A DNA stretch of 64,000 nucleotides, from positions 52,564 through 116,563 of IMG/VR virus record IMGVR_UViG_2802428818_000001; one strand, 5' to 3'. The stretch is from a virus (taxonomy: Duplodnaviria > Heunggongvirae > Uroviricota > Caudoviricetes). Below the pieces are notes generated by a model, which had not been told where the DNA came from, made no database searches, and saw only the letters and a program-made list of their open reading frames with translations. The translations under genes were made by a program, and so were the position numbers. Numbering within the stretch: the first letter of the stretch is position 1; every line of letters starts with the position of its first letter. Shown here piece after piece: positions 1 to 64,000 of this stretch.

Positions 1-52
1 TGACACGCCTTGTGCAGCGGGCAAAGACCCGCGGCCTGATCGAGCAGGAGAA

Positions 53-68
53 TTAGCGAAATCGCTAA
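53..68. promoter_or_regulatory. family A palindrome TTAGCGAAATCGCTAA
   Basis: perfect 16-bp palindrome about 65 nt upstream of kinase gene. Confidence 0.6.
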
Positions 69-100
69 TTCCCTACTTCCATAAATCGCTCCTGTGCAGT

Positions 101-120
101 AAGTAAATATTGATTGACTG
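101..120 (+). promoter_or_regulatory. family B motif AAGTAAATATTGATTGACTG
   Basis: 14 nt upstream of kinase ATG, sense orientation. Confidence 0.55.
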
Positions 121-133
121 CACAGGAGCAAAC

Positions 134-700
134 ATGAGCAATCCCACCCCCTACCCCAAACTGATCGCCCTTTGTGGCAACCCGACCTCGGGCAAATCGA
201 CCGCGGCCAACATCATCAACGACCTCTACGGCCACAAGCTCGCCGACGATGGCCTCGCCCTCCGCAAAATCGCTATGGATTACCTGGGACTGACCGCTGA
301 GCAGGTCTTCACCCAGGAAGGCAAGCTCGAATACGTCATGATCAACGGCCGGCGTTGGCAGGTTCGTGAGATCCTCGGCGAGATCGGCAATGCCTTCGAA
401 GAGAAGTTCGGTGGCGACATCATCCCGATTATGGCGCACAACGCCCAGCCCGAGGGGCAGTTCTCAGTCTTCGGGTCAGTGCGCCGCGAGCAGGGTCGCT
501 ACTGGAAGGAACAGGGCGCCCTCGTCCTCGAGATCATCAATCCCCTCGCCGGCCCGTCGCAATACGAGTTCGATACCTACAACCCGGCCTATGCCGATCA
601 TCAGATCCAGAACGATGGCCTGGCACGCGGCCTCTCGCCGGAAGAGGCTCGTCTCGATCTGATGGACAAGATCATTGCGATCGTGGGACCGGTGTTTTGA
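134..700 (+). CDS. P-loop nucleotide kinase, phage dNMP-kinase-like
   Basis: Walker A GNPTSGKST near N-terminus; AGGAG 8 nt upstream of ATG at 134; track ORF 110..700 trimmed. Confidence 0.5.
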   Translation: MSNPTPYPKLIALCGNPTSGKSTAANIINDLYGHKLADDGLALRKIAMDYLGLTAEQVFTQEGKLEYVMINGRRWQVREILGEIGNAFEEKFGGDIIPIMAHNAQPEGQFSVFGSVRREQGRYWKEQGALVLEIINPLAGPSQYEFDTYNPAYADHQIQNDGLARGLSPEEARLDLMDKIIAIVGPVF

Positions 701-738
701 TCCAGGTCTGGTATCAAAGCAAGAAGGTGGGCTCGCTG

Positions 739-1056
739 ATGATCAGCGTGCCTGCCTACCACAAAACGATCACTTTCACTGAGTTGTCGGACCCGGACGA
801 CCTGCATTCGCCCTTTAGCGAAAAGACGTTTTCGCTAATGACGCGCAACAATCTGGTCGACGAACGTGACCTGGCAGTGAGCGGCTGGGCGATCGAAACC
901 TATGTGACGCACCAGTTCGGCGTCGATCCGACGAAGTGCGAGATTCATCGGGACAATGCTGCTATGGGCTGGCGCGTCTCCTGGCGCATGATCGTCGCCG
1001 AGAACATCGACCAGTATGAATATCTGTTCGACAAGCGCGAGTTTATCGCCAACTGA
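739..1056 (+). CDS. hypothetical protein
   Basis: track ORF 697..1056 begins with TTG; ATG at 739 preceded by GAAGGTGGG. Confidence 0.45.
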   Translation: MISVPAYHKTITFTELSDPDDLHSPFSEKTFSLMTRNNLVDERDLAVSGWAIETYVTHQFGVDPTKCEIHRDNAAMGWRVSWRMIVAENIDQYEYLFDKREFIAN

Positions 1057-1065
1057 CTCTTGCAT

Positions 1066-1092
1066 GGCCGGTCACGCCGGCCTAAATAAATT
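1066..1092 (+). terminator. putative rho-independent terminator
   Basis: GGCCGG-TCACG-CCGGCC hairpin followed by TAAATAAATT. Confidence 0.5.
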
Positions 1093-1236
1093 CCCGGCGT
1101 GGCCCTAGAACTCTCTTCCGGCCCTGATCTCCCAAGATACCAGGACGGACGTGTCTAGTTCGTTGTTGACGCAAATGGGCCTCGCCACCCTCCTCTTCCA
1201 AATCCCGTAAAAGTTCGTTAACCATTAGGCGCTAGA

Positions 1237-1270
1237 GATTTAGCGATTTAACGACATAGGGATTTCGCGA
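1237..1270. promoter_or_regulatory. family A repeats (TTTAGCGATTTAACGA...GATTTCGCGAA) abutting parA start
   Basis: tandem/half-site copies immediately 5' of parA ATG. Confidence 0.55.
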
Positions 1271-1915
1271 ATGCCAACAATTATCTCATGTCTCTCCCAG
1301 AAGGGCGGCGTCGGCAAATCAACGCTGGCCCGGCTCCTAGCGCGCACCTACGCATCGGCCGACTGGTCGGTGAAGATCTGCGACTTCAACGTCAATCAGC
1401 TCACCTCGACCGATTGGGTAGCGATTCGCATGCAGGCCGGCGTAGAGCCACAGATCGATGCGCAGCCGATGACATCGACCAAGAAGCTGAAGGGCGAGCC
1501 CTACGACCTCTTGGTGATCGACGGCAAGCCGGACAGCGACCAGACTTCGCTCGAGGCTGCCCGGATCTCCGATCTCGTCGTCATACCGACCGGGCTGTCG
1601 GTCGATGACCTGAAGCCGCAGGCAGGCTTCGGCAATGAGCTGGTTGCGAAGGGCGTGCCGCGCGAGCGCATCATCTTCGTCCTCAACAAGACCACGGAGA
1701 GCGACGCGGCGACCCGCGAGGCCATCATGTTCATTCAGGCGCAGGGCTTCCAGGTGGCCGACACCGACATTTCGACCAAGAACGGCTACATGCTTGCCCA
1801 GAACGTCGGGCTTTCGATCGCCGAGACGCGCTATCCGTCGCTGAATGACCGGGCCGACACGCTGGCAGCCGAGCTCGTCGCCAAACTCAATTCCATCACC
1901 GAGGTAGCCGCATGA
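1271..1915 (+). CDS. parA: ParA/Soj-family partition ATPase
   Basis: deviant Walker A KGGVGKST, 214 aa, family A palindrome immediately upstream. Confidence 0.85.
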   Translation: MPTIISCLSQKGGVGKSTLARLLARTYASADWSVKICDFNVNQLTSTDWVAIRMQAGVEPQIDAQPMTSTKKLKGEPYDLLVIDGKPDSDQTSLEAARISDLVVIPTGLSVDDLKPQAGFGNELVAKGVPRERIIFVLNKTTESDAATREAIMFIQAQGFQVADTDISTKNGYMLAQNVGLSIAETRYPSLNDRADTLAAELVAKLNSITEVAA

Positions 1916-2190
1916 GAAAAGCCGTAGTCACCACCGCAGCCCAGCCAACCAAGGCCGAGGTTCCAAAGAAACCAGGCAAGGGTGGTATGCAGTATCTCGC
2001 GGCCCTCGACACCGAGAAGAAGGTCGAAGCCGACAACATGAAGGGCGAGGTGAAGCTGCGCGACCTGAACTTCAAGGTCGATCCGGACTTTCACACGAAA
2101 TTCAAGATGACGGCGACGGCTTCCGGCAAGAGCATGAAGGAGCTGCTCGAGGAGTGCTTCGCAGCCTGGATACACGCCAGACGCGGATAA
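1912..2190 (+). CDS. ribbon-helix-helix DNA-binding protein (ParG/CopG-like partner of ParA)
   Basis: ATGA overlap with parA stop; Lys/Pro-rich N-tail then LNFKVDPDFHTKFKMTA...SMKELLEECF RHH-like C-terminus. Confidence 0.55.
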   Translation: MRKAVVTTAAQPTKAEVPKKPGKGGMQYLAALDTEKKVEADNMKGEVKLRDLNFKVDPDFHTKFKMTATASGKSMKELLEECFAAWIHARRG

Positions 2191-2194
2191 CGAA

Positions 2195-2226
2195 AAGGGC
2201 GGTCGAAACCGCCCTTTCTTCATTTC
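2195..2226 (+). terminator. rho-independent terminator after par cassette (possibly bidirectional)
   Basis: AAGGGCGG-TCGAAA-CCGCCCTT then TCTTCATTT. Confidence 0.7.
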
Positions 2227-2230
2227 GTGA

Positions 2231-2246
2231 TTTAGCGAAATCGCTA
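2231..2246. promoter_or_regulatory. family A palindrome TTTAGCGAAATCGCTA
   Basis: between RHH gene terminator and convergent membrane-protein gene. Confidence 0.55.
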
Positions 2247-2465
2247 CCAACTAAGATCGAACTTCCAGCCGTGCGTCTCGCGCGGATCGATATAGCCGCC
2301 CAGCAGCGACAGGATGATCACCAGGGCGAGCACGACGACGAAGGGCACGCCGACGGCAAACAGGCTGAAGCCGATCATCAGCGCCAGGACGACCAGCAGG
2401 ATGATAACGGCGACGCGGATCACGTCGGCGAGGAATTTACGCAGGACAAACTTGAACTTTTCCAC
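2244..2465 (-). CDS. small membrane protein (2 predicted TM helices)
   Basis: hydrophobic stretches; GTG start with AAGGAG 7 nt upstream (track ORF 2244..2495 trimmed). Confidence 0.45.
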   Translation of the reverse strand: MEKFKFVLRKFLADVIRVAVIILLVVLALMIGFSLFAVGVPFVVVLALVIILSLLGGYIDPRETHGWKFDLSW

Positions 2466-2475
2466 GGGTAGCTCC

Positions 2476-2943
2476 TTAGAGGTTGTGGGCATCAATGAGA
2501 TTGAGAGCGCTCAGAGGAGCGCCGCAAAAGACGTCGAGGGCAATGGCTGCCTCGACAGCTTGAACCGCGTCAGCGCCCATCTGGATGGCGCCTAGCGCGT
2601 ATTTGCGGCCGGAGCCGATGGTGAATGTGTCACCGGTCAGCGGGCCGGCTGCGAAGTAGGCATCCGAGAACATGAAAACCTCGCCATCAGGCTTCACCAG
2701 GATAGCGGTGAGGCAAGGCTCGCCCGGCACCAGGTCGTCATCGCGAGACGCGCCGCGCTCGACCCACTTGCGGAACTCCTCGGCCAGGCCGACGACGTTC
2801 GTGGTGATGCCGAGCAGAGAGCCCGCGAACGGACCCTCCTTGATGCGATGGATCTTCTGCTTATTGCCGATCGGGTGCGTCGAGCCCGAATAGGCGCGGC
2901 TGTCGGCAGCCATGACGCCCTGATGGTAGACGACAACGCTCAC
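2476..2943 (-). CDS. HslV/proteasome-beta-like Ntn hydrolase
   Basis: MSVVVYHQGVMAADSRAYSGS...FAGSLLGITTN...IGSGRKYALGA resembles HslV TTIVSVRRNG...GFAGGTAD...IGSGG. Confidence 0.45.
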   Translation of the reverse strand: MSVVVYHQGVMAADSRAYSGSTHPIGNKQKIHRIKEGPFAGSLLGITTNVVGLAEEFRKWVERGASRDDDLVPGEPCLTAILVKPDGEVFMFSDAYFAAGPLTGDTFTIGSGRKYALGAIQMGADAVQAVEAAIALDVFCGAPLSALNLIDAHNL

Positions 2944-3281
2944 TGGCTGTCCTCGGGCAGGGCGATGCGCTGCGGCTGGAAGATGCCGCGGTTGATCAGC
3001 ATGAAGGCCACCTGCAGGTAGGTCATGCCGGTCGCGATGAAGCGCTGGTCGTATTTCTGCGGCCCGGCTGCCTTCAGCTCGTCGACCAGGCGCAGCACAC
3101 GCTCCTCGAGCTCCTTGGAGCGGTTGACCATGGCGACGTTCTCCTCGCTCTGGCTCTGGTAGCCCTTGACCGGCAGACCGGAATGCTTGCTTTCGAGCTT
3201 GGCCGCGGTGAACGTGCCGGCGAGCGGGATGCCTTCCAGCGGAAAGCCGAAAGGCGGGGAGGGGGCTTTGTCATCAGACAT
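2940..3281 (-). CDS. hypothetical protein
   Basis: AAGGAAAT SD before ATG; family A half-sites just upstream; coupled (ATGA) to downstream gene. Confidence 0.55.
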   Translation of the reverse strand: MSDDKAPSPPFGFPLEGIPLAGTFTAAKLESKHSGLPVKGYQSQSEENVAMVNRSKELEERVLRLVDELKAAGPQKYDQRFIATGMTYLQVAFMLINRGIFQPQRIALPEDSQ

Positions 3282-3292
3282 AGGGATTTCCT

Positions 3293-3319
3293 TATTTAGC
3301 GAAAGGGCGATTTAGCGAT
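3293..3319. promoter_or_regulatory. family A half-site direct repeats ATTTAGCGA x2
   Basis: upstream of 3281 gene SD. Confidence 0.5.
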
Positions 3320-4044
3320 CAATCGTCAATGCGATTGCCGACCGGGCCGTAGCGGAAGAGGCGGCTCTTGGTAGGGGTAAAGGGCAGTTCCCCGAGGAAG
3401 GGGTTCGAAACATTGGCGCCGAGCGCTTCAGCGACCGCATTGCGCACGAAGGTCGAAATATCCGTCGGCGCTTCGCCGTTGACGCTAATGTTGATCGTCG
3501 GCAGCACAGCCTCGCCGGCACGCTCACCGACAACGCTGTCAGGTTTAGCCTCGCCACCCGTCGCGAGATCACCCTGGCGCGTTGCCTCACAGAAGTCGCA
3601 GGCGCAGGCAGCCTGTTCGCTCTTGTTCGTCCAGTCTTCGGCCTTGTAGAGCGGGTTGATCAGCTCGACGTCCTCATCGTCGGCTTCCACCTCTTGCTGC
3701 TCTTCGCGTCCGACCTGACGACCCGCCTCGAAGGCTGCGTCGATCGATGCAGAGACCTTTTCGAGGTGCTCAGGGTAGGGGATGACGTTCGGCTCGACAT
3801 GCGTGACAGCAACGAGCTCGCCTTCACCCGTGGCAAACTCGTCCTGACGAAGCGTCAAAGCGGTCAGACGATAGGTGAGGCTGGTGCCCGCATCGTCCAC
3901 GATGGTGTGATTCTGTCCGATCCCAACGAGCTCATACGGATTGAGGTAGAAGTATGCGTGCAGCGGCGCAGAGACGAAATGCTTGGGCACGCCAGAGCCG
4001 CCCGCATAGAGGACTGCGCCGCTGGCTGGGAAATTGATCTTCAT
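3319..4044 (-). CDS. hypothetical protein
   Basis: 241-aa ORF with typical high-GC codon usage; family B motif upstream at about 4096-4118. Confidence 0.55.
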   Translation of the reverse strand: MKINFPASGAVLYAGGSGVPKHFVSAPLHAYFYLNPYELVGIGQNHTIVDDAGTSLTYRLTALTLRQDEFATGEGELVAVTHVEPNVIPYPEHLEKVSASIDAAFEAGRQVGREEQQEVEADDEDVELINPLYKAEDWTNKSEQAACACDFCEATRQGDLATGGEAKPDSVVGERAGEAVLPTINISVNGEAPTDISTFVRNAVAEALGANVSNPFLGELPFTPTKSRLFRYGPVGNRIDD

Positions 4045-4095
4045 GGAGATTGGATCCTCGAATGTTGGAATCTCAGGACATTATCCGGCTCGTAG

Positions 4096-4118
4096 CAGTC
4101 AGTCAATATTGATTGATC
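4096..4118. promoter_or_regulatory. family B CAGTCAGTCAATATTGATTGATC
   Basis: intergenic, upstream of 4044 gene (minus). Confidence 0.5.
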
Positions 4119-4454
4119 AAAATTGGGGATGGGTAGTCGGGAATTTGGGGATCTGGGCTCCGGGGCAGGGAAGCCGTGAGTTATAAGGTTTTGGCCGGAA
4201 GATTATAACCGACTACCCAGGTCAACATGTCCGTCCCGGTGAGGCACGAGGAGAGGTAGTCCAGGCCGGGATTTGCTCAGGCAGCAGGCGGCATCATGCC
4301 CAGCACACGCGAAAATCTCTAAGACTTCGATCGCTTCACAATTCAACACATGCACACTGACACGACGTTGCGCGAGGGATCGATCGAGCGTCTTTCGTGA
4401 GCAATGCAGCGCGCAAGCGTCTATGCGCTTGCATGAGCGTCTATGTGTCAATGC

Positions 4455-4476
4455 GAGTAAATCAGTATTGACTTAT
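4455..4476 (+). promoter_or_regulatory. family B variant GAGTAAATCAGTATTGACTTAT
   Basis: upstream of low-GC plus-strand unit. Confidence 0.4.
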
Positions 4477-4492
4477 ACATACATCAAAAATA

Positions 4493-4516
4493 ATTCGCGA
4501 TTTAGCGATTTAGCTA
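4493..4516. promoter_or_regulatory. family A ATTCGCGATTTAGCGATTTAGCTA
   Basis: about 80 nt upstream of 4596 gene. Confidence 0.5.
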
Positions 4517-4595
4517 TTGCATGACGTCGCGAACTAGTGTCTAAAGATCATGTCAACAACGACACTAGACAACAACACAGAAAGAGAGTTCTACA

Positions 4596-5162
4596 ATGAC
4601 TAAAGCAATCAACGCATACGCACTGTCTCTCTCTGCTCGCTACGATGCAGAGCTCAAGAATGAAAAGTCTGCAAACTCGTTAAACTTCATTTCGAAGTGC
4701 GCGCTTGTAGTATCGCAAGAGAAAGTCGCTGCAATGCTCGCAGCATGCGAAGTCAAGACTGACTTCGCACAAGACAGTGTGCAAGCAAATAGCGCGTTCT
4801 GCATGAAAGCACTTGAGAATTGCGCGCATATTCTTGAGTTCGCAGTTGACGCTCGCAACGTCGACAAATTGAAGTCGAACGTCGAAGAAACGCTTCGCAC
4901 TTTGATCAACTTCAAGAAGAACAATGAAGTCTTCAAAGCAAGCGACATTGAAATCGCGCTTGATAAAAACATCAAAGTCGCGAAAGAGCGCGCGCACTTG
5001 TATTATCGTCGTCGCGACGTGTTTTCTTCTGCAAAGCGTCATGCATCGATGAACATGCGCGCGCTTGTTGCTTTGAACATTCTCAAAGCAACGTCGAAAG
5101 ACTGCTACACAGTCAACGATAACGAGATTGTGCAGAAAATCGAAGCGCGTCTTAGCGCGTAA
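4596..5162 (+). CDS. hypothetical protein (low-GC island)
   Basis: 188-aa helical Ala/Lys/Glu-rich ORF in about 47% GC segment; opposite-strand ORFs there look spurious (Cys/Arg-rich). Confidence 0.5.
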   Translation: MTKAINAYALSLSARYDAELKNEKSANSLNFISKCALVVSQEKVAAMLAACEVKTDFAQDSVQANSAFCMKALENCAHILEFAVDARNVDKLKSNVEETLRTLINFKKNNEVFKASDIEIALDKNIKVAKERAHLYYRRRDVFSSAKRHASMNMRALVALNILKATSKDCYTVNDNEIVQKIEARLSA

Positions 5163-5239
5163 GATAGTCAATCAATCTTGATTTAGCTAGCGCGTGAGAG
5201 CGCGCTAGCAGTCGCAACAATCAACACAATCGAGACGTT

Positions 5240-5398
5240 CATGTTTATTCTGTATCTTCGCATAGTTGCAGCTCTGTCTAACACATATAGAGCGAACGCT
5301 GAATTGCAGCGCGCATTGCGCAAGCGTCAGAGTGCGCGCAAGTCTGCGAAGCGCGTCAGAGAGCAACGTCGTGCGATTGTGTCACGTTACAATTGAGA
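5240..5398 (+). CDS. small basic ORF (about 52 aa)
   Basis: read by eye (MFILYLRIVAALSNTYRANAELQRALRKRQSARK...); below ORF-track size cutoff; coordinates approximate. Confidence 0.2.
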
Positions 5399-5407
5399 GC
5401 TAGACAC

Positions 5408-5602
5408 ATGAGCAAGAGCTATAGCAAAGCACGCGTATCACTGACACAGCGCGAAATGCGCGAACGTGCGCAACGACGCGAGTTTAAGACGCGCAACGCG
5501 ACGACTGACAGTGTCGAATTGCTTGATAGACGTTTCGACTATCAGCAGATCGACATATACGAAATGCTGAATATGCGCGAAGAAACGCGCTATAGCGAAT
5601 AG
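5408..5602 (+). CDS. small basic protein
   Basis: track ORF 5393..5602 trimmed to ATG; followed by strong terminator hairpin. Confidence 0.3.
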   Translation: MSKSYSKARVSLTQREMRERAQRREFKTRNATTDSVELLDRRFDYQQIDIYEMLNMREETRYSE

Positions 5603-5623
5603 TCGAAATCGCTAAAATGCTAA
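5597..5623. promoter_or_regulatory. family A variant GTCGAAATCGCTAAAATGCTAA
   Basis: just after 5602 stop. Confidence 0.4.
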
Positions 5624-5626
5624 GTT

Positions 5627-5656
5627 AGAGCGCACTAATACAGTGCGCTCTTATTG
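5627..5656 (+). terminator. rho-independent terminator ending low-GC unit
   Basis: AGAGCGCACT-AATAC-AGTGCGCTCT perfect 10-bp stem then TTATTG. Confidence 0.65.
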
Positions 5657-5883
5657 CGTCGCACGTAATGTAGCGTGCGCTAAAGTAGCATCGACTTGCA
5701 AAGCGATCGCTAAGAGGCGAAATCTCTAGGCGCAGCGAGGGACCAGCCGGAGGATGGCAAGCCATGGAGCGGGATACCTCGGTGCCTGGAAATATAAGCC
5801 TTGGTTCTCCATGGCGAGGCCCAGAGACCGAAACACCGGCGAGTAGGCGGCTCGCCGGTGTGATCGTTGGGACGGAGGCTTCC

Positions 5884-6067
5884 TTTCTAGCCGGAGATCT
5901 TGATCATGACACAGACTGCGATGACGGCGCAGACGAATACGATGATCGCGATGAAGGAGGCGGTGTCCTTTGCGAGCTGCAACGTCTGCGAGGCGAAGTG
6001 CGACTGCCGCGGCGTCATTTCCTTGATGTGATAGACGGTGGTCGGCGCCGGGATGATGGTCTGCATT
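5884..6067 (-). CDS. small tail-anchored membrane protein (about 59 aa)
   Basis: by-eye ORF MQTIIPAPTT...FIAIIVFVCAVIAVCVMIKISG; GGAG 9 nt upstream; GTCAACAACGAAC box in leader; coordinates approximate. Confidence 0.35.
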
Positions 6068-6100
6068 GTCTGAACTCCGTTCGTTGTTGACGCTTCTGAG

Positions 6101-6124
6101 TTTAGCGAAATAGCGATTTAGCGC
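6101..6124. promoter_or_regulatory. family A TTTAGCGAAATAGCGATTTAGCGC
   Basis: upstream of small membrane-protein gene (minus). Confidence 0.55.
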
Positions 6125-6157
6125 AATCTGGCATGACTGCGCTAAACACTGGCGATG

Positions 6158-6463
6158 TTAGGCGTCGAACTCGACGGTGAACTCGGTCAGCTCGTCGAAG
6201 GCGTCGGCGGGAGAGGCAGAAGCATCGAGAGCGTAGTAGGCGCGCTTGAAGGAGCGCATGAACGCGGCGAGCACGGCAGGTGCATAGTCGCACTGCTGAG
6301 TGATCAGCTTGGTCTCGTCGCGGATAGCATAGCGGTTATACGAGAACTCGGCGTTGATGGAATAGATCTCGTGCTTGCGGTCGCTCTTGTGCTCGACGGT
6401 CGCGGTGAGGGTGTCGGAGTTGACGTCGTAGGTCGCGGTGATGATGGTGAAGGTGTTCTGCAA
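6158..6463 (-). CDS. hypothetical protein
   Basis: 101 aa; TTG start after GAAAGACACGCAC leader also seen before the 12457 gene; family A site upstream. Confidence 0.5.
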   Translation of the reverse strand: MQNTFTIITATYDVNSDTLTATVEHKSDRKHEIYSINAEFSYNRYAIRDETKLITQQCDYAPAVLAAFMRSFKRAYYALDASASPADAFDELTEFTVEFDA

Positions 6464-6492
6464 GTGCGTGTCTTTCGTTTGCGTTGCTTACA

Positions 6493-6517
6493 TTTAGCAA
6501 TTTAGCGATTTCGCTAA
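6493..6517. promoter_or_regulatory. family A TTTAGCAATTTAGCGATTTCGCTAA
   Basis: upstream of 6463 gene (minus). Confidence 0.55.
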
Positions 6518-6644
6518 GGCACGCAAGACGGCGACGCACGGCGACGCTAGGGCCTGGGGCAGGCAGGACCACCTGGCCTCACCATGGCCTGCCGGGGGTT
6601 GGACCAGGGTCGCCACGGGCGGCTCCCGCGCCATGGCATGCACC

Positions 6645-6682
6645 TACCCAGAGAAAAAGCGCCACGGGTGTGACGCTCTCTC
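6645..6682 (-). terminator. putative terminator after the 6688 gene
   Basis: minus strand AGCGTCAC-ACCC-GTGGCGCT then TTTTT. Confidence 0.45.
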
Positions 6683-6687
6683 CTTGG

Positions 6688-6960
6688 TTAGCGATCGAAC
6701 TCGCCGGCGCGTGCTGCGTAGGCTGCTTCACGATCGCCAACGAATGCGAAGTCGTGGGCGAGCTCGGCGCGACGTTCTGCCCGGCGCTCAGCCTCGGCGT
6801 CATATCCCTTGTCGAGATAGTCAGCCTTGACCATCTGCGTCTGCAGTCGCCACTCACGCGGCGACAGATTTAAGGCTTGCTCGCCTTCTGGCACCTTGGT
6901 GATCGCGCCGCCCTTTGCGAGAAAAGCGGCGATGAGTGCGTCTGCGTTCTGCTTTGCCAT
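6688..6960 (-). CDS. hypothetical protein
   Basis: track ORF trimmed to MAKQNADALIAAF...; GGAAGG SD; GTCAACAACGAAC box in leader. Confidence 0.55.
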   Translation of the reverse strand: MAKQNADALIAAFLAKGGAITKVPEGEQALNLSPREWRLQTQMVKADYLDKGYDAEAERRAERRAELAHDFAFVGDREAAYAARAGEFDR

Positions 6961-7220
6961 GAGAGTGAACCTTCCGTTCGTTGTTGACACTCAGACAGTC
7001 GCACGACGCAGCTAGGCGCTCACTCTGGCGCGACCTGGCGCACGACGGCGAGGTAAGGGTGAAGGCGCTGGCCGGAGCGGCACGCCATGGCAGTCCACGG
7101 CAGGCTATGGCGAAAAAGACCGTGGTTCCTGAAAGGATCATCCACGGTCGGTCCCTTGGACCCCACCGGTTCCCCAACTTTTATGTGCGGGTGCCTTGGT
7201 TCCCCATGGATCGGCCGTCA

Positions 7221-7259
7221 GCAAGCAAAAGAGGGTGGTGCATCCACTCACCACCCTCT
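7221..7259 (-). terminator. rho-independent terminator after 7289 gene
   Basis: AGAGGGTGGTG-N9-CACCACCCTCT 11-bp stem then TTTTGCTTGC on minus strand. Confidence 0.65.
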
Positions 7260-7288
7260 CCCCTCTGGCGCATATCTGTCCGGCGAGA

Positions 7289-8005
7289 TCAGACTGCCTT
7301 CAGAAGCTCCTTGAACGCGCCGGCCTGCTCTGTCGTGGCAAACACGTAGCTGGCAGCGCGCTTTGTGCCGACGTTCTTGATCAGGCCAAGTGCCTGCATC
7401 GCAGAGAGCGTCGACGATGCCTGGGTGCCGGCCGTGCCTTTGTCGACGTTGTGCCGGCGAAGCAGCTTCACGTTCGGATCCTGGCTGCGGATTTTATCAG
7501 AAGCGGCGCACATTGCCATTTCGCCGGTGAACGGCGCCTTGTGCTCCTCGAAGGTGAGCATCGACTTGCCGATCGCGACGTTGTGGGCGTTGGAGAGCTT
7601 CTGCTGCCCGGCGAGGAAGCGAACCAGGTCGACGAGCTTGTCGATGGCGTAGATGTTGAAGCGATCGCCGTCTTCTTCCTTCGTCTGGCGCGAGTTGATG
7701 AAGTCCGGGGTGATCTTCAGCGCCATCAGCACCTTGGCCATCGACGGCAGCGCCAGCTTCGCCCGGTAGCTGTTCAGCTTCTTCACCTTCGGCATGTCTG
7801 CGGTGTTGTTGGGCTTGCGGGTGATTTCGAACTGCACGCGGCTGTCGAAGGCAGCACCGATCGTCAGTGCAAACGCCTTGGCTGCGTCATCGTCGATCGC
7901 CTTCAGCGCATCAGCCAGTATGTAGGCGGCCTGGTTCTCGTTGGACTGCTGGCCGGCCGGTGCCTGGACGTTGTTGGTGGCCGGCGTGTTCTTGGACTTA
8001 CCCAT
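7289..8005 (-). CDS. hypothetical protein
   Basis: trimmed to MGKSKNTPATNN... with AAGGAGACAATCAC ATG; terminator hairpin downstream. Confidence 0.6.
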   Translation of the reverse strand: MGKSKNTPATNNVQAPAGQQSNENQAAYILADALKAIDDDAAKAFALTIGAAFDSRVQFEITRKPNNTADMPKVKKLNSYRAKLALPSMAKVLMALKITPDFINSRQTKEEDGDRFNIYAIDKLVDLVRFLAGQQKLSNAHNVAIGKSMLTFEEHKAPFTGEMAMCAASDKIRSQDPNVKLLRRHNVDKGTAGTQASSTLSAMQALGLIKNVGTKRAASYVFATTEQAGAFKELLKAV

Positions 8006-8129
8006 GTGATTGTCTCCTTCGTGTTGACGCTTGTCGAAAGTCGTTCGCTTTCGATGAACAGAAGATATGACAATCAATCGAGGCATAGAATCTGGCATGG
8101 GCAGGCGACGCACGGCACGAATCTTCACA

Positions 8130-9210
8130 CCGGAGTGCCATGGTCCTAGATAGAGGACACAATCCTGTCACGTTCCGTGCCGTCTCCCTTCAATATATAA
8201 AATACTTACTAACAGATAATAATTACATAGAAGGGACACGGCTCCGGATTGAAGCTCAGCTCCGGCGTGAGGATTTGTCCTCCTGCGGCTCCCAGCCATG
8301 GCAGACCGCGGCTGTCCAAGGATCTTCCGCTATTCCATGGCGCGCCTCACCTCACCATGGCGATCCATGGCTCCGGCGCTCGTGGTTCCTGGGATTTCGG
8401 AAAAGCCAAAAAGAAAGCCAGGCACGAAGACCCGGCTTTTGAAAATTAGACCGTCTCCACCGGTCACGCTGTATGCGATCAACAATCGATTGGATGATCA
8501 ATTGCTATGCTAGTGATTAGCACATTGTTCATAATAGAAGTTGCATCGCGGCGATCAAATGGCACGACCTGGCGCTATACACGGTGATTGGCGGATGGGT
8601 GGCTTCAGGCGGGGATTGAAGAGGAGGAGAAGGCGTGGCGCCGGCCACCGTCTGTCTCTTTGGTTTTCCATCTACACTGTCTATCTCCACACACGCGCTC
8701 TCTATCACGCACCTACACGCATAGCCTCTCTCTAGCTCTATACGAGGCCATGGTCTGTCTTATGGTGTTCTCTAGGTGATGGTGCTCTCTATGGGCCGGT
8801 GTGTGCTTCTATGCGTGTTGGTGTTCGATTGTCTTTTAAGCGTTGCGTGGCCGAGCGTTTAGCTTGTGCATTGGCTTAGCGTCTTGTGTTCGCATATCTG
8901 CTCTAGAGCGCGCTTTGTGAAGTTCTTCGCTGTCGATGATCGTTCTGTCTGACGGATTCGTTCTGTGAGCTTCTATGAGCGTTTCCAGAGTTGCGTTCTG
9001 CTGGCCTGGGTTATGTTGACAGAAAGGAAAATTCGAAATTGGGGAGATTTTTGTCAACGTAGCGTTAAGTTACGTCAACATGGAATCCTTAAATAGATGG
9101 TGGTTAGACAAAATGGGGCTTTTGGCTGTCAACATGCGTCAACATGGATGAGCCTATTTCCGGGTGCCTGATTTACACTGGACCGGTGCCTGTCAACATC
9201 GGGACCATGG
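8130..9210. repeat. 1.1-kb repeat-rich non-coding region (candidate origin/pac)
   Basis: AT-rich 45-bp core flanked by imperfect IR, CTCTAT repeats, six GTCAACAT(G) iterons at 9030-9200, CCATGG clusters. Confidence 0.5.
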
Positions 9211-9211
9211 C

Positions 9212-9601
9212 TCAGAGGATATACTTGAGCTCATCCAAGGCTCGCTTGGTAGCCTCTTCTATGGTGACGGGCTCTCGCTGCTTGAAGTCCTTATTCACTT
9301 CATGGGTCAGCCCATCGCCGACGACGTAGCTAAATATGACGAGGAAGTCCATGAGGTGAAACGGGTATCGGCGTGCTCTGATGAAGAAGAGCCGGGCGCT
9401 GCTCTTGGGCGTGGGAATCTGGTAGCGCACCTCGTATCTGCCCTTGAGGAGCTGCACGGTGGCAACGTTTGCCTCTATCTGGCGCAGTTCCTCTATGCCG
9501 GCTTTCACTTCCGGGGTGGTCTGCAGATAACGCTCTTCAAAGCGTTTCGGCCATGTGTCGAGATTGATGAGCTCCTCGAGGTAGGCGTTCCAGTCGGTCA
9601 T
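9212..9601 (-). CDS. hypothetical protein (downstream member of two-gene cassette)
   Basis: 129 aa, 4-nt gap after upstream 76-aa gene; no recognisable motif. Confidence 0.5.
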   Translation of the reverse strand: MTDWNAYLEELINLDTWPKRFEERYLQTTPEVKAGIEELRQIEANVATVQLLKGRYEVRYQIPTPKSSARLFFIRARRYPFHLMDFLVIFSYVVGDGLTHEVNKDFKQREPVTIEEATKRALDELKYIL

Positions 9602-9604
9602 CGC

Positions 9605-9835
9605 CTAGTGCCGTGCCATGGAGCATTGCTCTATAGAGAGCGTGACCAGGCGGTTCTCTTCCTCTGCGGCCAGGCGTGCGAAGGCGAGCTCCTGGAAGGC
9701 CTGGGCTGCCTCGGTCCTGTTCCAGCCGTATTGTTCGGCGAGCAGTAAGACCTGGTCGAAGGTGCTCTCGAGGGCTTGCTGGCAGTCAAGGTCGCGGTCG
9801 GCATAGGGTGCGAGCTGCTTGGGGCTGGTGAGCAT
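9605..9835 (-). CDS. hypothetical small acidic protein
   Basis: GGAAGAGGAACGGACC ATG strong SD. Confidence 0.55.
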   Translation of the reverse strand: MLTSPKQLAPYADRDLDCQQALESTFDQVLLLAEQYGWNRTEAAQAFQELAFARLAAEEENRLVTLSIEQCSMARH

Positions 9836-10106
9836 GGTCCGTTCCTCTTCCGTTCATGAGAACATAAGAAGTATCGCAGGAGTGGAATCTTGTCGAGAGG
9901 GGTGGCTCACCATGGCGTGCGTTGCCTATAGAAAGCCGGAGCAGGGTGGCTCCGTTTGTCACCTGGGGTGAGGTGAGCTTTCTATGTCGGATCACCAGGC
10001 GAAAGATATCCTGGCTCCGGCTGCCGATGTTGTTTTTCGCTCTCATGACCTTCGGCTGCACGAGAGGAGAGGCTGAACAGTCAAAGCGCCTCTCCGCGGG
10101 TATTCA

Positions 10107-10460
10107 CTATTCGCTTCTGTCCGATGGGCCAATCACTATTCGCGTGACGGGTCCGTCTCTCTTCTCGCCAGTGAGAGCGTCGTAGCCGGGTTTGGTGAGC
10201 TTAAAGTTGGGCGCGTCCTCAATGAAGCCTTCGCGCTTTTCCAGGAAGGTCGGGCGCTGCAAGATCGGCTTGGGCGGAAACTGGTGCATTAGATCCTTTG
10301 ACCACTCAACCAGGTCTCGCGAGCACTCGGTCATGATGGCACCGGAGCCGGCTTGGACCTTGGCCCGGATATAGAACTCGACGAATGCCTTGATCTTGTC
10401 GGGCTCGCCGGTGATCCTGGCGCCGTCGATATGGATAAAGGTTTCTGGTGCCTTGGTCAT
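10107..10460 (-). CDS. hypothetical protein
   Basis: trimmed to MTKAPETFIHIDG...; ATGA overlap with upstream gene stop. Confidence 0.5.
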   Translation of the reverse strand: MTKAPETFIHIDGARITGEPDKIKAFVEFYIRAKVQAGSGAIMTECSRDLVEWSKDLMHQFPPKPILQRPTFLEKREGFIEDAPNFKLTKPGYDALTGEKRDGPVTRIVIGPSDRSE

Positions 10461-10654
10461 CTGAATGTCACCACCCAATCGTCGCGTTGAAAATCGTCCA
10501 AGGTGAACATGCGGTCTTCACGCTCTCCTCGGGTGTCGGTGAATGCTATCTCGCCATTGGCGCCGATCCAATAGTCACCTGACAAGCCGTGAAAGAACAG
10601 CTTACCAGGAAGCTTGGAGCGGTCGAGGGTTCTAAGGAGCTTGCCGAGCCTCAT
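10457..10654 (-). CDS. hypothetical small protein
   Basis: 65 aa, translationally coupled to the 10107..10460 gene. Confidence 0.45.
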   Translation of the reverse strand: MRLGKLLRTLDRSKLPGKLFFHGLSGDYWIGANGEIAFTDTRGEREDRMFTLDDFQRDDWVVTFR

Positions 10655-10717
10655 GTGCTTCTCTCTGCGTTTCGATGTTTATGTGTAGCTCAGCGCGTCG
10701 AGGATAGAAATCTGGCG

Positions 10718-11014
10718 CTACTTGGTGAGATCGATGAGCGGCGCCGTGCCGGTGATGGCACCTGTCTCACTCATGTCCGCGGGCACGCACAGGGCGAACG
10801 CCACGTCGGCCTTCAAATCCTCGCCGTCTTCCTTAATGCCGGCCTGGCACTCAGCCATGGTGACGATCTGTGGCGAAAAGAAAACGCGTTTGTCCGCGCT
10901 TGCGTCTTTCAGAATGGTAATGGCTCGCGCCGGTGTGTCGTCGGTGATGGTTGCGGCGTGCGCTGCCGGCGCCATGGCGAGGAAGAGAAGGGCGGGTGCG
11001 ATGCGGTAATTCAT
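10718..11014 (-). CDS. secreted protein with N-terminal signal peptide
   Basis: MNYRIAPALLFLAMAPAAHA then ATITDD; trimmed from track ORF 10718..11071. Confidence 0.55.
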   Translation of the reverse strand: MNYRIAPALLFLAMAPAAHAATITDDTPARAITILKDASADKRVFFSPQIVTMAECQAGIKEDGEDLKADVAFALCVPADMSETGAITGTAPLIDLTK

Positions 11015-11136
11015 GATGACCTCGGTTGGTGTGTCTGAGGTCGAAATAGAGGCCTTGGCTTGGGCGTTCAAGGTGAAATGAGCGGCCAGCCATGGGATCG
11101 GCCGGCCAGAAAGGCGCTGTGACGCGCCTGACTGTC

Positions 11137-11394
11137 TTATGCTGCCATGTTGACCGTGTAGTCGTCGATCAGCGTGCGCGCCTCAGCGAGATCCTTCACA
11201 TCGACTGGATCGCCTTCGATCCACGCTACGAACGTGCCTTGGTAGAACTCCTGGTCATCGTTCTGCTCGTAGGTGCAGATTTCGATGCCGCGGTATTTGA
11301 TGTGATCGTAGCCACCGGGGATGCCGAGCTCGTGGATGACGCGCATGTCGTCCGGAACGTCGACTTTGTGCTCGTTGATGGTGTGCATGGTCAT
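11137..11394 (-). CDS. hypothetical protein
   Basis: trimmed to MTMHTINEHKV...; AAGGAG 6 nt upstream. Confidence 0.55.
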   Translation of the reverse strand: MTMHTINEHKVDVPDDMRVIHELGIPGGYDHIKYRGIEICTYEQNDDQEFYQGTFVAWIEGDPVDVKDLAEARTLIDDYTVNMAA

Positions 11395-11404
11395 GGCGAT
11401 CTCC

Positions 11405-11818
11405 TTAGTGCTTGACGGCTGCGATAAGCGCGCGGATGAGGTTTGCAGGCTCAATCCAGAAGAGTTCTGGCAATTTGCCGTCCATCTTTTCCTCGTGCGC
11501 CCATACATCGAGCTGGTCGTCGCCTTCCGGACCCTTCTCGCAGGTCATGGTCAGAAGGAAGCTGCCGTCGTCGTTGCGCATGAAGCTGACAGGAACGTGG
11601 TTGATCCACAGGTCGGCCCAGAGGAGCTCTTCGTTCTGGAATTCGTAGTCGCTGATCTCGAGCGGCATCGCCGCGATCTTGCGCTCGCTGCCTTCTTGCA
11701 GCGCCTCGGATATGACCGCGCCGATTTCGCCAGGAACAGTCATCTGGATTTTGAAATAGCAGGCGCCCATCCAGTCGCCGGCGTTCGGAAGAATTGTAAG
11801 CTGCGGTTGGCTGATCAT
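11405..11818 (-). CDS. hypothetical protein
   Basis: trimmed to MISQPQLT...; GTCAACAACGAGAGAG leader. Confidence 0.55.
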   Translation of the reverse strand: MISQPQLTILPNAGDWMGACYFKIQMTVPGEIGAVISEALQEGSERKIAAMPLEISDYEFQNEELLWADLWINHVPVSFMRNDDGSFLLTMTCEKGPEGDDQLDVWAHEEKMDGKLPELFWIEPANLIRALIAAVKH

Positions 11819-12175
11819 GTGCGCTTGTCTCTCTCGTTGTTGACAAGAAGACAGTAACAAGCGCGATCGCGGATTGCGGCAGGCAGAGCACGGCAGTTGA
11901 AAGCCATGGACGATCTGCTATATTGAGCAGGAGTGAGAGCCAGACAGCGGTAACTGCCTGACCCTCCCTTCGCTTAGGCTAAGATATGGACCCGGACGCG
12001 CACTGACCAGCCGATCCGGGTCTTTCTTATCTCAAGCGTGATTGCGATAGGTATCCCCATCTACATCACTCCTGTTCGAGGGCGAGGCACTCGCCTAGCT
12101 CGTGTGGCCCATCCTCACGAGCGCGCCGGCTGGTCTCGGCGCTTGCTGCTTTCGCCCTCGAATCGCTCGACTATA

Positions 12176-12457
12176 TCAATCCTCGGCGTTGTCGTCGCCA
12201 TCGCAGAAGCCTTCGTCCTGCTCGGCGATGCCTTCGGGATCGAGAATGTCCATGATCAGACCGAGGCCCTGGCGAACCTCGTCGGTTGCCGGTCGAACCT
12301 CATCCTCATCGGAGAGAATGCCATCGTCAGTCGTCGGCAAATGATACATGGCGTAGTCGAGGAATGACCGGAGGTAGCCAGCATCCTCTTCGCCGAGGAG
12401 CTCGCGAACCGCCTTGTAGTGGTCGATCGCCTTCTGAGTGTCTGCGGAGATTGCCAT
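12176..12457 (-). CDS. hypothetical strongly acidic protein
   Basis: trimmed to MAISADTQKAIDHYK...; C-terminus DPEGIAEQDEGFCDGDDNAED. Confidence 0.5.
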   Translation of the reverse strand: MAISADTQKAIDHYKAVRELLGEEDAGYLRSFLDYAMYHLPTTDDGILSDEDEVRPATDEVRQGLGLIMDILDPEGIAEQDEGFCDGDDNAED

Positions 12458-12974
12458 GTGCGTGTCTTTCAAGGTTGGCGATTGTTCATTGATCTCGCAC
12501 CGAGTAGGCGTTGCTCCTCGCGACCTGCCTTGGATGCAGTCCTACGAAGGGTGCGGATCGTGAGCAATCAAGCGATGGCTCTGTGACAATGCTCTCCGGT
12601 CGGCACGAGGCGGGCCATTGAAGCAAGGCTTACAGGTGGATTGATTTCACCCCGGATCTCTCAGCGAGTGGGCGACTATCGGACTCAGCATGGCGAGGCT
12701 TCCGGCTCCATCGCCTGCCTCTGTATCACCTATGCCTACCGCATGAGGGTAACGGATCCAAACCGAGCTATTTGCGGTCGAGGTAGCTACCCTCATCGTT
12801 CACATGGCGTTCTCACTGTTTGCGCTCTTTCTCGTTTCGTCTTCGATGATTTGTTATCGCATGTCTGCTTGCGGATTGCGGGAGGATCTCTTCGGCAGAT
12901 TCTTTTAGCAGATTCTAATAAGGCCCTTGGATTCGTCACTTGTTACACCTAAGTTGACGGGCCGGAGGTGCGTA

Positions 12975-13319
12975 ATGCCCGAAGATAGACAGATCAGGCG
13001 GGTCCGTGCAGCGGTCCTTGGATTGGGTAAATACCGCTCACACAGTAGCCTGCGCGACATTGCGGAGACACTGCTTAACCGCTGGCCCGAGGAGTTCGTC
13101 GGTGGCGAGGCCTCGGTGAATGCGCGGCTTATCTGCATTCAGTGCTTCGAAGGACGCCCCGCCGAGGATGCGCGGGATGCCTTTATCCTGGCGCTGGATG
13201 AGGCCGGCATTTCTGTTATGCTCGAGGATCGGATGCCTCGCTATCCGGTGCCGTCGATGCCGGAAGCCACCTCTGAATCAAAGGCTCCCAAACGGCGCAG
13301 CCGTTCTCCCTCCGCATGA
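12975..13319 (+). CDS. hypothetical protein
   Basis: GGAGGTGCGTA ATG; trimmed from track ORF 12927..13319; rare plus-strand gene. Confidence 0.5.
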   Translation: MPEDRQIRRVRAAVLGLGKYRSHSSLRDIAETLLNRWPEEFVGGEASVNARLICIQCFEGRPAEDARDAFILALDEAGISVMLEDRMPRYPVPSMPEATSESKAPKRRSRSPSA

Positions 13320-13497
13320 CACGAGCGCCGTCGCGCAGCGTCACCACGCGATCAGGCGGGTTGCTTCTGACGAGATAGTCGAAAGCGGCGTTTGCGGCGC
13401 CGGCGTCATTCATACCGCCTACCTTCTCGGGCAGCCTGTCGAATGGCGCCTGGATATCGATCGCGTGGATGAAGTGATCGCCTTGGAAATTCGTCAT
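13216..13497 (-). CDS. hypothetical protein
   Basis: trimmed to MTNFQGDHFIHAIDIQ... with AGAAGGAG SD; 3' end overlaps convergent gene by about 100 nt. Confidence 0.35.
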   Translation of the reverse strand: MTNFQGDHFIHAIDIQAPFDRLPEKVGGMNDAGAANAAFDYLVRSNPPDRVVTLRDGARVMRRENGCAVWEPLIQRWLPASTAPDSEASDPRA

Positions 13498-13666
13498 CGC
13501 ATGTTCTCCTTCTGTTCTCATCGAGCAGATAGGGTGAATCATGGCGGATGTCGAGGAGTGAACGGACGACCGCGACGCCGGATGGGAGAGGTGGGAGCGC
13601 CGCGGTCTGTGTCGCCAGGTTGTTAAACGACCCGAGCGAGATAGCGCTCCCAACCAAGCCGTCAAT

Positions 13667-14041
13667 TTATTTCAGATAGATCGTCGCCGGATTGGGCTGG
13701 TGATCCTTGTTGGCGCCGTTGCCGGCATCAACTGCAGCGCCGATCAGGCCGCCCGCGATGATGTTGCCAGCCATGGCGTTGCGACCGGCGTTGGACGTGA
13801 CGGTCTCGACCTTGATCGAGCCGGTCTTGCCGCCCAGCGTTGCAGTTGCGGTGAATGCCTTTTTACGCGGCACCTTGAGCTGGCAAGGTGTGGCCGGGCA
13901 TTCGAGGCCGATATCGGTCGTAACCTTGGCGCCTGACGGGACCGACTGGATAGTGACCAGTTCGGTCGTGCCACGGCTGACCGAGGCACAGCTAGAGAGC
14001 AGCGCGAGGACCGCGGCTGCGATTGCAATCTTGGTTTTCAT
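13667..14041 (-). CDS. lipoprotein
   Basis: MKTKIAIAAAVLALLSSC lipobox-type signal; trimmed from 13667..14098. Confidence 0.6.
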   Translation of the reverse strand: MKTKIAIAAAVLALLSSCASVSRGTTELVTIQSVPSGAKVTTDIGLECPATPCQLKVPRKKAFTATATLGGKTGSIKVETVTSNAGRNAMAGNIIAGGLIGAAVDAGNGANKDHQPNPATIYLK

Positions 14042-14220
14042 ATTAACCCCTAGTTGACTTGCGCTGAGAGTAATAGCGAGCGCGCGAGGGGATCGCAACG
14101 GTCAAACTTCGCGTCAGGGATGGCGAAATCTAATGGATAACAAATCGCTGAAAGCATTGGTTAACAAATGGTAAACGGAAGTGGTAGGCTCAGTCGCTTC
14201 CGTTTGTCAGTCCGTCTCCT

Positions 14221-14454
14221 TTAAACCAGCGTTTCGCGGTAACTAACGCGGCCCTCGTGATACTCCTTGCCGGTCTCCCAGCGACCGAGGCGCTCATTCC
14301 AGGTGGCGCGCTTTGCGAGATCCTCGAGCGCGAGCTCTCGCGTGGGCCAGGGCTGCTGATAGTCGGTCTGGTTTTGCCACTTGCCATACTGGTCGACATA
14401 GCCGGTCTCGGCCACCCACTCGACACGGTAGGTCTTGAAGGTGAAGTCTGTCAT
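14221..14454 (-). CDS. hypothetical small protein
   Basis: 77 aa, last gene of coupled small-gene operon 15996 to 14221. Confidence 0.5.
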   Translation of the reverse strand: MTDFTFKTYRVEWVAETGYVDQYGKWQNQTDYQQPWPTRELALEDLAKRATWNERLGRWETGKEYHEGRVSYRETLV

Positions 14455-14684
14455 GCGTCACCTTTGCATGGTTCAATGGCTGCGCTGATCGCCTTGGGAC
14501 CATCGCCGGTGCAGAACGTGCAGACGAAGAAATAGCAGAGCTTGCACCTCGGGCTGTAATGCGGAATCTCCTCGGGATCGTCGACTTCGCCGGCATAAAG
14601 GTCGATCACACCATCCTCGTCGAGGATAGGATCGTGGCCTTTCTCTACCATTGCGTCGAACCAGGTCTGCTCCTTGGTCTTCAT
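14451..14684 (-). CDS. Cys-rich small protein
   Basis: trimmed to MKTKEQTWFDAM...; C-terminal CKLCYFFVCTFC cluster; ATGA coupling both sides. Confidence 0.5.
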   Translation of the reverse strand: MKTKEQTWFDAMVEKGHDPILDEDGVIDLYAGEVDDPEEIPHYSPRCKLCYFFVCTFCTGDGPKAISAAIEPCKGDA

Positions 14685-15082
14685 GCCTGTGCGATCTCCT
14701 CGGGAGTAGCAGGGCGCACGCCTTGGTGCCAGAAGCTCATGTCGTCGTCGGTCATCCACCCGTCGCCGCGGTGAAACTGCCCGGTGATGCCATGCACAAC
14801 GAACCAGCCTTCACCAGGCGGGTCGATGAGACCTTGGATCGTGTATTCGAGAAACCCGCCATAGCTGTGCTCGTAGCTCGCGGCGCCAGTCACGCCTTCC
14901 TTGCCGGCGATCACGGTTGTGGTCTCAATGCCAAAGTTCTTCCAGTCGGTCGTGGAGCCGGCCGGGTCGTGCATGATCACCTCGATCAGCACGTCTTCAG
15001 GGGAATCGAGATCGATAACCTCTTCCTCGGTGTCGTCGGCTTGAGCCGGCGAGAAGGTGAGCTCCATCAGTCGACACTCCAT
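14681..15082 (-). CDS. hypothetical acidic protein
   Basis: 133 aa; start 15082 or 15067, both have GGAG-type SD. Confidence 0.5.
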   Translation of the reverse strand: MECRLMELTFSPAQADDTEEEVIDLDSPEDVLIEVIMHDPAGSTTDWKNFGIETTTVIAGKEGVTGAASYEHSYGGFLEYTIQGLIDPPGEGWFVVHGITGQFHRGDGWMTDDDMSFWHQGVRPATPEEIAQA

Positions 15083-15474
15083 GTCTTCACCAGCTCCTCG
15101 AGCGTGGCGTATTCAGCGATCCCGCCATCGTCCGTCCGAACGATCAGCATACTGTCCATCCTGATGCGGCCGCACCGCATCCGGCCCTCGGCGTTCGTCA
15201 CCCACGGCTGAGTTTTCACCGGCAGCGAGGTTTGCGGCCAGAGCCAGGGCGAGGAGATCCGCTCGAGATCCTCTTTCATGCGCGCCTGATTGTAGGCCTG
15301 CTGCTTATCGCGCTTGGCCTGGCCCTTGGCGATGAGCAACTCTTGAAGCTTTGCCTTGGGATCGGCCGCCTGCAACGCTTCCTGGGTGAGGCTATGCACG
15401 TCGGCGCCAGACAGCGTCATGTATTGCCGCAGCTCAGCCGGCAGCTCGAGGTTCTTCCAGAGGTCACTCGTCAT
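15067..15474 (-). CDS. hypothetical protein
   Basis: trimmed to MTSDLWKNLELPAEL... Confidence 0.5.
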   Translation of the reverse strand: MTSDLWKNLELPAELRQYMTLSGADVHSLTQEALQAADPKAKLQELLIAKGQAKRDKQQAYNQARMKEDLERISSPWLWPQTSLPVKTQPWVTNAEGRMRCGRIRMDSMLIVRTDDGGIAEYATLEELVKTWSVD

Positions 15475-15709
15475 CGGTGCTCTCCTCGATCGGTGTGAGC
15501 TGGTCGAAGGTCCACTCGACACCGTCCTCGTCTATGTAGAGGAGCTTTCCTTCGAGGAGCTGGGTTTCCTGGCTATCCCAGTCAATCTTGGAATCGCCGG
15601 CGTAGTCGGGCGTTCCATCGTCGTGAATGCCTTTGATATGGGCCGTCACAAGAACATAATCTGATGTGCCGACGATCGACGAGCCGTTGGGTGATTGATA
15701 CTGTTTCAT
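15464..15709 (-). CDS. hypothetical acidic protein
   Basis: 81 aa, coupled to neighbours. Confidence 0.5.
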   Translation of the reverse strand: MKQYQSPNGSSIVGTSDYVLVTAHIKGIHDDGTPDYAGDSKIDWDSQETQLLEGKLLYIDEDGVEWTFDQLTPIEESTDDE

Positions 15710-15996
15710 GCGGTCTTTCCTTCGTTCATCCAGGCATCGAGCCTGTCATCGACTGAATGGTCGGCGATCTGCTCTTCCGGATCGCCGTTGAACTCGTTGA
15801 CGATGAAGGCGCAGCCCCAGCGGTTGCCTTCGGCATCGCGTATGATCAGCCGCATTTCGTCGCACGCCTCGAGCGCTTCCTTGGCTTTACGCTGGCTCGT
15901 GCCCTCGTAGTCCGGGCTCTTCGGATTGTCGTAGAAGCAAACCATCGTCAGATCGTTGTCGGCGCAGTGCTTGAGGAGTTGTGCGAGCGTCTTCAT
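15706..15996 (-). CDS. hypothetical protein
   Basis: first gene of operon; GTCAACGAAAGGAAAGACG ATG leader. Confidence 0.55.
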   Translation of the reverse strand: MKTLAQLLKHCADNDLTMVCFYDNPKSPDYEGTSQRKAKEALEACDEMRLIIRDAEGNRWGCAFIVNEFNGDPEEQIADHSVDDRLDAWMNEGKTA

Positions 15997-16092
15997 CGTC
16001 TTTCCTTTCGTTGACTATGACTAATCATAGCTCGCGAAATTGCGGCAAAGTATCTGGCAGCAACTGGTTGTTTTCACTGCCAAAATAGATAG

Positions 16093-16407
16093 TTAGAATC
16101 GCCCGAAATTAGGGTGATTGGCATATGGATTTGGCTTCGGTTTGACAGCCAAGGCTGCCCTTGCTCTCTCGAAACTATCCGTGACCACGGCGAGGTTTCC
16201 CTCAAGCACAGCCTCCCAGAACACCGGCCCGTCACTGTCGTCTTGCCAATGCTTGAAGGAGATCGCCGGTGGGTTTGGTGATCGAACGCGCTTCTTCCAG
16301 AGCGAGCAACTGATGCCGGCTGGTGTTTCGAAGGCGCCAATCTGCTCCCACTCCGCATGAGGGTAGGCTTCATCGAACTCGGCGTAGCCAATCCCGTTCT
16401 TAGACAT
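16093..16407 (-). CDS. hypothetical protein with C-terminal NPYANHPNFGRF tail
   Basis: 104 aa; stop/start overlap (ATGTCTAAG) with upstream gene. Confidence 0.55.
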   Translation of the reverse strand: MSKNGIGYAEFDEAYPHAEWEQIGAFETPAGISCSLWKKRVRSPNPPAISFKHWQDDSDGPVFWEAVLEGNLAVVTDSFERARAALAVKPKPNPYANHPNFGRF

Positions 16408-16790
16408 CAGAAGCGCCCATAGTTCGGATTATTGGCATACGGGTTGACGGGTTTAGCTGGTTCCTCGGGAATCTGGCCGTCGCCGTCGAAGTCGTCCGGT
16501 AGGTCGACGTCCTCGCCATTGAAGTTCCAGGTGCCTTCCTCATCGTCGGGCATGAGCCATGGTGCGAAGAGATCATCATCGGCGGCGTTCAATGTCCTTG
16601 CCGCGGCGACCATGCGCATATACTTCTTGCGCATAGCCACGGTCTCACCTTGGTCGTTCAACTCCCAATCGCCGTCGAAGTAGTGCGCCAGTGCTGCGAG
16701 GCCGGTGTCCTTCCGGAGGAGCAAGAGCGCCCAATCACCTTCATGGGAGTCCAGCTCGTAGATGGATTTATCGAAATCAGGCGCGCTCAA
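16407..16790 (-). CDS. hypothetical acidic protein with C-terminal NPYANNPNYGRF tail
   Basis: 127 aa. Confidence 0.55.
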   Translation of the reverse strand: MSAPDFDKSIYELDSHEGDWALLLLRKDTGLAALAHYFDGDWELNDQGETVAMRKKYMRMVAAARTLNAADDDLFAPWLMPDDEEGTWNFNGEDVDLPDDFDGDGQIPEEPAKPVNPYANNPNYGRF

Positions 16791-17176
16791 AGGTTCATCT
16801 CCAATTGCCCGGTGACGCGGCGCCAGCAGTCGATGACCAGGCCGAAGTCGGATGAATAGTGGAGCTTGCGCTCAAGGTGGCCGGCGAGGCGGAAGTTGAC
16901 CTGCTCAAGGTAGATCCAATCGAACTCCCGCCCGCCGAGCGTGGGCCGTTCATCGAGGAACGCCAAAACCTCAGTGAAGAAGCCTTGGTTCCTGAATTTG
17001 GGGAAGACGTGGACGCTATGGAATTTCAGCACTCGATCGCGCACCTTGTCCTCGATGCGGCGTTCGCCGAAGCGCCAGGAAACGGCCCAGCGCTCATTGG
17101 TGAAGTCGCCATGGGAGCCGCCCGAGGACAGCGCCTGGCTGAGGTCGTCGAGCATCACAAGGCTTGTCTGCTTCAT
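16787..17176 (-). CDS. GNAT-like acetyltransferase (putative)
   Basis: FRNQGFFTEVL resembles GNAT motif A (Q/R-x-x-G-x-G/A). Confidence 0.4.
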   Translation of the reverse strand: MKQTSLVMLDDLSQALSSGGSHGDFTNERWAVSWRFGERRIEDKVRDRVLKFHSVHVFPKFRNQGFFTEVLAFLDERPTLGGREFDWIYLEQVNFRLAGHLERKLHYSSDFGLVIDCWRRVTGQLEMNL

Positions 17177-17526
17177 TTGGTCTCACCTTCTCCGATGCAG
17201 AGGCCGTGATCGATACACGGCCAGCCGCCCGCGCCAATAAAGATGCCTTGAATGCCGACCATTCCGCCCTTCGAATGGATGAACTCAGCATGATAGACGC
17301 GCTCTCCGCGTGGTCGATCGCCATCGCTCGTGGTGACCCTACAACTCCACCCTTCAAGGTCGAAGCCGCTCTCTGTCAGCCGGCCGGTAGCATATCGACT
17401 GATGCGATAGGCAAGACCAGGTGAAATCTCCTCATCGGTCGACAGAAGGGTGTCGGGAAGCTTTTGCCCCACCATGCTGAAACGCGGCTTGTCGCGCCGC
17501 AGAACTTCGGTTTTGATCACACCCAT
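17173..17526 (-). CDS. hypothetical protein
   Basis: 117 aa; ATGA coupling. Confidence 0.45.
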   Translation of the reverse strand: MGVIKTEVLRRDKPRFSMVGQKLPDTLLSTDEEISPGLAYRISRYATGRLTESGFDLEGWSCRVTTSDGDRPRGERVYHAEFIHSKGGMVGIQGIFIGAGGWPCIDHGLCIGEGETK

Positions 17527-18017
17527 TGCTCCTTATAGAGCTCGTTCATGCGCTCGTGGGTGAGGTTCTCCGTCACCTCGAGGCACAGCGGCACCTTGAA
17601 GTCGCGACTGCCGGCCTGATTGATCGACCGGCCGCACGGAACGCAATAATAGGAATAGGTGCCGCGGTTGTAGTAGATCGCCCTGCGACTGTTGCAGGCA
17701 CCTCGGTTGCACTCGCCATTGAAGACGCGGCCCTTGTATTCGTGGCCGTGGCTCTCGTAGCGGCCTGGATGCGAGGGTTGGATCTCGCCGATGGTTTCGC
17801 GCCGCTCAAGCTCGCCGCGGCTCAATTCGAGCGGGAAGACGACAATACCGTCACCGACCGCGAGTGCCTGCGCTTTCTGCTCCGGCGTCAGACCAGCGTA
17901 GAAGCCAACGGTCGGCCTGCGAATGAACGCCGCATGTGGCATGATGGTCAGCTCGCCGCGTTTGTAGCCGCTGTCACGGCGCTTGATCTTGCGTGAAAGA
18001 TTGCCAAGAGCTCCCAT
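17517..18017 (-). CDS. Cys/His-rich putative zinc-binding protein
   Basis: HGHEYKGRVFNGECNRGACNSRR...YYCVPCG cysteine cluster. Confidence 0.45.
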   Translation of the reverse strand: MGALGNLSRKIKRRDSGYKRGELTIMPHAAFIRRPTVGFYAGLTPEQKAQALAVGDGIVVFPLELSRGELERRETIGEIQPSHPGRYESHGHEYKGRVFNGECNRGACNSRRAIYYNRGTYSYYCVPCGRSINQAGSRDFKVPLCLEVTENLTHERMNELYKEQWV

Positions 18018-18433
18018 CAGGCAGCCCTCGCCATCGGCATATACGGCAGCATCGGATCGACGGCGCGCTTGAAGATCACGTCTTCCATGCAGAACACCTG
18101 GTGCCCGTAGGTCGGGAACTGCAAATAGCGGTAGCGGTGAACGCCGATCTCCTCGAGCTGGTAGCCACGGTCGATCAACTCGATCATATCGCTGTGGCTG
18201 AACCAGTTGGCGAGGCCGGGCAGAGTGTCGGTCGCACTGATCCAGGCCCGGCCGTCAGCCTTGAAGACCGGGTTCGGTGCCATAGGCAGCCCGGCAGCGA
18301 CGGCGTTCGACAAGGTGTGAATGAGGCCGGTCTCGCGACCCTCGGCGTCATACCAGAGCCCTTGCGAGCCCTCGGCGTAACCGACGCGGTAGAGCAGCGC
18401 CGGGAAGTTCAGATAACGGGTGCTGACGGTCAT
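18017..18433 (-). CDS. hypothetical protein
   Basis: trimmed to MTVSTRYLNFPALL...; N-terminal extension in track overlaps next gene. Confidence 0.5.
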   Translation of the reverse strand: MTVSTRYLNFPALLYRVGYAEGSQGLWYDAEGRETGLIHTLSNAVAAGLPMAPNPVFKADGRAWISATDTLPGLANWFSHSDMIELIDRGYQLEEIGVHRYRYLQFPTYGHQVFCMEDVIFKRAVDPMLPYMPMARAA

Positions 18434-18642
18434 CAGAAGTTCTCCGGCGTCGTGTTGTAGGTCGTCAATTCGGCGTTCCACCAGGCCTTCAACCAGGTGA
18501 GCGCCTCGCGGCTCGAGGACTCGCAAGCGATCCGCATTGCCTGCTCAGTCGTGTATCCGGCATAGGTCGGCTGACCCTGCTCATTGGTGCCGTTTAGGTC
18601 GATGATGACCGGCTCGATTTTCTTAGCTGCTGATCTGCGCAT
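18433..18642 (-). CDS. hypothetical small protein
   Basis: trimmed to MRRSAAKKIEPVII...; family B motif directly upstream. Confidence 0.45.
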   Translation of the reverse strand: MRRSAAKKIEPVIIDLNGTNEQGQPTYAGYTTEQAMRIACESSSREALTWLKAWWNAELTTYNTTPENF

Positions 18643-18652
18643 GTCTGCACCT

Positions 18653-18672
18653 CTCAATCAATGTTGACTTAT
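18653..18672 (-). promoter_or_regulatory. family B (plus-strand text CTCAATCAATGTTGACTTAT)
   Basis: abuts start of 18642 gene. Confidence 0.5.
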
Positions 18673-18709
18673 CAAATGTCGCACATTGCGACAAGGATAT
18701 CGGCTGGAT

Positions 18710-18967
18710 TTATGCGGCGGAAAACGTTCCCATACGGCGCGAACTGGCTTCACCGCGTGCGGCACGCCGGATCTGGGAGATCACATTGAGCTCGGCGCGC
18801 CGATCGCTGCCGTCGCCATCACCGCGGGTCTTCTTCGGGTGGATGCCGCACATGATGTCGTTGACGAAAATGCGGATATGTTTCTTGCCTTCTTCCAGGC
18901 GCCAGTCGTTGCCGAGCTCCTCGAGAGCAGCGCGGGTCTTCTTCGGTAGGCTATTGAATAGATTCAC
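18710..18967 (-). CDS. small basic protein, HicA-like (tentative)
   Basis: GTG start after GAGGAAAAC; GNDWRLEEGKKHIRI...GIHPKK pattern loosely like HicA. Confidence 0.4.
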   Translation of the reverse strand: MNLFNSLPKKTRAALEELGNDWRLEEGKKHIRIFVNDIMCGIHPKKTRGDGDGSDRRAELNVISQIRRAARGEASSRRMGTFSAA

Positions 18968-19042
18968 GTTTTCCTCTTCTCGTTGCTTACAGTTCAGTTA
19001 TCGCACGCGATCATTCGGAATGATCTCGGGTGCGTTCGGTAG

Positions 19043-19366
19043 TCAGAACCGCCCGTAGTTGGGGTGGTTCACGTATGGGCTGATCGGCGCCTCGGGCACG
19101 GGCGGCTGGTAGGTGCTTTTGTCGAACATGGCCCAGGTCTGCTCGAAGGAAGCCATGATCTCTTGATCCGTGGTGAACGGGATCACGCCTTCCGTGGTGC
19201 TGCCGGTGAGGCGATCAGTGATGCGCCATTTGAAGGACCGGCCGAGCAATACACCCGTCGCCGCAAAGCCTTCTTCGGTTTGAAGACACTGCCACTCTTC
19301 CTCCTCGACCAGGAACCCGATGTAGCGCTCGCCTTCCCGCTGATCGATGACCGCTTCCTGGAACAT
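19043..19366 (-). CDS. hypothetical protein with C-terminal SPYVNHPNYGRF tail
   Basis: 107 aa. Confidence 0.55.
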   Translation of the reverse strand: MFQEAVIDQREGERYIGFLVEEEEWQCLQTEEGFAATGVLLGRSFKWRITDRLTGSTTEGVIPFTTDQEIMASFEQTWAMFDKSTYQPPVPEAPISPYVNHPNYGRF

Positions 19367-19806
19367 CAGTAATCCTCGGCGTAGAAGATCGACAGGACGC
19401 GCCGCGTCACCTTGGGATCGGCCGGATTCTCCGACAGATTCTCCGTCGTCAGATGGTAGTAGTCGATCTTCCAGAAATACTTCTGCCCATCGATCTCGAA
19501 GGAGCCGAAGTCGTGCTCGCCGTGCGGATCGTCATTCGGATCGAAGGCCACGTAATCGCGGACCTGGACAGCAGCTCTGCGGATCTCGTCGGATTCGGCC
19601 TGGGCAAGCGCGCCCACTATGACGATCTGACCACCCTTGCCACTGCGGCGCAGCTTGTCATTCAACGCCCGGACGTCGGACGTCCATTCGTCCTGCTGGG
19701 CGACAACCCAGTCGTGATAGGAGAGCTTCAGCCCTTCCTTCTGAACCAGGTATTGCCAGTCCGCGTGCTTGAAGCGGTCATGCTCATTGGATGATGTCCA
19801 GCTCAT
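19366..19806 (-). CDS. hypothetical protein
   Basis: trimmed to MSWTSSNEHDRFKH...; ATGA coupling with the 19803..20033 gene. Confidence 0.55.
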   Translation of the reverse strand: MSWTSSNEHDRFKHADWQYLVQKEGLKLSYHDWVVAQQDEWTSDVRALNDKLRRSGKGGQIVIVGALAQAESDEIRRAAVQVRDYVAFDPNDDPHGEHDFGSFEIDGQKYFWKIDYYHLTTENLSENPADPKVTRRVLSIFYAEDY

Positions 19807-20033
19807 GCTGCGGCCTCGACTTGCTGGCGAACAAACTGGTCGATCGCCTGGGCGGCCGGAACGAAGGTCGCGGCGTATTCGGCGCAGTTGCAGTCGAGGC
19901 GCCGGCGTGGCTTCACGATGCTGAACGGCACGACGCTGATCTCGGTGATGTGGCCGCACTCGTCGCACTTGAGGAAGTGCTTGACGGGCTGCGCCTGAAC
20001 CGGTGGCTTCTTCTGCTTATGCTTCTTGGGCAA
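19803..20033 (-). CDS. small zinc-ribbon protein
   Basis: CDECGH...CNC pattern, 76 aa. Confidence 0.5.
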   Translation of the reverse strand: MPKKHKQKKPPVQAQPVKHFLKCDECGHITEISVVPFSIVKPRRRLDCNCAEYAATFVPAAQAIDQFVRQQVEAAA

Positions 20034-20574
20034 GGGAGAGCTCCTGCTTCTGGTTTTGAATCTGGTCCATCGTCAGCGACCACAGAACCTTGTCGCCGCG
20101 CAGCGCCAGGACGCGCATCACGTCCAGTTTCTCCTCGAGGAAGACGGGCGCGAAGCTCGGGCCGAGCTGGGCGATGTTCTTGATGTTGTCCTTGATGTCG
20201 GCGAGCTTCACGTCCTGGACGCGACCTGGCGCCAGCGCCAAGCGGTCGACATTCATCTTGTGGCGCGCCTTGCGATTGCCGGCGTCACGCTCGACGTTGG
20301 TGAGATAACCGACACCCTGCGCGATCTCTTCTCCGAAAAGGGTCCGGATGACCTCGAGCGTGACGCCGGTGTCCTCGACGGTATCGTGCAGCCAGGCCAT
20401 GCAGACCTGCTGCCAGGTGTGATCCGGGAGTGCCTGAATGATGCCGGCGACAGCGCGCGGATGAACAATGTAGGGCACGCCGGTGAACTTGCGCTTTTGG
20501 TCGACGGCATAGTGCGCTGCGGTCGCGAACGCCTCGGCACGAGCAATCATTTCCTCGCCATAAGTTGAATACAT
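20017..20574 (-). CDS. HD-domain (p)ppGpp hydrolase, small alarmone hydrolase type
   Basis: VHPRAV...AWLHDTVEDT matches the RelA/SpoT HD hydrolase signature; AGGAGAG SD; trimmed from 20017..20595. Confidence 0.7.
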   Translation of the reverse strand: MYSTYGEEMIARAEAFATAAHYAVDQKRKFTGVPYIVHPRAVAGIIQALPDHTWQQVCMAWLHDTVEDTGVTLEVIRTLFGEEIAQGVGYLTNVERDAGNRKARHKMNVDRLALAPGRVQDVKLADIKDNIKNIAQLGPSFAPVFLEEKLDVMRVLALRGDKVLWSLTMDQIQNQKQELSLAQEA

Positions 20575-20588
20575 TGCGTCTCTCCTGA

Positions 20589-20610
20589 CAATCAATCAAT
20601 GTTTACTTAT
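20589..20610 (-). promoter_or_regulatory. family B (CAATCAATCAATGTTTACTTAT)
   Basis: sense form AAGTAAACATTGATTGATTG directly 5' of AGGAGAG SD of HD hydrolase gene. Confidence 0.55.
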
Positions 20611-20648
20611 CGCATGACGCGAGACGGATTGCGGGTGGAAGCTTGTGG

Positions 20649-21170
20649 CTAGAAGCGGCCGAAGAGAGGATTGGCTGCGCGCATCATATCCTGAACCTTC
20701 TTGACGGCGATCTCGTGCAGGTGTTGGGCGCGCTGCTTGGCAAACATGAGACCTTGGATCTCCTCGCGGATGCAGAACTCGCCGCGGATCTCATACTTGA
20801 TGATACGACCGGCCTTGGGGTTCGGATTGCGCGGATCGCGCCTGTCCGTCTCCTTGCGCCAGATCTCGATGCGGCTGCCCGGCCATTTCGGATCATCGAT
20901 CACCTCTTCCAGATCGGGACGCACTTTTGGCGACAGAACCGACTTCAGCTCGTCGGCGACCACATAGTCGTATTCGTCGACCCATATCTGGGTGATCTCC
21001 TTGCCCCGCGCCTGACTCGTCACGGTATTGGTATAGGCAGACTTGCCGCGGCGCTGACTTGAGCTGAGGACGCCCTTGCGACTACGATAAGCGTTAATCA
21101 TCGGCTGGATCGAGGCAAGCATCTGCTTCTGGTAGTCGGTGAGCTCGGGCAGGGCGGTCGGTATCGGCAT
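20649..21170 (-). CDS. hypothetical protein with C-terminal ANPLFGRF tail
   Basis: trimmed to MPIPTALPELT...; CAACAACGGAGACAGAC ATG. Confidence 0.55.
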   Translation of the reverse strand: MPIPTALPELTDYQKQMLASIQPMINAYRSRKGVLSSSQRRGKSAYTNTVTSQARGKEITQIWVDEYDYVVADELKSVLSPKVRPDLEEVIDDPKWPGSRIEIWRKETDRRDPRNPNPKAGRIIKYEIRGEFCIREEIQGLMFAKQRAQHLHEIAVKKVQDMMRAANPLFGRF

Positions 21171-21217
21171 GTCTGTCTCCGTTGTTGATTTGCTGATAGC
21201 GCGGCGCTCGGCGATGG

Positions 21218-21240
21218 TCAATCAATTTTTACTGACTGAC
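21218..21240 (-). promoter_or_regulatory. family B (TCAATCAATTTTTACTGACTGAC)
   Basis: upstream of 21170 gene. Confidence 0.5.
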
Positions 21241-21253
21241 AACGCCAAATAAA

Positions 21254-21502
21254 TTAGGCAGCCTTTGCCGCCTGCTGTGCCTCGACCCAAACATTGAAGC
21301 TGGCGTCACTCTCGGTATCGGTGCTTTTCAGCGCAGCACCGATGGAGCGCATTAGCGCGCTCCGCTGGTCCTCGGGGTAGTCAGCGAGCGCCTTGACCGG
21401 ACATTCCTCGGCGTCGGGGTTGAGCGCGAAGAACTGCCTCGTCATCGTGGTGAGAAACGCGTTGCAAGCGAACTCGAGGCGTTTACGATTGATTTTTTGC
21501 AC
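21254..21502 (-). CDS. hypothetical protein
   Basis: 82 aa. Confidence 0.45.
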   Translation of the reverse strand: MQKINRKRLEFACNAFLTTMTRQFFALNPDAEECPVKALADYPEDQRSALMRSIGAALKSTDTESDASFNVWVEAQQAAKAA

Positions 21503-21896
21503 GGAAGCCGGCCTTTGTCATGATGAAGTTGATGCTCGCCCGGCTCCATTTGGCTGACCGGACAGGCGTGATGCCACTATTGTCCAGCACAGTCTTGATC
21601 TCCGCAAGCGAAGCCGACGGGTCTTCATCCAAAACCTTTTGGATAATAGGCACGACTCGCTCGTAGCGCTCCTCGGCTGCGGCCTTGGCTGCGACCGCTG
21701 CGGCAGCCGTTGCGACCTTGGTGCGCTCGGCTGCCGTCATGCGCCGGTTAACCAGGCGCTTACCTGGAACGATCTCCTCGATCATGTCCGGCGTTTCCTT
21801 TAGGCACTTCCGGATAAGCGCCAGAATCCGATCACCATCACGCTCATGGTGCGGGATCGCATTGATATGATCTGCGAGTGCGTATTTTCTATCCAT
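21483..21896 (-). CDS. putative HTH DNA-binding protein
   Basis: C-terminal IKTVLDNSGITPVRSAKWSRASINFIM helix-turn-helix-like segment. Confidence 0.4.
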   Translation of the reverse strand: MDRKYALADHINAIPHHERDGDRILALIRKCLKETPDMIEEIVPGKRLVNRRMTAAERTKVATAAAAVAAKAAAEERYERVVPIIQKVLDEDPSASLAEIKTVLDNSGITPVRSAKWSRASINFIMTKAGFRAKNQS

Positions 21897-22212
21897 TGGC
21901 GTTCGCGGCCTGAATTTCAGCCACCCCTTGATTGACAGCATAGCCGAGGATGGTCTGCTGAAGCTCCGGGGAGTGCGCCACGATCGAAAGCACCATGAGC
22001 AACTGCCCGTTCAGAAGCGCCTGTCTATCCTCGTTGGACACTGAGCTATGCGCCTGATGCAATGCAGCCATGCACATACCTTGTTGAAAAAGTTCCACCT
22101 GACCATCCTTGCGAATGACCAACCCACAGTCGCCATCAGACAGGGCAAATGCCCGGCGCGTGGGCTCCGGATCGATCGCGGCAACCATAACTCCAAGCGC
22201 GTTCGTGATCAT
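21889..22212 (-). CDS. hypothetical protein
   Basis: 107 aa. Confidence 0.45.
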   Translation of the reverse strand: MITNALGVMVAAIDPEPTRRAFALSDGDCGLVIRKDGQVELFQQGMCMAALHQAHSSVSNEDRQALLNGQLLMVLSIVAHSPELQQTILGYAVNQGVAEIQAANANG

Positions 22213-22475
22213 TGGCGTCCTTTCTATTGCAATTTTTTAGGCATGTGTAACCTAAATGTTGTTTAGTCTCTTTGTTAAAATAGTCTGTTAGACATCGGGT
22301 TGCGCAAGTTTTTTTACGGCTCATCTTGCGGGAGATATAAGCGTCAGCTATTTGAGGCGAGCGACTGGGGGACCCTCTCGCACCATCCACACACATGAAT
22401 CCGGGTTGCCACAAGCCCCCGCATCGGTTAGGAATGTAATCCTAATCGCAACTGATAGTGAAAGAAGGAATATCG

Positions 22476-22706
22476 ATGAACCGGCGAGTCTTCGACAATA
22501 CTCTTACCCTTTTGAAGGCTTCTCTCCTCGAAACCGCGACAAAGCTCCTCGAGGAGCAAGGAATGACGTTCGACATCGCCGGCTACCAAGCCCAGGCATC
22601 GTTCGATCTGGATGATGTTGCACGAGAAATGCTGTTTTTCGGCGCAAAACTCTACCCTGCGCCTACGCCTACTTTGGTCCTCGGATCACTCGAAATCGCT
22701 GCCTAA
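22476..22706 (+). CDS. hypothetical protein (low-GC island)
   Basis: AAGGAAT SD; trimmed from 22458..22706. Confidence 0.45.
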   Translation: MNRRVFDNTLTLLKASLLETATKLLEEQGMTFDIAGYQAQASFDLDDVAREMLFFGAKLYPAPTPTLVLGSLEIAA

Positions 22707-22730
22707 CGCGCACCGCAATGAACGGGGCGC

Positions 22731-23015
22731 CTAATGCGCGCCCCTGCTTTTCCAGTCATGGTTGAGCTTTTCCATCCCCTTCCGCGCAAGTTCGCCCACG
22801 AAGTTAGGATGCTTTTCCCAAAACGTCAGCTTTCGCTCACAGACGACCAGCTCTTTCTCCGCCTGCCATCGCTCTATCTGCGTGCCGTGCTTCGCAAAGA
22901 AGCATAGTATTAGTTTATTCTCATAATGCTTTAGATACTGTTTCGTGCCGTCCATCCGGTTAATCGAAATATTACTAAAACCGCCGCGGACGCTCTCATC
23001 GTATATCAGTGCCAT
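22731..23015 (-). CDS. hypothetical protein (low-GC island)
   Basis: AT-rich codon usage unlike neighbours; trimmed to MALIYDESVRGG... Confidence 0.45.
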   Translation of the reverse strand: MALIYDESVRGGFSNISINRMDGTKQYLKHYENKLILCFFAKHGTQIERWQAEKELVVCERKLTFWEKHPNFVGELARKGMEKLNHDWKSRGAH

Positions 23016-23149
23016 TTTTGCTCTCTCCGTAGTATAACGAGAGAACTTTCGCACAGTTAGACAAGGCATAACATTGGATCATTCTGGCACGGGCGCCATG
23101 GGATCGGTAAATAAAAACTTAATTATCAGAGCCCACTTTAAACGAGAGA

Positions 23150-23174
23150 AGGCGGCGTATGGGACGCGCCGCCT
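23150..23174 (-). terminator. putative terminator hairpin after rtcB
   Basis: AGGCGGCG-N9-CGCCGCCT; weak T tract. Confidence 0.35.
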
Positions 23175-23293
23175 AACCTGTCTAAGACCGTGGAAACTAC
23201 TCGCTCAGGTTAGTCGCGCCTGACTTAAATCAATCGGAGCGCGACCAGATGCAAATAGCTAGCACGCTATTCACTTTTTTGTGATCAGCGCAC

Positions 23294-24754
23294 CTATGCA
23301 GCCGCTTCAGTGGTCCTGGGCTTTTTCTTCGAGCGCTGCCACTTCATTTCGCCGGCCATGATCGAGCCGAGCGGAAGGATGCGATCGACGACATTGGCAA
23401 GACCGTGCTTCTGGATCTGCGCCTGCACCTGGTCAGCGTTCTTGTAGGCCGACGGAAACTCGGACGGATCTGCAAAGCCGGAATAGAAGCGAACGTCGAG
23501 CCCGGCCGTCTCCTTGATCATCTGCTGCGCCGTGTCGCGTGGGCTAAGCCCACGGTCGTCAGAGCCATATGCAGCAGCCAACCGCCTCAGGTGAGCCGTG
23601 CGTGACAGATTGCGGCCAGCACCGTGCGGCGCAAAGCCAAGGGCGTCTTCGTTGTTGACGTGCTCCGTCACCAGGATCGGCTGCGCCATGTTGAGCGGAA
23701 TCAGCGTCACGCCGCGATCGTCGGGTGCAAAGCCTTTGAAGGACGGCGTTGCGCCTTTGGCGTGGTAGAAGAGCCCGTCCTCGCGCTTGAAGACGAAATT
23801 GTGCTCATTCCACACCTGATCGACGATGGCATTGCCGAGATAGCCGGCGATCAGATGGTGCAGGGCGAAGTGATTGAGCTTTGTCCACAGGCGAACGGTC
23901 TGAAGCGCATCCCAATATGCCAGGCCGTCTTCGCTGTTGGCGTCGATCCAGGCGTTGTGCAGCGGGACTCGCGGCGCGACGATGCGCGTGTGCTTCTCTG
24001 CGACACGCTTGCCACGCTTGTAGAGCTGCGCGCCAAGGCCACGCGAGCCGAAGTGCGTCACGAGCGCCAGCTCGCCGGTGCTTTCCTTTTCGCCGACAAA
24101 CAGGAAGTGGTTGCCGTCGCCGGCCGTGATGAAGTGCTCAATGGCGATATCCTCGAGGCCCTTCAGGAACGGATTGGCAGGGAAGCGCTGCAGAACAGTC
24201 TTCAGCAGCGGCGTGAAGTTCGACGGCACTTCCTTGTCGTGCGGCCGGCCGCCTGGCCCGAAGTGCGCTGCTTTCATCGCAGCGTTCAGCACCTTGGCGA
24301 CGTCATCCTTACGCTTGAAGATCGACATCGCCACAGAGCAGCAGATATCCGCGGAATGGAAGCCCGGATGGATCGCAGCCTTGGTCGCCACGACGCCACC
24401 GACAGGAATGGTGCCCATCTGGGTGCCGGAGGGGCAGGCGTCGGGCATGACAGCGCCACGCTCGATCGTCGGCACGCGCAGCAGCGCATCCATGTGCGCG
24501 ATGACTGATGCGACATTGAGGATCTCGTCTTCGGTCTCCGGCTCGATGAAGCGGCCGAACGGAATGGAGTTCGTGCGCAGCGGCACTGCATCAACGACGC
24601 TCGGCATGACGCGCAGCGTGAAGAGGTGATCGATGATCTGGCGATCGGTCTTGCCTTCAGAGCGCATCTGATTGGCGAGCGGGATAGCGTCCTTGAACCA
24701 GGCGCCAGGCTCGAGGCCCCAGGCCGTCAGGGTTTTGCCAGAGATATTGCTCAC
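23294..24754 (-). CDS. rtcB: RtcB-family RNA 3'-phosphate/5'-OH ligase
   Basis: 486 aa after trimming to GTG with GAGAAAGGAAAC SD; RtcB metal-site residues in the CPSGTQMGT-type context. Confidence 0.85.
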   Translation of the reverse strand: MSNISGKTLTAWGLEPGAWFKDAIPLANQMRSEGKTDRQIIDHLFTLRVMPSVVDAVPLRTNSIPFGRFIEPETEDEILNVASVIAHMDALLRVPTIERGAVMPDACPSGTQMGTIPVGGVVATKAAIHPGFHSADICCSVAMSIFKRKDDVAKVLNAAMKAAHFGPGGRPHDKEVPSNFTPLLKTVLQRFPANPFLKGLEDIAIEHFITAGDGNHFLFVGEKESTGELALVTHFGSRGLGAQLYKRGKRVAEKHTRIVAPRVPLHNAWIDANSEDGLAYWDALQTVRLWTKLNHFALHHLIAGYLGNAIVDQVWNEHNFVFKREDGLFYHAKGATPSFKGFAPDDRGVTLIPLNMAQPILVTEHVNNEDALGFAPHGAGRNLSRTAHLRRLAAAYGSDDRGLSPRDTAQQMIKETAGLDVRFYSGFADPSEFPSAYKNADQVQAQIQKHGLANVVDRILPLGSIMAGEMKWQRSKKKPRTTEAAA

Positions 24755-24881
24755 TTCTTGTTTCCTTTCTCTTGCGCCATAGCGCGCTGAATATTGGCGA
24801 GCACCAGCTTGCGGTGATCGTAAAAGTCGTCGGTGTGGGTGCGAACGCGGCCGAGCTTCGGGTCGTATTGGCCGACTGCCA

Positions 24882-25349
24882 TCAGTCAGCCTCATCCCAG
24901 GTCTCGGCGAAGCGGCAGTTCGCCGGCATGTCAGCGAACATCGGCTTGATCTGCTCACGCTTGTAGCCGGCGAGGCCGCAGCCGATCGGCGTCACGTAGA
25001 AGGTCCAGCGCGAGTGCTTACGGGCAAAGGCGATGAAGTCCATAACCGACTTCTCGATCTCGACCAGGCCGCGTGTGCGCAGCCATTCATCCTTGGTCGG
25101 GATGCCGTAGGACGTGCCTTGCAGCCCGACACCCTGGCCGCGAATTGCTCCGCGCTGACGGAGGGCGTAACGAGCGGCGCCGGCGCCATGAATGCCGGCC
25201 AGGTTTGAGCCAAAGACAAAGACGTCATTCGTGCGCGCGCCGGTCGTGGCGTTGACGCGCTCAAAGGTGACATCATCGATCCAGAAATTGTCGGGATCGC
25301 TCGGGTCGGGCGTGCCTGACCAGTGGTTCGCGTCGTCCGTGTCAGTCAT
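24882..25349 (-). CDS. Rossmann-like (SLOG/DprA-like?) protein
   Basis: VFVFGSNLAGIHGAGAARYA...GQGVGLQG glycine-rich Rossmann signature; trimmed to MTDTDDANH... Confidence 0.4.
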   Translation of the reverse strand: MTDTDDANHWSGTPDPSDPDNFWIDDVTFERVNATTGARTNDVFVFGSNLAGIHGAGAARYALRQRGAIRGQGVGLQGTSYGIPTKDEWLRTRGLVEIEKSVMDFIAFARKHSRWTFYVTPIGCGLAGYKREQIKPMFADMPANCRFAETWDEAD

Positions 25350-25656
25350 CGGATCTTCCTTCCTCTTCTGCTTTGTCGGCGCAGTCCGGGCAGCGCCCGT
25401 TGTAACCGTCGCCACCATCCTCATAGTGCTCGCCGCAGTCACGGCAGGCGTCTTCGTCAGGCTCAGCCAGCTCGGTCTCCTCTTCGAAGATCTCCGGCTT
25501 GTCGAACTCGCGAACCTCGCCGGTCTTCGACCAGATACCGCTCGCGTAACGGTCGGCTTGCGCGAACTCATTCGCCTGCTCAACCGTGTCGGCCTCGATG
25601 ATCGCCTCGTAGACGACGTAGGCGTCGTGACCTTTGAGAATCTTGAATTTCGGCAT
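25342..25656 (-). CDS. acidic zinc-ribbon protein
   Basis: trimmed to MPKFKILKGH...; CRDCGEH...CPDC; GGAGTAAGCGAA ATG. Confidence 0.5.
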   Translation of the reverse strand: MPKFKILKGHDAYVVYEAIIEADTVEQANEFAQADRYASGIWSKTGEVREFDKPEIFEEETELAEPDEDACRDCGEHYEDGGDGYNGRCPDCADKAEEEGRSDD

Positions 25657-25720
25657 TTCGCTTACTCCTGCCGTGCGAAAGCAGCGCGCCAGGAACGCGC
25701 CGCTTGATCGCGATGGGTGA

Positions 25721-25984
25721 TTACATTCCGCCGACGCCGAATCCGCCGATACCGCCCGACTGAACACCGACGGTCGGATCGGAGAAGCCGCGGAAACCAA
25801 CGACCGGAATGTCACAGCGGCGATCGAACTTACCGACCGGCGCGGTGCGCACGCAGTCCGTGGCCGACTTATACGGATGGCCGGCGATCTGGTATTCGCC
25901 GCTCCTCACAACTTTGTAGTCCGCGGCATTCGCGCACGACGAGACAGCGACAGCCAGTGCTGCCAAGAGAACAATCTTCTTCAC
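25721..25984 (-). CDS. lipoprotein
   Basis: GTG start; VKKIVLLAALAVAVSSC signal with lipobox. Confidence 0.5.
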   Translation of the reverse strand: MKKIVLLAALAVAVSSCANAADYKVVRSGEYQIAGHPYKSATDCVRTAPVGKFDRRCDIPVVGFRGFSDPTVGVQSGGIGGFGVGGM

Positions 25985-26032
25985 GGATTTCCTTCCTTTC
26001 CTATGCGAGCGCCTTATGGGATGCGCCGCGGA

Positions 26033-26053
26033 GTAAGTCAATAATGATTGACC
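26033..26053 (-). promoter_or_regulatory. family B (GTAAGTCAATAATGATTGACC)
   Basis: upstream of lipoprotein gene 25984. Confidence 0.5.
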
Positions 26054-26096
26054 GACGGAGACAAATTATCCTCGTCGGTCGGCGGGCGCTTGGGAG

Positions 26097-26867
26097 TTAT
26101 GCGCCTGCGGCGAAGATATCGCGCAGGCGCTGGGCGACGGTCGAGTTTTCATTCAGCACCAGCGTGTTCTTGGTGCGGGTCGCGATCTTGGCTGCTTCGA
26201 ACAGCGTCATGATCTGACCGGACTGCGACTGCGCCGTGCCCTGCTTGTAGCTCGCCTTGAACATCGTCGTGACGTCCGTGCCAGTGATGGTCTTCTTCTC
26301 ATCGAGAAGCTTGAACGCCTGGGTGACGTAGACCGACGGCTGCTTGCCGGCGTGCAGGGCGGCGAAGAGGTTTTCGAACTTCTCGGCGATCTTCTTCTGC
26401 GACGGCACGGTCGCCATGACAGCCACCTTGTTGTCGTTCAGATCGTCCTCGCTCATCGTCGAGGCGTCGCCTTCGAGGACGAAGACCTTCGCGTCGAGCG
26501 ATGCCATGTCGCGCGGCGTGCGCGGTGCAGACGGCGTCTTGGCTGCCTTCGCCGGCTTGCTCTTCGCTTCAGCGACGGCATTGGCCGGCTTTTCGGCGAC
26601 CGACAGTTCGCTTTCCTGCGAAGCGTAACCTTCTTCGCGATCGAGGCTCATTTCCAGGTCGTCGATGTTGACGTTTTCGAGGTCTTCTTCCGTCACTTCG
26701 GCGCTGTCTTCGACAATCGCCGAGGCTTCGACCACTTCTTCAACGGCGTCGGTGACTTCTTCGCCGTCCAGGCCGTCGAGCTCGAGGTCATCGAGCAGGT
26801 CGTCGAGAGCGGCAGCGGTCGAGCCAGCGAGAGCTACTGCGGAAGTGGAAGTGTTGAGGTTGGTCAT
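26097..26867 (-). CDS. hypothetical protein with highly acidic N-terminal half
   Basis: AAGGAGATAGAC ATG; trimmed from 26097..26933. Confidence 0.55.
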   Translation of the reverse strand: MTNLNTSTSAVALAGSTAAALDDLLDDLELDGLDGEEVTDAVEEVVEASAIVEDSAEVTEEDLENVNIDDLEMSLDREEGYASQESELSVAEKPANAVAEAKSKPAKAAKTPSAPRTPRDMASLDAKVFVLEGDASTMSEDDLNDNKVAVMATVPSQKKIAEKFENLFAALHAGKQPSVYVTQAFKLLDEKKTITGTDVTTMFKASYKQGTAQSQSGQIMTLFEAAKIATRTKNTLVLNENSTVAQRLRDIFAAGA

Positions 26868-26956
26868 GTCTATCTCCTTTGCGAGTTCGTTCAAGTCGTT
26901 GTTTTCGCTTGCATTGTCTTTATAGCGCGTCATTGCTTGGAACTCGGTAGGATTAT

Positions 26957-27517
26957 TCAGGCTGCTTGCTGAATTGCGACGGGAAGTGCAGCAGGCTCGA
27001 CCGCACCGAAGCGGCGAGCGTTGAAGAGTGCTTCCATCATTCGTGAAACGTCATAATCCGCGGCGTGCGCCAGCGTCTCGTCATATTCGACGTCCGTCGC
27101 CAGGCAGAGCTCCTTCAGCGACGGCTTCTTACCGTCGGGCGTTGCCCATGTGTATTGCATGGTGTCGATGATCTCGCGTTTCGGCATGACCAGGCCCACG
27201 CGCTTGAACTCGTAGGTGACGAAATCGATGTCGAAGCTGGCGTTGTGCGCAACGATCACGTCAGCCTTGGTGAGGAACGCGTGGACCCTGGGAGCGACCG
27301 TCTCCCATGTCGGCATGCCGACGAGATCCGCGGACGAGATCTTGTGGATCTCCTGCGCTTCCTTGGAGATCGAGCGCTGCGGGTCGATGCGCTGATTGAG
27401 CGCCTTCAGCAGCGAGGTGCCGCGGTAGAGGCCGATATAGACCTCGACGAAGCGGTGATCGCCGTATTCCAGGCCGGTCGTTTCAGTATCGAAGCCTGCT
27501 TCAATGGGTTCGCTCAT
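26957..27517 (-). CDS. DnaQ-like 3'-5' exonuclease (DEDDh)
   Basis: Exo I FDTETTGL, Exo II VAHNASFD, Exo III HAADYD motifs. Confidence 0.85.
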   Translation of the reverse strand: MSEPIEAGFDTETTGLEYGDHRFVEVYIGLYRGTSLLKALNQRIDPQRSISKEAQEIHKISSADLVGMPTWETVAPRVHAFLTKADVIVAHNASFDIDFVTYEFKRVGLVMPKREIIDTMQYTWATPDGKKPSLKELCLATDVEYDETLAHAADYDVSRMMEALFNARRFGAVEPAALPVAIQQAA

Positions 27518-27810
27518 GCTGTTTCTTCCTTCAAGCGTTTGAAATCGTCCGGGCCGATGCCCTTGTGTGCGAATATGATATCGACAATCGACCAGGCGTC
27601 CGGGTGGCGACGCTTGGCGCGATCGTAGCCGTCCCAGAACTTCTCGTTCAGTTCGTGCGCGCAGCTTTCAGCCATAGCGCGCCCAGGAAAGCGAATTGCA
27701 ACGTCGGGCTTCACTTGTCGCGTCACATGCAGGATCGTGCGTCCACGACGCTCACAGAGTCGCCAGGAGCCATCCTGTTCTTGTCTTGCACCCCAGGCCA
27801 TCAGTAACAA
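27514..27810 (-). CDS. hypothetical protein
   Basis: ATGA overlap with exonuclease gene. Confidence 0.45.
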   Translation of the reverse strand: MLLMAWGARQEQDGSWRLCERRGRTILHVTRQVKPDVAIRFPGRAMAESCAHELNEKFWDGYDRAKRRHPDAWSIVDIIFAHKGIGPDDFKRLKEETA

Positions 27811-28076
27811 ATCCCGATATCGTCGTCGTAGGTGAGGTCGCGCTTTTGCTCGAGGAGCTCCACGATGACCACGGGGCCGTGTTGCTCGCCTCGGGAGTCG
27901 ACGATCCAGAGGTCGTCGCCCTTTTTCGAGAGCGTGCCGTCCCAGGCGCCATTGAGCACGACAAACGGCAATTCGCCGTCGCTACCCAAGCCATCGAACT
28001 CGCACTGGATAGTCTTTTCGGTTGGGTTGGAGCCCAGCCAGGCCGTGCGATACGGCAACTCTTCAAAGGTGCTCAT
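27801..28076 (-). CDS. hypothetical protein
   Basis: trimmed to MSTFEELPYRTAWL... Confidence 0.45.
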   Translation of the reverse strand: MSTFEELPYRTAWLGSNPTEKTIQCEFDGLGSDGELPFVVLNGAWDGTLSKKGDDLWIVDSRGEQHGPVVIVELLEQKRDLTYDDDIGICY

Positions 28077-28182
28077 GGGCGCACCTGCGTGCAGACGAGG
28101 ACGATGATCGAATAGAGGGTGAAGGCTGCGCCGATCGAGCCCCACATGATCCAGCGGACCTGCTTGCAGACGCGGCTATCTC

Positions 28183-28758
28183 TCATACGTGAATCCATGT
28201 GACCTCCTTCAGGATGTTGACGATGGTGGATCGGGCGACGCCGTGCTTCTTCGCGAGCGCCGAGGGACTCTCCGGCGATGCGCGGATCTCTGCGACCTCT
28301 GGCGCCGTCAGCTTGGCGTTAGAGTTCTGCGAGCCACGGCCGGTCTTCAGGCCGTTGGCATGGGCGTGCTTCTCATTGTCGCGGCCGGTAGACCATTCGA
28401 GTTGAAACTCGCCGTATTTGGCGATCAACTCCGGTGTCGGCTGCCGCAGGTAATTGTGGCTCTTGTCGCCGTCGATATGGTTCACCTGCGGGAGATTGAG
28501 CGGGTTCGGCAGGAAGGCAAGGGCGATGACGCGGTTCACAAGCACCGATTTGGTGATGCCCTTAAAGGTTAAATTGAAATAGACCCGCTGCGTCGCCTTG
28601 TGCGTGCGCTGCTTGATCTGATGGACCTCGCGGCTCATCGATTTCAGGTCGGCGCTGATCCATTTGCGGCGCCAGACCGTGCCATCTTCGCGGGCAATTA
28701 TGTATTTGCAGGCAAGGGCCTCAAGGATCCATGCATCTTTCGGAAACTTGTCGGTCAT
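28183..28758 (-). CDS. HNH homing endonuclease
   Basis: VNHIDGDKSHN...LEWSTGRDNEKH HNH motif plus C-terminal HTH; trimmed to MTDKFPKDAW... Confidence 0.8.
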   Translation of the reverse strand: MTDKFPKDAWILEALACKYIIAREDGTVWRRKWISADLKSMSREVHQIKQRTHKATQRVYFNLTFKGITKSVLVNRVIALAFLPNPLNLPQVNHIDGDKSHNYLRQPTPELIAKYGEFQLEWSTGRDNEKHAHANGLKTGRGSQNSNAKLTAPEVAEIRASPESPSALAKKHGVARSTIVNILKEVTWIHV

Positions 28759-29000
28759 TTCTTCTTCTTTGCGAGCTGGACGCGCAATGCAGCGTGGATG
28801 GTTTCGAGCGTGCGGCTGTCGCTCTCGAAGATGAGGCCGGCGCTGACGTCCCAAAGCAGGCTGACCAGGAGGTAGAGCTCCCGGTCAGTGATGATGCCGT
28901 TGGTGTGTGCCTTGACGCGGCGCTCGAGCTGCTCGTTGACCTTGCGGCTGAGCTCCTCGACGTGTGTCGGCCATTCAGCGGCTTCCGGAGAGACGCTCAC
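28755..29000 (-). CDS. hypothetical protein
   Basis: GTG overlapping TGA of upstream gene (GTGA). Confidence 0.4.
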   Translation of the reverse strand: MSVSPEAAEWPTHVEELSRKVNEQLERRVKAHTNGIITDRELYLLVSLLWDVSAGLIFESDSRTLETIHAALRVQLAKKKK

Positions 29001-29341
29001 TTGGCGAGATCCTGCTTGCGCCACGAGAACCACTTCGTCTCAAGTGGGGTTTCGATTGTGAAGCTTTCCTGAGAAAGCTCCTCGCGCAGTTTGCTCGCGA
29101 GCGCAAAAGCCAGACTGTCGATCTCCCACCTCTCCTTCGGGAAGCGTGGGTAGTTGATAAGACCGACGCGCACGCCGACCTCGTTGCCACCCGTGTAGAT
29201 GTAGTCGGCGTCAATGACCGTGACGCACAGCCCGGCCGCGTCGCAGAACTCTTGGCAAATGCGCCGCGCAGCGATCGGATCGCCGGCGATGTGAATTGTC
29301 ACCGGATGCGAAGTCGCCTTTGCGAAGTGGGGCTTCTGCAT
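28997..29341 (-). CDS. hypothetical protein
   Basis: family B motif abuts TAGGAGAAAGAC ATG. Confidence 0.5.
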   Translation of the reverse strand: MQKPHFAKATSHPVTIHIAGDPIAARRICQEFCDAAGLCVTVIDADYIYTGGNEVGVRVGLINYPRFPKERWEIDSLAFALASKLREELSQESFTIETPLETKWFSWRKQDLAK

Positions 29342-29352
29342 GTCTTTCTCCT

Positions 29353-29372
29353 AAATCAATATTGACTGACTA
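29353..29372 (-). promoter_or_regulatory. family B (AAATCAATATTGACTGACTA)
   Basis: sense AGTCAGTCAATATTTAGGAGAAAGAC ATG, motif abuts SD. Confidence 0.55.
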
Positions 29373-29375
29373 TAA

Positions 29376-30020
29376 TCAAGCTGCGATTGGAAGTGAAGCG
29401 TATTTCGCCCGGCGCCTGACGGCGTCTTCATAGGCCTGCAGAAAGAACTCCTTGGCGCGGAAGGGCTCCATCATTTCGATTTCGTAAGGCGCGACCTTGC
29501 TGTCGTCGTGCAGCTTGGACTGCCATTCGTCGTTCGGGTCTTTCGGAACAATCTGCATGGACTCGGCCGCGCAGACAGCTTCATCGGCCATCTTCACTTC
29601 CTTGGGCATCGGGAAGGAGAGGTTGAAGCGTTTTGCGATCACCTCTTCGGCCCGATCCTCGAGCGGCTTGTAGACCGGGTGAACGCGCGGATCATGCTTG
29701 ATCGGCCGGATCATGTCCGAGAGCAGATATTCCGGCGCGTCGTGCAGCAGCGCTTCCAGCTCGTATTGCGGGCAGTGCAGCACCTCGACCATGTAGCGAG
29801 CGCAATAGACGGAGTGCTCGGCCACGGAAAAGAAGATGCGGCTGCGGAACTGCTTGTGCTGCGTGGCGCCATTCCAGCGACCGTTGCAGGCCAGGTGATG
29901 CGCCACGACCTCGATGTCGATCTCTTCAGGGCGCGGGTCGAACGGCCAGATCTTCCGGCCATTCGCAGAGTGCATGTAGGGACCGCGGTGGACGGTCGAA
30001 TTGGTAACGATCGGCGTCAT
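29376..30020 (-). CDS. HD-domain phosphohydrolase (YfbR-like 5'-deoxynucleotidase type)
   Basis: VAHHLACNGRWNG and LLHDAPEYLLSDM HD motifs; GAGGATCACAC ATG. Confidence 0.6.
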   Translation of the reverse strand: MTPIVTNSTVHRGPYMHSANGRKIWPFDPRPEEIDIEVVAHHLACNGRWNGATQHKQFRSRIFFSVAEHSVYCARYMVEVLHCPQYELEALLHDAPEYLLSDMIRPIKHDPRVHPVYKPLEDRAEEVIAKRFNLSFPMPKEVKMADEAVCAAESMQIVPKDPNDEWQSKLHDDSKVAPYEIEMMEPFRAKEFFLQAYEDAVRRRAKYASLPIAA

Positions 30021-30028
30021 GTGTGATC

Positions 30029-30137
30029 CTCAGAAAACGTTCTGGATGAGCAGCAGCGTTGCGGCCGCGGCGAGGAAGAGAATACCGACGACGCCCGAAC
30101 GACGACGACGGCTGGAAATGCGATAATGGGTTTGCAT
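30029..30137 (-). CDS. small membrane peptide (about 35 aa)
   Basis: by-eye ORF MQTHYRISSRRRRSGVVGILFLAAAATLLLIQNVF with AGAGGA SD; coordinates approximate. Confidence 0.3.
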
Positions 30138-30196
30138 GTGTTCCTCTTATGCATTGAGGGCCGACACCATTGCCAGCCCTCGGGGTTCGCCTGGGA

Positions 30197-31705
30197 TCAG
30201 CCGTTGGGCTTCAGGCCGTGCTTGTCGAAGAGCTTCTTCAAGGTCTTGCGGCAGATGTGCAGCTCAGCCTCGATCGCGCGGTTAGACTTGCCTTCGCTGT
30301 GCAGCTTCAGTGCAGCCGCATGTTTTTCAGGGATTGCGCCTGGCGCTTTGACGACAGTGCCGACAGGAAGCTGCTTAGGCGCGTCCTTCTTCAGCTTCTT
30401 AGCCTTGACGAGCTGCGGCACCTTCACCTTGACCGAGACGCTATCGGGAGCCGCCGAGGCAGTGATCGCAGCGCTCATGTCGCCAGTCTTCGCAGCTTCA
30501 TCCACGCGCTTGCGAAGATCCTTGATCGAAACCTCAACCACAGCTTCAGCAGGTGCGACCGGCCGATCATCGAGCGCTTTTGCTACACCCGAGGTGCCGA
30601 CTGCAGCACGCGGCAGCTTTCTCGCACCTTCGACCGGCGTAACAGTGACGCTTCCGCCCTTCGCTGCACCGATGTTGACGACCTCGAGAATGGGCGTGTG
30701 ATTGCCCTTGATGACGTCAGCCAGGAGCTTCGACGCTTTTTCGTTGCCAGTCATCGGCCGGTTCTGCCGAAGCGTCGGGTGGACGTCTGCGGGGAGAACA
30801 GCGACGATGTGATAGCCTTTCGCACGCATCTTGTTCGGCTCACCTGGCGGGACCGCAATGACGTCTTCCGGCGCGACCTTAACCAGGGTGATGATGTTGC
30901 CACGGAAGCCGCTCAGATAGCCGCGACGTGCAATGTGCAAGCCGGTCGAGCATTCATTGCGCCGGTTCGGATCGACCAGCTTCTCGTCCATCTGCACGAA
31001 AGAGCCGAGCTTCTGCGTCACCTTGCCTGAGTGGCAATCGACAAAGCCGTTTTGCGCGCTGTTCAGAACCTTATATGCAACGATCGAGCCGTCATCAGCG
31101 ATCGGCAGGTCGCCGTTGCGCATGAAGTTGAGCAGCTCCTTGACCGTATGCGATCGGTGATCGATCACGGTCGCGATGCGCTCCATGAACTTCTGGAAGC
31201 CAGCAGCATCTTCGCCGTTGTTGATCGCATCCATGTAAGGCGTGAGGGCCTCGACGCCCGGAATGACCTTGTTGTTGACGACGGCATGCAGTTCTTCCGG
31301 CTCGTAAGCGATCGCCGGTCCCTTCTCTTGCGGCACGAAACGCTGCGTCGGCGATTGTGTCTGGACCGACGCAGCGGGAGCAGCCGACGGCTTCACAACG
31401 CCAAGCACGACAGTCGTCATCTTCGGCTCTTCAACCGTGCCACCGAACATCGCCTTGAGTTGCGAGAACCGGCCACGAACGAACTTGACGACGCCGTTGG
31501 TCTTTTCCTCGATCGTCTTCTCAATGGAGAAGGTAGCGGTGTCGATTTCGAGGTGTTCGCCGCGATTCAAGGCTTCGATCGTCTGATCGAGGATCTCCTT
31601 TGTGCGCTGCGTGTCTTTCGGCAAATTCATTTCCGAGCCGTCTTCGAGATAAAGCGTGACACCGGAATTAGATGCGATCGCTCCGAGAATGCGGACCTTG
31701 CTCAT
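30197..31705 (-). CDS. protein with C-terminal sigma-region-4/LuxR-type HTH (rIIB-like position)
   Basis: C-terminus KSNRAIEAELHICRKTLKKLFDKHGL; ATGA-coupled downstream of GHKL ATPase gene. Confidence 0.5.
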   Translation of the reverse strand: MSKVRILGAIASNSGVTLYLEDGSEMNLPKDTQRTKEILDQTIEALNRGEHLEIDTATFSIEKTIEEKTNGVVKFVRGRFSQLKAMFGGTVEEPKMTTVVLGVVKPSAAPAASVQTQSPTQRFVPQEKGPAIAYEPEELHAVVNNKVIPGVEALTPYMDAINNGEDAAGFQKFMERIATVIDHRSHTVKELLNFMRNGDLPIADDGSIVAYKVLNSAQNGFVDCHSGKVTQKLGSFVQMDEKLVDPNRRNECSTGLHIARRGYLSGFRGNIITLVKVAPEDVIAVPPGEPNKMRAKGYHIVAVLPADVHPTLRQNRPMTGNEKASKLLADVIKGNHTPILEVVNIGAAKGGSVTVTPVEGARKLPRAAVGTSGVAKALDDRPVAPAEAVVEVSIKDLRKRVDEAAKTGDMSAAITASAAPDSVSVKVKVPQLVKAKKLKKDAPKQLPVGTVVKAPGAIPEKHAAALKLHSEGKSNRAIEAELHICRKTLKKLFDKHGLKPNG

Positions 31706-34062
31706 GCTGCCTCCTTATGGGCGGTTGCGACCGTGTTGGCCGGGTTGTGTTTGTCAGTCAACTTTGACTGACTATTGCGGCGCTGAAGAAACTTGATCGT
31801 CTCGATCAGGTCGTCTGCCAGCTTTGAGTTTGGATCATATCTGTCGCCATTACCGATGATGTTCGCGCCGCGCAGAACGAAGAGGTATTCGAACCGCTTT
31901 TCCAGCGTCTCCGGACGCACCGACCTGAAGGTCTCGGCGCAGGCCTTGCGAAGACCGGCCGTTGCTTCACTGACGATTTTCCGCGTCTCTTCCGAGAGAG
32001 ACGTGATGTCTGTCACGAAGTCCCAGAGCATCGCGGCCTCTTTGTGCGCCTCACCAGGCGTTGCCTTGTCAGGGAAGAGGAGCTTGGCAATGCGCATATC
32101 CTTCTTCGACAGCTTCATGACCGCATCGCAGGCCGTGCCGCTGTAGAAGTCGTCGGACGACACCATGCGACCGTGCCGGATCGTCTCGCCGTAAACCACC
32201 TCGCGGAGCTTCGTAAGTTCGACCAGGCGCTCGGCTGCGACTTCCGCAAGATTACGAACGCCGAGCTTCTTGAGCTTCTCTTCCTGCCCCTTCGTCGTGA
32301 TCAGGACGGTGTTCGGGTATTTTTCGCCGATCTGCTTTTTCAGATGCCCGCTGAATGGCAGGCGAGGGCGCTCGTCACGCTGCCAGGTCATCAGGTAGAA
32401 GGCGGGCTCTGAGCATTTCGGCTCGACGTAGCTGTATTCGCTCTGATCCGCGACCGTGAGGTATTTATCCTCGGTCTTGACGCGCTTCGGCATTGCCTTG
32501 CGGTTCTGCTTCGCTTCCTCGTAGTCGAACACTTCCAGCTCGATCTTGAAGTGGGCGCACAGATCGCGCAGCGCCTTGAGGTTCTTCTCGGTCCACTGCC
32601 GCAGCACGACGCCGGCGATGTAGTTTTGAAGCCTATAGCTGAACCGATGGCTAATACCGCTCATAGTCGGTCGCAGGTCACGCAGATTACGCGCCACGCA
32701 CAACACCGGATGAACATTGCCCTCCTGCGAGAACTCACCGATTTTGCGCGTCTTAGGTCCGGACGTCTGATGGCGATGCCCGTGAGCGTCGAAGAGCATC
32801 AGATCCTTGAGTAGATCCATCTTCGACGCGATACGCATCATTGGCATTGCCGTGCGCCGGAAGTTGTGCTCGCTGGCCATCTCGTGGCGCTTCACTGCAC
32901 GCCGGAAGAAGCGCCGGTTATCACGGAAGATCTTCGCGGCGGCGCTATATTTCAGGCGCTTCGTCTCGATTGAGAGGTGATTGCGGGTATCCGTTCGGAT
33001 AGCATGGTAGGCGATCATGTCCGGTGTCGAGAGAACGCCAGGTGTAATTCTCTCCTCGCCGAGATAATCGTCCACACCTTGCACGCCCTTCTTTTTCACC
33101 CACTCGTTGATGTAACGCTTGGCTGCGACGGGAAGTGCCAGCTCAATCTGTTTGATCGCCTTGCTGAGCAGCCGCTTGACCGTTTGAGTTGTCAGTTCCG
33201 AGTAGGACAAGGCCTCACGGGAGGGTGTCACACCGACCGAGTTGGGCGGCGCGACGAGCAGGAGGGCTGTATTATCGCCGATCAGACGCACCGCCTTGTT
33301 CGCCAGATCCGAGATCTCACTGTCCGTTGTCGAGACCGGATAGATGACTGTGCCATAGAGCAAATAAACCCTGCCTTCGGGCAGGTGCACGTAAGGAATG
33401 GCGCAATATTCGGTCTCCCGCGCCACGGTATAGTCATAGCGTTCGATCGGCATGCCATTCAGATTAGCGAGCATGCCGCCCTGCCTCGCAACGAGCCGGA
33501 TATGGCCTTCGAACTCGTAGCGATCCTTCTTGTTGTGCAGTGGGATCGTCACGGTGATGCCGGTCTCGGTCGTCGGAACGCGAACCATCGGACGCATGTC
33601 GGGCTTACCGTCGGTCGCGGCACCACCGCGCGAGATCGCGTAGACCGTCTTAAAGCCGGCATGGCGATTGATGACGTTGAAGTGGTCGGTGACTGCGAAG
33701 GGCGACTTGGACCCGAGACCAAACCCACCGGTCTGGTTTTCGTCCTTCACCTTCGTGGACTTGCCGTAGATGCAATAGATCGGGCGCATCAACGCATCCG
33801 GGATGCCTGGGCCAAAGTCTCGGATCTCGATCTCGGTGTCGGTTACGGTAATCTCGACTGGCACATCAGTCTTGCCGACCATGATGTGCGCATCCCAGGC
33901 GTTGCAGATGGTCTCGCGCATCGCGGCGCGCTTCTTGTCGCGGTAGATGTTGTCGGAGAGGATGCTGTAGAACTCCGCATCGTCGGCCAGGCCGAACGCT
34001 TCGGGCTTACCACCACCGATGATGGCGTGAGTGTCTAGCTGCGCAATCTGCGAAACTTCCAT
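31702..34062 (-). CDS. GHKL-superfamily ATPase (rIIA-like)
   Basis: Bergerat motifs E-x3-NAWD, DFGPG, GGFGLGSKS in N-terminal 130 aa; 786 aa. Confidence 0.6.
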   Translation of the reverse strand: MEVSQIAQLDTHAIIGGGKPEAFGLADDAEFYSILSDNIYRDKKRAAMRETICNAWDAHIMVGKTDVPVEITVTDTEIEIRDFGPGIPDALMRPIYCIYGKSTKVKDENQTGGFGLGSKSPFAVTDHFNVINRHAGFKTVYAISRGGAATDGKPDMRPMVRVPTTETGITVTIPLHNKKDRYEFEGHIRLVARQGGMLANLNGMPIERYDYTVARETEYCAIPYVHLPEGRVYLLYGTVIYPVSTTDSEISDLANKAVRLIGDNTALLLVAPPNSVGVTPSREALSYSELTTQTVKRLLSKAIKQIELALPVAAKRYINEWVKKKGVQGVDDYLGEERITPGVLSTPDMIAYHAIRTDTRNHLSIETKRLKYSAAAKIFRDNRRFFRRAVKRHEMASEHNFRRTAMPMMRIASKMDLLKDLMLFDAHGHRHQTSGPKTRKIGEFSQEGNVHPVLCVARNLRDLRPTMSGISHRFSYRLQNYIAGVVLRQWTEKNLKALRDLCAHFKIELEVFDYEEAKQNRKAMPKRVKTEDKYLTVADQSEYSYVEPKCSEPAFYLMTWQRDERPRLPFSGHLKKQIGEKYPNTVLITTKGQEEKLKKLGVRNLAEVAAERLVELTKLREVVYGETIRHGRMVSSDDFYSGTACDAVMKLSKKDMRIAKLLFPDKATPGEAHKEAAMLWDFVTDITSLSEETRKIVSEATAGLRKACAETFRSVRPETLEKRFEYLFVLRGANIIGNGDRYDPNSKLADDLIETIKFLQRRNSQSKLTDKHNPANTVATAHKEAA
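31754..31773. promoter_or_regulatory. family B near-perfect 20-bp palindrome GTCAGTCAACTTTGACTGAC
   Basis: inside 5' region of GHKL gene / upstream of 31705 gene. Confidence 0.45.
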
Positions 34063-34095
34063 TTCTGTCTTCCTTTCGTGTCGATCGTTCTTCGA

Positions 34096-34115
34096 TCAAT
34101 CAATATTTACTGAAT
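34096..34115 (-). promoter_or_regulatory. family B (ATCAATCAATATTTACTGAA)
   Basis: about 35 nt upstream of GHKL ATPase ATG. Confidence 0.55.
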
Positions 34116-34156
34116 AGCACGCGCGCAGATGGGATGCGCGCGGCTATATCAGGCAG

Positions 34157-34777
34157 TCAGTGCATTCCCTCGCTGACGCGAAGGTCGTCAATTTCGTTCA
34201 TGCGCTCCACGATGTTCTGAGCGATGAAATCCACACGCTCCTGCACCGGCATAAACGGCACCATCGCGTAGTTGATATGACTGTGGATCTGCGACACTGC
34301 GCCGTGAATGAGGGCGTGAATGTGCAGTTGGAAGGCGGGATTAGCCGTCGGCGTCGCCTTGGTCGGATCGACTGCATAGACCTTGAGCGGGTCCATGATG
34401 AAAACCATGTCGTAATAGGTCTTCGTCTCTTCCAGGCACTTCTCGGCGAAGGCATGGGCGGCTCTGAGCGTCAGCTCGTCTGCCTGTTCATGCGAGGTCA
34501 TGCCGAACTGCGCCAGCGTATAGGCGAAATAGTCGAGCGGCGTGCGATCGGTGACAAGCGGCCGAGGTGCTGCCTTCAGCTTCTCGATATGATCCTCAAG
34601 CACGAGGATCTGCATTGCCATACGGTCTTTCAGGCTCATCCGGCCGACAGGGTTGTAGCCGAACTTCTTTGCGACATCGAACGAGGAATCGAGAAACTCG
34701 ATTCCAAGCTGTTCTGCGAGCGCCTTGGCGACGGTCGTCTTCCCGGAGCGGTGAGTGCCACAAACGCCATACAGCAT
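34157..34777 (-). CDS. P-loop NTPase, putative nucleoside/nucleotide kinase
   Basis: Walker A GTHRSGKTT at residue 7; ATGA-coupled to dut. Confidence 0.5.
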   Translation of the reverse strand: MLYGVCGTHRSGKTTVAKALAEQLGIEFLDSSFDVAKKFGYNPVGRMSLKDRMAMQILVLEDHIEKLKAAPRPLVTDRTPLDYFAYTLAQFGMTSHEQADELTLRAAHAFAEKCLEETKTYYDMVFIMDPLKVYAVDPTKATPTANPAFQLHIHALIHGAVSQIHSHINYAMVPFMPVQERVDFIAQNIVERMNEIDDLRVSEGMH

Positions 34778-35262
34778 TATTTACCCTCGAGACGATCGCG
34801 GATCGCGGACGCTCCGGTTGAGCCGAAACCACCTTCACCGCGATCTGTGCCGCGCAGCTCGGTCTTCTCGACAAAAGCTGCCGGCACGTAGGCTGCAATC
34901 ACCATCTGCGCGATGCGGTCGCCCTGCTTGATCACGAAGTCCTCGTCGGACGTGTTGAGCAGGATCACGCCAATATCGCCGCGATAGTCCGCGTCAATCG
35001 TGCCGGGCGAGTTGAGAACGGTAATGCCGTTCTTGAACGCCAGACCTGAGCGCGGGCGGATCTGGGCTTCAAGGCCAGCCGGCAATTCAATTGCAATGCC
35101 AGTCTTGACCAGCTTTCGGTCGCCGGCGAGCAGGATCATTTCCTCGAACTTCTCGCCGATCGTCGCCTTGACGTTCGCATACAGATCGGCGCCGGCTGCC
35201 TGCCTGGTGCCATAGGTCGGCACCTGGGCGTCGGGGTGGAGTTTCTTAAAACCAATTCTCAT
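34777..35262 (-). CDS. dut: dUTP diphosphatase
   Basis: [19 protein letters not shown] motifs typical of trimeric dUTPase. Confidence 0.9.
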
Positions 35263-35474
35263 GCTGCTTCTCCAAAGAGTGCTGAAACGAGAGCGTCTGC
35301 CACAGACTGCTCGATGGTCTCGAGGACGTCTGCTTCAGCTTGCTCACGGGTTTCGTAGGGGCCGTATTCAGTCGCCACATCACCGAGGCTGAAATACCAA
35401 CCATCGCCGCCTCGCTCGCGACCTGCGTCGCCTGTGTGCTCGGTGATCGTGTAGTTGATGGTTTCGTTTTCCAT
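35259..35474 (-). CDS. hypothetical acidic protein
   Basis: trimmed to [10 protein letters not shown]...; AAGGAG SD; hairpin/family B motif just upstream. Confidence 0.5.
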
Positions 35475-35497
35475 GAGTGGCTCCTTAAAACAAAAAG

Positions 35498-35527
35498 AGT
35501 AGTCAATCAATGTTTATTGACTACTCT
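35498..35527 (-). promoter_or_regulatory. family B embedded in 11-bp-stem hairpin GAGTAGTCAAT-N8-ATTGACTACTC
   Basis: hairpin followed on minus strand by TTTTTGTTTT then AAGGAG ATG. Confidence 0.6.
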
Positions 35528-35556
35528 TAGCGAAGAAAATCGTGGGATGCTACTGA

Positions 35557-36411
35557 TTACTTGATGTTGAGAAAGGGAGTCGCACTGCCGGGGATGAAGC
35601 TGGTCGGCAGTTTACCATCCCAGCGCTCGGCCTTCGTGAGCTCGACGAGGTTAGGCGATTGTGCCAGAGCGTCAGATTTCGCCTTGATCGCATCAGCCTG
35701 GGCTTCACCGTTGAGGCGCACGGCCTCGGCATTGGCCTTCGCAGTGGCAAGCTGGCTGTCAGCCGCTGCTTGAGCCTGGGTGACGGCAACCTGGGCAAGA
35801 ACCTTCTCGCGTTCCAGCTTTTGCTTTTCAGTCTGAACCAACATTTCAGCTTGGGCACGCTGCTCGGCCGCAGCCTCGACGGCGTCAGAGAAGTTGATGT
35901 TCTCGATGTTCACGCCTTCGACCTTGACCAGACCGACGCCGAGATCAGCGATTGCCTTTGCGACTTCCGTGTTCAAACGCCCTCGCTCTCGGATCGCCGT
36001 GTCAGCGGTGAAGGTGCCGAAGACATTCTTGATCTGCTCGCGGATCTGACGCTTGAGTGCGCGGGTCTCGAGTCCTTCGAGCGTCTGATAGTCGCGATAG
36101 AGCGCTTCAACCTCCTTGTCGGCCGGCACAGCCGCATAGTTGACGGAGAAGGTTACATTGGCAGTCTGACGATCAGCCGTGTAGACCGGCTCTTCCGGAA
36201 ACTCGAGCGCCTGGGTGCGAACGCTGATGACATGAGCGTCATCGAGGAAGGGCTTCTTCCAGTGGAAGCCGGGGCCGGCGACGCTGGCGATCTTGCCCTG
36301 ACTGACAACGACGGCGCGCTCGCCTTCGTCGACCGTGTAGAATGAGCCGCCCAAAACGGACAGCACGAGGATGGCGACAATACCGCCGATGATAAGACCA
36401 ATCTTACCCAT
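35557..36411 (-). CDS. SPFH/band-7 (prohibitin/HflK-like) membrane protein
   Basis: N-terminal TM helix then SPFH core; Ala/Gln-rich coiled-coil tail. Confidence 0.8.
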   Translation of the reverse strand: MGKIGLIIGGIVAILVLSVLGGSFYTVDEGERAVVVSQGKIASVAGPGFHWKKPFLDDAHVISVRTQALEFPEEPVYTADRQTANVTFSVNYAAVPADKEVEALYRDYQTLEGLETRALKRQIREQIKNVFGTFTADTAIRERGRLNTEVAKAIADLGVGLVKVEGVNIENINFSDAVEAAAEQRAQAEMLVQTEKQKLEREKVLAQVAVTQAQAAADSQLATAKANAEAVRLNGEAQADAIKAKSDALAQSPNLVELTKAERWDGKLPTSFIPGSATPFLNIK

Positions 36412-36418
36412 TTATTCT

Positions 36419-36526
36419 TTATCTCCTTGTGGTTTATCCGCACGATTGCGGATGAGTTCGAGCGCCTTTGTGACGCCCATTGCGATGATGCCTGCAACGA
36501 CGCAGGCGCCGATTACTTTCAGCATG
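36419..36526 (-). CDS. small membrane peptide (about 35 aa) upstream of SPFH gene
   Basis: by-eye ORF MLKVIGACVVAGIIAMGVTKALELIRNRADKPQGDKE; AGGAA SD; its stop abuts SPFH SD; coordinates approximate. Confidence 0.3.
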
Positions 36527-36537
36527 GATTAAGGTTC

Positions 36538-36801
36538 CTACTTCTTGGTCGAGCGGCTCGAACTGCTCGGTTTCGGCTTAGCGGGCTTGGTTACAGGCTT
36601 GGCTGCCGGCTTGGATTTCTTCTTTTTGTCAAAGAAGTCCTCGAACTCCGGAAACAGGTTGTCGCAGAAAGCGTCGGACATGCCGGCGTCCTCGCACTCA
36701 TCCTCATCCGCGAAGGTGCGGGTGGGTTGGGGTTGCTGCGGGCGTTGGTCACAACCGCCGAGCAGCACAGCGACAAGCCCGATAGCGATGAGCTTTTCCA
36801 T
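36538..36801 (-). CDS. lipoprotein
   Basis: MEKLIAIGLVAVLLGGC lipobox; Lys/Pro-rich tail. Confidence 0.55.
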   Translation of the reverse strand: MEKLIAIGLVAVLLGGCDQRPQQPQPTRTFADEDECEDAGMSDAFCDNLFPEFEDFFDKKKKSKPAAKPVTKPAKPKPSSSSRSTKK

Positions 36802-36897
36802 CCTAATGTCCTTTCTTAGAGGAGGGAGAAGAGAAAGCAGACGGTGACAATGGCGACGCCAAGCCAGAACATCTGATTGTGGAATCGCCTGTCGGCG

Positions 36898-37833
36898 TCA
36901 CGCTGCCTCGCGGACATATTCGCCGGGGAGGGTCTTGCGATATTGGATCCAGCCGGGGCCGAGATTGCCGGCGAGCGAGGGGTTATCCCACTGCCAGAAA
37001 GACTTGCGCGAGGCGGGTCCGCGCGAAGCGTCAACGCAGGTGGCGCCGGTGTCAGGCGTTGCCTGGTGTTCGGCCGGCGAAGCGTGCAGCGGCGACGAGC
37101 CCACGAGCATGTCGTAGCGCTCAAGCTCCTTCTCGATCGAGGCATCGCCGTCGAACGGTGCATAGGAGATTCGGGCGCAGCGGGCGACCGAGAGCTTTTG
37201 GCAGATATCAAGCGGAAGCGTGTCGCGCTCTTCGCGCGTGACATAGGGCAAATGCCACTCACCGGGGTTCAGACCGCGAACCGGCGTGTTCTTGATCGCG
37301 TCGCGGATCATACGAGCGAGATCCTGGAAGTGCGGCTCAGCCGCCTCGTGATCGCGCAGATGCAGGAAGTTCGCCCAGTCCGTCGAGGTGATCAGCGTGT
37401 CGATCCAGGAGAATGGCTCGATCAGACGATTGGCGACCTGCTTGTGATAGCCAGCCTCGGCGAATGCCTCTGCCATGTCTGCTGCCTGGTGAGCGGCGAT
37501 GCGCCAAGCTTCCTCTCGGTGGAGAGAGTAGCCGCCGTCTGGCCCCGGCATGAAGACTTTACCAGTCCACTCTTCGGATGCCTGCATCCCCTTCTGGTTC
37601 TTGCCCCAATGCCAGGGAACAAAAGGCGTCTCGCGGATCTCCTTCAGCATCGTCGCGACCGGCACGGCGCGCGAGGAGCGAGCATTCCGGCTGAAGACGC
37701 GATGCGTCATGATCTCGCCGTGAATGATGCGCGGGTAGCGCGCATGGATGGTGAAGATGGACGGCGCCTGACTCAGCCAGGGCATCGGCGTGGACGCAGC
37801 CACGACCTTAACGAACATTTGGTCCTTGCTCAA
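36898..37833 (-). CDS. thyX: flavin-dependent thymidylate synthase
   Basis: RHRVFSRNARSSR ThyX signature (RHR-x7-S). Confidence 0.9.
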   Translation of the reverse strand: MSKDQMFVKVVAASTPMPWLSQAPSIFTIHARYPRIIHGEIMTHRVFSRNARSSRAVPVATMLKEIRETPFVPWHWGKNQKGMQASEEWTGKVFMPGPDGGYSLHREEAWRIAAHQAADMAEAFAEAGYHKQVANRLIEPFSWIDTLITSTDWANFLHLRDHEAAEPHFQDLARMIRDAIKNTPVRGLNPGEWHLPYVTREERDTLPLDICQKLSVARCARISYAPFDGDASIEKELERYDMLVGSSPLHASPAEHQATPDTGATCVDASRGPASRKSFWQWDNPSLAGNLGPGWIQYRKTLPGEYVREAA

Positions 37834-38054
37834 AGCGAGGCTCCTGCGGGTTTGGTGTTAAGAATTGCTTCGGCGACCTCGAGCAGGCCTTCCGGTGCTT
37901 CGTTCTTTTTGTCCTTGGTGACTGCGACACGATCCCAGACGAGATCGCCGAGGGTCTTCATGTCGCGATAGGAGAGCTTCTGGATCAAGCCGGCGATGTG
38001 CTTCAGCTTGTTCTCTTCCTTCGGCTCAGTCGTCGTGGTGATTCTGCGGTCCAC
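37830..38054 (-). CDS. hypothetical protein
   Basis: GTG start with AAAGGAG 8 nt upstream; overlaps end of the 38026..38238 ORF. Confidence 0.4.
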   Translation of the reverse strand: MDRRITTTTEPKEENKLKHIAGLIQKLSYRDMKTLGDLVWDRVAVTKDKKNEAPEGLLEVAEAILNTKPAGASL

Positions 38055-38238
38055 GGTTGAGACTCCTTTCGAGGTCTGCGGCATCGTCCGAGCGCTCTGC
38101 GGCTTCGGCGCGCCTGCCATTGATGAAAAGGGTGGTTGCTTCTTCGCGAAGAGCGCTGAGCTTGCGGCGCTGCTCCATTTCCCAGGCCCAGGAGCCGACG
38201 TAAGGCGTGATTGGTTTGCCGTTCGTCGAGAGGCCCAT
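38026..38238 (-). CDS. hypothetical small protein
   Basis: 70 aa; TAATG overlap with upstream stop. Confidence 0.3.
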   Translation of the reverse strand: MGLSTNGKPITPYVGSWAWEMEQRRKLSALREEATTLFINGRRAEAAERSDDAADLERSLNRGPQNHHDD

Positions 38239-38507
38239 TAAGCGAACCTCGGGCCGTCAGTGACTTCCTCGAGGAACACATTGGCGCGGTATTCGACGCC
38301 GTTGTGCGTGAAAGTGGTCGCGATCGTCTGCTTGCCTTCCAGGAAACCGCGAATAACAGCCTTGCCGGAGTTGACGACATCGAGGGCGCGATCGGTAACG
38401 TTCTTCACACGATCGAGCAGATGACACTCCTCGTCGGTGATCTCCGGACGGGCAGGTGCCGGCTCGGGTGTGGGTCGCAGCTTGAATGCAAGAATGGTGG
38501 CAGACAT
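38238..38507 (-). CDS. hypothetical protein
   Basis: trimmed to MSATILAFKL...; GGAG 6 nt upstream; family B motif abuts SD. Confidence 0.55.
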   Translation of the reverse strand: MSATILAFKLRPTPEPAPARPEITDEECHLLDRVKNVTDRALDVVNSGKAVIRGFLEGKQTIATTFTHNGVEYRANVFLEEVTDGPRFA

Positions 38508-38513
38508 GCGCTT

Positions 38514-38536
38514 CTCCTCAATCAAAGTTGACTTAC
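38514..38536 (-). promoter_or_regulatory. family B (CCTCAATCAAAGTTGACTTACTG)
   Basis: abuts GGAG SD of 38507 gene. Confidence 0.5.
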
Positions 38537-38745
38537 TGCGGTAAGGGATTCGAGCCCTTGGGGGCCAGCTACTTGACGGCAGCGCGCCATTTCGCCAGTC
38601 CTCTATCGCTGCTTCACCGTTAGACCACTCCGGCAACCGCAATTCTTAAATGGACAAGTTTGGTATCCCGCCGAGGAGTCGAACCCCTAAAACCTAAGCT
38701 CTGCGCAAAGCGTCGGTTCCTGCTCTCACAAGGCCACCCTCACTA
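38530..38745 (-). ncRNA. tRNA-like element(s): two T-arm + acceptor-3' motifs, one ending ACCA
   Basis: minus-strand GGGGTTCGACTCCTCGGCGGGATACCA and AAGGGCTCGAATCCCTTACCGCAG; second has pairing 5' TTGCGGT; full cloverleaf not closed by eye. Confidence 0.4.
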
Positions 38746-38947
38746 CCGGCAGTCTACAGCGCGCGTATCCTGCTTTCGTCTTCGAGCGACGGGACACCAA
38801 ACCTGTCCTTTATGTGATGGGTGACGCTACTAGAGGACACTCGGAACCAGTCCTCCTTCGTCGCTTTCCGAGCGCGACAGGCTCTCGCCGTCCTCACCCA
38901 TCACATAAAGGCCGGGCTTATTTTCTGACGATCCCGGCTCGTCTTGG

Positions 38948-38965
38948 CTCAATCAATTTGGACTG
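38948..38965 (-). promoter_or_regulatory. family B variant (CTCAATCAATTTGGACTG)
   Basis: intergenic upstream of tRNA-like element. Confidence 0.4.
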
Positions 38966-39028
38966 TATCCGACGGTCACTTAGAACTTGGTCATCAACAC
39001 CTCTTTGTTCGTTTCGCTGCGCTTGTGT

Positions 39029-39068
39029 TCAATCAACATTTACTTACTAGCAAGCGCAGCGATGGGAC
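39029..39068 (-). promoter_or_regulatory. extended family B box (TCAATCAACATTTACTTACTAGCAAGCGCAGCGATGGGA)
   Basis: nearly identical 40-nt box to the one at 61129-61168; no CDS follows, only the tRNA-like element. Confidence 0.55.
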
Positions 39069-39082
39069 TCAAGCGCTATTTT

Positions 39083-39331
39083 TCAGAAATCGTCGTCTTC
39101 CTGCGAAGTGCTCTGCAGGTGCTTCTCGAGATCCTCGAGTCCACCAAGCAACTCGCCGTCGATGAAGACGCGCGGGAAGGAGCGATGACCGGCGTTCTTG
39201 AAGGCTTCGACCTTCTCCGGCGTCTCGTGATCCTCGGTCGTATATGCGAGACCCTTGCGCTCCAAGAGCGCCTTGGTCTTCACGCAGTAACCGCAGGGCG
39301 GCGTGGATCTGATCAGAACATGAATACCCAT
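39083..39331 (-). CDS. glutaredoxin (NrdH-like)
   Basis: CGYC active site, 82 aa; immediately downstream of RNR alpha. Confidence 0.8.
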   Translation of the reverse strand: MGIHVLIRSTPPCGYCVKTKALLERKGLAYTTEDHETPEKVEAFKNAGHRSFPRVFIDGELLGGLEDLEKHLQSTSQEDDDF

Positions 39332-41019
39332 TAGGCTTCGCACGCCACGCAAGACGCATTCGCACGAGCGAGCTCCTGTGCCTTGTTGAGCCCCTTGCGG
39401 TAGTAGAGCGACTTGAGCCCCGACTTCCACGCCAGAATGATCAGATCGATATCATCCTTCATGGTCGCTTCGGGCGGCATGATGATGTTGTGGCTGACGC
39501 CCTGATCGATGAACTTCTGGCGATCGCCGGTCTGCCGGATGAGCTCGGCCTGGTCGATCTCGGCGAACGTCTTGAAGACGGCGCGCTGATGAGGCGACAG
39601 GAACTCAAGATGCTGCACCGAACCGCCTGCCTGAAGAATGGAGATCCAGACGTCATGCGTGTTGCGGCCGAGCGAGGTCAGCAGCTCTTCCAGATGGACG
39701 TTCTTCTGCGTAAACGTGCCCTTGGCATTGTCGTTTTCGAAGATATTTGCCGTCCACGGCTCAATCGACTGCGAGACCTGACCACAGATGATCGAGGAAC
39801 TGGTCGTCGGAGCGATCGCGTTGACCGTGAGGTTGCGATAGCCCGTGCCGATAAGACCTTCCGGCTCGCCAAGAACCTTCGCCAGGTGCTTCGAAGCGGC
39901 ATGGGACTCGTCGGCCACATACTTGTGGACTTCGATGTTCAGCGCACGCGCCTCGTCGCTCTCAATCGCGATCATCTTCGATTGCAGCAGCGAATGCCAG
40001 CCAAGGGTGCCGAGGCCAAGCGCACGCCAGCGAACAGCAAAGCGATGCGCATCAGCGAGCAGCCGGACGCCCTTGGTCTTCTCGATGTATTCGGACATGA
40101 CCGCATCGAGGAGATAGATCATTTCGCGGACGAAGTTCGTGCCCTTCCACTCATCGTAATAGAGCAGGTTGACCGAGGACAGATCGCACACGAAGCTCTC
40201 GTCCGGACCAGACGGCAGGAAGATCTCCGTGCAAAGGTTCGACGCGTAGATCAGCAGGCCAAGGCGCTTCAGGATCTCCGGCCGGCCCATGTTCGCGTTG
40301 TCGCGGAACATGATGTAGGGGAAGCCAGTCTCGCGGCGCTTATTGCGGATCTTCGCCATCAGCTTGCGCTTCGGGCCACCCTTGGGCTCGGCAAGCATTG
40401 CATTCATCCATTCGTCGCCGATGACGACGCCGAACGAAAGATGCTGGATCGGGTGATGCACGCCGCCCGAGATCGAGCGCATGTCGAGCCAGCGCTCGGC
40501 ATCTTCATGCTCGATATCATTCCAGACGGCACAGTTACCGCGGCGCACGTTGCGCTGCGAGACGACCGTTACCTGTTCCTGGGGCAGGCGCGCGAAGTGA
40601 ACCGGGCCTTCCGAGTAGCCACCGCCCGTAATGCTCGCGCCAAACGGCCGCAGCTTGCCCATATAGAGCGAGGTGCCGGCGCCTTCCTTCGTCATCATGC
40701 CGATCTCGGCATTCTTGTAGAGGATCGAGTCCATGTCGTCGGCCATGAACGAGCCGTTGCACGAGATCGGCAGACCACGTCCGGCGCCGAAATTCGACCA
40801 GATCGGGGAGGCGGGACTCATCCAGCCGCGTTTTGCACCAAGGCGAACGGCAGGCAGTTCGAAACCAAGGATCTCTTCGGCACGGTCAACGATACCGTTG
40901 ACGCGAGCGATCGCCTCGTCTTTGAGGTTTTCAGGGGCAATGCCCTCACGCAAATATCCGCGCGAGAGCGTGAGCAGCGATACCTCATTGAGGTAGGCGT
41001 AGTCTTCACGCATTTTCAT
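39331..41019 (-). CDS. nrdA: ribonucleotide reductase class I alpha subunit (compact, no ATP-cone)
   Basis: ISCNGSF active-site Cys region, C-terminal CVAC pair, 562 aa. Confidence 0.9.
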   Translation of the reverse strand: MKMREDYAYLNEVSLLTLSRGYLREGIAPENLKDEAIARVNGIVDRAEEILGFELPAVRLGAKRGWMSPASPIWSNFGAGRGLPISCNGSFMADDMDSILYKNAEIGMMTKEGAGTSLYMGKLRPFGASITGGGYSEGPVHFARLPQEQVTVVSQRNVRRGNCAVWNDIEHEDAERWLDMRSISGGVHHPIQHLSFGVVIGDEWMNAMLAEPKGGPKRKLMAKIRNKRRETGFPYIMFRDNANMGRPEILKRLGLLIYASNLCTEIFLPSGPDESFVCDLSSVNLLYYDEWKGTNFVREMIYLLDAVMSEYIEKTKGVRLLADAHRFAVRWRALGLGTLGWHSLLQSKMIAIESDEARALNIEVHKYVADESHAASKHLAKVLGEPEGLIGTGYRNLTVNAIAPTTSSSIICGQVSQSIEPWTANIFENDNAKGTFTQKNVHLEELLTSLGRNTHDVWISILQAGGSVQHLEFLSPHQRAVFKTFAEIDQAELIRQTGDRQKFIDQGVSHNIIMPPEATMKDDIDLIILAWKSGLKSLYYRKGLNKAQELARANASCVACEA

Positions 41020-41031
41020 GGTCCTTCTTGA

Positions 41032-42021
41032 TTAAAACTCGTCTTCGTCAGGCTGGTCGGCCTGCTGGTAGCTCGTCGGCTCGGTGTCGAAGAAGTCGAC
41101 CTTGGCCGGCGCGAGCTGTCCGGAAATCATCCAGAATGTGTCTTCGGGGAGCGTCACCGGCACCGCGAACTGAGCCTTGAAGCCGATATCGACCAGGCTG
41201 GAATTGAGCCGTTCGGCCACGTAATGCTTGAGGATCTCGGCGTTGAGCGGATATTCCTTGCCCTGCTCGAAACCGGAGCGGCTGTAATCGCCGACCATCC
41301 AGTCGATCAGTGCTTCTTCAGCCTTCAGGGCTTCGCGCGCCTCGGAAACAACACGGCGCTCGAGCTCGTCGTCGAACAACTCCGGATATTCCTGGCGCAG
41401 GGTATTGATGATCTTGGTGCCGGCCTGGGCGTGCAGAAGCTCTTCATTGCGGGTGTATTTGACCTGCTGAGCCGCATCCGAGAGCAGCTTATGGAAGCGG
41501 TTCAGATGCAGAATGATGAAGAACTGGCTGAAAAGGCTGACATTTTCGACAAACAGCGTGAAGAGGATCAGGCTGTAGATGTATTGCTTCTTGTCGTCGC
41601 CATAGACCTTGTCGTTGTGCTTGGTCAGATAGCCGACACGACCGGCAAGCGCCGGAACGCTCATGTTCTCCTTGAAGACATGGGAGAGGCCCAGCTTCTT
41701 CAGGAGCTTCTCATAGGCGTTGTTGTGGATCACCTCGATATAACCCATCGTGATGCCAAGGTCGGTGATCGAGGGATGCGGCAGATGATCGCCCAGGCGC
41801 GCCCAGAACTTCTTCACCGCAACCTCGATCTGCGCAATGGCAGCCAGGCAGCGAGAGACGACCTGGCGCTCGGCGTCGGTCATGTGAAGCTCGTAGTCGG
41901 TCGCATCGCGGTCGAATGTGAATTTCTTGGCTGTCCAGAAGCCCTCTTGCATGGCCTCGATGAAGCTCTGTGCCCAAGGGTAATGGTCGGGGAGGCGTTC
42001 GACCTGCGGTTCGAAAAGCAT
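41032..42021 (-). CDS. nrdB: ribonucleotide reductase class I beta subunit
   Basis: 329 aa R2 di-iron protein; EVIHNNAYEKLL region; adjacent to nrdA. Confidence 0.9.
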   Translation of the reverse strand: MLFEPQVERLPDHYPWAQSFIEAMQEGFWTAKKFTFDRDATDYELHMTDAERQVVSRCLAAIAQIEVAVKKFWARLGDHLPHPSITDLGITMGYIEVIHNNAYEKLLKKLGLSHVFKENMSVPALAGRVGYLTKHNDKVYGDDKKQYIYSLILFTLFVENVSLFSQFFIILHLNRFHKLLSDAAQQVKYTRNEELLHAQAGTKIINTLRQEYPELFDDELERRVVSEAREALKAEEALIDWMVGDYSRSGFEQGKEYPLNAEILKHYVAERLNSSLVDIGFKAQFAVPVTLPEDTFWMISGQLAPAKVDFFDTEPTSYQQADQPDEDEF

Positions 42022-42062
42022 GGTGTGTCTCGTGATGTTGAATTTGAAAGGGTGCCTATGCT

Positions 42063-42082
42063 AAATCAATATTTACTGACTG
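42063..42082 (-). promoter_or_regulatory. family B (AAATCAATATTTACTGACTG)
   Basis: between RuvC-like gene and nrdB stop. Confidence 0.5.
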
Positions 42083-42105
42083 CATAGGCTTGAATTTTTG
42101 GCGAT

Positions 42106-42681
42106 TTATGCTGCTGCCTTTTGGCTCGCAGCAATGATCGCGATCGCCTGCTTGAAGCTCGGCAGCTTGATGCCGGCATGGCAGACACCAACGCCATCGG
42201 CGAGGTGCTCATTCTTCTGAACCGGCACAAGCACTCCACCGCGCTTCGTCGTCAGCCACGGCGCGGTCGGATAGAGCTTGAAAGCCCAGTCGATCATTTC
42301 TTCCTTGGATGCCGTGCGCGTGCCGACCGCGGCGATCTTCGTCTGCGCCGGAGCGACTTCTTCCGGCACCACGTCGAGCGATGCATAGATACCGATGACG
42401 ATCCCGAAACCGAGCACCGCGTCATAGGATTTTCCGCCGAACGGCACTTCTGCGAAGGTGACGACGCAATCCTTAGTGAACTCGTTGGCTTCAGCCGCGA
42501 GCTTCTTGGCGCGCTCGAAGGTGTCAGACGATGCGCGCATCTTCTTGGTCTGCTCTTTCTCGGTCTCGATCAGCTTTAGATCGAGGACGGACAGGGCGGC
42601 CGTGTTGATATCGTATTCCATTTTCGCAATGCCGAAGTTGCGAAGCGAGCCGTCGAGGCCCGCAATCTTAATCTTGGTCAA
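42106..42681 (-). CDS. RuvC-like Holliday junction resolvase
   Basis: N-terminal IAGLDGSLRNFGIA RNase-H-fold start and C-terminal LADGVGVCHAG. Confidence 0.6.
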   Translation of the reverse strand: MTKIKIAGLDGSLRNFGIAKMEYDINTAALSVLDLKLIETEKEQTKKMRASSDTFERAKKLAAEANEFTKDCVVTFAEVPFGGKSYDAVLGFGIVIGIYASLDVVPEEVAPAQTKIAAVGTRTASKEEMIDWAFKLYPTAPWLTTKRGGVLVPVQKNEHLADGVGVCHAGIKLPSFKQAIAIIAASQKAAA

Positions 42682-42683
42682 TG

Positions 42684-43184
42684 TCAGAACCTTCCGAACA
42701 TGGGGTTGCCTTCATAGGCCTTTGTGGCCTCTTTCTTCTCCTCGAGCGCCAACTGTGCGGCCGCCTCGTCTTCCTTCAGGAGACGGTGCTTCACAGTCGC
42801 GACGATCTCGCGGAAATCCTCGCACTCTTCGATTTCGAGTGCCTCTGCCAGGGACGCGCCGACCAGGGGGAAGACGTTGTCCATCGAGCCTTCGTCCACG
42901 TCGGCCCAATCGTATTCACTCGTCTCGACCGGCGTCACCTTGAAGATGAGCTGGCCCTTGGCGCCGATGTAGAAGTCGGCGATGAAGTGCTCGGAGCTCG
43001 GCAAGAGCGGCTTCTGCCGGTAGCCAGGTCGGGCGTCGTTCTGCTTCATCACAGGGCGGGTATGCACTCCCTCGACAGCAAAAGGCTCATCGAGCACCTT
43101 CAGTGTTTCAAGCAGGCGTTTGCCGGCTCGCTCCGTCAGCGCAAGCTCCTCTTGGCTGATCGGGGTTTTTGTTGCTTTTGGCAT
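42684..43184 (-). CDS. hypothetical protein with C-terminal EGNPMFGRF tail
   Basis: 166 aa. Confidence 0.55.
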   Translation of the reverse strand: MPKATKTPISQEELALTERAGKRLLETLKVLDEPFAVEGVHTRPVMKQNDARPGYRQKPLLPSSEHFIADFYIGAKGQLIFKVTPVETSEYDWADVDEGSMDNVFPLVGASLAEALEIEECEDFREIVATVKHRLLKEDEAAAQLALEEKKEATKAYEGNPMFGRF

Positions 43185-43196
43185 TCAATCCTCGTT

Positions 43197-43216
43197 CAGT
43201 CAGTTTTTACTGACTG
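43197..43216. promoter_or_regulatory. family B hairpin CAGTCAGT-TTTT-ACTGACTG
   Basis: perfect 8-bp arms, 4-nt centre. Confidence 0.5.
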
Positions 43217-43252
43217 CTTAATAGTCAGTTTGGCCTTGGTGTTTCGAAAAAG

Positions 43253-43810
43253 TTACGCGGAGATCGCAGCGCGCAGCTTCACCAGTTCCTCGACGGCAGC
43301 ATCCATGAGCGCGTAGGCTTCCGGCTGAGAACCAGTGATGCCCGCGCCGAGCGCCTTCATCCACTTGTCGAGATCGCCCTCGAAGCGGAGTCGTTCCTGC
43401 TCTTTGGCCTTTCTCAATTCGCCGTTCTTTTCGGCGAGTTCGCGCGCCTTCTTCATCCAGAAGCGCCAGAGAACATTGCCCTCGACGGCTGCCTCGACGC
43501 GCTGATAGGTGCTGCGCGGGCAGGGCGTGAATTTCTTCAAGCGCAGCCGCTCCGCGGTGTTCAGATCGACAGGGTGCTTCCCGAGACCGGCTGCAAAAGC
43601 GAACCGCAGCAACTCTTCCAGGTCGTCGGACTGCACCGCGGCACAATCACTGTCAAATTCGACCAGCTTGCGGATTTCGCAAGCGTAGAACCAGACGCGC
43701 ATGCCGCCCTCGTAGCCGTCAGGCATCTTCGGTGCGGTCTTCTCCCATTCGTCGATCTCATTGGGATGCACCGACCAGAGACGATAAGCGAGTTCATCGA
43801 TATCCTTCAT
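43253..43810 (-). CDS. hypothetical protein
   Basis: trimmed to MKDIDELAYRLW... Confidence 0.5.
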   Translation of the reverse strand: MKDIDELAYRLWSVHPNEIDEWEKTAPKMPDGYEGGMRVWFYACEIRKLVEFDSDCAAVQSDDLEELLRFAFAAGLGKHPVDLNTAERLRLKKFTPCPRSTYQRVEAAVEGNVLWRFWMKKARELAEKNGELRKAKEQERLRFEGDLDKWMKALGAGITGSQPEAYALMDAAVEELVKLRAAISA

Positions 43811-44208
43811 GCCGATTTCCTCTCCGTCGAGGCTACAAGGGCGGGCAGCGGCATCCAACGATAACGCTCCTGGTAGTCAGGACGGATGCAGACGCCTTCT
43901 CTCCGGCAGTGCCAGTAGTTCGGTGGCCCTTCCCACTTATAGACGCGGGCGTATTCGATCTCATGCCGACTGTTGATTTCAACAGCAACAAACCTCGCGC
44001 CGTCCTGCGGTGCAGTATCCATTGTCTGCCACCCCAGATGTGAAAAGGGTGGCGGGGCTAGCGCGGCGAAAGGACTTCCCTCCATCGGGTCGGCCTCATC
44101 GAGCTTCCGAACGGAGACCCACTGGCCGTCAGGGTGTTTACGGAAGAGCCAGCCCTTCCACTTGCCATCGAGGCAAACACCCACGAACTCGGTAAGTTTT
44201 GCAATCAT
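43807..44208 (-). CDS. hypothetical protein
   Basis: trimmed to MIAKLTEFVGV...; ATGA with sbcC stop. Confidence 0.5.
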   Translation of the reverse strand: MIAKLTEFVGVCLDGKWKGWLFRKHPDGQWVSVRKLDEADPMEGSPFAALAPPPFSHLGWQTMDTAPQDGARFVAVEINSRHEIEYARVYKWEGPPNYWHCRREGVCIRPDYQERYRWMPLPALVASTERKSA

Positions 44209-46151
44209 GCTGCTACCTCTCTGACGGTCGTTGCGCCGTCCTTCTTTTCGATTTCGATGACCTGGGGAATCCAATCACGAAGCGAATTGTGGCTGATCAC
44301 AAAGACCGAGCCGCGCTCCTTCGCCTTCTCGTCGAGCACCTGCATCAGACGCTCGAGGCCGGCTTCGTCCAGCGCGTCGTCAATCTCGTCGCCGAGGAAG
44401 AGTTCGATCGGCTTAGTCGCTCGAGTCGCCACGAGATCCTGCAGTGCAAGCGCACATGCGATCCGGACCTTGCGCTTCTCACCACCTGACTGCAGCCCGA
44501 AGCGCTTGCCGCCTTTCTCATTCTCGACCTCGATCGAGAACTTCTCCTTGAGCTCGCCTTTGGCGTTGGCGACAAGCGTCGTCCAGGTCGCAGTGATGTT
44601 GCCGTCGGACAGAATGCCGAGATAGTGCGCGGTTCTGGTATTCAGGAATGGCGTGACCTCATCCATGATGTGCGCGCGGACACCGGCCGGCGAGAACACC
44701 TTCACGACCGCTTCGGCGTGCGCAACGTCAGTGTCAGCCTTGATTTTCTCGTCGTTCAGCTCGGTCAGGAGGTCGTTGTGCTGACTGATCTGATCCTTGA
44801 AGCGCTGAATGGTGCGATCGTGCGGGTTGACCTCGACCTTAATGCCCTTCGCGCGCTCTGCGTGCTGCCTAGCCCGGATCGCATCGTTCTCCTTCAACTG
44901 CGCAAGACGATTGACCTCGTTCAATTTCGCTTGCAATTGCGATCTGAGCGCGTTGGCCTCACTTAGATCAGTCATTGACGCTTTGAACGCGTCCCGCTCG
45001 CCCTCGACGCGCTGTAGCTCGTTCTGAGCATCATCCAGCTCGTTCGACACTCGCTTGTAGTTCGCAACGATCGGCGCCAGCGCTTGCTTCTCTGCGTCTT
45101 TGGCAGGCGCAATCTCTTCCGCCGAGAGTTCCCGGCCGCAGGAGGTGCAGGGGCAGCCGACCTTATGATCGAGATTTGCAATCACGGTCTTGCGCTTGCG
45201 GATCTCACCGGCGTCAACCTGCTTGCGGCTATCGAGCGCTGCGATCTTCGTCCGGATGCTGGAAATCGATCGTTCGAGATCCGCGAGCTCCTGCTGCTCA
45301 TGCCCGACGGCTTGAATTTTATCGTCAACGTCCTTGATCTGCTGCTCGAGGTCAGCCTTCGCCGGCTCAGCCTGGATTAGCGCCTCGGTCGCACGGACTT
45401 TGGTGACGTAATCACGGGCGAAACCCGTTTCGTCGCTGACACGCTTCAGTCGATCCGTCTCCCAGACCTTGTGCTGCTCTTCGGCACTCGCGAGATTGTC
45501 CTCTTCGCGGTCCCTGGCGAGGATCGTGCTATCGAAGGCTGTGACAACCCCGGCAGCCGCGTTCTTCGCGTCGGTGAGGCGCTGACGGGCAACAGTGTAG
45601 GCTTCTTCCAGCACCGTGACGCCGGATGCCTCCTCGATGAGGATCTTGAGCTGCTTGTCGGTCATGCCGGGCAGGTCGGGCATTCGCTCCTGGCCCGCAT
45701 AGATCGAGCCAATGAAGACATCGAGCGAGCAGCCGAGGATCTTATCGACGACTTCCTGCGTCAGCTTGTCCGTGCCCTTCGTCAGATCGCCCCAGGCAGC
45801 GCCGAGCGTCGGTGACAGGTGGCTGACCATCAAGGCGTTCTTATGCTGTTTGTGCTTGCGATGGCGCGCGATCAGATAGGTGTGGCCGTTGTCGTTGATT
45901 TCGACAACGACGCGCGTGCCCTTGCCGGCAATATCGTTGATGATGGCGTCGCCGGATTCGTCGCGTGCGGTGACGCCGAAGAGCGCCCAACAGAGCGCGT
46001 CGAAGATCGAGGACTTGCCGGCGCCGTTCGACATGGCTGACGTATCGTCGAGGTTCTGGCCCTGGATCAGCACCAGGCCGCGATCGGAGAGCTTGAAGCT
46101 CGCCTGGGTGATCGCCATGAAGTTTTCGATGGTGAGAGCGGTGATTTTCAA
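44205..46151 (-). CDS. SbcC/Rad50-like recombination ATPase (T4 gp46-like)
   Basis: N-terminal Walker A GAGKSSIFDA, long coiled coil, C-terminal signature/Walker B. Confidence 0.9.
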   Translation of the reverse strand: MKITALTIENFMAITQASFKLSDRGLVLIQGQNLDDTSAMSNGAGKSSIFDALCWALFGVTARDESGDAIINDIAGKGTRVVVEINDNGHTYLIARHRKHKQHKNALMVSHLSPTLGAAWGDLTKGTDKLTQEVVDKILGCSLDVFIGSIYAGQERMPDLPGMTDKQLKILIEEASGVTVLEEAYTVARQRLTDAKNAAAGVVTAFDSTILARDREEDNLASAEEQHKVWETDRLKRVSDETGFARDYVTKVRATEALIQAEPAKADLEQQIKDVDDKIQAVGHEQQELADLERSISSIRTKIAALDSRKQVDAGEIRKRKTVIANLDHKVGCPCTSCGRELSAEEIAPAKDAEKQALAPIVANYKRVSNELDDAQNELQRVEGERDAFKASMTDLSEANALRSQLQAKLNEVNRLAQLKENDAIRARQHAERAKGIKVEVNPHDRTIQRFKDQISQHNDLLTELNDEKIKADTDVAHAEAVVKVFSPAGVRAHIMDEVTPFLNTRTAHYLGILSDGNITATWTTLVANAKGELKEKFSIEVENEKGGKRFGLQSGGEKRKVRIACALALQDLVATRATKPIELFLGDEIDDALDEAGLERLMQVLDEKAKERGSVFVISHNSLRDWIPQVIEIEKKDGATTVREVAA

Positions 46152-46375
46152 GGCTTATTCCTTTGCTTTTTCTTTTGAGCTTCGACGAACCGAGCCATGC
46201 CTTCTTCGTTGATAGCCTTGATGCGAATGCGACCGACCAATCTGATGCCGGTATCCGTGCACATCGCCTCGGCCAGACTCGTAGAGCCATAGCGAGTCCG
46301 CATAGTCTGGCCGACGGTGAACCTGTCGCCCTCGGCGTAATTGTTGACGTAAGCGCCAACGAGCCACTGCCACAT
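46148..46375 (-). CDS. hypothetical small protein
   Basis: ATGA overlap with sbcC. Confidence 0.5.
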   Translation of the reverse strand: MWQWLVGAYVNNYAEGDRFTVGQTMRTRYGSTSLAEAMCTDTGIRLVGRIRIKAINEEGMARFVEAQKKKQRNKP

Positions 46376-46376
46376 T

Positions 46377-46736
46377 TCACTTGCCTTTCAGATTGATACC
46401 CGCGGCCATATTGCCGGTCGCGGCTGCCTGGTTGATCTGCTCTTGCTTGGTCGGTTTCGCTGGCTGCGCGGGACGAGCCGCTGCGCGCTGCGTGGACGTA
46501 TCTTCACGGCGACGCTCGCGCTTGTAGGTGCGCGGTTGCTCATTCGAGACTGCGGTCTGCGCGACCATGACGAAGTTCAAGCCGGTCATCTTGGACCGAT
46601 ACATTTGCGCCGTCGGAAGCGGCAGATCGTGCATGGAAACACGCACGCGCTCTTCGCGATCGCCAGTCTTGTTGCCTTTATCGTCAAAGGTAGAGATCAG
46701 CGTGAGCTGATCATAGGTGATGCTGTAGAGCTGCAT
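46377..46736 (-). CDS. hypothetical protein
   Basis: 119 aa. Confidence 0.5.
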   Translation of the reverse strand: MQLYSITYDQLTLISTFDDKGNKTGDREERVRVSMHDLPLPTAQMYRSKMTGLNFVMVAQTAVSNEQPRTYKRERRREDTSTQRAAARPAQPAKPTKQEQINQAAATGNMAAGINLKGK

Positions 46737-46795
46737 TGCGTCTTTCCTTAGTAATTTCAGTATCTTGACACTAGCGCGTCACGACATGGGATGCT

Positions 46796-47887
46796 TTAGG
46801 CATCTTCAGTGACCGCTCTGGCAGCAGTGAGCACGATGGCGCACTCGACCTTCAGGCGAGCCCGATCAACGAGCGTCGAAATGTCGGTGGCGCCATCGAT
46901 GAAGTTGGCGACGGACTCGTCAACGGTGACGGTGCCCTTCGAGACAGCGCCGGTGCGCGCGGACGCAGCCTGCTTCTTCGGCGCCATGATAACGACACCT
47001 TGGGCGCCGGAGTCGGCGAGGAACTGGCGCAGCTCGGCGATCTCGGCAGAGGTCATTTCGGGGCCGGAGTAGCGCACGTAGTTGCCGTCGGCCGCGAGAG
47101 CCATATCTTCAGCGTCCATACCGCTCAGATCGACAAAGCGCGGCGCATGCGTTGCTTGGAATGCGACCTTGCCCTTGTCATCGACGGACAGGAAGCCTGC
47201 CTTGGTGCCGACGTCGCCCCAGGTCTGGTGCGTGGTCGCGCCGATCGACCAGACATTGCCTGGAAGCTCTTTGTGATTGTGATAGTCGCCGGCAAAGACG
47301 TTCTGAAAACCGAAGTCAGAGAGCATGTCTGCCGTCAGGCCGTGGGGAGGGGTGTTGATCAAGACGCCATCGATACCGGCGTGAATGAAGACGTCCATAT
47401 GATCTGCGTGCGGGCTCTTGGCGAGCTCGGTGAGATCCTTCATCAGGAGCTCGGTCGTCATGCGATAGGGCACGAAACCGAGCACATGATCGTTATGAAT
47501 GGTGATGTCGCGCCGGTTGAAGACGTGAAACTCGCCGTGCTCGCTTTTCGTCTCCGAGAGCGTGAGCATGCCATTACCCAGGACCGTCGTGTCCTTGCCG
47601 GCCAGGTCATGATTACCAGGGATCGCAAGGATATCGAGCCCCATGTCGAGGATGCGCCTGACCGTCGCCTGAAGCGGATTGAGCACTTCCGGGTCGATCG
47701 AGCCGCGGACGTGCATGATATCGCCGGCACAGACGATGAATTTCGCGCCGATTTTCTTGGCGTAGGTCGCGGCGCGCATCAGCTCGTCGAGGATGATCTG
47801 CAAGCGGCCATTCACGCCGTTGACCGTGAAGGTCGAGAACGTCGACCACTTGTGTGCGTGAATATCGGAAACGATGACGTAGCTCAT
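46796..47887 (-). CDS. SbcD/Mre11-like nuclease (T4 gp47-like)
   Basis: MSYVIVSDIHAH metallophosphoesterase motif I, GNHD motif; trimmed from 46796..47974. Confidence 0.9.
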   Translation of the reverse strand: MSYVIVSDIHAHKWSTFSTFTVNGVNGRLQIILDELMRAATYAKKIGAKFIVCAGDIMHVRGSIDPEVLNPLQATVRRILDMGLDILAIPGNHDLAGKDTTVLGNGMLTLSETKSEHGEFHVFNRRDITIHNDHVLGFVPYRMTTELLMKDLTELAKSPHADHMDVFIHAGIDGVLINTPPHGLTADMLSDFGFQNVFAGDYHNHKELPGNVWSIGATTHQTWGDVGTKAGFLSVDDKGKVAFQATHAPRFVDLSGMDAEDMALAADGNYVRYSGPEMTSAEIAELRQFLADSGAQGVVIMAPKKQAASARTGAVSKGTVTVDESVANFIDGATDISTLVDRARLKVECAIVLTAARAVTEDA

Positions 47888-48477
47888 GCTGCTTTTTTGA
47901 TCCTCGATTTGAATACTTTGGTGATGGGAACGAGATCGCTTGGATGACGGAGAGGATCGTTGTCGTGGATCCAAACCAGATTGCTCGCCTTCAAACTAAA
48001 GCGGTCATGGTCGTAAAAATGAAGGATGTCGCCGTCACCAGGCGCACCGAAAAGCACGGCGACAATCTTTGCAGCCTGAAAGCTCTGGTTCTTTTTCTCG
48101 GGCGTCGTCAGTGAGATATAGGCGATACCACGATTGTTGGTCAGCTTGCGTTCGCCGCGCTTAGAGCGGAACCGACCAAAGCTCGAAACCTCAATCCCGC
48201 CTGTATTTGGAATACCTTTCCAGGTCTCCGTTTCGGCGGTTGATGCTACCAACTGCGGACGGCCGAGTCGCTCAAGCCGCTCGCGCATTTCCTGATTTTC
48301 AGCAATGATCTGATCGATCACCTCTTGAACGATGTGGAGATCACGGATCGAAAACTCGCAAACATCACCGCCGACGTTGAGAAAGCGGGCTTGATCGAGC
48401 GCCTTCTTCTGTCCACCGCCGTAGATCCCGAAGAAGTCTTTGTCATCAATCGTGCCGCCGTGTTTCAGCGCTTTCAT
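47884..48477 (-). CDS. putative homing endonuclease (NUMOD4-type motif)
   Basis: WKGIPNTGGIEVSSFGRFRS matches NUMOD4/HNH_3 W-x-I-x-GY-VSN-G-V-S pattern. Confidence 0.45.
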   Translation of the reverse strand: MKALKHGGTIDDKDFFGIYGGGQKKALDQARFLNVGGDVCEFSIRDLHIVQEVIDQIIAENQEMRERLERLGRPQLVASTAETETWKGIPNTGGIEVSSFGRFRSKRGERKLTNNRGIAYISLTTPEKKNQSFQAAKIVAVLFGAPGDGDILHFYDHDRFSLKASNLVWIHDNDPLRHPSDLVPITKVFKSRIKKAA

Positions 48478-48488
48478 AATGTCTCCTG

Positions 48489-48509
48489 TAAGTCAGTTTT
48501 GATTGACTT
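48489..48509 (-). promoter_or_regulatory. family B (AAGTCAGTTTTGATTGACTTT)
   Basis: upstream of homing-endonuclease gene 48477. Confidence 0.5.
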
Positions 48510-48544
48510 TCTATCTTCTGAATAGCGCGTCACACACAGGGACG

Positions 48545-48563
48545 CAATCAATATTTACTGACT
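48545..48563 (-). promoter_or_regulatory. family B (CAATCAATATTTACTGACT) with GCGTCCC extension
   Basis: second copie 35 nt from the first. Confidence 0.5.
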
Positions 48564-48572
48564 AAACAAGGG

Positions 48573-48600
48573 AAATGAAAAGCCGCCCGAAGGCGGCTCC
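48573..48600 (-). terminator. rho-independent terminator after 48605 gene
   Basis: minus strand GCCGCC-TTCG-GGCGGC then TTTTCATTT. Confidence 0.7.
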
Positions 48601-48604
48601 GGTG

Positions 48605-49018
48605 TTAGAATTGCGCGACCAGGGCTTTCGCAATGACCTTGTAGTGATCCGGTGCTGCAGGCGCAGTGTCTTCAAAATAGACCCGTTCCTTCGCGCCTTC
48701 GACACCAACCACGTAAATCCACTTAAAACCAGCCTTGTTGCGCGCCTCGATAGCACCGACGATTTTGATCGAGCCGGTCAGCCATTGAGTGCGCTGAAGT
48801 TCGAGCTTCAGATCGTTATGGCCATCAAGGTAGGCATCATTGATCTCATTCACGAGGAAGGAGCCGAACTTTGAACCAACGACGCGCTCCACAAGCTTAT
48901 AGCAATCGTCATAGCTGTCCGCAGCCACGAAAAAGTCGACGTCATCACCCAGCGGGTATTTGCCCATGTCCGAGGTTACTTTGATGTCGGCCGGGACATG
49001 GAATGAAAAGGTCTGCAT
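48605..49018 (-). CDS. hypothetical protein
   Basis: 137 aa; terminator immediately downstream. Confidence 0.55.
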   Translation of the reverse strand: MQTFSFHVPADIKVTSDMGKYPLGDDVDFFVAADSYDDCYKLVERVVGSKFGSFLVNEINDAYLDGHNDLKLELQRTQWLTGSIKIVGAIEARNKAGFKWIYVVGVEGAKERVYFEDTAPAAPDHYKVIAKALVAQF

Positions 49019-49095
49019 TATCTTCCTCTCTCAATATGTTAGGTGCGCAGGGCACGTCCACAAATGGGTCATGTGCGGCAGGAACACAAGCTCCG

Positions 49096-49494
49096 CTACT
49101 TGATTTTCACCGCACCGGGAATGTGGGTGAAATACTTGATGGGAAGGTAGCGCTGCGCGGCTCCACCGCGGCGCTCGAAATTCAGGAACTTGGTTTTGTT
49201 CCGATCCATGAAGTTCTCAATCCGGGTGACGTAAATGTCGTTGTTCTGTTTGACCCTTACGCCGACCCAGACGATCTTCATCAGGCGCAGCTCGGTGATG
49301 GTTTCCTCATCGAGCGCCCAGGATGCGGTCTCTTTACGCAGCGCATCCGAATTGCACTTCTCGCCGAACCGGAAGATCTGATCCAGCTTCCGGGCGGCGA
49401 GATACACGTTCCTATTGGCAAAGTGATAGATGTGGCCGTAGATTCGACGACCTCTGCGGACGACCGTTGTCGGCACCTTGGGCTTGCGCGCCAT
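49096..49494 (-). CDS. GIY-YIG-like endonuclease (tentative)
   Basis: RIYGHIYHFANRNVYLAARKL loosely matches GIY-x10-YIG; trimmed to MARKPKVPTT... Confidence 0.35.
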   Translation of the reverse strand: MARKPKVPTTVVRRGRRIYGHIYHFANRNVYLAARKLDQIFRFGEKCNSDALRKETASWALDEETITELRLMKIVWVGVRVKQNNDIYVTRIENFMDRNKTKFLNFERRGGAAQRYLPIKYFTHIPGAVKIK

Positions 49495-49924
49495 TTTCAA
49501 AGCCTCTCCATTCGTAAAGACCCTGCGCGCCCTTGATCGGGATCGGATGCTCAAGAGCTTCCGGCTTGGTCATGCGCCAGGCGTAACCGCCTTCCTTGAA
49601 CCAGCCATAAGCCTTTTCCTCGCGCGTGATATCGGAGAGAAACTCCTCGTCGATCAGCTCGTAGCTGTCGAGGATGGCCGTGCCGAGCAGATAGCCACGC
49701 GGCAGCTCTTCGAAGTCAGGCATGTCGAGCATCTGATAGAAGAACTGGAACTCTTCCTCGTTGAACGCTGCCATCTGTTTCGGCAGGACGCTTTTCGTCG
49801 AGGCGATACCAATTCTCTGACCGACGACTGCCTTGGGCGGCGCCCAGGTCCGTGTCTCAAAGATTTTGAACCCGCGGACAATAAGCGGTGCCCACGGGTT
49901 CCAGACTGAAATCACTTTCATCAA
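49412..49924 (-). CDS. ASCH-domain protein
   Basis: MKVISVWNPWAPLIVRGFKIFETRTW typical ASCH N-terminus; 3' end overlaps next gene. Confidence 0.55.
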   Translation of the reverse strand: MMKVISVWNPWAPLIVRGFKIFETRTWAPPKAVVGQRIGIASTKSVLPKQMAAFNEEEFQFFYQMLDMPDFEELPRGYLLGTAILDSYELIDEEFLSDITREEKAYGWFKEGGYAWRMTKPEALEHPIPIKGAQGLYEWRGFENGAQAQGADNGRPQRSSNLRPHLSLCQ

Positions 49925-49990
49925 TGCTCTCCGATAATCTTCAAATCAGAATAGACGTCATATCATCGGAGTTGCATTGAGCGGAAGAAA

Positions 49991-50011
49991 TTTTCGCTAA
50001 ATCGCGAAATT
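49991..50011. promoter_or_regulatory. family A TTTTCGCTAAATCGCGAAATT
   Basis: about 80 nt upstream of ASCH gene, just after recombinase stop. Confidence 0.5.
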
Positions 50012-51110
50012 ACGCCGCGATCGTTGCATCCTCGTCGACCTCGGTGTCAACCTCAGCAACGACGGGCGGCTCATAGTTCGCCGGCAGGAGATCCATGAGC
50101 TTCTTAAAGCCCTTGTCGCCTTCACCTTCGATCTGACGTGCGAGCGTCTCCTTAGCGATCTGCTTGCCGTCAAAGTTGACGAAGCCCGGCTTGCCCTTGG
50201 TCAGAAGCCCGTTCGTCTCGAGGAACTCAACCATTGAGCGTTGACGGTCGAACTTGCCGGTGCCGTCTTCCTGGAACATAAAGCGCCAGGTCGCCGTCTG
50301 GAACGGACGCGCGATCTTGTTCTTCATGTATTTGCCGGTCACTTCCATGCCGATGATGTCGGTGCCCTTCTTGATTTGGGCAGCCGAGAGCCAGAGGCGC
50401 TGCGAGAAGTAGAACGCCGGAGCATTACCACCGGTCGTCTTGCGCGGATCACCAAACTTGACATTCAAATCCTGACGGATCTGGTTGAGGAAGATAGCGC
50501 AAATGCCAAGCTCCTCGACATGCTGCGCGAAGGCCGGGAACGCATTCGACGTTGCACGCGCCAGCGCCGTGTTGTCGTTCATATTGCGGTCTTCCAGCGA
50601 CTTCACGCCGATAGCCTTGCCGTTCTTCATTTCGTAGTAGGCCGACTGCGGCACCATCGAGGCCAGGCTATCGAAAACCCAGCAGATCGGCGCGTCCTTC
50701 TTGATCAGCTTGTTCTTGCGGACATGAGTGGCCGCGACGACGCAGAGCTGCAAGCCTTCCTCGAAGGTCTTCGGCGTCTTAAAGACGAAGCGGCCAGGCG
50801 TGGTGTCGAGGCCGAGGCGCGGCGCCAGACGCAGCGAGAACGAGCGCTCGAAGTCCTCGAAACCCGCAATGCCGCCCATTTGCTGTGCACCGGCCATTGC
50901 GGCCGTTGCCAGCGCAGTCTTGCCGGACGACGGTGGGCCGGCGATTTCGATCATGCGGCCGACCGGGAACGCACCGAGTTCCCAGTTCGAATTGGAAGCG
51001 TGGTCGAGGGGCGGAAAGCCCGACGGAAGGAACTGGGAAACAGTCACTTCCTCGTCGTTTGCACCGATCGCGCCGGCGAGCGATGCTGCGATATCTGCTG
51101 CTGATGCCAT
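50010..51110 (-). CDS. RecA/UvsX-like recombinase
   Basis: Walker A GPPSSGKT; AAGGAGAAAGAC ATG; trimmed from 50010..51188. Confidence 0.85.
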   Translation of the reverse strand: MASAADIAASLAGAIGANDEEVTVSQFLPSGFPPLDHASNSNWELGAFPVGRMIEIAGPPSSGKTALATAAMAGAQQMGGIAGFEDFERSFSLRLAPRLGLDTTPGRFVFKTPKTFEEGLQLCVVAATHVRKNKLIKKDAPICWVFDSLASMVPQSAYYEMKNGKAIGVKSLEDRNMNDNTALARATSNAFPAFAQHVEELGICAIFLNQIRQDLNVKFGDPRKTTGGNAPAFYFSQRLWLSAAQIKKGTDIIGMEVTGKYMKNKIARPFQTATWRFMFQEDGTGKFDRQRSMVEFLETNGLLTKGKPGFVNFDGKQIAKETLARQIEGEGDKGFKKLMDLLPANYEPPVVAEVDTEVDEDATIAA

Positions 51111-51120
51111 GTCTTTCTCC

Positions 51121-51705
51121 TTACTTGTCATCAATGAAGTCAACGTCGTCCAGAAGGTCGCTGCCTGTGTCAGCAGGCGGCAAACCATCCTCGTCTAAAT
51201 CAGTATTGATTGACTGAACTGGACGTGGAGCAACGGCTGCTGCGGCCTTGGTCAGGCGCCCGCCGATGGCCTTCGCCAAAGTCTTGCCATCCATTTTCGA
51301 GGTATCGATGGGACCAGCCGGAAGAACCGGGGCTCGGGCTTCGATTTGCTCGGAACCTGGAAAGGTGATGCGCTCTTCCGGCGCCAGTCCCTTCCGCGGC
51401 GACTGATTATACCAAGTGACCTGGTATTTCGCCGGCATTTCAATGCTGTCGAGCGAGAAGTCGCCGTTTGTGGCCTTGGCGACGTCGCGGACCACGTCGA
51501 TTTTTTCCCAGATCTTCTTGATCGTCTCGGACAGGAAATACTGCGCCTTGGCGTAGTCGTCCTTCGAGATATCGTCGCCGTGCTTTTCAGCAACGCGCAG
51601 CAGGTCGCCGTAGCTCTTGCCGATCTTCTGGATGGCAGCCTCGAGCGCCTTCTTGGCTTCAGGCTTGGGATCAGCCGCCTTGGGCGTAGTGATCAGGTCA
51701 GACAA
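51121..51705 (-). CDS. hypothetical protein with acidic C-terminal tail (DDVDFIDDK)
   Basis: 194 aa; family-B-like sequence lies inside its 3' end. Confidence 0.5.
   Translation of the reverse strand: MSDLITTPKAADPKPEAKKALEAAIQKIGKSYGDLLRVAEKHGDDISKDDYAKAQYFLSETIKKIWEKIDVVRDVAKATNGDFSLDSIEMPAKYQVTWYNQSPRKGLAPEERITFPGSEQIEARAPVLPAGPIDTSKMDGKTLAKAIGGRLTKAAAAVAPRPVQSINTDLDEDGLPPADTGSDLLDDVDFIDDK
51196..51220 (-). promoter_or_regulatory. family B-like (CTAAATCAGTATTGATTGACTGAAC) inside coding sequence
   Basis: lies in 3' end of 51121..51705 gene, about 85 nt upstream of recombinase start. Confidence 0.35.
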
Positions 51706-51898
51706 AACGGCGTCCTTTCATCTTGTCGTAGGCCGAGGTCAGAAACACTGCCGGCCAGAAAATGAACCAGAAGAAGACGGCGAACGCGATACGACGCCCG
51801 TCACCTCCCGTAACGATGGGCTTAATGATGTAGAACGTGAAAACTACCATCACGAGGTAGATCCACGCTGCACTCAGGGTGATGATTGATGCCGTCAC
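51698..51898 (-). CDS. small membrane protein (2 TM)
   Basis: 66 aa hydrophobic. Confidence 0.45.
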   Translation of the reverse strand: MTASIITLSAAWIYLVMVVFTFYIIKPIVTGGDGRRIAFAVFFWFIFWPAVFLTSAYDKMKGRRFV

Positions 51899-52851
51899 GC
51901 GGCGAGCTCCTCTTGCAGGTGGTGGAAGGCAGGGAAGACCGAGATCCAGGGCTCCAGATCCTTTGTGATCGAGCGGAACATCAGCCGGTTGCAGAACGTC
52001 TTGAAGCGCTCGATGTCCGGCGTGCCTGTGTCGACGCGCAGATTGACCGGCTCCGGCCGGAGCTTCGTGCGCAGATCCATGAGCTTCAGGTTGCGCTGAT
52101 AGATCATCTGCTTTTCCTCGGACTCTCCGAAGTCACGGAACTTCTTCGGCACGGTCTTTGGATCGAGCGTCTTGTCGATCAGCATGTTGGAGAAGTTCGA
52201 CACCGAGACGTATTCCTTCAGGAACGCGATCGCGCCTTTGTCGCCGATACCACCGACGCCGGATATACCGTCACCTTCGTCACCCCAAAGGCACTTCATT
52301 TCGACGAACGCCTCGAAGCTTTCGAGGTCGTAACCGAGCGCCGGCAGCATGTCGGCAGCCTTCATGATCTTGCGGTCCTGGATCGGATCGAGCCAGATGA
52401 TGTTGGGGTTGACGAGCTGCACCCAGTCTTTGTCGCCGGAGACGAGCACGACCTTGCCGCCCTTGGCAGCGTAGCGATCGCCCATGATTGCGGCGAGATC
52501 GTCAGCTTCCATGTTCGAAGCGCGGACCTGCGGAACGCCCAAGAGCTGCATCGCCTTCTTGATCGCCGGGATCTGACCTTCTGCGATCTTCTTCATTTCG
52601 GCTGCTTTGACGGCCGACGGCGTGTCTTGCTTCTTGCGATTGGATTTGTAGTCGGGAAAGTCCATGTAGCGCCAGCTTGCACCATCCCAGAGCACCGCGG
52701 GCTTTGCGGTCGGGTAGGTGGCGATCAGCTTCCGGACGATCTTCACGAAATGGTAGATGGCTTGAACCTGCGTCTCACCGACCTTCAGCGGCTTCGCGTT
52801 GTTGGCTGCATGAGCAATATTCATGCCGTCGATCAGGAGATAACGCTGCAT
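51895..52851 (-). CDS. 5'-3' exonuclease / flap endonuclease (T4 RNase H-like)
   Basis: MQRYLLIDGMNIAH PIN-like N-terminus with acidic clusters. Confidence 0.85.
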   Translation of the reverse strand: MQRYLLIDGMNIAHAANNAKPLKVGETQVQAIYHFVKIVRKLIATYPTAKPAVLWDGASWRYMDFPDYKSNRKKQDTPSAVKAAEMKKIAEGQIPAIKKAMQLLGVPQVRASNMEADDLAAIMGDRYAAKGGKVVLVSGDKDWVQLVNPNIIWLDPIQDRKIMKAADMLPALGYDLESFEAFVEMKCLWGDEGDGISGVGGIGDKGAIAFLKEYVSVSNFSNMLIDKTLDPKTVPKKFRDFGESEEKQMIYQRNLKLMDLRTKLRPEPVNLRVDTGTPDIERFKTFCNRLMFRSITKDLEPWISVFPAFHHLQEELAA

Positions 52852-53002
52852 ATCAAAAACCTTTGTATTTCAGGGGAGGGGCGTCAGGAGATCGCAAGTG
52901 CCAAGCGAGCAAAGGAGGGCGCAACCTCCTGACGAACAGGCCCGGCAGCGCGACTTGCCGGGCCAGAGATCACTGCGCACAAGCGCGCGGCGCAGTGACG
53001 AC

Positions 53003-53959
53003 TTAGATGGTGTCCAGGTCAGCGAGGACGTCATCGAGGTCGTTGTCGTCAAGTTCGACGACAGGCTCTTCGACAACAGCCGGCTTGGACGAAGCCTTCT
53101 GAGTGGTGGTCGCAGCGGCCTTCGTGACCGGTGCGGCTTCTTCAGTGTCGACGTCGAACGGTGCTTCGTCGAGGTCGGCTGCGTCAGCAAGTGCGTCCGC
53201 ATCGACGTCCGGATCAACGGTTGCTGCACGCGAGGTCAGAGCGGCAGTCGGGGTCTTGTTGCCGAGCTTCGGCAACGAAACCTGGGCGACCTGGGCGATG
53301 AAGTTCAGCGCCTTCTGCTCATCACCGCGGAAGAACTCCTTGTTGATGTGGCCGATGAGGTCGTGGCATTCCTTGAGCTGCTGCGGCGTGACCGGAGCAT
53401 GTGCCTTGCCGGCAGCGACGTTGACGGCGTATTCGGTGTTGAGACCCTTGCCGGTGCGGGTGATGGAGATATCCATACCTTCGCTCGGCGACAGAATGTC
53501 TTCGCCTTCTTCGGCATACTGCTGAACGATGCCGAGGATGGAGCCGAACGTGCCGGGCGTGAGTTCGAGGATCTGCACCTTGTCCGGATCAGTCGAGCCC
53601 TTCGAGCGATCGAGAACGTTCAGAAGAACGGTCTTACGAGCCTTCCAGCTCTTGTAGAGCTCCTTGGACTCTTCATCGATCGCCGCGCTCATGGCCTGGT
53701 CGATCGCGGTGTCGATCGCGCACGGCTGATCGAAGCAGATGCTCGGGCATCCAACAACGGCAATCGGCTTGCCCTTGCCTTCAACTTCCGGCTTGATCCA
53801 GTGAACGCCGAGGTCGGCCCAGAACTGAGCGTTCTGATCGGGCACGAGGATGCGGTAGCGGTTAACGCCTTCCTTCGGCTTGATGCGTTCGCCAGTGGAA
53901 CGCTGATACTTGTTTGCGCCTTGCGAGACGAGCTTCTGCAGTGCGGGAGAAAGTGCCAT
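53003..53959 (-). CDS. gp32-like single-stranded DNA-binding protein
   Basis: His/Cys zinc-site-like HW...VGCPSICFDQPC and long acidic C-terminal tail. Confidence 0.55.
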   Translation of the reverse strand: MALSPALQKLVSQGANKYQRSTGERIKPKEGVNRYRILVPDQNAQFWADLGVHWIKPEVEGKGKPIAVVGCPSICFDQPCAIDTAIDQAMSAAIDEESKELYKSWKARKTVLLNVLDRSKGSTDPDKVQILELTPGTFGSILGIVQQYAEEGEDILSPSEGMDISITRTGKGLNTEYAVNVAAGKAHAPVTPQQLKECHDLIGHINKEFFRGDEQKALNFIAQVAQVSLPKLGNKTPTAALTSRAATVDPDVDADALADAADLDEAPFDVDTEEAAPVTKAAATTTQKASSKPAVVEEPVVELDDNDLDDVLADLDTI

Positions 53960-54010
53960 TTCGAGTTTTCCTTTTCGAGGCTGGTGCTTGTGAGCTTTGT
54001 CGGTTCGTAG

Positions 54011-54035
54011 TTAGCGATTTAGCGAAATCGCTAAT
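54011..54035. promoter_or_regulatory. family A TTAGCGATTTAGCGAAATCGCTAAT
   Basis: about 50 nt upstream of gp32-like gene. Confidence 0.55.
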
Positions 54036-54086
54036 CTATAAATAGACAGTTTTCAATCGGGTTTCGCGAAAAAATTCGAGGATTTT

Positions 54087-54338
54087 TCAGGCGAACGTTT
54101 CGAGGATCTTCGAGCGCTTGGCAGCGGCGCGGGACGCAGCGTCCTTCGCAGCGGCAGCGGCCTTTTCGGCACGCTCTGCAGCTTCGGCGCGGCGCTGGGC
54201 GGCCGACTGCTGCTTGCGCTCATGCTTTGCCAGTTTCGTCGTGATCTTGGTGATCGGCTTCAGGATCGAGTCAACGGACTCTTCGCGGCCGAACAGCTTG
54301 CGGACGAAAGCGAGGAAGTCATCGAGATTGTATTTCAT
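54087..54338 (-). CDS. hypothetical protein
   Basis: 83 aa; palindromic family B site upstream. Confidence 0.45.
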   Translation of the reverse strand: MKYNLDDFLAFVRKLFGREESVDSILKPITKITTKLAKHERKQQSAAQRRAEAAERAEKAAAAAKDAASRAAAKRSKILETFA

Positions 54339-54358
54339 GAGAGGGCTCCGTGGGTTCT

Positions 54359-54380
54359 AGTCAGTCAATTTTGACTGACT
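54359..54380. promoter_or_regulatory. family B perfect 22-bp palindrome AGTCAGTCAATTTTGACTGACT
   Basis: between 54417 stop and 54338 start. Confidence 0.6.
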
Positions 54381-54416
54381 GTTGAATAGACGAAAAATCG
54401 ACGGATTTCGAAAAAT

Positions 54417-54959
54417 TTAAGCGGCGTTCTTTTTCACCCGCTCGAGATATCCGGCCTTAAGGTTATCGAGGTCTTCCTCGCGGCTGCTGCGCAGCTTGGT
54501 GACGAGCTCGCCTTTCATTTCCTCGCGCTCGGTTGCACCGTGCTGGACGAGCATGTCCTTGCGATGCCGGAAGCCTTCAACCGCAATCTTAGCAACCGCC
54601 TCGATCTGCTTGGCTTCATTGAGCGCCTTCTTGACGGCCGTCACACGCTCATGGCGCGTGACCATCTTGTCGAGCAGCGCTTCCGTGACCTTCTCGCCCT
54701 TGGCAACCATCGAGTCACGCAGGACGCGATAGACGGCCGCCTCGGTGTTTTCGAGCAGCAGCTTGATATTGTCCACCTGGCGCGCGGCCTTGGCCGAGAG
54801 CTCACCGTAATGGACGAACAACTGCGCCTGGCGCGATTGGGCACCGGAGATATCGACAAGCGAATAGCCGATGTCTTCCTTCAGCTTGGCGCTGTCGATG
54901 TAGTTGCGCACCTTGATCGTGGTGCGCGCCTTCTTCTCTTCTTCAGTCTCTTCACTCAT
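54417..54959 (-). CDS. hypothetical protein
   Basis: 180 aa, helical, Glu/Lys-rich. Confidence 0.5.
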   Translation of the reverse strand: MSEETEEEKKARTTIKVRNYIDSAKLKEDIGYSLVDISGAQSRQAQLFVHYGELSAKAARQVDNIKLLLENTEAAVYRVLRDSMVAKGEKVTEALLDKMVTRHERVTAVKKALNEAKQIEAVAKIAVEGFRHRKDMLVQHGATEREEMKGELVTKLRSSREEDLDNLKAGYLERVKKNAA

Positions 54960-55018
54960 GATCGTTCCTTTCGATCTGCATCAATAGAATAGCGCTTGCG
55001 AGCGCGGCTTACGGGTGG

Positions 55019-58000
55019 TCAGTCGAGGAGATCGACGACTGACGCGAAGACTTCCTCCATGAGATCCTGCTTCTCGGGCGCGTAGTAGATTTCGCCAGGA
55101 TTGAAGCCGATCACGAGGTTCGCATCGAGATCCTTGTGATAGACAACCTTGCCGGCGACGTCCGAGGTCTTGCCCTTGAAGTCAGGCATGAAGTGGCGCA
55201 CGGCAGCAGTGCCGAGCAGCACGATGATCGGTGGCTTCAGGATATCGATTTCGCGCTCGAGGTAGGGCCAATACATGCGGATCTCTTCCGGCGAGACCTG
55301 CTTGCCCGACTTCGGCCGCTTCAGCAGAGCCGTCCAATAGATCATCTTGCGATCGAGCTGGTGCGACATCAACGCATCGATGACAGGCGCCGACGCCTTG
55401 CCGATCGACATCATGCCTTCCTGCTCTTCCGGGTTGTTGGGCGCGTCCGTGATGATCATGAACTGCGCTTGCTTGCCGAAGTGCGGATGCACCATGATAC
55501 CGTCCTCAGACAGATCCGCCTTGTAGTCGTCGATGACCTCGGCGATGGCGTCCTTCGTCGCCTTGTCGTTCTCCATCGAGCGCGCGACCGGCACGGTTGC
55601 TGTGACCAGGCCAGGCAGGAGCTCGAGCTGATCCTTGATGCGCGCCGGATCGTTCGGCCCAAGCTGTCCAGGCTCGATGCGTGAGAATGCGCCGACGAGA
55701 TCGAGGTTTTCCTGGTGCTTCTTATTGCACTTGGTCTTGTTGACGCGCTCGAGGAAGTCAGCCTTGTCCTTGAAGAGGCCCAGCGGCTTCTTCGTGGTGG
55801 GATCGACCGCCTTGCGCGCCTCGAGGATCGCGTTCGTCGTGTTGGAAGAAATGCCCTTGATGCGCTGGAACGGCATGACCAGCCGGACGTCGGTGACAAT
55901 CTCGAACCTTTCGGTCGAAATGTTGATATCGGGCATGTTCACGTCGATGCCGAAGCGCGCAGCGTCACGCAAGATCGCCGGCAGCTTGTCTTCGTCCATC
56001 AGTGTCAGCGCAGCCGCGAAGAACTCGACGGGATAATGCGTCTTCAGCCACATCGACTGCCACGAGATCAGCGAATACTCGACCGAGTGGCTCTTGTTGA
56101 AGCCGTAGCCGGCGAAGCCTTCGATCTTGTCGAATAGAGCGCCGGCCCATTCGTCCGTGCAGGCGATCGTCTTCACGCAGCCGTCAACGAAATTCGACCG
56201 CTCCTTCTTCATTTCCTCGGGCAATTTCTTGCCCATGATCTTGCGGAGCTTGTCAGCTTGGGCGCCGGTGTAGCCTGCGATCACCTGAGAGATCTTCATG
56301 ACCTGCTCCTGGTAGACGATGACGCCGTATGTTTCGCGCAGCACGTCTTCCATCAGCGGATGGTCATAGTCGACCGTCTCGTTGCCCTGCTTGCGCAGAT
56401 AGTAGCTGTCCATCATGCCTGACTCCATCGGGCCAGGTCTGTAGAGCGCGGTCGCGGCCGTGATATCGTCAAAGGTGATGCAGCCGTCAGCGCCGAGCTC
56501 GCGCAGCAGCTTGCGCATGCCGGGGCTTTCGAACTGGAAGACGCCAGTGGTGAGACCGGCTGCGAAGTTCTTCAGCACTGCCGGATCGTCGAGCGGCACC
56601 TTCATCAGGTTGATCTTCTTTTGATGGCGCTCGAAAATGTAGCGCAGCACCAACGCGATCAGATCGAGAGTGGAGAGGCCGAGAATATCCATTTTGACCA
56701 GGCCTTGATCCTCGACGATGCGCTTATCCCAGCAGACGACTGCCGAGTCGCCCTTGCGCTTTTCGATGACCGCTCGCTCCTCGAGATCCACGCCACCGAC
56801 GACGATGCCGGCTGCGTGCTGGCTCATATTGCGGATCGTCCCTTCGATGCGCTCCATGATGTCCCAGTGCGCCGGATACTTGGCTGCGAACTCATCGATT
56901 TCAGCGACTTCCATGCGGCATTCAGGCAGCGGCACATTGGCGCCGTGCTTCTTGGGCACCAGCTTGGAGATCGAATATTCCTTCTCCGGGATCTGGAAAG
57001 TTCGGCCGACGTCGCGGATCGAGGACGCAGCAGCAAGCGTGCCGAAGTTCGACACGCCGGCGACGCGCTTCTCGCCGTATTTCTTGATAAGGTATTCGAC
57101 GACCTCGTGGCGACGCGTCGACATGAAGTCCAAGTCGGCGTCTGGCAGGTCGAGACGCTCCGGGTTGATGAAGCGCTCGAAGAGCAGACCGAAGCGGATC
57201 GGATCGCAGTCAGTGATGCCCATCAGATAAGCGACGAGCGAGCCGCCGACAGAACCGCGGCCAGGACCGACGAGAATGCCGCTCTGCTTGGAGAACTGCA
57301 CCACGTCCTGCACAAGCAGGAAGTAGCCTGCGAAGGAGAGCTTCTTCAAAACCTCGAGCTCGTATGCCAGGCGCGGCTTGTAGACGTCGATCAACTCTTG
57401 CTGGGTCGGCTTGTGCCCGAAGCTTTCCTGGCTGAAACGGACCTTCCAGCCGGCCTTGCACTCTGCGACGAGACTGGCGAACTCGTCTTCTGCCATCACC
57501 GGCAGCGAGACCGGCGCCTTCGACCAGGTGTATTCGACCGCATCGACCAGCCAGTCGGTGTTTGCGAGGCCTTGCTTGAAATGCGCGCCTGCACCGACGA
57601 CGCCGCGGAGCGCGACGTGCTTTGCAGCCTTGACCACTTCAGCGCCGAGATCGGCTGCCTTCAGAACGTGGAAGTCGCGGTTGAAGGTCGATTTGTGCCA
57701 ACCGTCCGTCACCTTGTTGTTATTGGCGATCGCGGTCATGACTTCGTGCGCGTCAGCCTGGTCGGCTTCGTAATAGGCAGGGCGCACGACGAGCGGGCGA
57801 GCCTTGAAGCGTGCGATCAGATCCAGCGAGCGCTTATTGACCGTGCCGAAGTAGGGCGTGTCGATCGGGATCAGCGGCGCGAAGACGTAATCGGGATGCA
57901 GGCAGTCAACCAGGCGCTCGAGGATCTGCTCTGCGTCAGCGCGCATGATGACGCCGTGGGTGTCGCCCAGGTGAAACGCAAGATGACCGGCGCCGAGCTT

Positions 58001-58432
58001 TTCGAGCTCTTCCCAGAGATCGTCATAGCCAAGCTTCGCGGTGTAATAGAAGCGCCCAGGCACCTTGTTACCGGCCGCGTCTTCGGTGTCGCCGGAATTG
58101 GCCTTGGTCAGCAGACGATAGATCGCCTTCATGCCTGTTTCCGTCAGCACGTAAGCCGTGAGGAAGTGCTCGGGCGGCATGTGCTTCTTCTTCTGACCCT
58201 TGGCCGGACGCCAGGTCGGATCCTCAGACAGTCTGAGCCGCACACCGATGATCGGCTTAACCTCGGCCTTCTTGGCGCGATTGGTGAAGTCGATCATGCC
58301 GGTGATCGACATGGTGTCGGTGATCGCGATCGCCTTGGCGCCTTGCTCTTTGGCGATATCGACCAGCTTCTCGGCGTTGAGAATGCTTTCGCCGAGTGAG
58401 AAGTCGGTGCGGGCGGCTAGAATGGCGTGCAA
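55019..58432 (-). CDS. dnaE: DNA polymerase III alpha subunit
   Basis: 1137 aa; N-terminal PHP domain, palm/fingers region characteristic of DnaE. Confidence 0.95.
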   Translation of the reverse strand: MHAILAARTDFSLGESILNAEKLVDIAKEQGAKAIAITDTMSITGMIDFTNRAKKAEVKPIIGVRLRLSEDPTWRPAKGQKKKHMPPEHFLTAYVLTETGMKAIYRLLTKANSGDTEDAAGNKVPGRFYYTAKLGYDDLWEELEKLGAGHLAFHLGDTHGVIMRADAEQILERLVDCLHPDYVFAPLIPIDTPYFGTVNKRSLDLIARFKARPLVVRPAYYEADQADAHEVMTAIANNNKVTDGWHKSTFNRDFHVLKAADLGAEVVKAAKHVALRGVVGAGAHFKQGLANTDWLVDAVEYTWSKAPVSLPVMAEDEFASLVAECKAGWKVRFSQESFGHKPTQQELIDVYKPRLAYELEVLKKLSFAGYFLLVQDVVQFSKQSGILVGPGRGSVGGSLVAYLMGITDCDPIRFGLLFERFINPERLDLPDADLDFMSTRRHEVVEYLIKKYGEKRVAGVSNFGTLAAASSIRDVGRTFQIPEKEYSISKLVPKKHGANVPLPECRMEVAEIDEFAAKYPAHWDIMERIEGTIRNMSQHAAGIVVGGVDLEERAVIEKRKGDSAVVCWDKRIVEDQGLVKMDILGLSTLDLIALVLRYIFERHQKKINLMKVPLDDPAVLKNFAAGLTTGVFQFESPGMRKLLRELGADGCITFDDITAATALYRPGPMESGMMDSYYLRKQGNETVDYDHPLMEDVLRETYGVIVYQEQVMKISQVIAGYTGAQADKLRKIMGKKLPEEMKKERSNFVDGCVKTIACTDEWAGALFDKIEGFAGYGFNKSHSVEYSLISWQSMWLKTHYPVEFFAAALTLMDEDKLPAILRDAARFGIDVNMPDINISTERFEIVTDVRLVMPFQRIKGISSNTTNAILEARKAVDPTTKKPLGLFKDKADFLERVNKTKCNKKHQENLDLVGAFSRIEPGQLGPNDPARIKDQLELLPGLVTATVPVARSMENDKATKDAIAEVIDDYKADLSEDGIMVHPHFGKQAQFMIITDAPNNPEEQEGMMSIGKASAPVIDALMSHQLDRKMIYWTALLKRPKSGKQVSPEEIRMYWPYLEREIDILKPPIIVLLGTAAVRHFMPDFKGKTSDVAGKVVYHKDLDANLVIGFNPGEIYYAPEKQDLMEEVFASVVDLLD

Positions 58433-58442
58433 TATCGTGTCC

Positions 58443-58664
58443 TCAATTGAATTGAACGTGGATCGTAGAAATGTCGGTGCGGGCCTCGGTGCTCATGACG
58501 ATCACCCGAGCGGCGAATTGCTCGGACAGGTATTTCTCCAAGGCCTCGATCGCATCGTGCTCGGCATAGACCGTCGGCGTCGGGGAGGGAGCATCGAACC
58601 AACCGCCTCTAATGAGCGGTGTGTTTCTGGACTCGAGCAGCAAGTGAAAGCGCAGGCCGGCCAT
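58443..58664 (-). CDS. hypothetical protein
   Basis: 73 aa. Confidence 0.45.
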   Translation of the reverse strand: MAGLRFHLLLESRNTPLIRGGWFDAPSPTPTVYAEHDAIEALEKYLSEQFAARVIVMSTEARTDISTIHVQFN

Positions 58665-59194
58665 CAGCCTCTCCTCAGAACGATGGCGCCGTCGATGTTG
58701 TTGACCGCGCCGATATGGGTGAGCGCCTGGATCGCCATGCGCGCGTGACTGTCGGCCGTGCCTTCGGTCCAGCCGAGCTTGGTCGTGTAGGCGTAAGCGA
58801 GCGTCTGGCGATCGAGCGGCTGCTTCAGCTTCAGGAGCAGATGACCGGCGATCTTCAAGAAGTTCGACGAGGCTGCGAACGGATTGACGCCTTTGGCGAA
58901 GTTCTCGGTCACACGCAGATTGGAGCTGTCGAGCTTTTCAACGAGCGCCATGACCTTCTTCGGCACGGTCATTTCTGCGGGACCTGCCGTCGGCTTTTCA
59001 ACGAGCGGGTTCTTGGCGTCTTTATTACCCTTGCCCTTCACACCGACGCGCTCACGAAGGATCTCGAGATTGGTCAGGTGCAGCGGCTTGCACGCTTCTG
59101 CGAACTTGCAGACCGCGCACACCGGCGCCGTCTCCTCGTAAGCAAGCGCAGAGCCGAAGCAGCCAGGTGCAAAAGACGGAATGTAAGCTGTCAT
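58664..59194 (-). CDS. hypothetical protein with N-terminal Cys cluster
   Basis: CFGSALAYEETAPVCAVCKFAEAC. Confidence 0.5.
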   Translation of the reverse strand: MTAYIPSFAPGCFGSALAYEETAPVCAVCKFAEACKPLHLTNLEILRERVGVKGKGNKDAKNPLVEKPTAGPAEMTVPKKVMALVEKLDSSNLRVTENFAKGVNPFAASSNFLKIAGHLLLKLKQPLDRQTLAYAYTTKLGWTEGTADSHARMAIQALTHIGAVNNIDGAIVLRRG

Positions 59195-59832
59195 GCGGCG
59201 TTCCTTTGGACCTTCTCGGAGAGCTTGCGCAGCTCGGCGAGGATCTTCGTGCGTTCCGGGCGATCAGCGTCCATCAGACGGAACACAAACGCCGTCGTGA
59301 TCTGGCTGATCAGAATGTTTTGCGCTCCGATCTCTTTGGCCCAATCGGAGCGCGCTTTCAGTTGGCGCATCTGTTCAAGCAACTCGGGCGGCTGCTCGTA
59401 GAGGAGCTTCAGAAACAGCGAGGCGCGGGCGCTCAGCTTCCTCAGCGCCCAGGCGAGGTGCGTCTCTTCAGCCAGCTTGTCTTCGGCGCTGTCATCGCCA
59501 GATGCGATGATGTCGAGGAGCGAACCTTCGGAGCTGTCGTCGCCATTCATTGCGATCGGGGCGTCGAGGCTCTTGGCGCGCTCTTCGGCAATCCGCTTGA
59601 ACATCGTGCGGTTAAGGCCAAGCTTCGAGCGACGGATGCCCTCGAGCAGATAGGCCTTGAAGGGCACGCCGAGCGTCGGATCGAATGTGTCGCGTGCGCG
59701 GCACCAGACGATCCAAAGCTCTTGCTCGACGTCTTCATGGCTCATCGACGTTGCGCCGGAGCCATGAAGCTTTCTTGCGATCGACCAAGCGAGACGCCGG
59801 ATCAGATCGACGCTCTCCTTATGGTCGATCAT
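59191..59832 (-). CDS. sigma-70-family (ECF-sized) sigma factor
   Basis: region 2 pattern DLIRRLAWSIARK...ELWIVWCRARDTFDP and C-terminal region-4-like HTH. Confidence 0.65.
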   Translation of the reverse strand: MIDHKESVDLIRRLAWSIARKLHGSGATSMSHEDVEQELWIVWCRARDTFDPTLGVPFKAYLLEGIRRSKLGLNRTMFKRIAEERAKSLDAPIAMNGDDSSEGSLLDIIASGDDSAEDKLAEETHLAWALRKLSARASLFLKLLYEQPPELLEQMRQLKARSDWAKEIGAQNILISQITTAFVFRLMDADRPERTKILAELRKLSEKVQRNAA

Positions 59833-61091
59833 CAGGCGAAGTGCCTCTGAAGCACTTGTTCGACTGTCACCTGGTCGACGCGGGAGCAGCGGTTGGCGAA
59901 TGCGAGCTTGAAGCCGAGCGTCGGGTTATTGCCGAAGACGATGGTCAGCGATGCAGCGGTGATCAGCTCACGCGGCGAGATCGTCATCGACATTTCGCCC
60001 TTCGCGAAGCTCTCGCGAATGGCGTTCGCGACCTTGACGAACTTGTCAGCATCGGGCTTGCCGAGACCGGCCTTCGACCGCAGGACCAGAGCTTCCTGCT
60101 TCGGGTCCATGTATTTCACTTCCTCAGTGATGTGGAAGCGCGAATAGGACGCAGCATTCTGGATCATCGTGCCTTGGTAGAGGCCAGTCTCGTCGCCGAC
60201 GCCGTTGGTGTTACCGGTCGCGACGAAGCGAAAATCGGGATGCGGATGAATGACGCGCTGATCGATGGGCGCATCCTTGATGACAAGCGGCTTGCCTTCG
60301 AGCACCGGCTGATAGAGCGCGATCACGGACGGCATTGCGAAGTCGTATTCGTCAGCGCAGTAGACCATGCCGTATTTCATCGCCATCGCCAGCGGACCAT
60401 ATTGGAACTCGGTCACAGTCTGCGGCTTCTGCACGATGTGGATTCTGCCGTCGGCGCCGAGCTCCTGGCTGTCAGCCATCACCGTCTTGACTACATACTG
60501 TCCGAGAATGTGCGCCTCTTCGGTGTTGCCGGTGTGCTGGACGCGCAAGAACGCGCGGCCCGTGCGCGCGGCGCACTGCTCGAGGACAGTCGTCTTGCCA
60601 GTGCCGTGAAAGCCCCAGAGATAGACGTTCATGCCGAGTTCGAAGCCCAGGCAGACTTTCTTCACCAGGTCGATGTTGAAGACGTAGTCCGGATCGGTCG
60701 CCTGGATATAGGCAGCGGACTCGAGGTGATGTTCGGTGAGGCAGCGCAGCATGATCGGATTGTTGGTCGAGCTCAAGCCGGCCGACGCGTCGAGGCCGAA
60801 GATCTCCGACAGCGTCCGTTCGGTGAAAGCGAACGGCTGGTTCGGCTGCAAGGCGGTGGACGACTTCTTGCGCTGCTCGGCAGCTTCCCTGGCCTTTAGA
60901 GCGGCGCGCTTGCCGGTTTCGGACAGCATCGGCTGGCCCGGATACTTTTCCTTGTATTGCTCGATCGTCCATTCCGGATAGTTCTCGCGCAAATAGACGC
61001 GGATCGAGTGGCAACGACCACCGTCGATCGCGCAGGTAATCATGTCGTCGGTGGGGTCGGCTTGCACTGCTACGGCTGCTGCTGCTGTCAT
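59832..61091 (-). CDS. CobS-like AAA+ ATPase (AAA_5)
   Basis: Walker A GFHGTGKTT; GGAGACAGGAA ATG; trimmed from 59832..61133. Confidence 0.75.
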   Translation of the reverse strand: MTAAAAVAVQADPTDDMITCAIDGGRCHSIRVYLRENYPEWTIEQYKEKYPGQPMLSETGKRAALKAREAAEQRKKSSTALQPNQPFAFTERTLSEIFGLDASAGLSSTNNPIMLRCLTEHHLESAAYIQATDPDYVFNIDLVKKVCLGFELGMNVYLWGFHGTGKTTVLEQCAARTGRAFLRVQHTGNTEEAHILGQYVVKTVMADSQELGADGRIHIVQKPQTVTEFQYGPLAMAMKYGMVYCADEYDFAMPSVIALYQPVLEGKPLVIKDAPIDQRVIHPHPDFRFVATGNTNGVGDETGLYQGTMIQNAASYSRFHITEEVKYMDPKQEALVLRSKAGLGKPDADKFVKVANAIRESFAKGEMSMTISPRELITAASLTIVFGNNPTLGFKLAFANRCSRVDQVTVEQVLQRHFA

Positions 61092-61128
61092 TTCCTGTCT
61101 CCGTTTAATCTCGCGTTCTAGTGACGCT

Positions 61129-61190
61129 CTCAATCAATATTTACTTACTAACAAGCGCAGCGATGGGACGCAATCAATATTTACTTACCG
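61129..61190 (-). promoter_or_regulatory. two tandem extended family B boxes (TCAATCAATATTTACTTACTAACAAGCGCAGCGATGGGACG / CAATCAATATTTACTTACC)
   Basis: upstream of CobS-like gene; first box nearly identical to 39029-39068. Confidence 0.6.
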
Positions 61191-61205
61191 ATTGCGCTTC
61201 CCTCG

Positions 61206-63674
61206 CTATTTCATGAGGATCTTTTTCAACTCACCCATGACGGCCTTCGGCAGCTCATCGACGGAGTTGAGGATCAGGTAGTTGTCGTAGAAGCGAGCCA
61301 CGGCCGAGGACTCGATGCCGATACCGACGAGATCGAAGCCCATCTTCGTCAGGCGCTCGACCATGTATTTCAGGTGTTCATCGTCACCGTCGGCGCCAGC
61401 GGGGAAGCCGTCGGAGAGCACGATGATCACCTTGCGCTTTTCCTTGCGCTTGGCGAGACGCATCGCAGCATATTCGAGGGACTCGCCGTCGATGTTGCCG
61501 CCCATGAATGGCTGAAACTTACGCTGATAGGCAAAGCGCTTCTTCACCTCGGCATTGATGCGCTCGTGGAACTCTTTGAAGATCGGCATGTAGATCGGAT
61601 ACACACGCGAGAACTTCACGCGGCTCTTGTTGACCTCGTTCTGAAGGTCGGCATTGAACTGGCGAATACGCGCTGCATTCAGCGGACCATCATCGCCATA
61701 CATCTGCGCCGTCGTGAAGCCCATGCACTCGGCAGGAATGTTGCAGCGCTCGAGAACCTGGGCGAGCGCATAAGAGGCAGACATTGCCGTCGCCATCGGC
61801 TTCTTCGACATCGAGCCGGAGCAGTCGGACAGCAGCGCAACGGCTGTGTCTTTGGCGCGGATCTCTTCGCGGCGCGAGAACACGCGGGGATCGCCAGCCG
61901 TCAGACGATGCAGGCCGGAGCTGTTGAGCCTGCCAGAGCGCTGCCCGGCGACGTTGAAGACGCGCGACTGCGCAGCCATCATGCGCTCGATGTCCTTCTG
62001 CATGACGCCAGTCAGTGCGCGGGTCTGCTCGTCGAGCTCCACGATGTGCTTGCTGTCGAAATTCTCCGGCACGTCCAGCGTCTTGATCACATCGTATTCA
62101 CGGGTGAAGACCGAATAGTCGGCCGCCCGGCACGCTTCGATCGCCTCCTTGACGATGATCTTGACCAGCGCCGACGAGAGATCCTTCTCCTCGAGCGCGT
62201 CGTCGTTCATTTCGGAGAAGGGGTTCTGGTTCGGATCGTAGCCGATACCTGCGACCTCGAGATCGTTCTCGCCGTCTTCGCCTTCACCGTCGGTGTCACC
62301 ATCGTCGTCGTGATCGCCGGTGTCTTCGATGGCGACGTTGCTCAGATCCGGTGAGCCGTTGGCTTCTTCGCCTTCCTGGCTCTCATCATCGGGATCAGAG
62401 CTTCCAGCGTCGCCGTTGCTTTCATCATCCCCTGCCTGATCAGGCTCGCCGCTTTCATCGGCGCTGTCTTCCATCTCAGCGGGCTCACCTTCACCCTCTG
62501 CATCAGAATTCTCTGCTTCCTGCCCAGCGTCAGCAGGCTCACCATCACTCGTGTCGCCTTCGTCCTGGTCATCGTCGTTGCCGTCGCCGGCACCATTCTG
62601 ATCATCGGCATCGTCAGCCGCGCCTTCTTGATCGTCCGCTTCGTCGGAGCCTTTTCCGTCAGCGTCACCGGCATCTTCTTCGCCAGCCTGATCGTCGTCG
62701 CTGCCATCTGCGCTTTCTCCGGCAGTGTCATCGTCGTCGCCATTGTTCTCATCGTCGGCTTTTTCTTCGCCTTCGCCGGAACCTTCGTTTTCACCGTCGC
62801 CGGCATCTTCTTCCTTCTCCTCTTCGTCAGACTCGCCTTCACCGCCCGAAGCGTTGTCGTTGTCTTCGGTGTGCTCGCGCTCACCGTCGCCTTCGCCGTC
62901 ACCGGTCTGTTCTTCGTCGGAGTGATCCTTGTCGTCTTCGCCGTCGGACTCTTCCTGATCGTCAGAGCCTTCACCCTGGCTGTCGTCTTCGTCCTGTTCT
63001 TCAGGCTCGGGCTGCGGCGGGGCAGGGGGCGGTGGTGGATAGAGGATGGCCTCGACCTCGAGCGCGATCTCGTAGGTCTCTTCGGTGGACGCGAGCAGCG
63101 GCATCTTCTTCTGCGACGCCTTGCTGAAGCGCTTCATGAACTCCTTGACCAGCTCATGATCCCAGTAGTTGTTGTCGTCCATGAACTCCTGGAACTCGGC
63201 GTGGCCGGCAAGCGCGCGCATCAAGACGACGAGGAGGTAATCGAACTCGTCCTGCTTCGACTGCGCCTTCGCGATCGCAACGGCCGTGACGTTCTGCAGG
63301 AAGTATTTGCCGAGGCGCGAAATGTTCTTCTTCGAGCCGGGAAACTCATTGCCCATCAGGCGCTCAATCATCGTGTCCTCGACGATGTTGTGCAGATTAT
63401 GCAGGCGGCGCGACTTCTCGTGAGCCTTGTAGAGGAAGTCGGTGAAGAGGACGTGGGCGACTTCGTGGTCGATAAAGCCCTGGATCGCGAAAACGAAGTC
63501 CGGCTCTGCGTTGTCGGGCAAGAGCGGAATGTTGACGCGGTAGGGAAGGCCGGTGACGGGGTGCGGCTGAACATAGGCTTGTGTGCCCATTTGCGTAACG
63601 GTCAAGCCTTTGCCTGCAAGCATCGGAATGATCTTCTTGATCGCTTCGCGAAGGATCACAATGTCGTTGTTCAT
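61206..63674 (-). CDS. CobT-like VWA-domain protein with giant acidic low-complexity region
   Basis: MIDAS DCSGSMS near C-terminus; about 250 aa of D/E/G/S repeats. Confidence 0.7.
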   Translation of the reverse strand: MNNDIVILREAIKKIIPMLAGKGLTVTQMGTQAYVQPHPVTGLPYRVNIPLLPDNAEPDFVFAIQGFIDHEVAHVLFTDFLYKAHEKSRRLHNLHNIVEDTMIERLMGNEFPGSKKNISRLGKYFLQNVTAVAIAKAQSKQDEFDYLLVVLMRALAGHAEFQEFMDDNNYWDHELVKEFMKRFSKASQKKMPLLASTEETYEIALEVEAILYPPPPPAPPQPEPEEQDEDDSQGEGSDDQEESDGEDDKDHSDEEQTGDGEGDGEREHTEDNDNASGGEGESDEEEKEEDAGDGENEGSGEGEEKADDENNGDDDDTAGESADGSDDDQAGEEDAGDADGKGSDEADDQEGAADDADDQNGAGDGNDDDQDEGDTSDGEPADAGQEAENSDAEGEGEPAEMEDSADESGEPDQAGDDESNGDAGSSDPDDESQEGEEANGSPDLSNVAIEDTGDHDDDGDTDGEGEDGENDLEVAGIGYDPNQNPFSEMNDDALEEKDLSSALVKIIVKEAIEACRAADYSVFTREYDVIKTLDVPENFDSKHIVELDEQTRALTGVMQKDIERMMAAQSRVFNVAGQRSGRLNSSGLHRLTAGDPRVFSRREEIRAKDTAVALLSDCSGSMSKKPMATAMSASYALAQVLERCNIPAECMGFTTAQMYGDDGPLNAARIRQFNADLQNEVNKSRVKFSRVYPIYMPIFKEFHERINAEVKKRFAYQRKFQPFMGGNIDGESLEYAAMRLAKRKEKRKVIIVLSDGFPAGADGDDEHLKYMVERLTKMGFDLVGIGIESSAVARFYDNYLILNSVDELPKAVMGELKKILMK

Positions 63675-63686
63675 GTCGCACTCCGT

Positions 63687-63707
63687 TCAATCAGTTTTGA
63701 TTGACTA
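63687..63707 (-). promoter_or_regulatory. family B (TCAATCAGTTTTGATTGACTA)
   Basis: 12 nt upstream of CobT-like ATG. Confidence 0.5.
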
Positions 63708-63716
63708 GTTATCGCA

Positions 63717-63947
63717 CTAAAAATCTTGGACTTCAAAAGGGAAGAGCAGGAGCCCGTCGCCCACAGCAGGGATGATGATGTGGATATTGCCGTGCTCGGG
63801 ATGCGTGCCGGCAAAGACGGTGACGCCGTTCGTGTCGGTTCTGACGACATTCGCCAAGCTACCTCCCTCTGCCCAGGCTACATCGAACGGAATTTCCTGG
63901 GTGGAGTTGCGGTGAGACTTGGTGATTGTCGCTGGTGTGTTCTGCAT
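63717..63947 (-). CDS. hypothetical protein
   Basis: trimmed to MQNTPATITK...; 24-bp perfect palindrome upstream. Confidence 0.45.
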   Translation of the reverse strand: MQNTPATITKSHRNSTQEIPFDVAWAEGGSLANVVRTDTNGVTVFAGTHPEHGNIHIIIPAVGDGLLLFPFEVQDF

Positions 63948-63972
63948 GATCCGTCCTTTGTCATGTCTTAAC

Positions 63973-63996
63973 CGATCAGTCAATATTGACTGATCG
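63973..63996. promoter_or_regulatory. family B perfect 24-bp palindrome CGATCAGTCAATATTGACTGATCG
   Basis: upstream of 63947 gene at window edge. Confidence 0.6.
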
Positions 63997-64000
63997 CGAT

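Follow-up and report, generated by a model that had tools for sequence, protein, structure and literature searches.

A type Ib ParA–RHH cassette and dispersed, phased 8-bp repeat arrays in a Rhizobium phage-plasmid: a putative centromere-binding protein with candidate operators

Related partition systems and the element

In the omega/delta/parS system of pSM19035 from Streptococcus pyogenes, one ribbon-helix-helix (RHH) dimer binds each short repeat, direct and inverted repeats form contiguous arrays at several separate places, and omega is both the centromere-binding protein, as the ParB of the delta ATPase, and a multi-operon regulator whose heptad arrays overlap three promoters; its N-terminal tail activates the small ParA (PMC9499535). 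The parA–RHH locus analyzed here, which lies in a 64-kb window (the whole stretch of DNA that we analyzed), resembles this system in its RHH protein and in its contiguous arrays of direct and inverted repeats at several separate places, and we propose a like role for the N-terminal tail. It differs in that the unit is 8 bp (WWTMGCKA) rather than 7 bp (WATCACW), that arrays hold 2–5 units rather than 7–10, and that 11–13 arrays extend across >50 kb of a ~116-kb phage-plasmid, whereas pSM19035 has six parS sites at three promoters. In addition, the host is an alphaproteobacterium, and the genes adjoining the arrays include those for phage replication, recombination, and anti-defence. A phage-plasmid with several partition-protein sites (SopB, IR1–4) instead of one centromere array is known in N15 (PMC7205306), but that system is type Ia, with an HTH ParB (SopB) and single palindromic sites, whereas ours, of type Ib, pairs an RHH protein with phased tandem units. 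ParG, of the type Ib ParG/ParF/parH system of TP228, binds 4-bp boxes with 4-bp AT spacers, and its dimers are cooperative on adjacent units (PMC3130281), as we propose here; by our arithmetic from that paper the ParG site has a period of 8 bp, the length of the unit described here. As in TP228, the RHH domain stands behind a flexible N-terminal tail, with ParG as its nearest structure and profile, and the ParA resembles ParF over its full length. In contrast, the core here is 6-bp pseudo-palindromic where the ParG box is ACTC, and ParG has one ~100-bp centromere and one operator by its own operon, whereas the sites here are dispersed through the genome. Two further proteins offer parallels without kinship. 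MetJ is an RHH repressor that acts on tandem 8-bp pseudo-palindromic met-boxes (2–5 per operator), with one dimer per unit and contacts between neighbouring dimers; it is a chromosomal metabolic repressor that requires a co-repressor, and it has neither a ParA partner nor sequence kinship to the RHH protein here. In KorB/IncC of the IncP plasmid RK2, the partition protein is also a global regulator with about a dozen scattered operators, part of them at promoters and part well away from any; KorB is a ParB-family HTH protein with a 13-bp palindromic site and no homology to our RHH protein.

The window is part of an RHEph10/pLM21S1-type phage-plasmid of Rhizobium (~116 kb), and its RHH protein is identical to one on record from Rhizobium azibense. 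RHEph10 and its relatives were isolated as infective phages, and some members occur as circular plasmids of ~115–118 kb; an integrase is absent from RHEph10/pLM21S1-type members, and induction of pLM21S1 failed (PMC4447125). The element encodes a sigma factor and, outside the window, other DNA-binding proteins, namely two ParB/Srx-like proteins (their genes sit left of the helicase gene) and a second RHH protein and an HTH regulator beside repC.

The repeat unit and its arrays

The first-pass annotation had described a 16-bp palindrome repeated at about ten promoter-proximal sites. Its repetition is clear: in the 64-kb window, TTAGCGAAATCGCTAA with up to three mismatches matches 14 times where 0.50 are expected (100 shuffles gave at most 2), and TTAGCGA occurs 22 times against 6.1 expected. 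The unit, however, had to be redefined as an 8-bp repeat, WWT[A/C]GC[G/T]A, with a pseudo-palindromic 6-bp core, of which the 16-bp palindrome is an inverted pair (perfect at 53–68, 6502–6517, and 54019–54034, with one mismatch at 2232–2247). In a core scan of the window, start-to-start spacings were 8 bp for nine pairs (0.04 expected by chance), 16 bp for six, 24 bp for three, and 32 bp for one, and within 33 bp no other pairs occurred except those of one unrelated TCGCGA cluster at 60002, spaced 11 and 13 bp. A two-unit PWM scan returned eight arrays and no other match in 64 kb, even 3 bits under the top score of 30 shuffles; the arrays at 815–838, 3296–3318, and 5593–5615, in which the strong units lie 16 bp apart, came from the core scan. 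All ten sites listed earlier are real and in place, and one array (815–838) had been missed. The window thus holds 11 arrays of 2–5 units each, nine of them packed in 6.5 kb around par, and the complete genome of RHEph10 holds 13:

Array 1, 53..68: two inverted units, a perfect 16-mer; 65 nt 5' of a dNMP-kinase-like gene (134..700)
Array 2, 815..838: two good units around a degenerate one; within ORF 697..1056
Array 3, 1240..1270: four phased units, TTTAGCGA TTTAACGA CATAGGGA TTTCGCGA; directly next to the parA start codon; possible core centromere and operator for autoregulation
Array 4, 2232..2247: two inverted units; directly past the par terminator, between convergent genes
Array 5, 3296..3318: a degenerate unit flanked by two good ones; 14 nt 5' of a minus-strand Acb2/Tad1-hairpin gene (2940..3281)
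Array 6, 4494..4532: three contiguous units and one in phase; 63 nt 5' of a 188-aa gene that belongs to a low-GC island
Array 7, 5593..5615: three phased units; overlaps the 5393..5602 stop codon, where the low-GC island ends on its 3' side
Array 8, 6102..6124: three contiguous units; 35 nt 5' of a minus-strand 59-aa membrane-protein gene (5887..6066)
Array 9, 6494..6517: three contiguous units including a perfect 16-mer; 30 nt 5' of a minus-strand 101-aa gene (6158..6463)
Array 10, 49993..50008: two units; between a recA-like gene (50010..51188) and the ASCH gene, 71 nt 5' of the ASCH start
Array 11, 54011..54034: three contiguous units; 51 nt 5' of a minus-strand gp32-like SSB gene (53003..53959)

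The promoter-proximal placement holds for eight of the 11 arrays, which lie 0–71 nt 5' of a start codon, but not for the other three, two of which are at gene 3' ends (2232–2247 and 5593–5615) and one within a gene (815–838). On a crude GC3-based gene map, 9 out of 11 arrays are mostly non-coding (P ~2e-4), and no canonical sigma-70 promoter was found beside any of the 11. Some details of the surroundings were also recorded. Two arrays scored as coding; of these, array 9 lies in a doubtful ORF of 49 aa, and the corresponding RHEph10 region is annotated as intergenic; array 1 contains the stop codon of the preceding gene; and, read by eye, array 6 sits just 3' of TTGACT-N17-TAATTC and array 7 is followed by a stem-loop.

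Orthologous array positions are found in RHEph10, Pararhizobium p5, and N1_15 at ~77% nucleotide identity. Array 1 is kept in all three, and both arms of array 2 are kept in RHEph10 and N1_15 despite a protein that is only 39% identical. Every relative examined has an array where array 4 lies, and in B1VFA, pLM21S1, and X66 it is built of the motif of that lineage. Array 10 has its orthologue at 49596 in RHEph10, and array 11 aligns in register with three-unit arrays in RHEph10 (GCGA type) and pLM21S1 (GCTA type). One array of RHEph10 lies within a ParB-like gene.

The parA–RHH cassette and its covariation with the repeat

The cassette comprises the following features:

1271..1915, plus strand: parA, 214 aa, a deviant-Walker-A ATPase of type Ib size
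1912..2190, plus strand: RHH gene, 92 aa, candidate ParG/omega-like centromere-binding protein
2059..2082, plus strand: predicted DNA-reading beta-strand, codons 50–57 (R-D-L-N-F-K-V-D), aligning to the ParG beta-strand
2194..2217, plus strand: terminator-like stem-loop (tool-detected) that closes the parA–RHH operon

The parA product (GC3 of its gene, 0.83) matches Pfam AAA_31/CbiA, contains KGGVGKS, and has full-length matches to ParF (4dzz) and ParA (5u1g). The start of the RHH gene overlaps the parA stop (ATGA), and a homologous small RHH ORF (E < 1e-3) lies 3' of parA in about 75 of the 96 fetched loci. That the small protein after parA is an RHH protein, as had been suggested, is borne out by profile and fold, both of which place it closest to ParG. 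Its Pfam matches are all sub-threshold (ParG, 19.2 against a gathering cut-off of 21.4; Omega_Repress, 16 bits against 33.3; RHH_10), its profile finds ParG 1p94 as the top PDB match (E = 0.017; omega, E = 1.5), and Foldseek with the AF2 model again puts ParG on top (probability 0.99, E = 0.28), and nearly all the next hits are RHH proteins; these fold-search E-values are weak because the RHH domain is short. The model has two confident helices (pLDDT > 90) and a disordered tail (residues 1–50), which carries two conserved linear motifs, one basic and proline-rich, the other A-D/N-N-M/L.

We found that, across ~60 parA–RHH cassettes, the beta-strand residues covary with the repeat 5' of parA, N-x-K going with GCGA and T-x-N with GCTA. 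In the 100 nt 5' of parA, the 25 N-F-K loci classed by script have on average 3.8 GCGA-type and 0.1 AGCTA-type units, and the 14 T-F-N loci 0.4 and 3.4. GCGA-type units predominate in 26 of 27 N-F-K loci (the 25 plus two mis-binned loci) and AGCTA-type units (TAGCTA) in 13 of 14 T-F-N loci; these counts include related sequences, and the independent events are far fewer than the loci. At least two distinct clades of ParA have T-F-N, and several clades set apart by deep splits have N-F-K. Further switches pair S-F-S with CTGAAA or are seen as lineages with ACGAAA or GCCTAG; in each of these cases several arrays surround par. F54 is invariant, and N53 and K55, which covary with the DNA unit across loci, are the predicted specificity residues. 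The pairing of strand and repeat also recurs in distant company: Erwinia phage LS-2018a, which over the 8 kb compared has only parA–RHH in common with the window, carries the same D-L-N-F-K-V strand and ATTTAGCGAAAAAGCGA immediately 5' of parA, and L081, whose protein-level similarity is confined to parA, pairs N-F-K with AACGA units.

The switch extends over whole genomes. In pLM21S1 (T-F-N) there are 11 TAGCT/AGCTA arrays, phased at 8/16/24 bp, and the one 5' of the SSB gene aligns unit for unit with 54011–54034 of the window; all arrays of a genome change motif together, including the SSB array ~50 kb from par. Array position is kept across motif-changed lineages 5' of the kinase gene, parA, the gene after HslV, the ~190-aa plus-strand gene, and SSB. 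N1_15 and X66, both on R. phaseoli, have different motifs, and as judged from the sequences compared, the motif goes with the element and not with the host. The first-pass annotation had taken the arrays for a dispersed centromere, for operators of a global repressor, or for both, with the RHH protein as their binder; this choice of binder gains support from its fold, the covariation, the co-switch, and a motif that follows the element. A host factor was considered as the array binder as well, and the different motifs in phages of R. phaseoli ruled against it.

Partition, gene control, and competing explanations

From the computed repeats and phasing, conservation, RHH fold, covariation, and genome-wide co-switch, we infer binding, repression, and partition activity of the RHH protein, and a role for its tail. 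We consider it likely that the locus is a type Ib ParA/RHH partition system whose putative centromere-binding protein also acts on dispersed operators, as omega does in pSM19035. In this model, parA and the overlapping 92-aa gene would form the partition cassette, with the 92-aa product as a ParG/omega-like RHH centromere-binding protein. Each dimer would place its two-stranded beta-ribbon (residues 50–57) in the major groove of one 8-bp unit, where N53 and K55 would read the bases, and neighbouring dimers 8 bp apart would bind cooperatively, like ParG on parH and MetJ on met-boxes. The four-unit array at the parA start and the two-unit array past the terminator would together serve as autoregulatory operator and core centromere, and the disordered N-terminal tail would contact and activate ParA. 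The remaining nine arrays would be extra docking sites that co-regulate adjoining genes and enlarge the partition complex, comparable to omega at several pSM19035 promoters; the genes 14–71 nt 3' of most non-par arrays, and so the candidates for such control, are the dNMP-kinase-like and Acb2-like genes, two small-gene operons, the low-GC island, ASCH, and SSB. Alone, most arrays may not be functional centromeres, because they have only 2–3 contiguous units and omega needs at least four contiguous repeats to activate its ParA (PMC9499535).

Some of the same observations would suit a purely dispersed centromere, with the RHH protein on all arrays in a large or multi-point partition complex and regulation confined to par autoregulation: three arrays are not 5' of a gene start, nine lie within 6.5 kb around par, canonical promoters were not detected beside the arrays, and dispersed sites have a precedent in the four SopB sites of the phage-plasmid N15 (PMC7205306). 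We think this unlikely, since the arrays stay 5' of particular genes though the lineage motif has changed, which a structural role would not need; moreover, RHH partition proteins also control expression via promoter-overlapping sites, and arrays of 2–3 units would be too short for ParA activation by the pSM19035 standard (PMC9499535). It is likewise quite unlikely that the protein is a regulator only, that is, a global repressor of early or maintenance genes, with ParA–RHH of small or no importance for segregation, as might be the case in members with a lytic way of life. The eight arrays just 5' of start codons, the isolation of RHEph10 and relatives as infective phages, and the GO term of an orthologue in one source ('regulation of transcription') agree with such a role, but the pairing with a type Ib ParA is strictly conserved and translationally coupled in ~75 loci, and coupled pairing together with conserved tail motifs is a hallmark of ParA-activating centromere-binding proteins. 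In addition, those members that are circular plasmids of ~115–118 kb without an integrase (PMC4447125) therefore need active partition.

The remaining explanations assign the repeats to a different protein. If a ParB/Srx-like protein, the second small RHH protein, or the repC-side HTH regulator were the binder, the covariation would be indirect, through co-inheritance; such genes are present in RHEph10 and pLM21S1 and diverge between the same lineages, and the RHEph10 array inside a ParB-like gene would fit. We regard this as very unlikely, given that the Erwinia phage lacks the window's neighbour genes in the 8 kb compared and yet has the same beta-strand and a GCGA-type array 5' of parA, that L081 combines N-F-K with AACGA units while sharing parA alone, that the changing residues are those predicted to face DNA, and that a layout of phased 8-bp tandem repeats running both ways is characteristic of RHH proteins and not of HTH ParB proteins. 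The sigma factor of the element and the position of most arrays 5' of genes could also suggest promoter elements for a phage sigma factor, or sites for a host protein, instead of operators. This is highly improbable: the units vary in number and face either way, arrays also stand between convergent genes or within an ORF, the R. phaseoli phages differ in motif, and the Erwinia phage, sharing only parA–RHH over those 8 kb, has its GCGA-type array 5' of parA.

We therefore favour a partition protein that also acts on dispersed operators. With RHEph10 isolated as a phage and pLM21S1 non-inducible, the lifestyle in which par operates may be either that of a phage or that of a plasmid. By comparative evidence the arrays belong to this one RHH protein, which probably segregates the element and controls a gene set as well.

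Phased arrays of an 8-bp repeat

The first-pass annotation had described a 16-bp palindrome repeated at about ten promoter-proximal sites around the parA-RHH cassette. Allowing up to three mismatches on both strands, we found 14 matches to the 16-mer TTAGCGAAATCGCTAA against 0.50 expected (at most 2 in 100 shuffles), and the heptamer TTAGCGA occurred 22 times against 6.1 expected. When the sites are read in register, the true repeating unit is 8 bp, WWT[A/C]GC[G/T]A, most frequently in the forms TTTAGCGA and AATCGCTA. Because its 6-bp core is pseudo-palindromic, two units placed head to head give the 16-bp palindrome. We rejected the palindrome as the functional unit on the spacing histogram, in which the core T[AC]GC[GT]A recurs start to start at 8 bp (9 pairs, with 0.04 expected in shuffled sequence), 16 bp (6 pairs), 24 bp (3 pairs) and 32 bp (1 pair), indicating an 8-bp unit in arrays of two to five; many arrays consisting of direct repeats only likewise contradict it. 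The only other core pairs within 33 bp came from one unrelated TCGCGA cluster (60002-60031), which we excluded from the family for its intragenic position and its spacings of 11 and 13 bp.

In total, the window contains 11 arrays of two to five phased units each. In a two-unit position weight matrix scan of the 64 kb, 8 of the 11 scored higher than anything in 30 shuffles, and no other site did; three arrays, whose strong units lie 16 bp apart, come from the scan for the core.

Arrays in the window
53-68, array
815-838, array inside the ORF 697-1056 (core scan)
1240-1270, array of four units reaching the parA start codon
2232-2247, array of two units at a gene 3' end, after a tool-detected terminator
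3296-3318, array 14 nt from the start codon of the minus-strand Acb2/Tad1-hairpin gene (core scan)
4494-4532, array on one flank of a low-GC island
5593-5615, array at a gene 3' end, before a stem-loop read by eye, on the other flank of the low-GC island (core scan)
6102-6124, array
6494-6517, array overlapping only a doubtful 49-aa ORF
49993-50008, array
54011-54034, array, counterpart of the pLM21S1 array upstream of the SSB gene

All ten sites noted earlier are present, and the array at 815-838 had been missed. For eight of the 11 arrays, a start codon follows at a distance of 0-71 nt, and by a crude gene map nine fall largely in non-coding sequence (P about 2e-4). The earlier description as promoter-proximal thus fits these eight, and does not fit the two arrays at gene 3' ends or the one within an ORF.

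The parA-RHH cassette and its phage-plasmid family

The cassette has the anatomy of a type Ib partition system. Its parA gene (1271-1915) encodes a 214-aa deviant-Walker-A ATPase (KGGVGKS; Pfam AAA_31/CbiA), which falls in the size range of the small type Ib ParA proteins (~200-230 aa) and, like them, has no N-terminal HTH. Residues 4-191 align to ParF of TP228 (4dzz, 206 aa) and to ParA 5u1g, which we regard as full-length matches. The gene for the ribbon-helix-helix (RHH) protein (1912-2190) overlaps the parA stop by ATGA (1912-1915), as in a shared operon, and a homologous small ORF (E < 1e-3) directly follows parA in ~75 of 96 loci that encode related ParA proteins and were gathered by ParA alignment. 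A type Ia arrangement, with a large ParA followed by an HTH ParB and parS sites, was rejected on account of the small ParA and the RHH protein encoded after it; in the relatives, ParB/Srx-like genes lie ~2-4 kb from the par cassette on the other strand.

The 92-aa RHH protein is identical to a Rhizobium azibense protein on record. It scores below the gathering cut-offs of Pfam ParG (PF09274; 19.2 bits, E = 0.0014, cut-off 21.4) and Omega_Repress (PF07764; 16 bits, E = 0.015, cut-off 33.3), and just under that of RHH_10. Searched against solved structures, a 32-sequence profile found ParG (1p94) as the best match, with the whole RHH domain aligned (E = 0.017), and omega (2bnw) as the third (E = 1.5). 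In the AlphaFold (AF2) model, residues 1-50 form a disordered tail, which leads into an extended segment and then two helices (58-70 and 75-90) whose pLDDT exceeds 90. Compared with the PDB by Foldseek, this model matched ParG first (probability 0.99, E = 0.28), followed almost exclusively by RHH proteins (PutA, CopA, Arc, and FitA); the fold-search E-values are weak because the RHH domain has only ~40 residues. The monomer model, the profile, and Foldseek all give the ribbon-helix-helix fold of type Ib partners, supporting the earlier call of an RHH protein encoded after parA. The disordered tails of the family share two linear motifs, one basic and proline-rich near the N-terminus and the other A-D/N-N-M/L ~10 residues before the beta-strand, consistent with a possible role of the tail in ParA contact and ATPase stimulation. 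A set of homologues (P0020-P0032; ~158 aa, range 107-158) combines a D-L-N-F-K-V-D-P-D-F-H RHH domain with an extra N-terminal domain of ~70-90 aa, apparently a distinct architecture built around the shared DNA-reading module.

The first 8 kb of the window are ~77% identical to the Rhizobium phages RHEph10, RHph_N1_15/N1_10/N2_6, and Y2_11 (115-117 kb) and to the circular 115.6-kb plasmid p5 of Pararhizobium qamdonense. More distant relatives with the same gene order, all 117-122 kb, are the phages B1VFA and RHph_X66, plasmid pLM21S1 of Sinorhizobium, and Shinella and Methylobacterium plasmids; several relatives exist as circular plasmids of ~115-118 kb. The right part of the window carries a replication/recombination block (50010-51188, 51895-52851, 53003-53959, 55019-58432, and 59832-63674), whose RecA-like gene, 5'-3' exonuclease, and gp32-like SSB are backed by Pfam matches. 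Its putative DNA polymerase III alpha and CobS/CobT-like genes are assigned solely by ORF size and by synteny with RHEph10, in whose annotation a sigma-factor gene stands between the two. The RepC and the second RHH/HTH pair of the relatives lie beyond the window. A published study treats pLM21S1 and RHEph10 as the archetypes of a plasmid-like prophage group (PMC4447125; see also PMC7969092). Both have RepC-based replication along with a partition module, and pLM21S1 lacks an integrase (PMC4447125), which, together with the circular plasmids among the relatives, indirectly suggests that the cassette may stabilize a low-copy replicon. Of the replication and partition modules, that study mentions only the presence, and in the literature searched we found no description of the repeats or of a centromere or operator in this Rhizobiaceae-centred family, nor any paper joining phage-plasmids, ribbon-helix-helix proteins, ParA, and centromeres.

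The predicted reader of the repeats

Four independent comparative lines (conservation, covariation, modularity, and genome-wide co-switching) point to the RHH protein as the predicted binder of the arrays. Arrays occur at orthologous positions in RHEph10, p5, and N1_15, and the intragenic array keeps both arms even though the protein of its host ORF is only 39% identical. The predicted DNA-reading beta-strand of the window protein is R50-D-L-N53-F54-K55-V-D57, and since F54 is invariant, N53 and K55 are predicted to face the DNA. We classed the homologues by residues 53-54-55. Within 100 nt upstream of parA, the 25 loci classed by script as N-F-K have on average 3.8 GCGA-type and 0.1 AGCTA-type units, and the 14 T-F-N loci 0.4 and 3.4, respectively. 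GCGA-type units are in the majority at 26 of 27 N-F-K loci (the 25 plus the two mis-binned loci L006 and L040; exception L062) and AGCTA-type units at 13 of 14 T-F-N loci (exception L013), counted over loci without phylogenetic correction. In the ParA tree, T-F-N is found in two or more distinct clades, and N-F-K is spread over several that are deeply separated. An S-F-S strand goes with its own 8-bp-phased unit, CTGAAA, and further lineages have 8-bp-phased units of [A/G]ACGAAA or GCCTAG; for each of these variants, the unit stands in several arrays around par. The repeats flanking the parA-RHH operon (four units at 1240-1270 and two at 2232-2247) covary with the beta-strand residues predicted to recognize them.

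The switch extends over whole genomes. The complete genome of RHEph10 (N-F-K) has 13 arrays and that of pLM21S1 (T-F-N) has 11 TAGCT/AGCTA arrays, all phased at 8, 16, or 24 bp. The pLM21S1 array upstream of the SSB gene aligns unit for unit with the window array at 54011-54034, with GCGA changed to GCTA in every unit.

Other proteins could in principle read the arrays, namely the ParB/Srx-like proteins of the family or the second RHH and HTH proteins adjacent to repC, all encoded outside the window. In Erwinia phage LS-2018a, parA and the RHH gene alone have counterparts in the first 8 kb of the window (8 kb compared); the encoded RHH protein has the same D-L-N-F-K-V strand, and ATTTAGCGAAAAAGCGA stands directly upstream of the phage's parA, a pattern that argues against both of these readers. 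A host factor was rejected as well: N1_15 (TTAGCGA) and X66 (TAGCTA) are both phages of Rhizobium phaseoli, and their different motifs on one host species indicate that the reader is not a host protein.

Proposed centromere and operators, and the genes beside the arrays

The genes adjacent to the arrays are a dNMP-kinase-like gene, the Acb2/Tad1-hairpin gene, two small-gene operons, the low-GC island, an ASCH gene, and the gp32-like SSB. RHEph10 has further arrays upstream of an ABC-ATPase gene, inside a ParB-like gene (gp085; 106383-106412, locus L099), and just inside an annotated ligase gene (gp037; 31510-31523, locus L097), the last ~30 nt inside the annotated start; the counterparts of the gp085 and gp037 regions in this element lie outside the window. 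The minus-strand gene 2940-3281 encodes a 113-aa protein whose match to the Acb2/Tad1 hairpin domain of Pfam (PF24729; E = 2.7e-13) exceeds the cut-off, making the protein a candidate anti-CBASS/anti-Thoeris nucleotide sponge; the gene is followed by an HslV-like peptidase gene (2476-2943). The low-GC island (~4400-5700; 50% GC over 4001-6000 against ~58% elsewhere) is bracketed by the arrays 4494-4532 and 5593-5615. Its plus-strand ORFs, of 188 aa (4596-5162) and ~64-69 aa, have no Pfam or PHROG match, and p5, B1VFA, pLM21S1, and the Shinella plasmid each have a plus-strand gene of ~188-200 aa at the corresponding position.

The window also contains four perfect copies of a second repeat, TTCGTTGTTGAC (1159-1170, 6080-6091, 6977-6988, and 23648-23659), which gives 17 matches at up to two mismatches where 4.7 are expected. 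The copies at 6080 and 6977 read as the reverse complement, GTCAACAACGAACGGAG, and closely precede minus-strand start codons; the copy at 1159 lies between the ORF 697-1056 and parA and is kept in RHEph10 and p5. The 90-aa product of the minus-strand gene 6688-6960 weakly resembles the SutA RNA-polymerase-binding domain (PF20661, E = 1.2e-5), scoring 25 bits where the cut-off is 29.3.

A scan of positions 1-7200 gave no canonical sigma-70 promoters overlapping arrays, and -35/-10 hexamers placed by eye were inconsistent from site to site. Array positions upstream of start codons are conserved among the relatives, which would fit a global regulator that is omega-like in function, though not by homology, and may act at the promoters of several operons. 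A GTTAACC motif (1205-1215) lies ~25-35 nt upstream of the parA-proximal array and may be part of the par promoter; it is kept in five of six aligned relatives, across the N-F-K and T-F-N lineages, and is shifted in the Shinella row. In the T-F-N relatives, it is preceded by TAGACT.

What the computations show is the phased repeats, an RHH fold, covariation between strand and unit, and conservation of array positions; from these we propose that one RHH dimer would bind each 8-bp unit and that neighbouring dimers would bind cooperatively, by analogy with ParG, whose cooperative dimers bind ACTC boxes separated by 4-bp AT spacers (PMC3130281), and with omega, whose cooperative dimers bind direct or inverted 7-bp heptads (PMC9499535). 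The array at 1240-1270 spans the region of the ribosome-binding site up to the parA start codon, and the operon is flanked by this array and the two-unit array after the terminator (2232-2247); these two arrays would form the autoregulatory operator and core centromere. Omega already binds tightly to two repeats, and its activation of ParA takes at least four contiguous ones (PMC9499535), which by analogy suggests that arrays of two to three units are operators or auxiliary docking sites, not autonomous centromeres. That arrays are kept immediately upstream of the same genes in motif-switched lineages favours a regulatory role, and the three arrays away from gene starts favour an additional structural or centromere role.

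Mechanistically, nothing in the present system is unprecedented. Its closest functional counterpart is omega/delta/parS of pSM19035 and its closest structural one ParG/ParF/parH of TP228. The KorB operators of RK2 are likewise dispersed and are bound by an HTH ParB protein. Dispersed sites are also found for SopB of the phage-plasmid N15, but SopB is again an HTH ParB protein (PMC7205306). The present system differs from the known ones in its 8-bp unit with a pseudo-palindromic core, in its very short arrays (two to five units), 11-13 in number, that reach over more than 50 kb of phage genome, and in the kind of genes beside them.

Under this model, 11-13 sites over a phage genome of more than 100 kb would be served by one type Ib RHH partition protein, linking plasmid segregation to the control of phage genes, including an anti-defence gene. 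We also entertain, as a speculative and rather improbable extension, that the ParG-like RHH protein is the master coordinator of the plasmid state in this widespread family of alphaproteobacterial phage-plasmids (~110-120 kb). Were this true, about a dozen short phased arrays would couple segregation to the silencing of replication and recombination genes (SSB, ASCH, and ligase), of an Acb2-like anti-defence gene, and of further early operons; the lytic switch would be directly affected whenever the partition protein is lost or titrated away; and the family would provide a readable RHH code (N-x-K/GCGA, T-x-N/GCTA, and S-x-S/CTGAAA). The family offers a natural experiment in RHH recognition, in which two beta-strand residues have repeatedly changed along with a single base of the 8-bp unit, each time throughout the genome, and this pairing of residues and base could be of use in designing orthogonal RHH-operator pairs. 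Phage-plasmids are common and, to our knowledge, little is known of their upkeep outside P1 and N15; our findings provide a concrete, testable model of maintenance and gene control in a large, little-studied phage-plasmid family.

Follow-up and report, generated by a model that had tools for sequence, protein, structure and literature searches.

The window, a 64,000-nt stretch of phage DNA, carries a family of near-palindromic boxes that look like scattered sites of one phage-encoded regulator, placed on or beside a separate phage-type promoter. Each box is a ∼20-bp dyad, AGTMAGTMAAT/ATTGAYTGA, consisting of two half-sites of ∼8 bp whose centres are 11 bp, about one helical turn, apart. A sequence-only reading had reported about 25 copies, and the motif is indeed present at all 24 of the coordinates it listed. 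A position weight matrix (PWM) built from these copies found 26 boxes in the window at a threshold of at least 20 bits, compared with 0.02 expected from Markov-1 random windows, while exact core searches returned 3 and 15 matches (0.02 and 0.09 expected). Two copies were additional, 5166-5185 and 23106-23125, of which the latter is weak, as is the listed copy at 38949. The intergenic placement originally described is borne out, as 24 of the 26 boxes are not within a called gene in a window that is only 16% intergenic (binomial P 3e-17), and the two ‘coding' boxes, 31754 and 51196, have the next start codon 48 and 7-85 nt further on, respectively.

The boxes are real and conserved. Relatives of the window, at 78-81% nucleotide identity, include the Rhizobium phage RHEph10 and rhizobial plasmid-prophages of ∼115 kb. 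A box occupies the projected orthologous place in RHEph10 for 22 of the 26 window boxes (23 counting 48544/RHEph10 50500), within flanks that are only 70-87% identical to the window. Boxes 4458 and 38949 have no counterpart at the projected RHEph10 place, and no RHEph10 orthologue was found for 23106. There are ∼40 boxes per genome, occupying almost all of the larger intergenic gaps in the replication, nucleotide-metabolism and structural modules. The PWM scan of the window detected none in a 13-kb small-gene region (5.2-18.6 kb), where promoter-like motifs are present, and no box was found directly upstream of repC or parA.

The separate promoter-like motif is bipartite, C-CGCAnTCC-N12-GCGATAA, and the refined list contains 16 sites in the window, all on the minus strand, eight with a box and eight without. 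A PWM derived from the relative pLM21S1 only gave 9-10 matches in the window at ≥12-13 bits where 0.8 were expected; seven matches lie between genes, all in the gene-strand orientation. The box-free sites are at 11850-11882, 12852-12884 (CTCCCGCAATCC-N12-GCGATAACA), 14069-14101, 18996-19028, 22276-22308, 26918-26950 (CTACCGAGTTCCAAGCAATGACGCGCTATAAAG, the best-scoring at 25.1 bits with the pLM21S1-only PWM), 46767-46799 and 54985-55017. The motif, like the transcription start positions derived here, is a prediction, and its likely reader is the phage's own sigma factor. This sigma gene, noted previously at 59191-59832 (minus strand, 213 aa), is confirmed as a member of the sigma-70 family by Pfam Sigma70_r2 (6e-9) and PHROG 351 (residues 12-189), and is kept in 10 of 10 related phages.

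Ten of the 26 boxes touch the bipartite motif, eight of them at a variable offset over the −10/+1 region (−7, −6, 0 or +11) and two with the right arm on the −35 side. At offset 0 are the minus-strand boxes 18654-18673 (GATAAGTCAACATTGATTGA; motif 18674-18706, ATG 11 nt downstream), 35503-35522 (AGTCAATAAACATTGATTGA; motif 35523-35555) and 63687-63706 (AGTCAATCAAAACTGATTGA; motif 63707-63739, 23.0 bits with the pLM21S1-only PWM, CobT-like ATG 12 nt on). Box 20592-20611 (GATAAGTAAACATTGATTGA, minus strand) lies on the −10 of motif 20605-20637 at offset −7, with an ATG 17 nt downstream. Three minus-strand boxes cover the −10 at offset −6: 34096-34115 (ATTCAGTAAATATTGATTGA; motif 34110-34142, upstream of rIIA), 39029-39048 (AGTAAGTAAATGTTGATTGA; motif 39043-39075) and 61130-61149 (AGTAAGTAAATATTGATTGA; motif 61144-61176). 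The last two had been credited with an identical 40-nt extension (39029-39068 and 61129-61168); these segments are ∼39/41 identical, and the extension consists of the box together with the promoter-like motif upstream of it. The near-symmetric box 48487-48506 (plus strand; AGTCAATCAAAACTGACTTACA on the gene strand) is 11 nt downstream of motif 48518-48550 and is followed 9 nt on by an ATG at 48477. This motif is also flanked upstream by box 48544-48563 (AGTCAGTAAATATTGATTGC, minus strand), whose right arm extends over its −35 side and which itself has a terminator upstream. Similarly, box 61170-61189 (GGTAAGTAAATATTGATTGC, minus strand) covers the −35 side of motif 61144-61176, the predicted promoter that drives the CobS-like/sigma operon. 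Boxes 61170 and 61130 are 40 bp apart, centre to centre, an arrangement that recurs in RHEph10 (38513/38553) and in a Pararhizobium plasmid. In pLM21S1, a box begins 0-7 nt past GCTATAA at ∼15 of ∼22 promoters. The box-motif offset differs among orthologous sites; the rIIA box, on the −10 in the window, starts further downstream in pLM21S1, 5 nt beyond the −10 motif GCTATAA. These differences indicate that the box is a module in its own right, superimposed on the RNA polymerase footprint.

It had been proposed that almost all boxes lie immediately 5′ of a start codon. Only ∼16-17 of the 26 are within 50 nt of one, and those that are not stand upstream of a promoter-like motif or a hairpin. Boxes on the plus strand include 98-117 (AGTAAGTAAATATTGATTGA, 37.8 bits), with an ATG 16 nt on at 134; 4097-4116 (AGTCAGTCAATATTGATTGA, 39.3 bits), in a divergent region (orthologue RHEph10 100234) and followed by GGGGATGGGTAG, the conserved start of a small unannotated open reading frame; 5166-5185 (AGTCAATCAATCTTGATTTA, 28.8 bits; orthologue RHEph10 99170), with the hairpin GCTAGCGCG-N5-CGCGCTAGC directly after it; and the doubtful copy 23106-23125 (GGTAAATAAAAACTTAATTA, 22.2 bits). 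The symmetric box 54359-54378 (AGTCAGTCAATTTTGACTGA(CT)), also listed on the plus strand, scores 33.1 and 31.9 bits on the two strands and is 20 nt from the start of the minus-strand gene 54087-54338, while 63974-63993 (plus strand), the core CGATCAGTCAATATTGACTGATCG of a perfect 24-bp palindrome, is 26 nt upstream of gene 63717-63947. Of three palindromes described as perfect, only this one (63973-63996) is; in 54359-54380 and 43197-43216 the arms match perfectly but the centre is not palindromic. On the minus strand are 4458-4477 (TATAAGTCAATACTGATTTA, 27.9 bits), which adjoins TTAGCGATTTAGC iterons; 21218-21237 (AGTCAGTAAAAATTGATTGA), preceded by a terminator-like hairpin and followed by GCGCTATCAG; 29352-29371 (AGTCAGTCAATATTGATTTA), with GGAG-N6-ATG directly after it and, by eye, a promoter-like CACTTCCAAT-N10-TTATAGT upstream; 31754-31773 (AGTCAGTCAAAGTTGACTGA; orthologue RHEph10 67618), within rIIA at its 3′ end, with rIIB starting 48 nt downstream; 38518-38537 (AGTAAGTCAACTTTGATTGA), followed directly by GGAG and an ATG 10 nt downstream; the weak copy 38949-38968 (ATACAGTCCAAATTGATTGA, 22.2 bits); 42062-42081 (AGTCAGTAAATATTGATTTA), upstream of nrdB; 43196-43215 (AGTCAGTAAAAACTGACTGA), with an ATG 11 nt downstream; and 51196-51215 (AGTCAATCAATACTGATTTA), just upstream of recA (ATG 51188 or 51110). 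A tRNA-like remnant occurs upstream of 38518, and RHEph10 has a tRNA-Cys at the same place.

From one lineage to another, the boxes at orthologous sites change their sequence together. Type A (AGTMAGTMAATATTGAYTGA) is found in the window, RHEph10, N1_10, Pararhizobium p5 and Phyllobacterium; type B (AGTAAGTAAG-N2-CTTACTTA, with a variable centre) in pLM21S1, Shinella and phage X66; and type C (GTCAGTMAA-N4-TGACTKA) in an IMG/VR relative. Both N1_10 (type A) and X66 (type B) are Rhizobium phaseoli phages, showing that specificity goes with the phage rather than with its host. Across 185,579 genomes, the strict consensus was present at seven loci only, of which two are rhizobial, and the boxes are thus not a host regulon.

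The reading originally favoured, in which the box is a phage-specific promoter with TAAATATT as an extended −10, is not supported. The bipartite −35/−10-like motif, found with and without boxes, is a better candidate for the phage sigma factor, and the offsets between the two, ranging from −7 to +11, are unequal at orthologous sites. In the distant relatives pLM21S1, Shinella and X66, orthologous sites have TAAGTAAG-N2-4-CTTACTTA with an unconserved centre, so the TAAATATT ‘−10' is not a family feature. The remark that a −35/−10 pair would not fit holds for the downstream side of the box, but it has no bearing on the question, since the promoter-like motif either precedes the box or overlaps with it. 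The reported gene-sense orientation holds in 40 of 52 co-directional contexts; it is strong beside a promoter motif (18 agree, 1 disagrees) and mixed elsewhere (22:11; window plus RHEph10), and the boxes of the RHEph10 structural region, six oriented with the genes and seven opposed to them, argue against promoter function. In the window, box 26032-26051 (AGTAAGTCAATAATGATTGA, plus strand), which adjoins a hairpin, is antisense to the flanking minus-strand genes, and its RHEph10 orthologue, 73366, is likewise inverted.

An RNA hairpin or processing site, also suggested earlier, is not supported as a general function but holds locally. The gene-strand G6/T17 combination resembles a G.U pair, and some loci have genuine, compensated hairpins that take in the box. 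One is the hairpin at 35498-35527 (−19.2 kcal/mol, z −4.2), an intrinsic terminator with a 13-bp stem (rather than the 11 bp first given), an 8-nt loop and the U-run UUUUUGUUUU; box 35503 forms the stem, with two compensatory pairs relative to RHEph10 63889, and the 3′ end of motif 35523-35555 provides the 5′ arm. Its description as a combined terminator and promoter was right in outline, the promoter being the bipartite motif and not the box. Box 98 lies in an extended hairpin of 13+3 bp (88-129; −26.1 kcal/mol, z −5.7), whose 3′ arm holds an AGGAG Shine-Dalgarno sequence and which shows a compensatory G-C to T-A change relative to RHEph10 104326. Box 42062 is inside a copy-specific stem, GCCTATGC/GCATAGGC (flank complementarity 8/8; −18.1 kcal/mol, z −5.5), kept in RHEph10 57394. 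Folds at 21218 and 54359 have z values of −4.95 and −4.1, compared with −0.06 at 29352; typical copies fold no better than shuffles. No arm covariation was found across the box copies (paired cells 73.3% vs 75.1% in shuffles, with 467 of 500 shuffles at or above the observed value), which leaves a general hairpin unsupported; at positions 8/15, 31 of the 65 copies have A.G, and the odds ratio for positions 4/19 is 0.32. Many boxes adjoin a Shine-Dalgarno sequence as closely as spacing allows, their distances to the start codon peaking at 9-12 nt, which would also suit a translational operator.

Among the three readings first offered, the evidence favours an operator for a dimeric regulator, and we consider the chances about even that the boxes serve a conserved DNA-binding dimer of the phage as operators or roadblock sites. 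Protein binding, the identity of the binder and repression rather than activation are inferred. A simple homodimer site does not predict that the half-sites differ systematically (left T-M-A-G-T-M-A-A, right T-C-A-A-T-C-A-A), an asymmetry that follows gene direction in 77% of cases. The binder is most likely the Cro/CI-type (XRE) helix-turn-helix (HTH) protein whose gene adjoins repC and an RHH gene just past the right end of the window, a neighbourhood present in every family member. Boxes flank the HTH gene, the upstream one ∼25 nt upstream of a promoter motif rather than on it; in relatives the counterpart of box 63974 stands between this gene and the 63717-63947 gene. However, the HTH gene itself has a promoter of this bipartite type, and should the phage sigma be off in lysogens, the protein could not be a classical lysogeny repressor. 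In addition, the recognition helix is KNQ in pLM21S1 and SNP in X66, yet both have type B boxes, showing that helix differences do not track box type simply.

The box would thus be a double-stranded-DNA site for one sequence-specific, probably dimeric, regulator of the phage-plasmid family. At bipartite promoters, probably read by the phage's own sigma, it would cover about −12 to +26, with a second box centred near −41.5 at two promoters, and since the promoter is covered a bound protein would block initiation. Promoter-less boxes, between co-directional genes or just before terminators, would serve as roadblocks to elongation, in the manner of ‘stoperators'. In a published precedent, the L5 repressor recognises over 20 sites located in promoters and in short intergenic spaces (PMC9283540). 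L5 stoperators and P1 C1 operators are known systems of the kind proposed. Overall, lytic functions would be silenced genome-wide during plasmid-prophage life, or else be subject to a temporal shut-off.

The near-palindromic repeat of ~20 bp, here termed the box and identified by its start coordinate, was present at all 24 positions listed by the sequence-only reading. An iteratively refined position weight matrix (PWM) detected 26 copies scoring at least 20 bits in the window, compared with 0.02 in Markov-1 random windows, and core searches, exact or near-exact, returned 3 and 15 matches where chance would give 0.02 and 0.09. Boxes lie outside called genes in 24/26 cases, though the intergenic share of the window is 16% (P = 3e-17), and the two copies within called genes are both just upstream of the next gene. 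On the gene strand the consensus is AGTMAGTMAAT|ATTGAYTGA, a 20-bp dyad with half-site centres 11 bp apart; the stop codons that it contains in three frames (TAA, TGA and TGA) were judged to be a by-product. The view that almost all copies immediately precede start codons was too broad, as about two-thirds are within 50 nt of one. Similarly, only a single box, rather than several, is fully palindromic, and the identical 40-nt extension proposed for boxes 39029 and 61130 matches at about 39 of 41 positions, comprising the bipartite promoter-like motif described below together with the box itself.

The window has a G+C content of 58%. Rhizobium phage RHEph10, its relatives and a Pararhizobium qamdonense plasmid of 115.6 kb share 78-81% nucleotide identity with it; plasmids of ~117 kb from Rhizobium beringeri, Shinella, Sinorhizobium sp. 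LM21 (pLM21S1) and Methylobacterium are relatives further off. The family consists of siphovirus-type phage-plasmids that encode RepC, a ParA/ParG-like pair, a DnaE-type polymerase, CobT/CobS-like proteins, rIIA/rIIB, ribonucleotide reductase, RecA and their own sigma factor (PMC4447125, PMC12509600). The window is antiparallel to RHEph10, spanning roughly 104 kb down to 35.6 kb of that genome, and nearly all of its genes from 2.2 kb on are on the minus strand. RHEph10 has a box at the projected orthologous position for 22-23 of the 26 window copies and 39 boxes genome-wide, the structural module included, while pLM21S1 has 41; in both genomes every box is intergenic. Phage-plasmids of the RHEph10/pLM21S1 type occur widely across Rhizobium, Sinorhizobium, Shinella, Pararhizobium and Phyllobacterium, and among the papers found on such elements none describes the box motif. 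The DnaE-type polymerase of the window (55019-58432, minus strand, 1137 aa) carries a C-terminal domain of the uracil-DNA-glycosylase superfamily (Pfam UDG, residues 984-1119, E 7e-10).

Several other features were observed in the neighbourhood of individual boxes. Box 38518 is adjoined by a tRNA-like T-arm/acceptor remnant, GGCTCGAATCCCTTACCGC (38538-38580, minus strand); ARAGORN predicted no tRNA in the window, and RHEph10 and phage X66 have a tRNA-Cys at the matching place. Downstream of box 39029 a good Shine-Dalgarno (SD) sequence is followed by a mini-ORF of 4-5 codons (ATG ACC AAG TTC TAA; 38985-39028, minus strand), whose counterpart in RHEph10 (60418-60445) is equally short (ATG AAG CGC CTT TAG). 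After box 4097 a conserved start, GG(G/A)GATGGGTAG, opens a small glycine-rich ORF (4117-4200, plus strand; about 100150-100233, minus strand, in RHEph10). This ORF runs against the annotated RHEph10 genes and is probably a gene missed in annotation. A second repeat family, TTAGCGATTTAGCGAAAT, occurs in direct and inverted copies at ~60-95, 4494-4521, 5604-5623, 6102-6129 and 6494-6521, close to the ParA/ParG-like genes and within the divergent region at ~4.5-6.5 kb. RHEph10 and pLM21S1 hold similar TAGCTA/AATCGCTAA repeats, and the TTAGCGATTTAGCGAAAT copies may be iterons or a centromere.

The sequence of the box differs between lineages. At orthologous places in pLM21S1, the Shinella plasmid and Rhizobium phage X66, for example upstream of nrdB and rIIA, the consensus given above (type A) is replaced by a type B box, AGTAAGTAAG-N2-CTTACTTA, in which the centre is unconserved, while a relative from IMG/VR with 45% sigma identity has a type C box, GTCAGTMAA-N4-TGACTKA. 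The 20 box positions align one to one across the types. Box type tracks phage lineage rather than host, and Rhizobium phaseoli is host to phages of either type, N1_10 carrying type A boxes and X66 type B. When 185,579 genomes were scanned for the strict type A pattern, it occurred at 7 loci, of which two were rhizobial (one of these on a 118-kb contig, the size of a phage-plasmid), which rules out a site belonging to a host transcription-factor regulon. None of the IHF, FNR/FixK, CtrA, RirA, nod box or GANTC methylation consensuses is known to fit the box. As the box changes with lineage and is nearly absent from the scanned genomes, the factor that recognizes it is likely to be phage-encoded, common to the family and co-evolving with its sites.

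A distinct bipartite motif is associated with many of the boxes. In pLM21S1 about 22 copies of GCACTCCAA-N10-GCTATAA (about 22-30 sites, L004-L006) are confined to the early and replication regions, and in about 15 of the ~22 a box begins 0-7 nt past GCTATAA. A PWM derived from pLM21S1 alone matched the window 9-10 times at >=12-13 bits, compared with 0.8 expected, and each of the seven intergenic matches had the strand of the genes. Refined further on the window and RHEph10, the matrix drifted to coding false positives, and intergenic gene-strand matches alone were kept. These comprise 16 window sites of the form C-CGCAnTCC-N12-GCGATAA/GCTATTC on the minus strand, exemplified by the PWM matches at 26918-26950, 63707-63739 and 12852-12884. 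The motif has no host-type TTGAC -35 element. The phage sigma factor, a 213-aa protein encoded at 59191-59832 on the minus strand, contains Pfam region 2 and matches the PHROG sigma profile over residues 12-189; it found one relative in IMG/VR and no match among PDB sequences. The bipartite motif is probably the cognate promoter of this protein, and provides a candidate consensus for the phage sigma factor. A phage RNA polymerase, considered as an alternative reader, was found neither among the large window ORFs (DnaE, CobT-like, SbcC-like, RtcB and RecA) nor in the annotations of relatives. Half of the 16 motifs have a box; the eight without are mostly in the small-gene region at 5-19 kb. Some 30 small genes occupy 13 kb there (5200-18600), with several bipartite motifs and no box, and the same arrangement is seen in RHEph10 (81.5-99 kb) and in pLM21S1 (53-63 kb, where the -10 element is the variant GCTAAAAC); its genes look like a class exempt from box control.

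Eight window boxes start at -7, -6, 0 or +11 relative to the 3' end of a bipartite motif, and two more have their right arm on the upstream end of one. With the -10-like hexamer set as -12 to -7, the downstream boxes would cover from about -12..+8 to +7..+26 and the upstream boxes would be centred near -41.5; in all, 10/26 boxes overlap or abut a predicted promoter. The spacing varies at orthologous genes. Upstream of rIIA the window box overlaps the -10 element (offset -6) and the pLM21S1 box starts 5 nt past GCTATAA; the window and RHEph10 also differ at the metallophosphoesterase gene, with offsets of +11 and +5, respectively. Because offsets differ between orthologous sites, the box appears to be an independent module lying over the polymerase footprint rather than part of the promoter. 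These data suggest, with confidence that we put at about even, that the boxes are dispersed operator or roadblock sites for a phage-encoded dimeric DNA-binding regulator, superimposed on a separate promoter of the phage-sigma type.

The orientation of the box agrees with that of the flanking genes in 40/52 contexts (P = 1e-4, the window and RHEph10 not being independent). The ratio of copies with and against the genes is 18:1 for promoter-linked boxes and 22:11 for promoter-less ones, the site itself being nearly symmetric. In the structural region, where boxes are present and the bipartite motif is absent, RHEph10 has six copies with and seven against the genes, several antisense ones lying between stop codon and terminator. 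Antisense boxes in this position, between the stop codon and an intrinsic terminator, follow highly expressed structural genes (major capsid, tail) in RHEph10 (455-570, 2725-2830 and 7548-7648), pLM21S1 (83964 and 88514) and Shinella L007 (19781), and at RHEph10 7573 the box arm forms part of the terminator stem. The asymmetry of the half-sites, with the gene-strand preference for G6/T17, is not accounted for by a simple homodimer site and is the principal difficulty for this reading; part of it may come from the left arm overlapping the -10 element (GCTAGTAAGT, GCGATAAGT and GCTATTCAGT). Outside the window, an inverted repeat with ~20-bp arms (for example CCCGTCCATTCACTGTCATA ... TATGACAGTGAATGGACGGG) and an AT-rich centre is located upstream of the small-terminase-like gene in all three lineages (pLM21S1 78100-78190; Shinella L007 13990-14080; RHEph10 110598-110690 and about 96068-96130). 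In pLM21S1 and Shinella a box lies within its centre, and one arm is duplicated elsewhere; its possible roles are those of late promoter, packaging site or origin.

Analysis of base pairing provided no indication that the box is generally maintained as an RNA stem. Arm covariation was absent among the 65 type A boxes: positions 8/15 are A.G in 31/65, and the odds ratio of 0.32 at positions 4/19 is in the wrong direction for pairing. Across 25 window copies 73.3% of cells were paired, compared with 75.1% in column shuffles (467/500 shuffles were at least as high), and the covariation score was 0.098 against 0.105. The median fold z was -1.9, and the eight of 25 copies with z < -3 owe this to locus-specific flanks; typical boxes fold like shuffles (z -0.06, -1.4, -1.5 and +0.24). 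Rfam 15 at gathering thresholds gave no match in the window. Individual boxes are nevertheless embedded in strong structures. Box 35503 forms a terminator-like 13-bp stem followed by a U-run (-19.2 kcal/mol), with its 5' arm in the -10 element of motif 35523; read-through transcripts would terminate there, while those begun at promoter 35523 would not. Box 98 is inside a -26 kcal/mol hairpin that sequesters the SD, and box 42062 is between 8-bp copy-specific arms. Compensatory changes relative to RHEph10 were seen at box 98 (G-C to T-A) and box 35503 (two pairs). Flank complementarity exceeds chance at a handful of type A loci only (P about 0.001-0.02) and is absent in pLM21S1, and was therefore rejected as a general feature. 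We read the hairpins at 98, 35503 and 42062 as local co-option of the palindrome; an RNA hairpin as the general function of the box was rejected on pair tables, pair counts and folding taken together.

Two alternatives place the action of the box within transcription initiation or in the transcript. The box could itself be a phage-specific promoter, in which case the TAAATATT-centred 20-mer would be read by host RNA polymerase joined to the phage sigma or to a late factor, and transcripts would begin at its 3' edge or just beyond, with very short leaders. Type A positions 8-13 (MAATAT) resemble CTATAT, the alphaproteobacterial -10 consensus, a start near box position 20 would leave the SD intact, a sigma gene is present, and the overall orientation bias is in the expected direction; moreover, if boxes are not promoters, the structural region, with boxes and no bipartite motif, is left with its late promoters unaccounted for. 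In type B genomes, however, the arms alone are conserved and the TAAATATT centre gives way to a variable N2-4 in pLM21S1, Shinella and X66, so a -10 element at TAAATATT is not a feature of the family. With the separate -35/-10-like motif a more natural sigma target, boxes lying over that motif at variable offsets, the structural copies of RHEph10 pointing both ways and including antisense sites before terminators, and no upstream element conserved at a fixed distance from the box, we consider a promoter function distinctly improbable. Alternatively the box could act in RNA, as a hairpin in 5' UTRs or between cistrons, or as a single-stranded motif for a phage RNA-binding protein or nuclease, serving as a translational operator by the SD, a processing site or a stabilizer. 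This is consistent with a distance from box to start codon that peaks at 9-12 nt, with the sense fold beating the antisense in 20/24 copies and z < -3 in a minority, and with the compensated stems at 98 and 35503, which show that the box can pair in vivo. The gene-strand G6.U17 pair is also common (G/T in 40/65 copies, A/C almost absent), although orienting the copies by PWM accounts for part of the A/C deficit. A general role in RNA is nonetheless improbable given the lack of covariation, the A.G mismatches that about half of the copies have at two stem positions, the shuffle-like folding of typical boxes, the absence of both flank complementarity in pLM21S1 and any Rfam match, and a predicted start inside promoter-linked boxes that would leave the left arm untranscribed.

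The main candidate for a protein that would bind the box as DNA is the product of a Cro/CI-type (XRE) helix-turn-helix (HTH) gene (gp041, YP_009352298, in RHEph10; WP_276122594 in Pararhizobium), which every member of the family has beside repC and an RHH gene. In window orientation the HTH gene lies just past 64000; in relatives the perfect palindrome 63974 is between the HTH gene and the next gene. The box upstream of the HTH gene is ~25 nt upstream of that gene's bipartite promoter and not over it, and no box lies directly upstream of repC or parA. Two boxes guard the CobS-like/sigma operon, and the regulator would thus control the supply of sigma as well. Comparison of HTH recognition-helix residues with box type revealed no clean pattern. 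The CobS/MoxR-like AAA+ ATPase (59832-61091, minus strand) has in its N-terminal ~80 aa a sub-threshold match to the Ros/MucR zinc finger (E 5e-5, isolated domain), which is weaker in RHEph10 and absent in pLM21S1; as the match was not reproduced there, this N-terminus was rejected as the binder. Besides the ParA/ParG-like pair the family encodes two ParB_N-domain proteins, which are alternative candidates, and the box could serve a ParB-family (KorB-like) global regulator or partition protein. Alternatively, it might belong to a dual-function temporal regulator that activates some promoters, with boxes near -41.5, and shuts off others in lytic growth. Class II activator sites are classically centred near -41.5, the position of two upstream boxes; the promoter of the HTH gene is itself of the phage type, and the phages were isolated as plaque formers. 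At the sequence level such a regulator is indistinguishable from a repressor. ParB-family sites are usually few and clustered, and the TTAGCGATTTAGC iterons are the likelier sites for the ParA/ParG pair; we regard a protein or purpose other than lysogeny repression as unlikely. The proposal that the boxes are selfish or structural repeats without a regulatory role, acting as linkers for recombination where genes meet or as miniature mobile palindromes, is highly improbable. Their placement at gene boundaries could promote module exchange, and the 17-bp palindromes of Cluster O mycobacteriophages are still unexplained (PMC4351075), yet box positions and sequence have been kept since the lineages diverged to 33-45% sigma identity, the relation to the bipartite motif is precise, and the consensus shifts in concert between lineages.

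Among known systems, the operators and 'stoperators' of L5 and Cluster A phages, the P1 C1 operators and the Cluster O palindromes come closest to the boxes. The immunity repressor of L5 and other Cluster A phages acts at >20 copies of one short site located in promoters and short intergenic spaces, whose orientation correlates with transcription and which are proposed to stop both initiation and elongation (PMC9283540). These sites are 13-bp, asymmetric and bound by a two-domain monomer (PMC9283540). The boxes are likewise dispersed over promoters and intergenic spaces, with a consensus that differs between related lineages. In contrast to L5 sites, they form a 20-bp dyad, for which a dimer would be expected, display a weaker orientation bias (77%), and occur in a plasmid prophage of an alphaproteobacterial host at promoters apparently read by a phage sigma. 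The boxes are thus an analogue of L5 sites, without homology, and not a member of the L5 family. In P1, a plasmid prophage, the master repressor C1 acts at many dispersed operators, which are 17-bp and asymmetric. The box phages share the plasmid prophage state, the genome size of ~90-115 kb and the many dispersed sites, but replicate by RepC, have a 20-bp dyad and show no sequence or protein similarity to P1. On the operator reading, for which we see about an even chance, the boxes work like L5/Cluster A sites and P1 C1 operators but belong to neither family, being a 20-bp dyad rather than an asymmetric site of 13-17 bp. The palindrome OB of IncP plasmids, bound by KorB of the ParB family, occurs ~12 times per plasmid at varied positions relative to promoters and serves one global regulator. 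OB is 13 bp and box copy number is 3-fold higher; the ParB_N proteins of the box family are only candidate binders. Cluster O mycobacteriophages carry >30 copies of a 17-bp dyad, TGTTCGG-N3-CCGAACA, with a variable centre and unexplained function, many of them between ORFs or near gene 5' ends (PMC4351075). Their sequence is different, their arms are invariant and a third are inside ORFs; unlike the boxes, they have no reported orientation signal or promoter association. Intrinsic terminators and phage RNase III sites resemble the terminator-like stem of box 35503 and the strong hairpins at 98 and 42062, from which the majority of boxes, folding no better than shuffles and without covariation, differ.

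An extended form of the operator reading, which we consider unlikely as a whole, is that one conserved regulator would bind the ~40 dyad boxes of each genome, which would work as operators at the promoters of a phage-sigma regulon, as roadblocks within operons, and inside hairpins that terminate transcription or sequester the SD, with the type A/B switch defining immunity groups on a shared host. Were such dual use real, a single 20-mer would function in DNA as well as in RNA. Should one master regulator use the boxes as its operators, their positions would provide a map of the genes that it regulates, and regulated promoters could be told apart from unregulated ones. Operator function would also predict that phages of types A and B infecting one host are heteroimmune, and would offer a handle for repressible expression tools in rhizobia.
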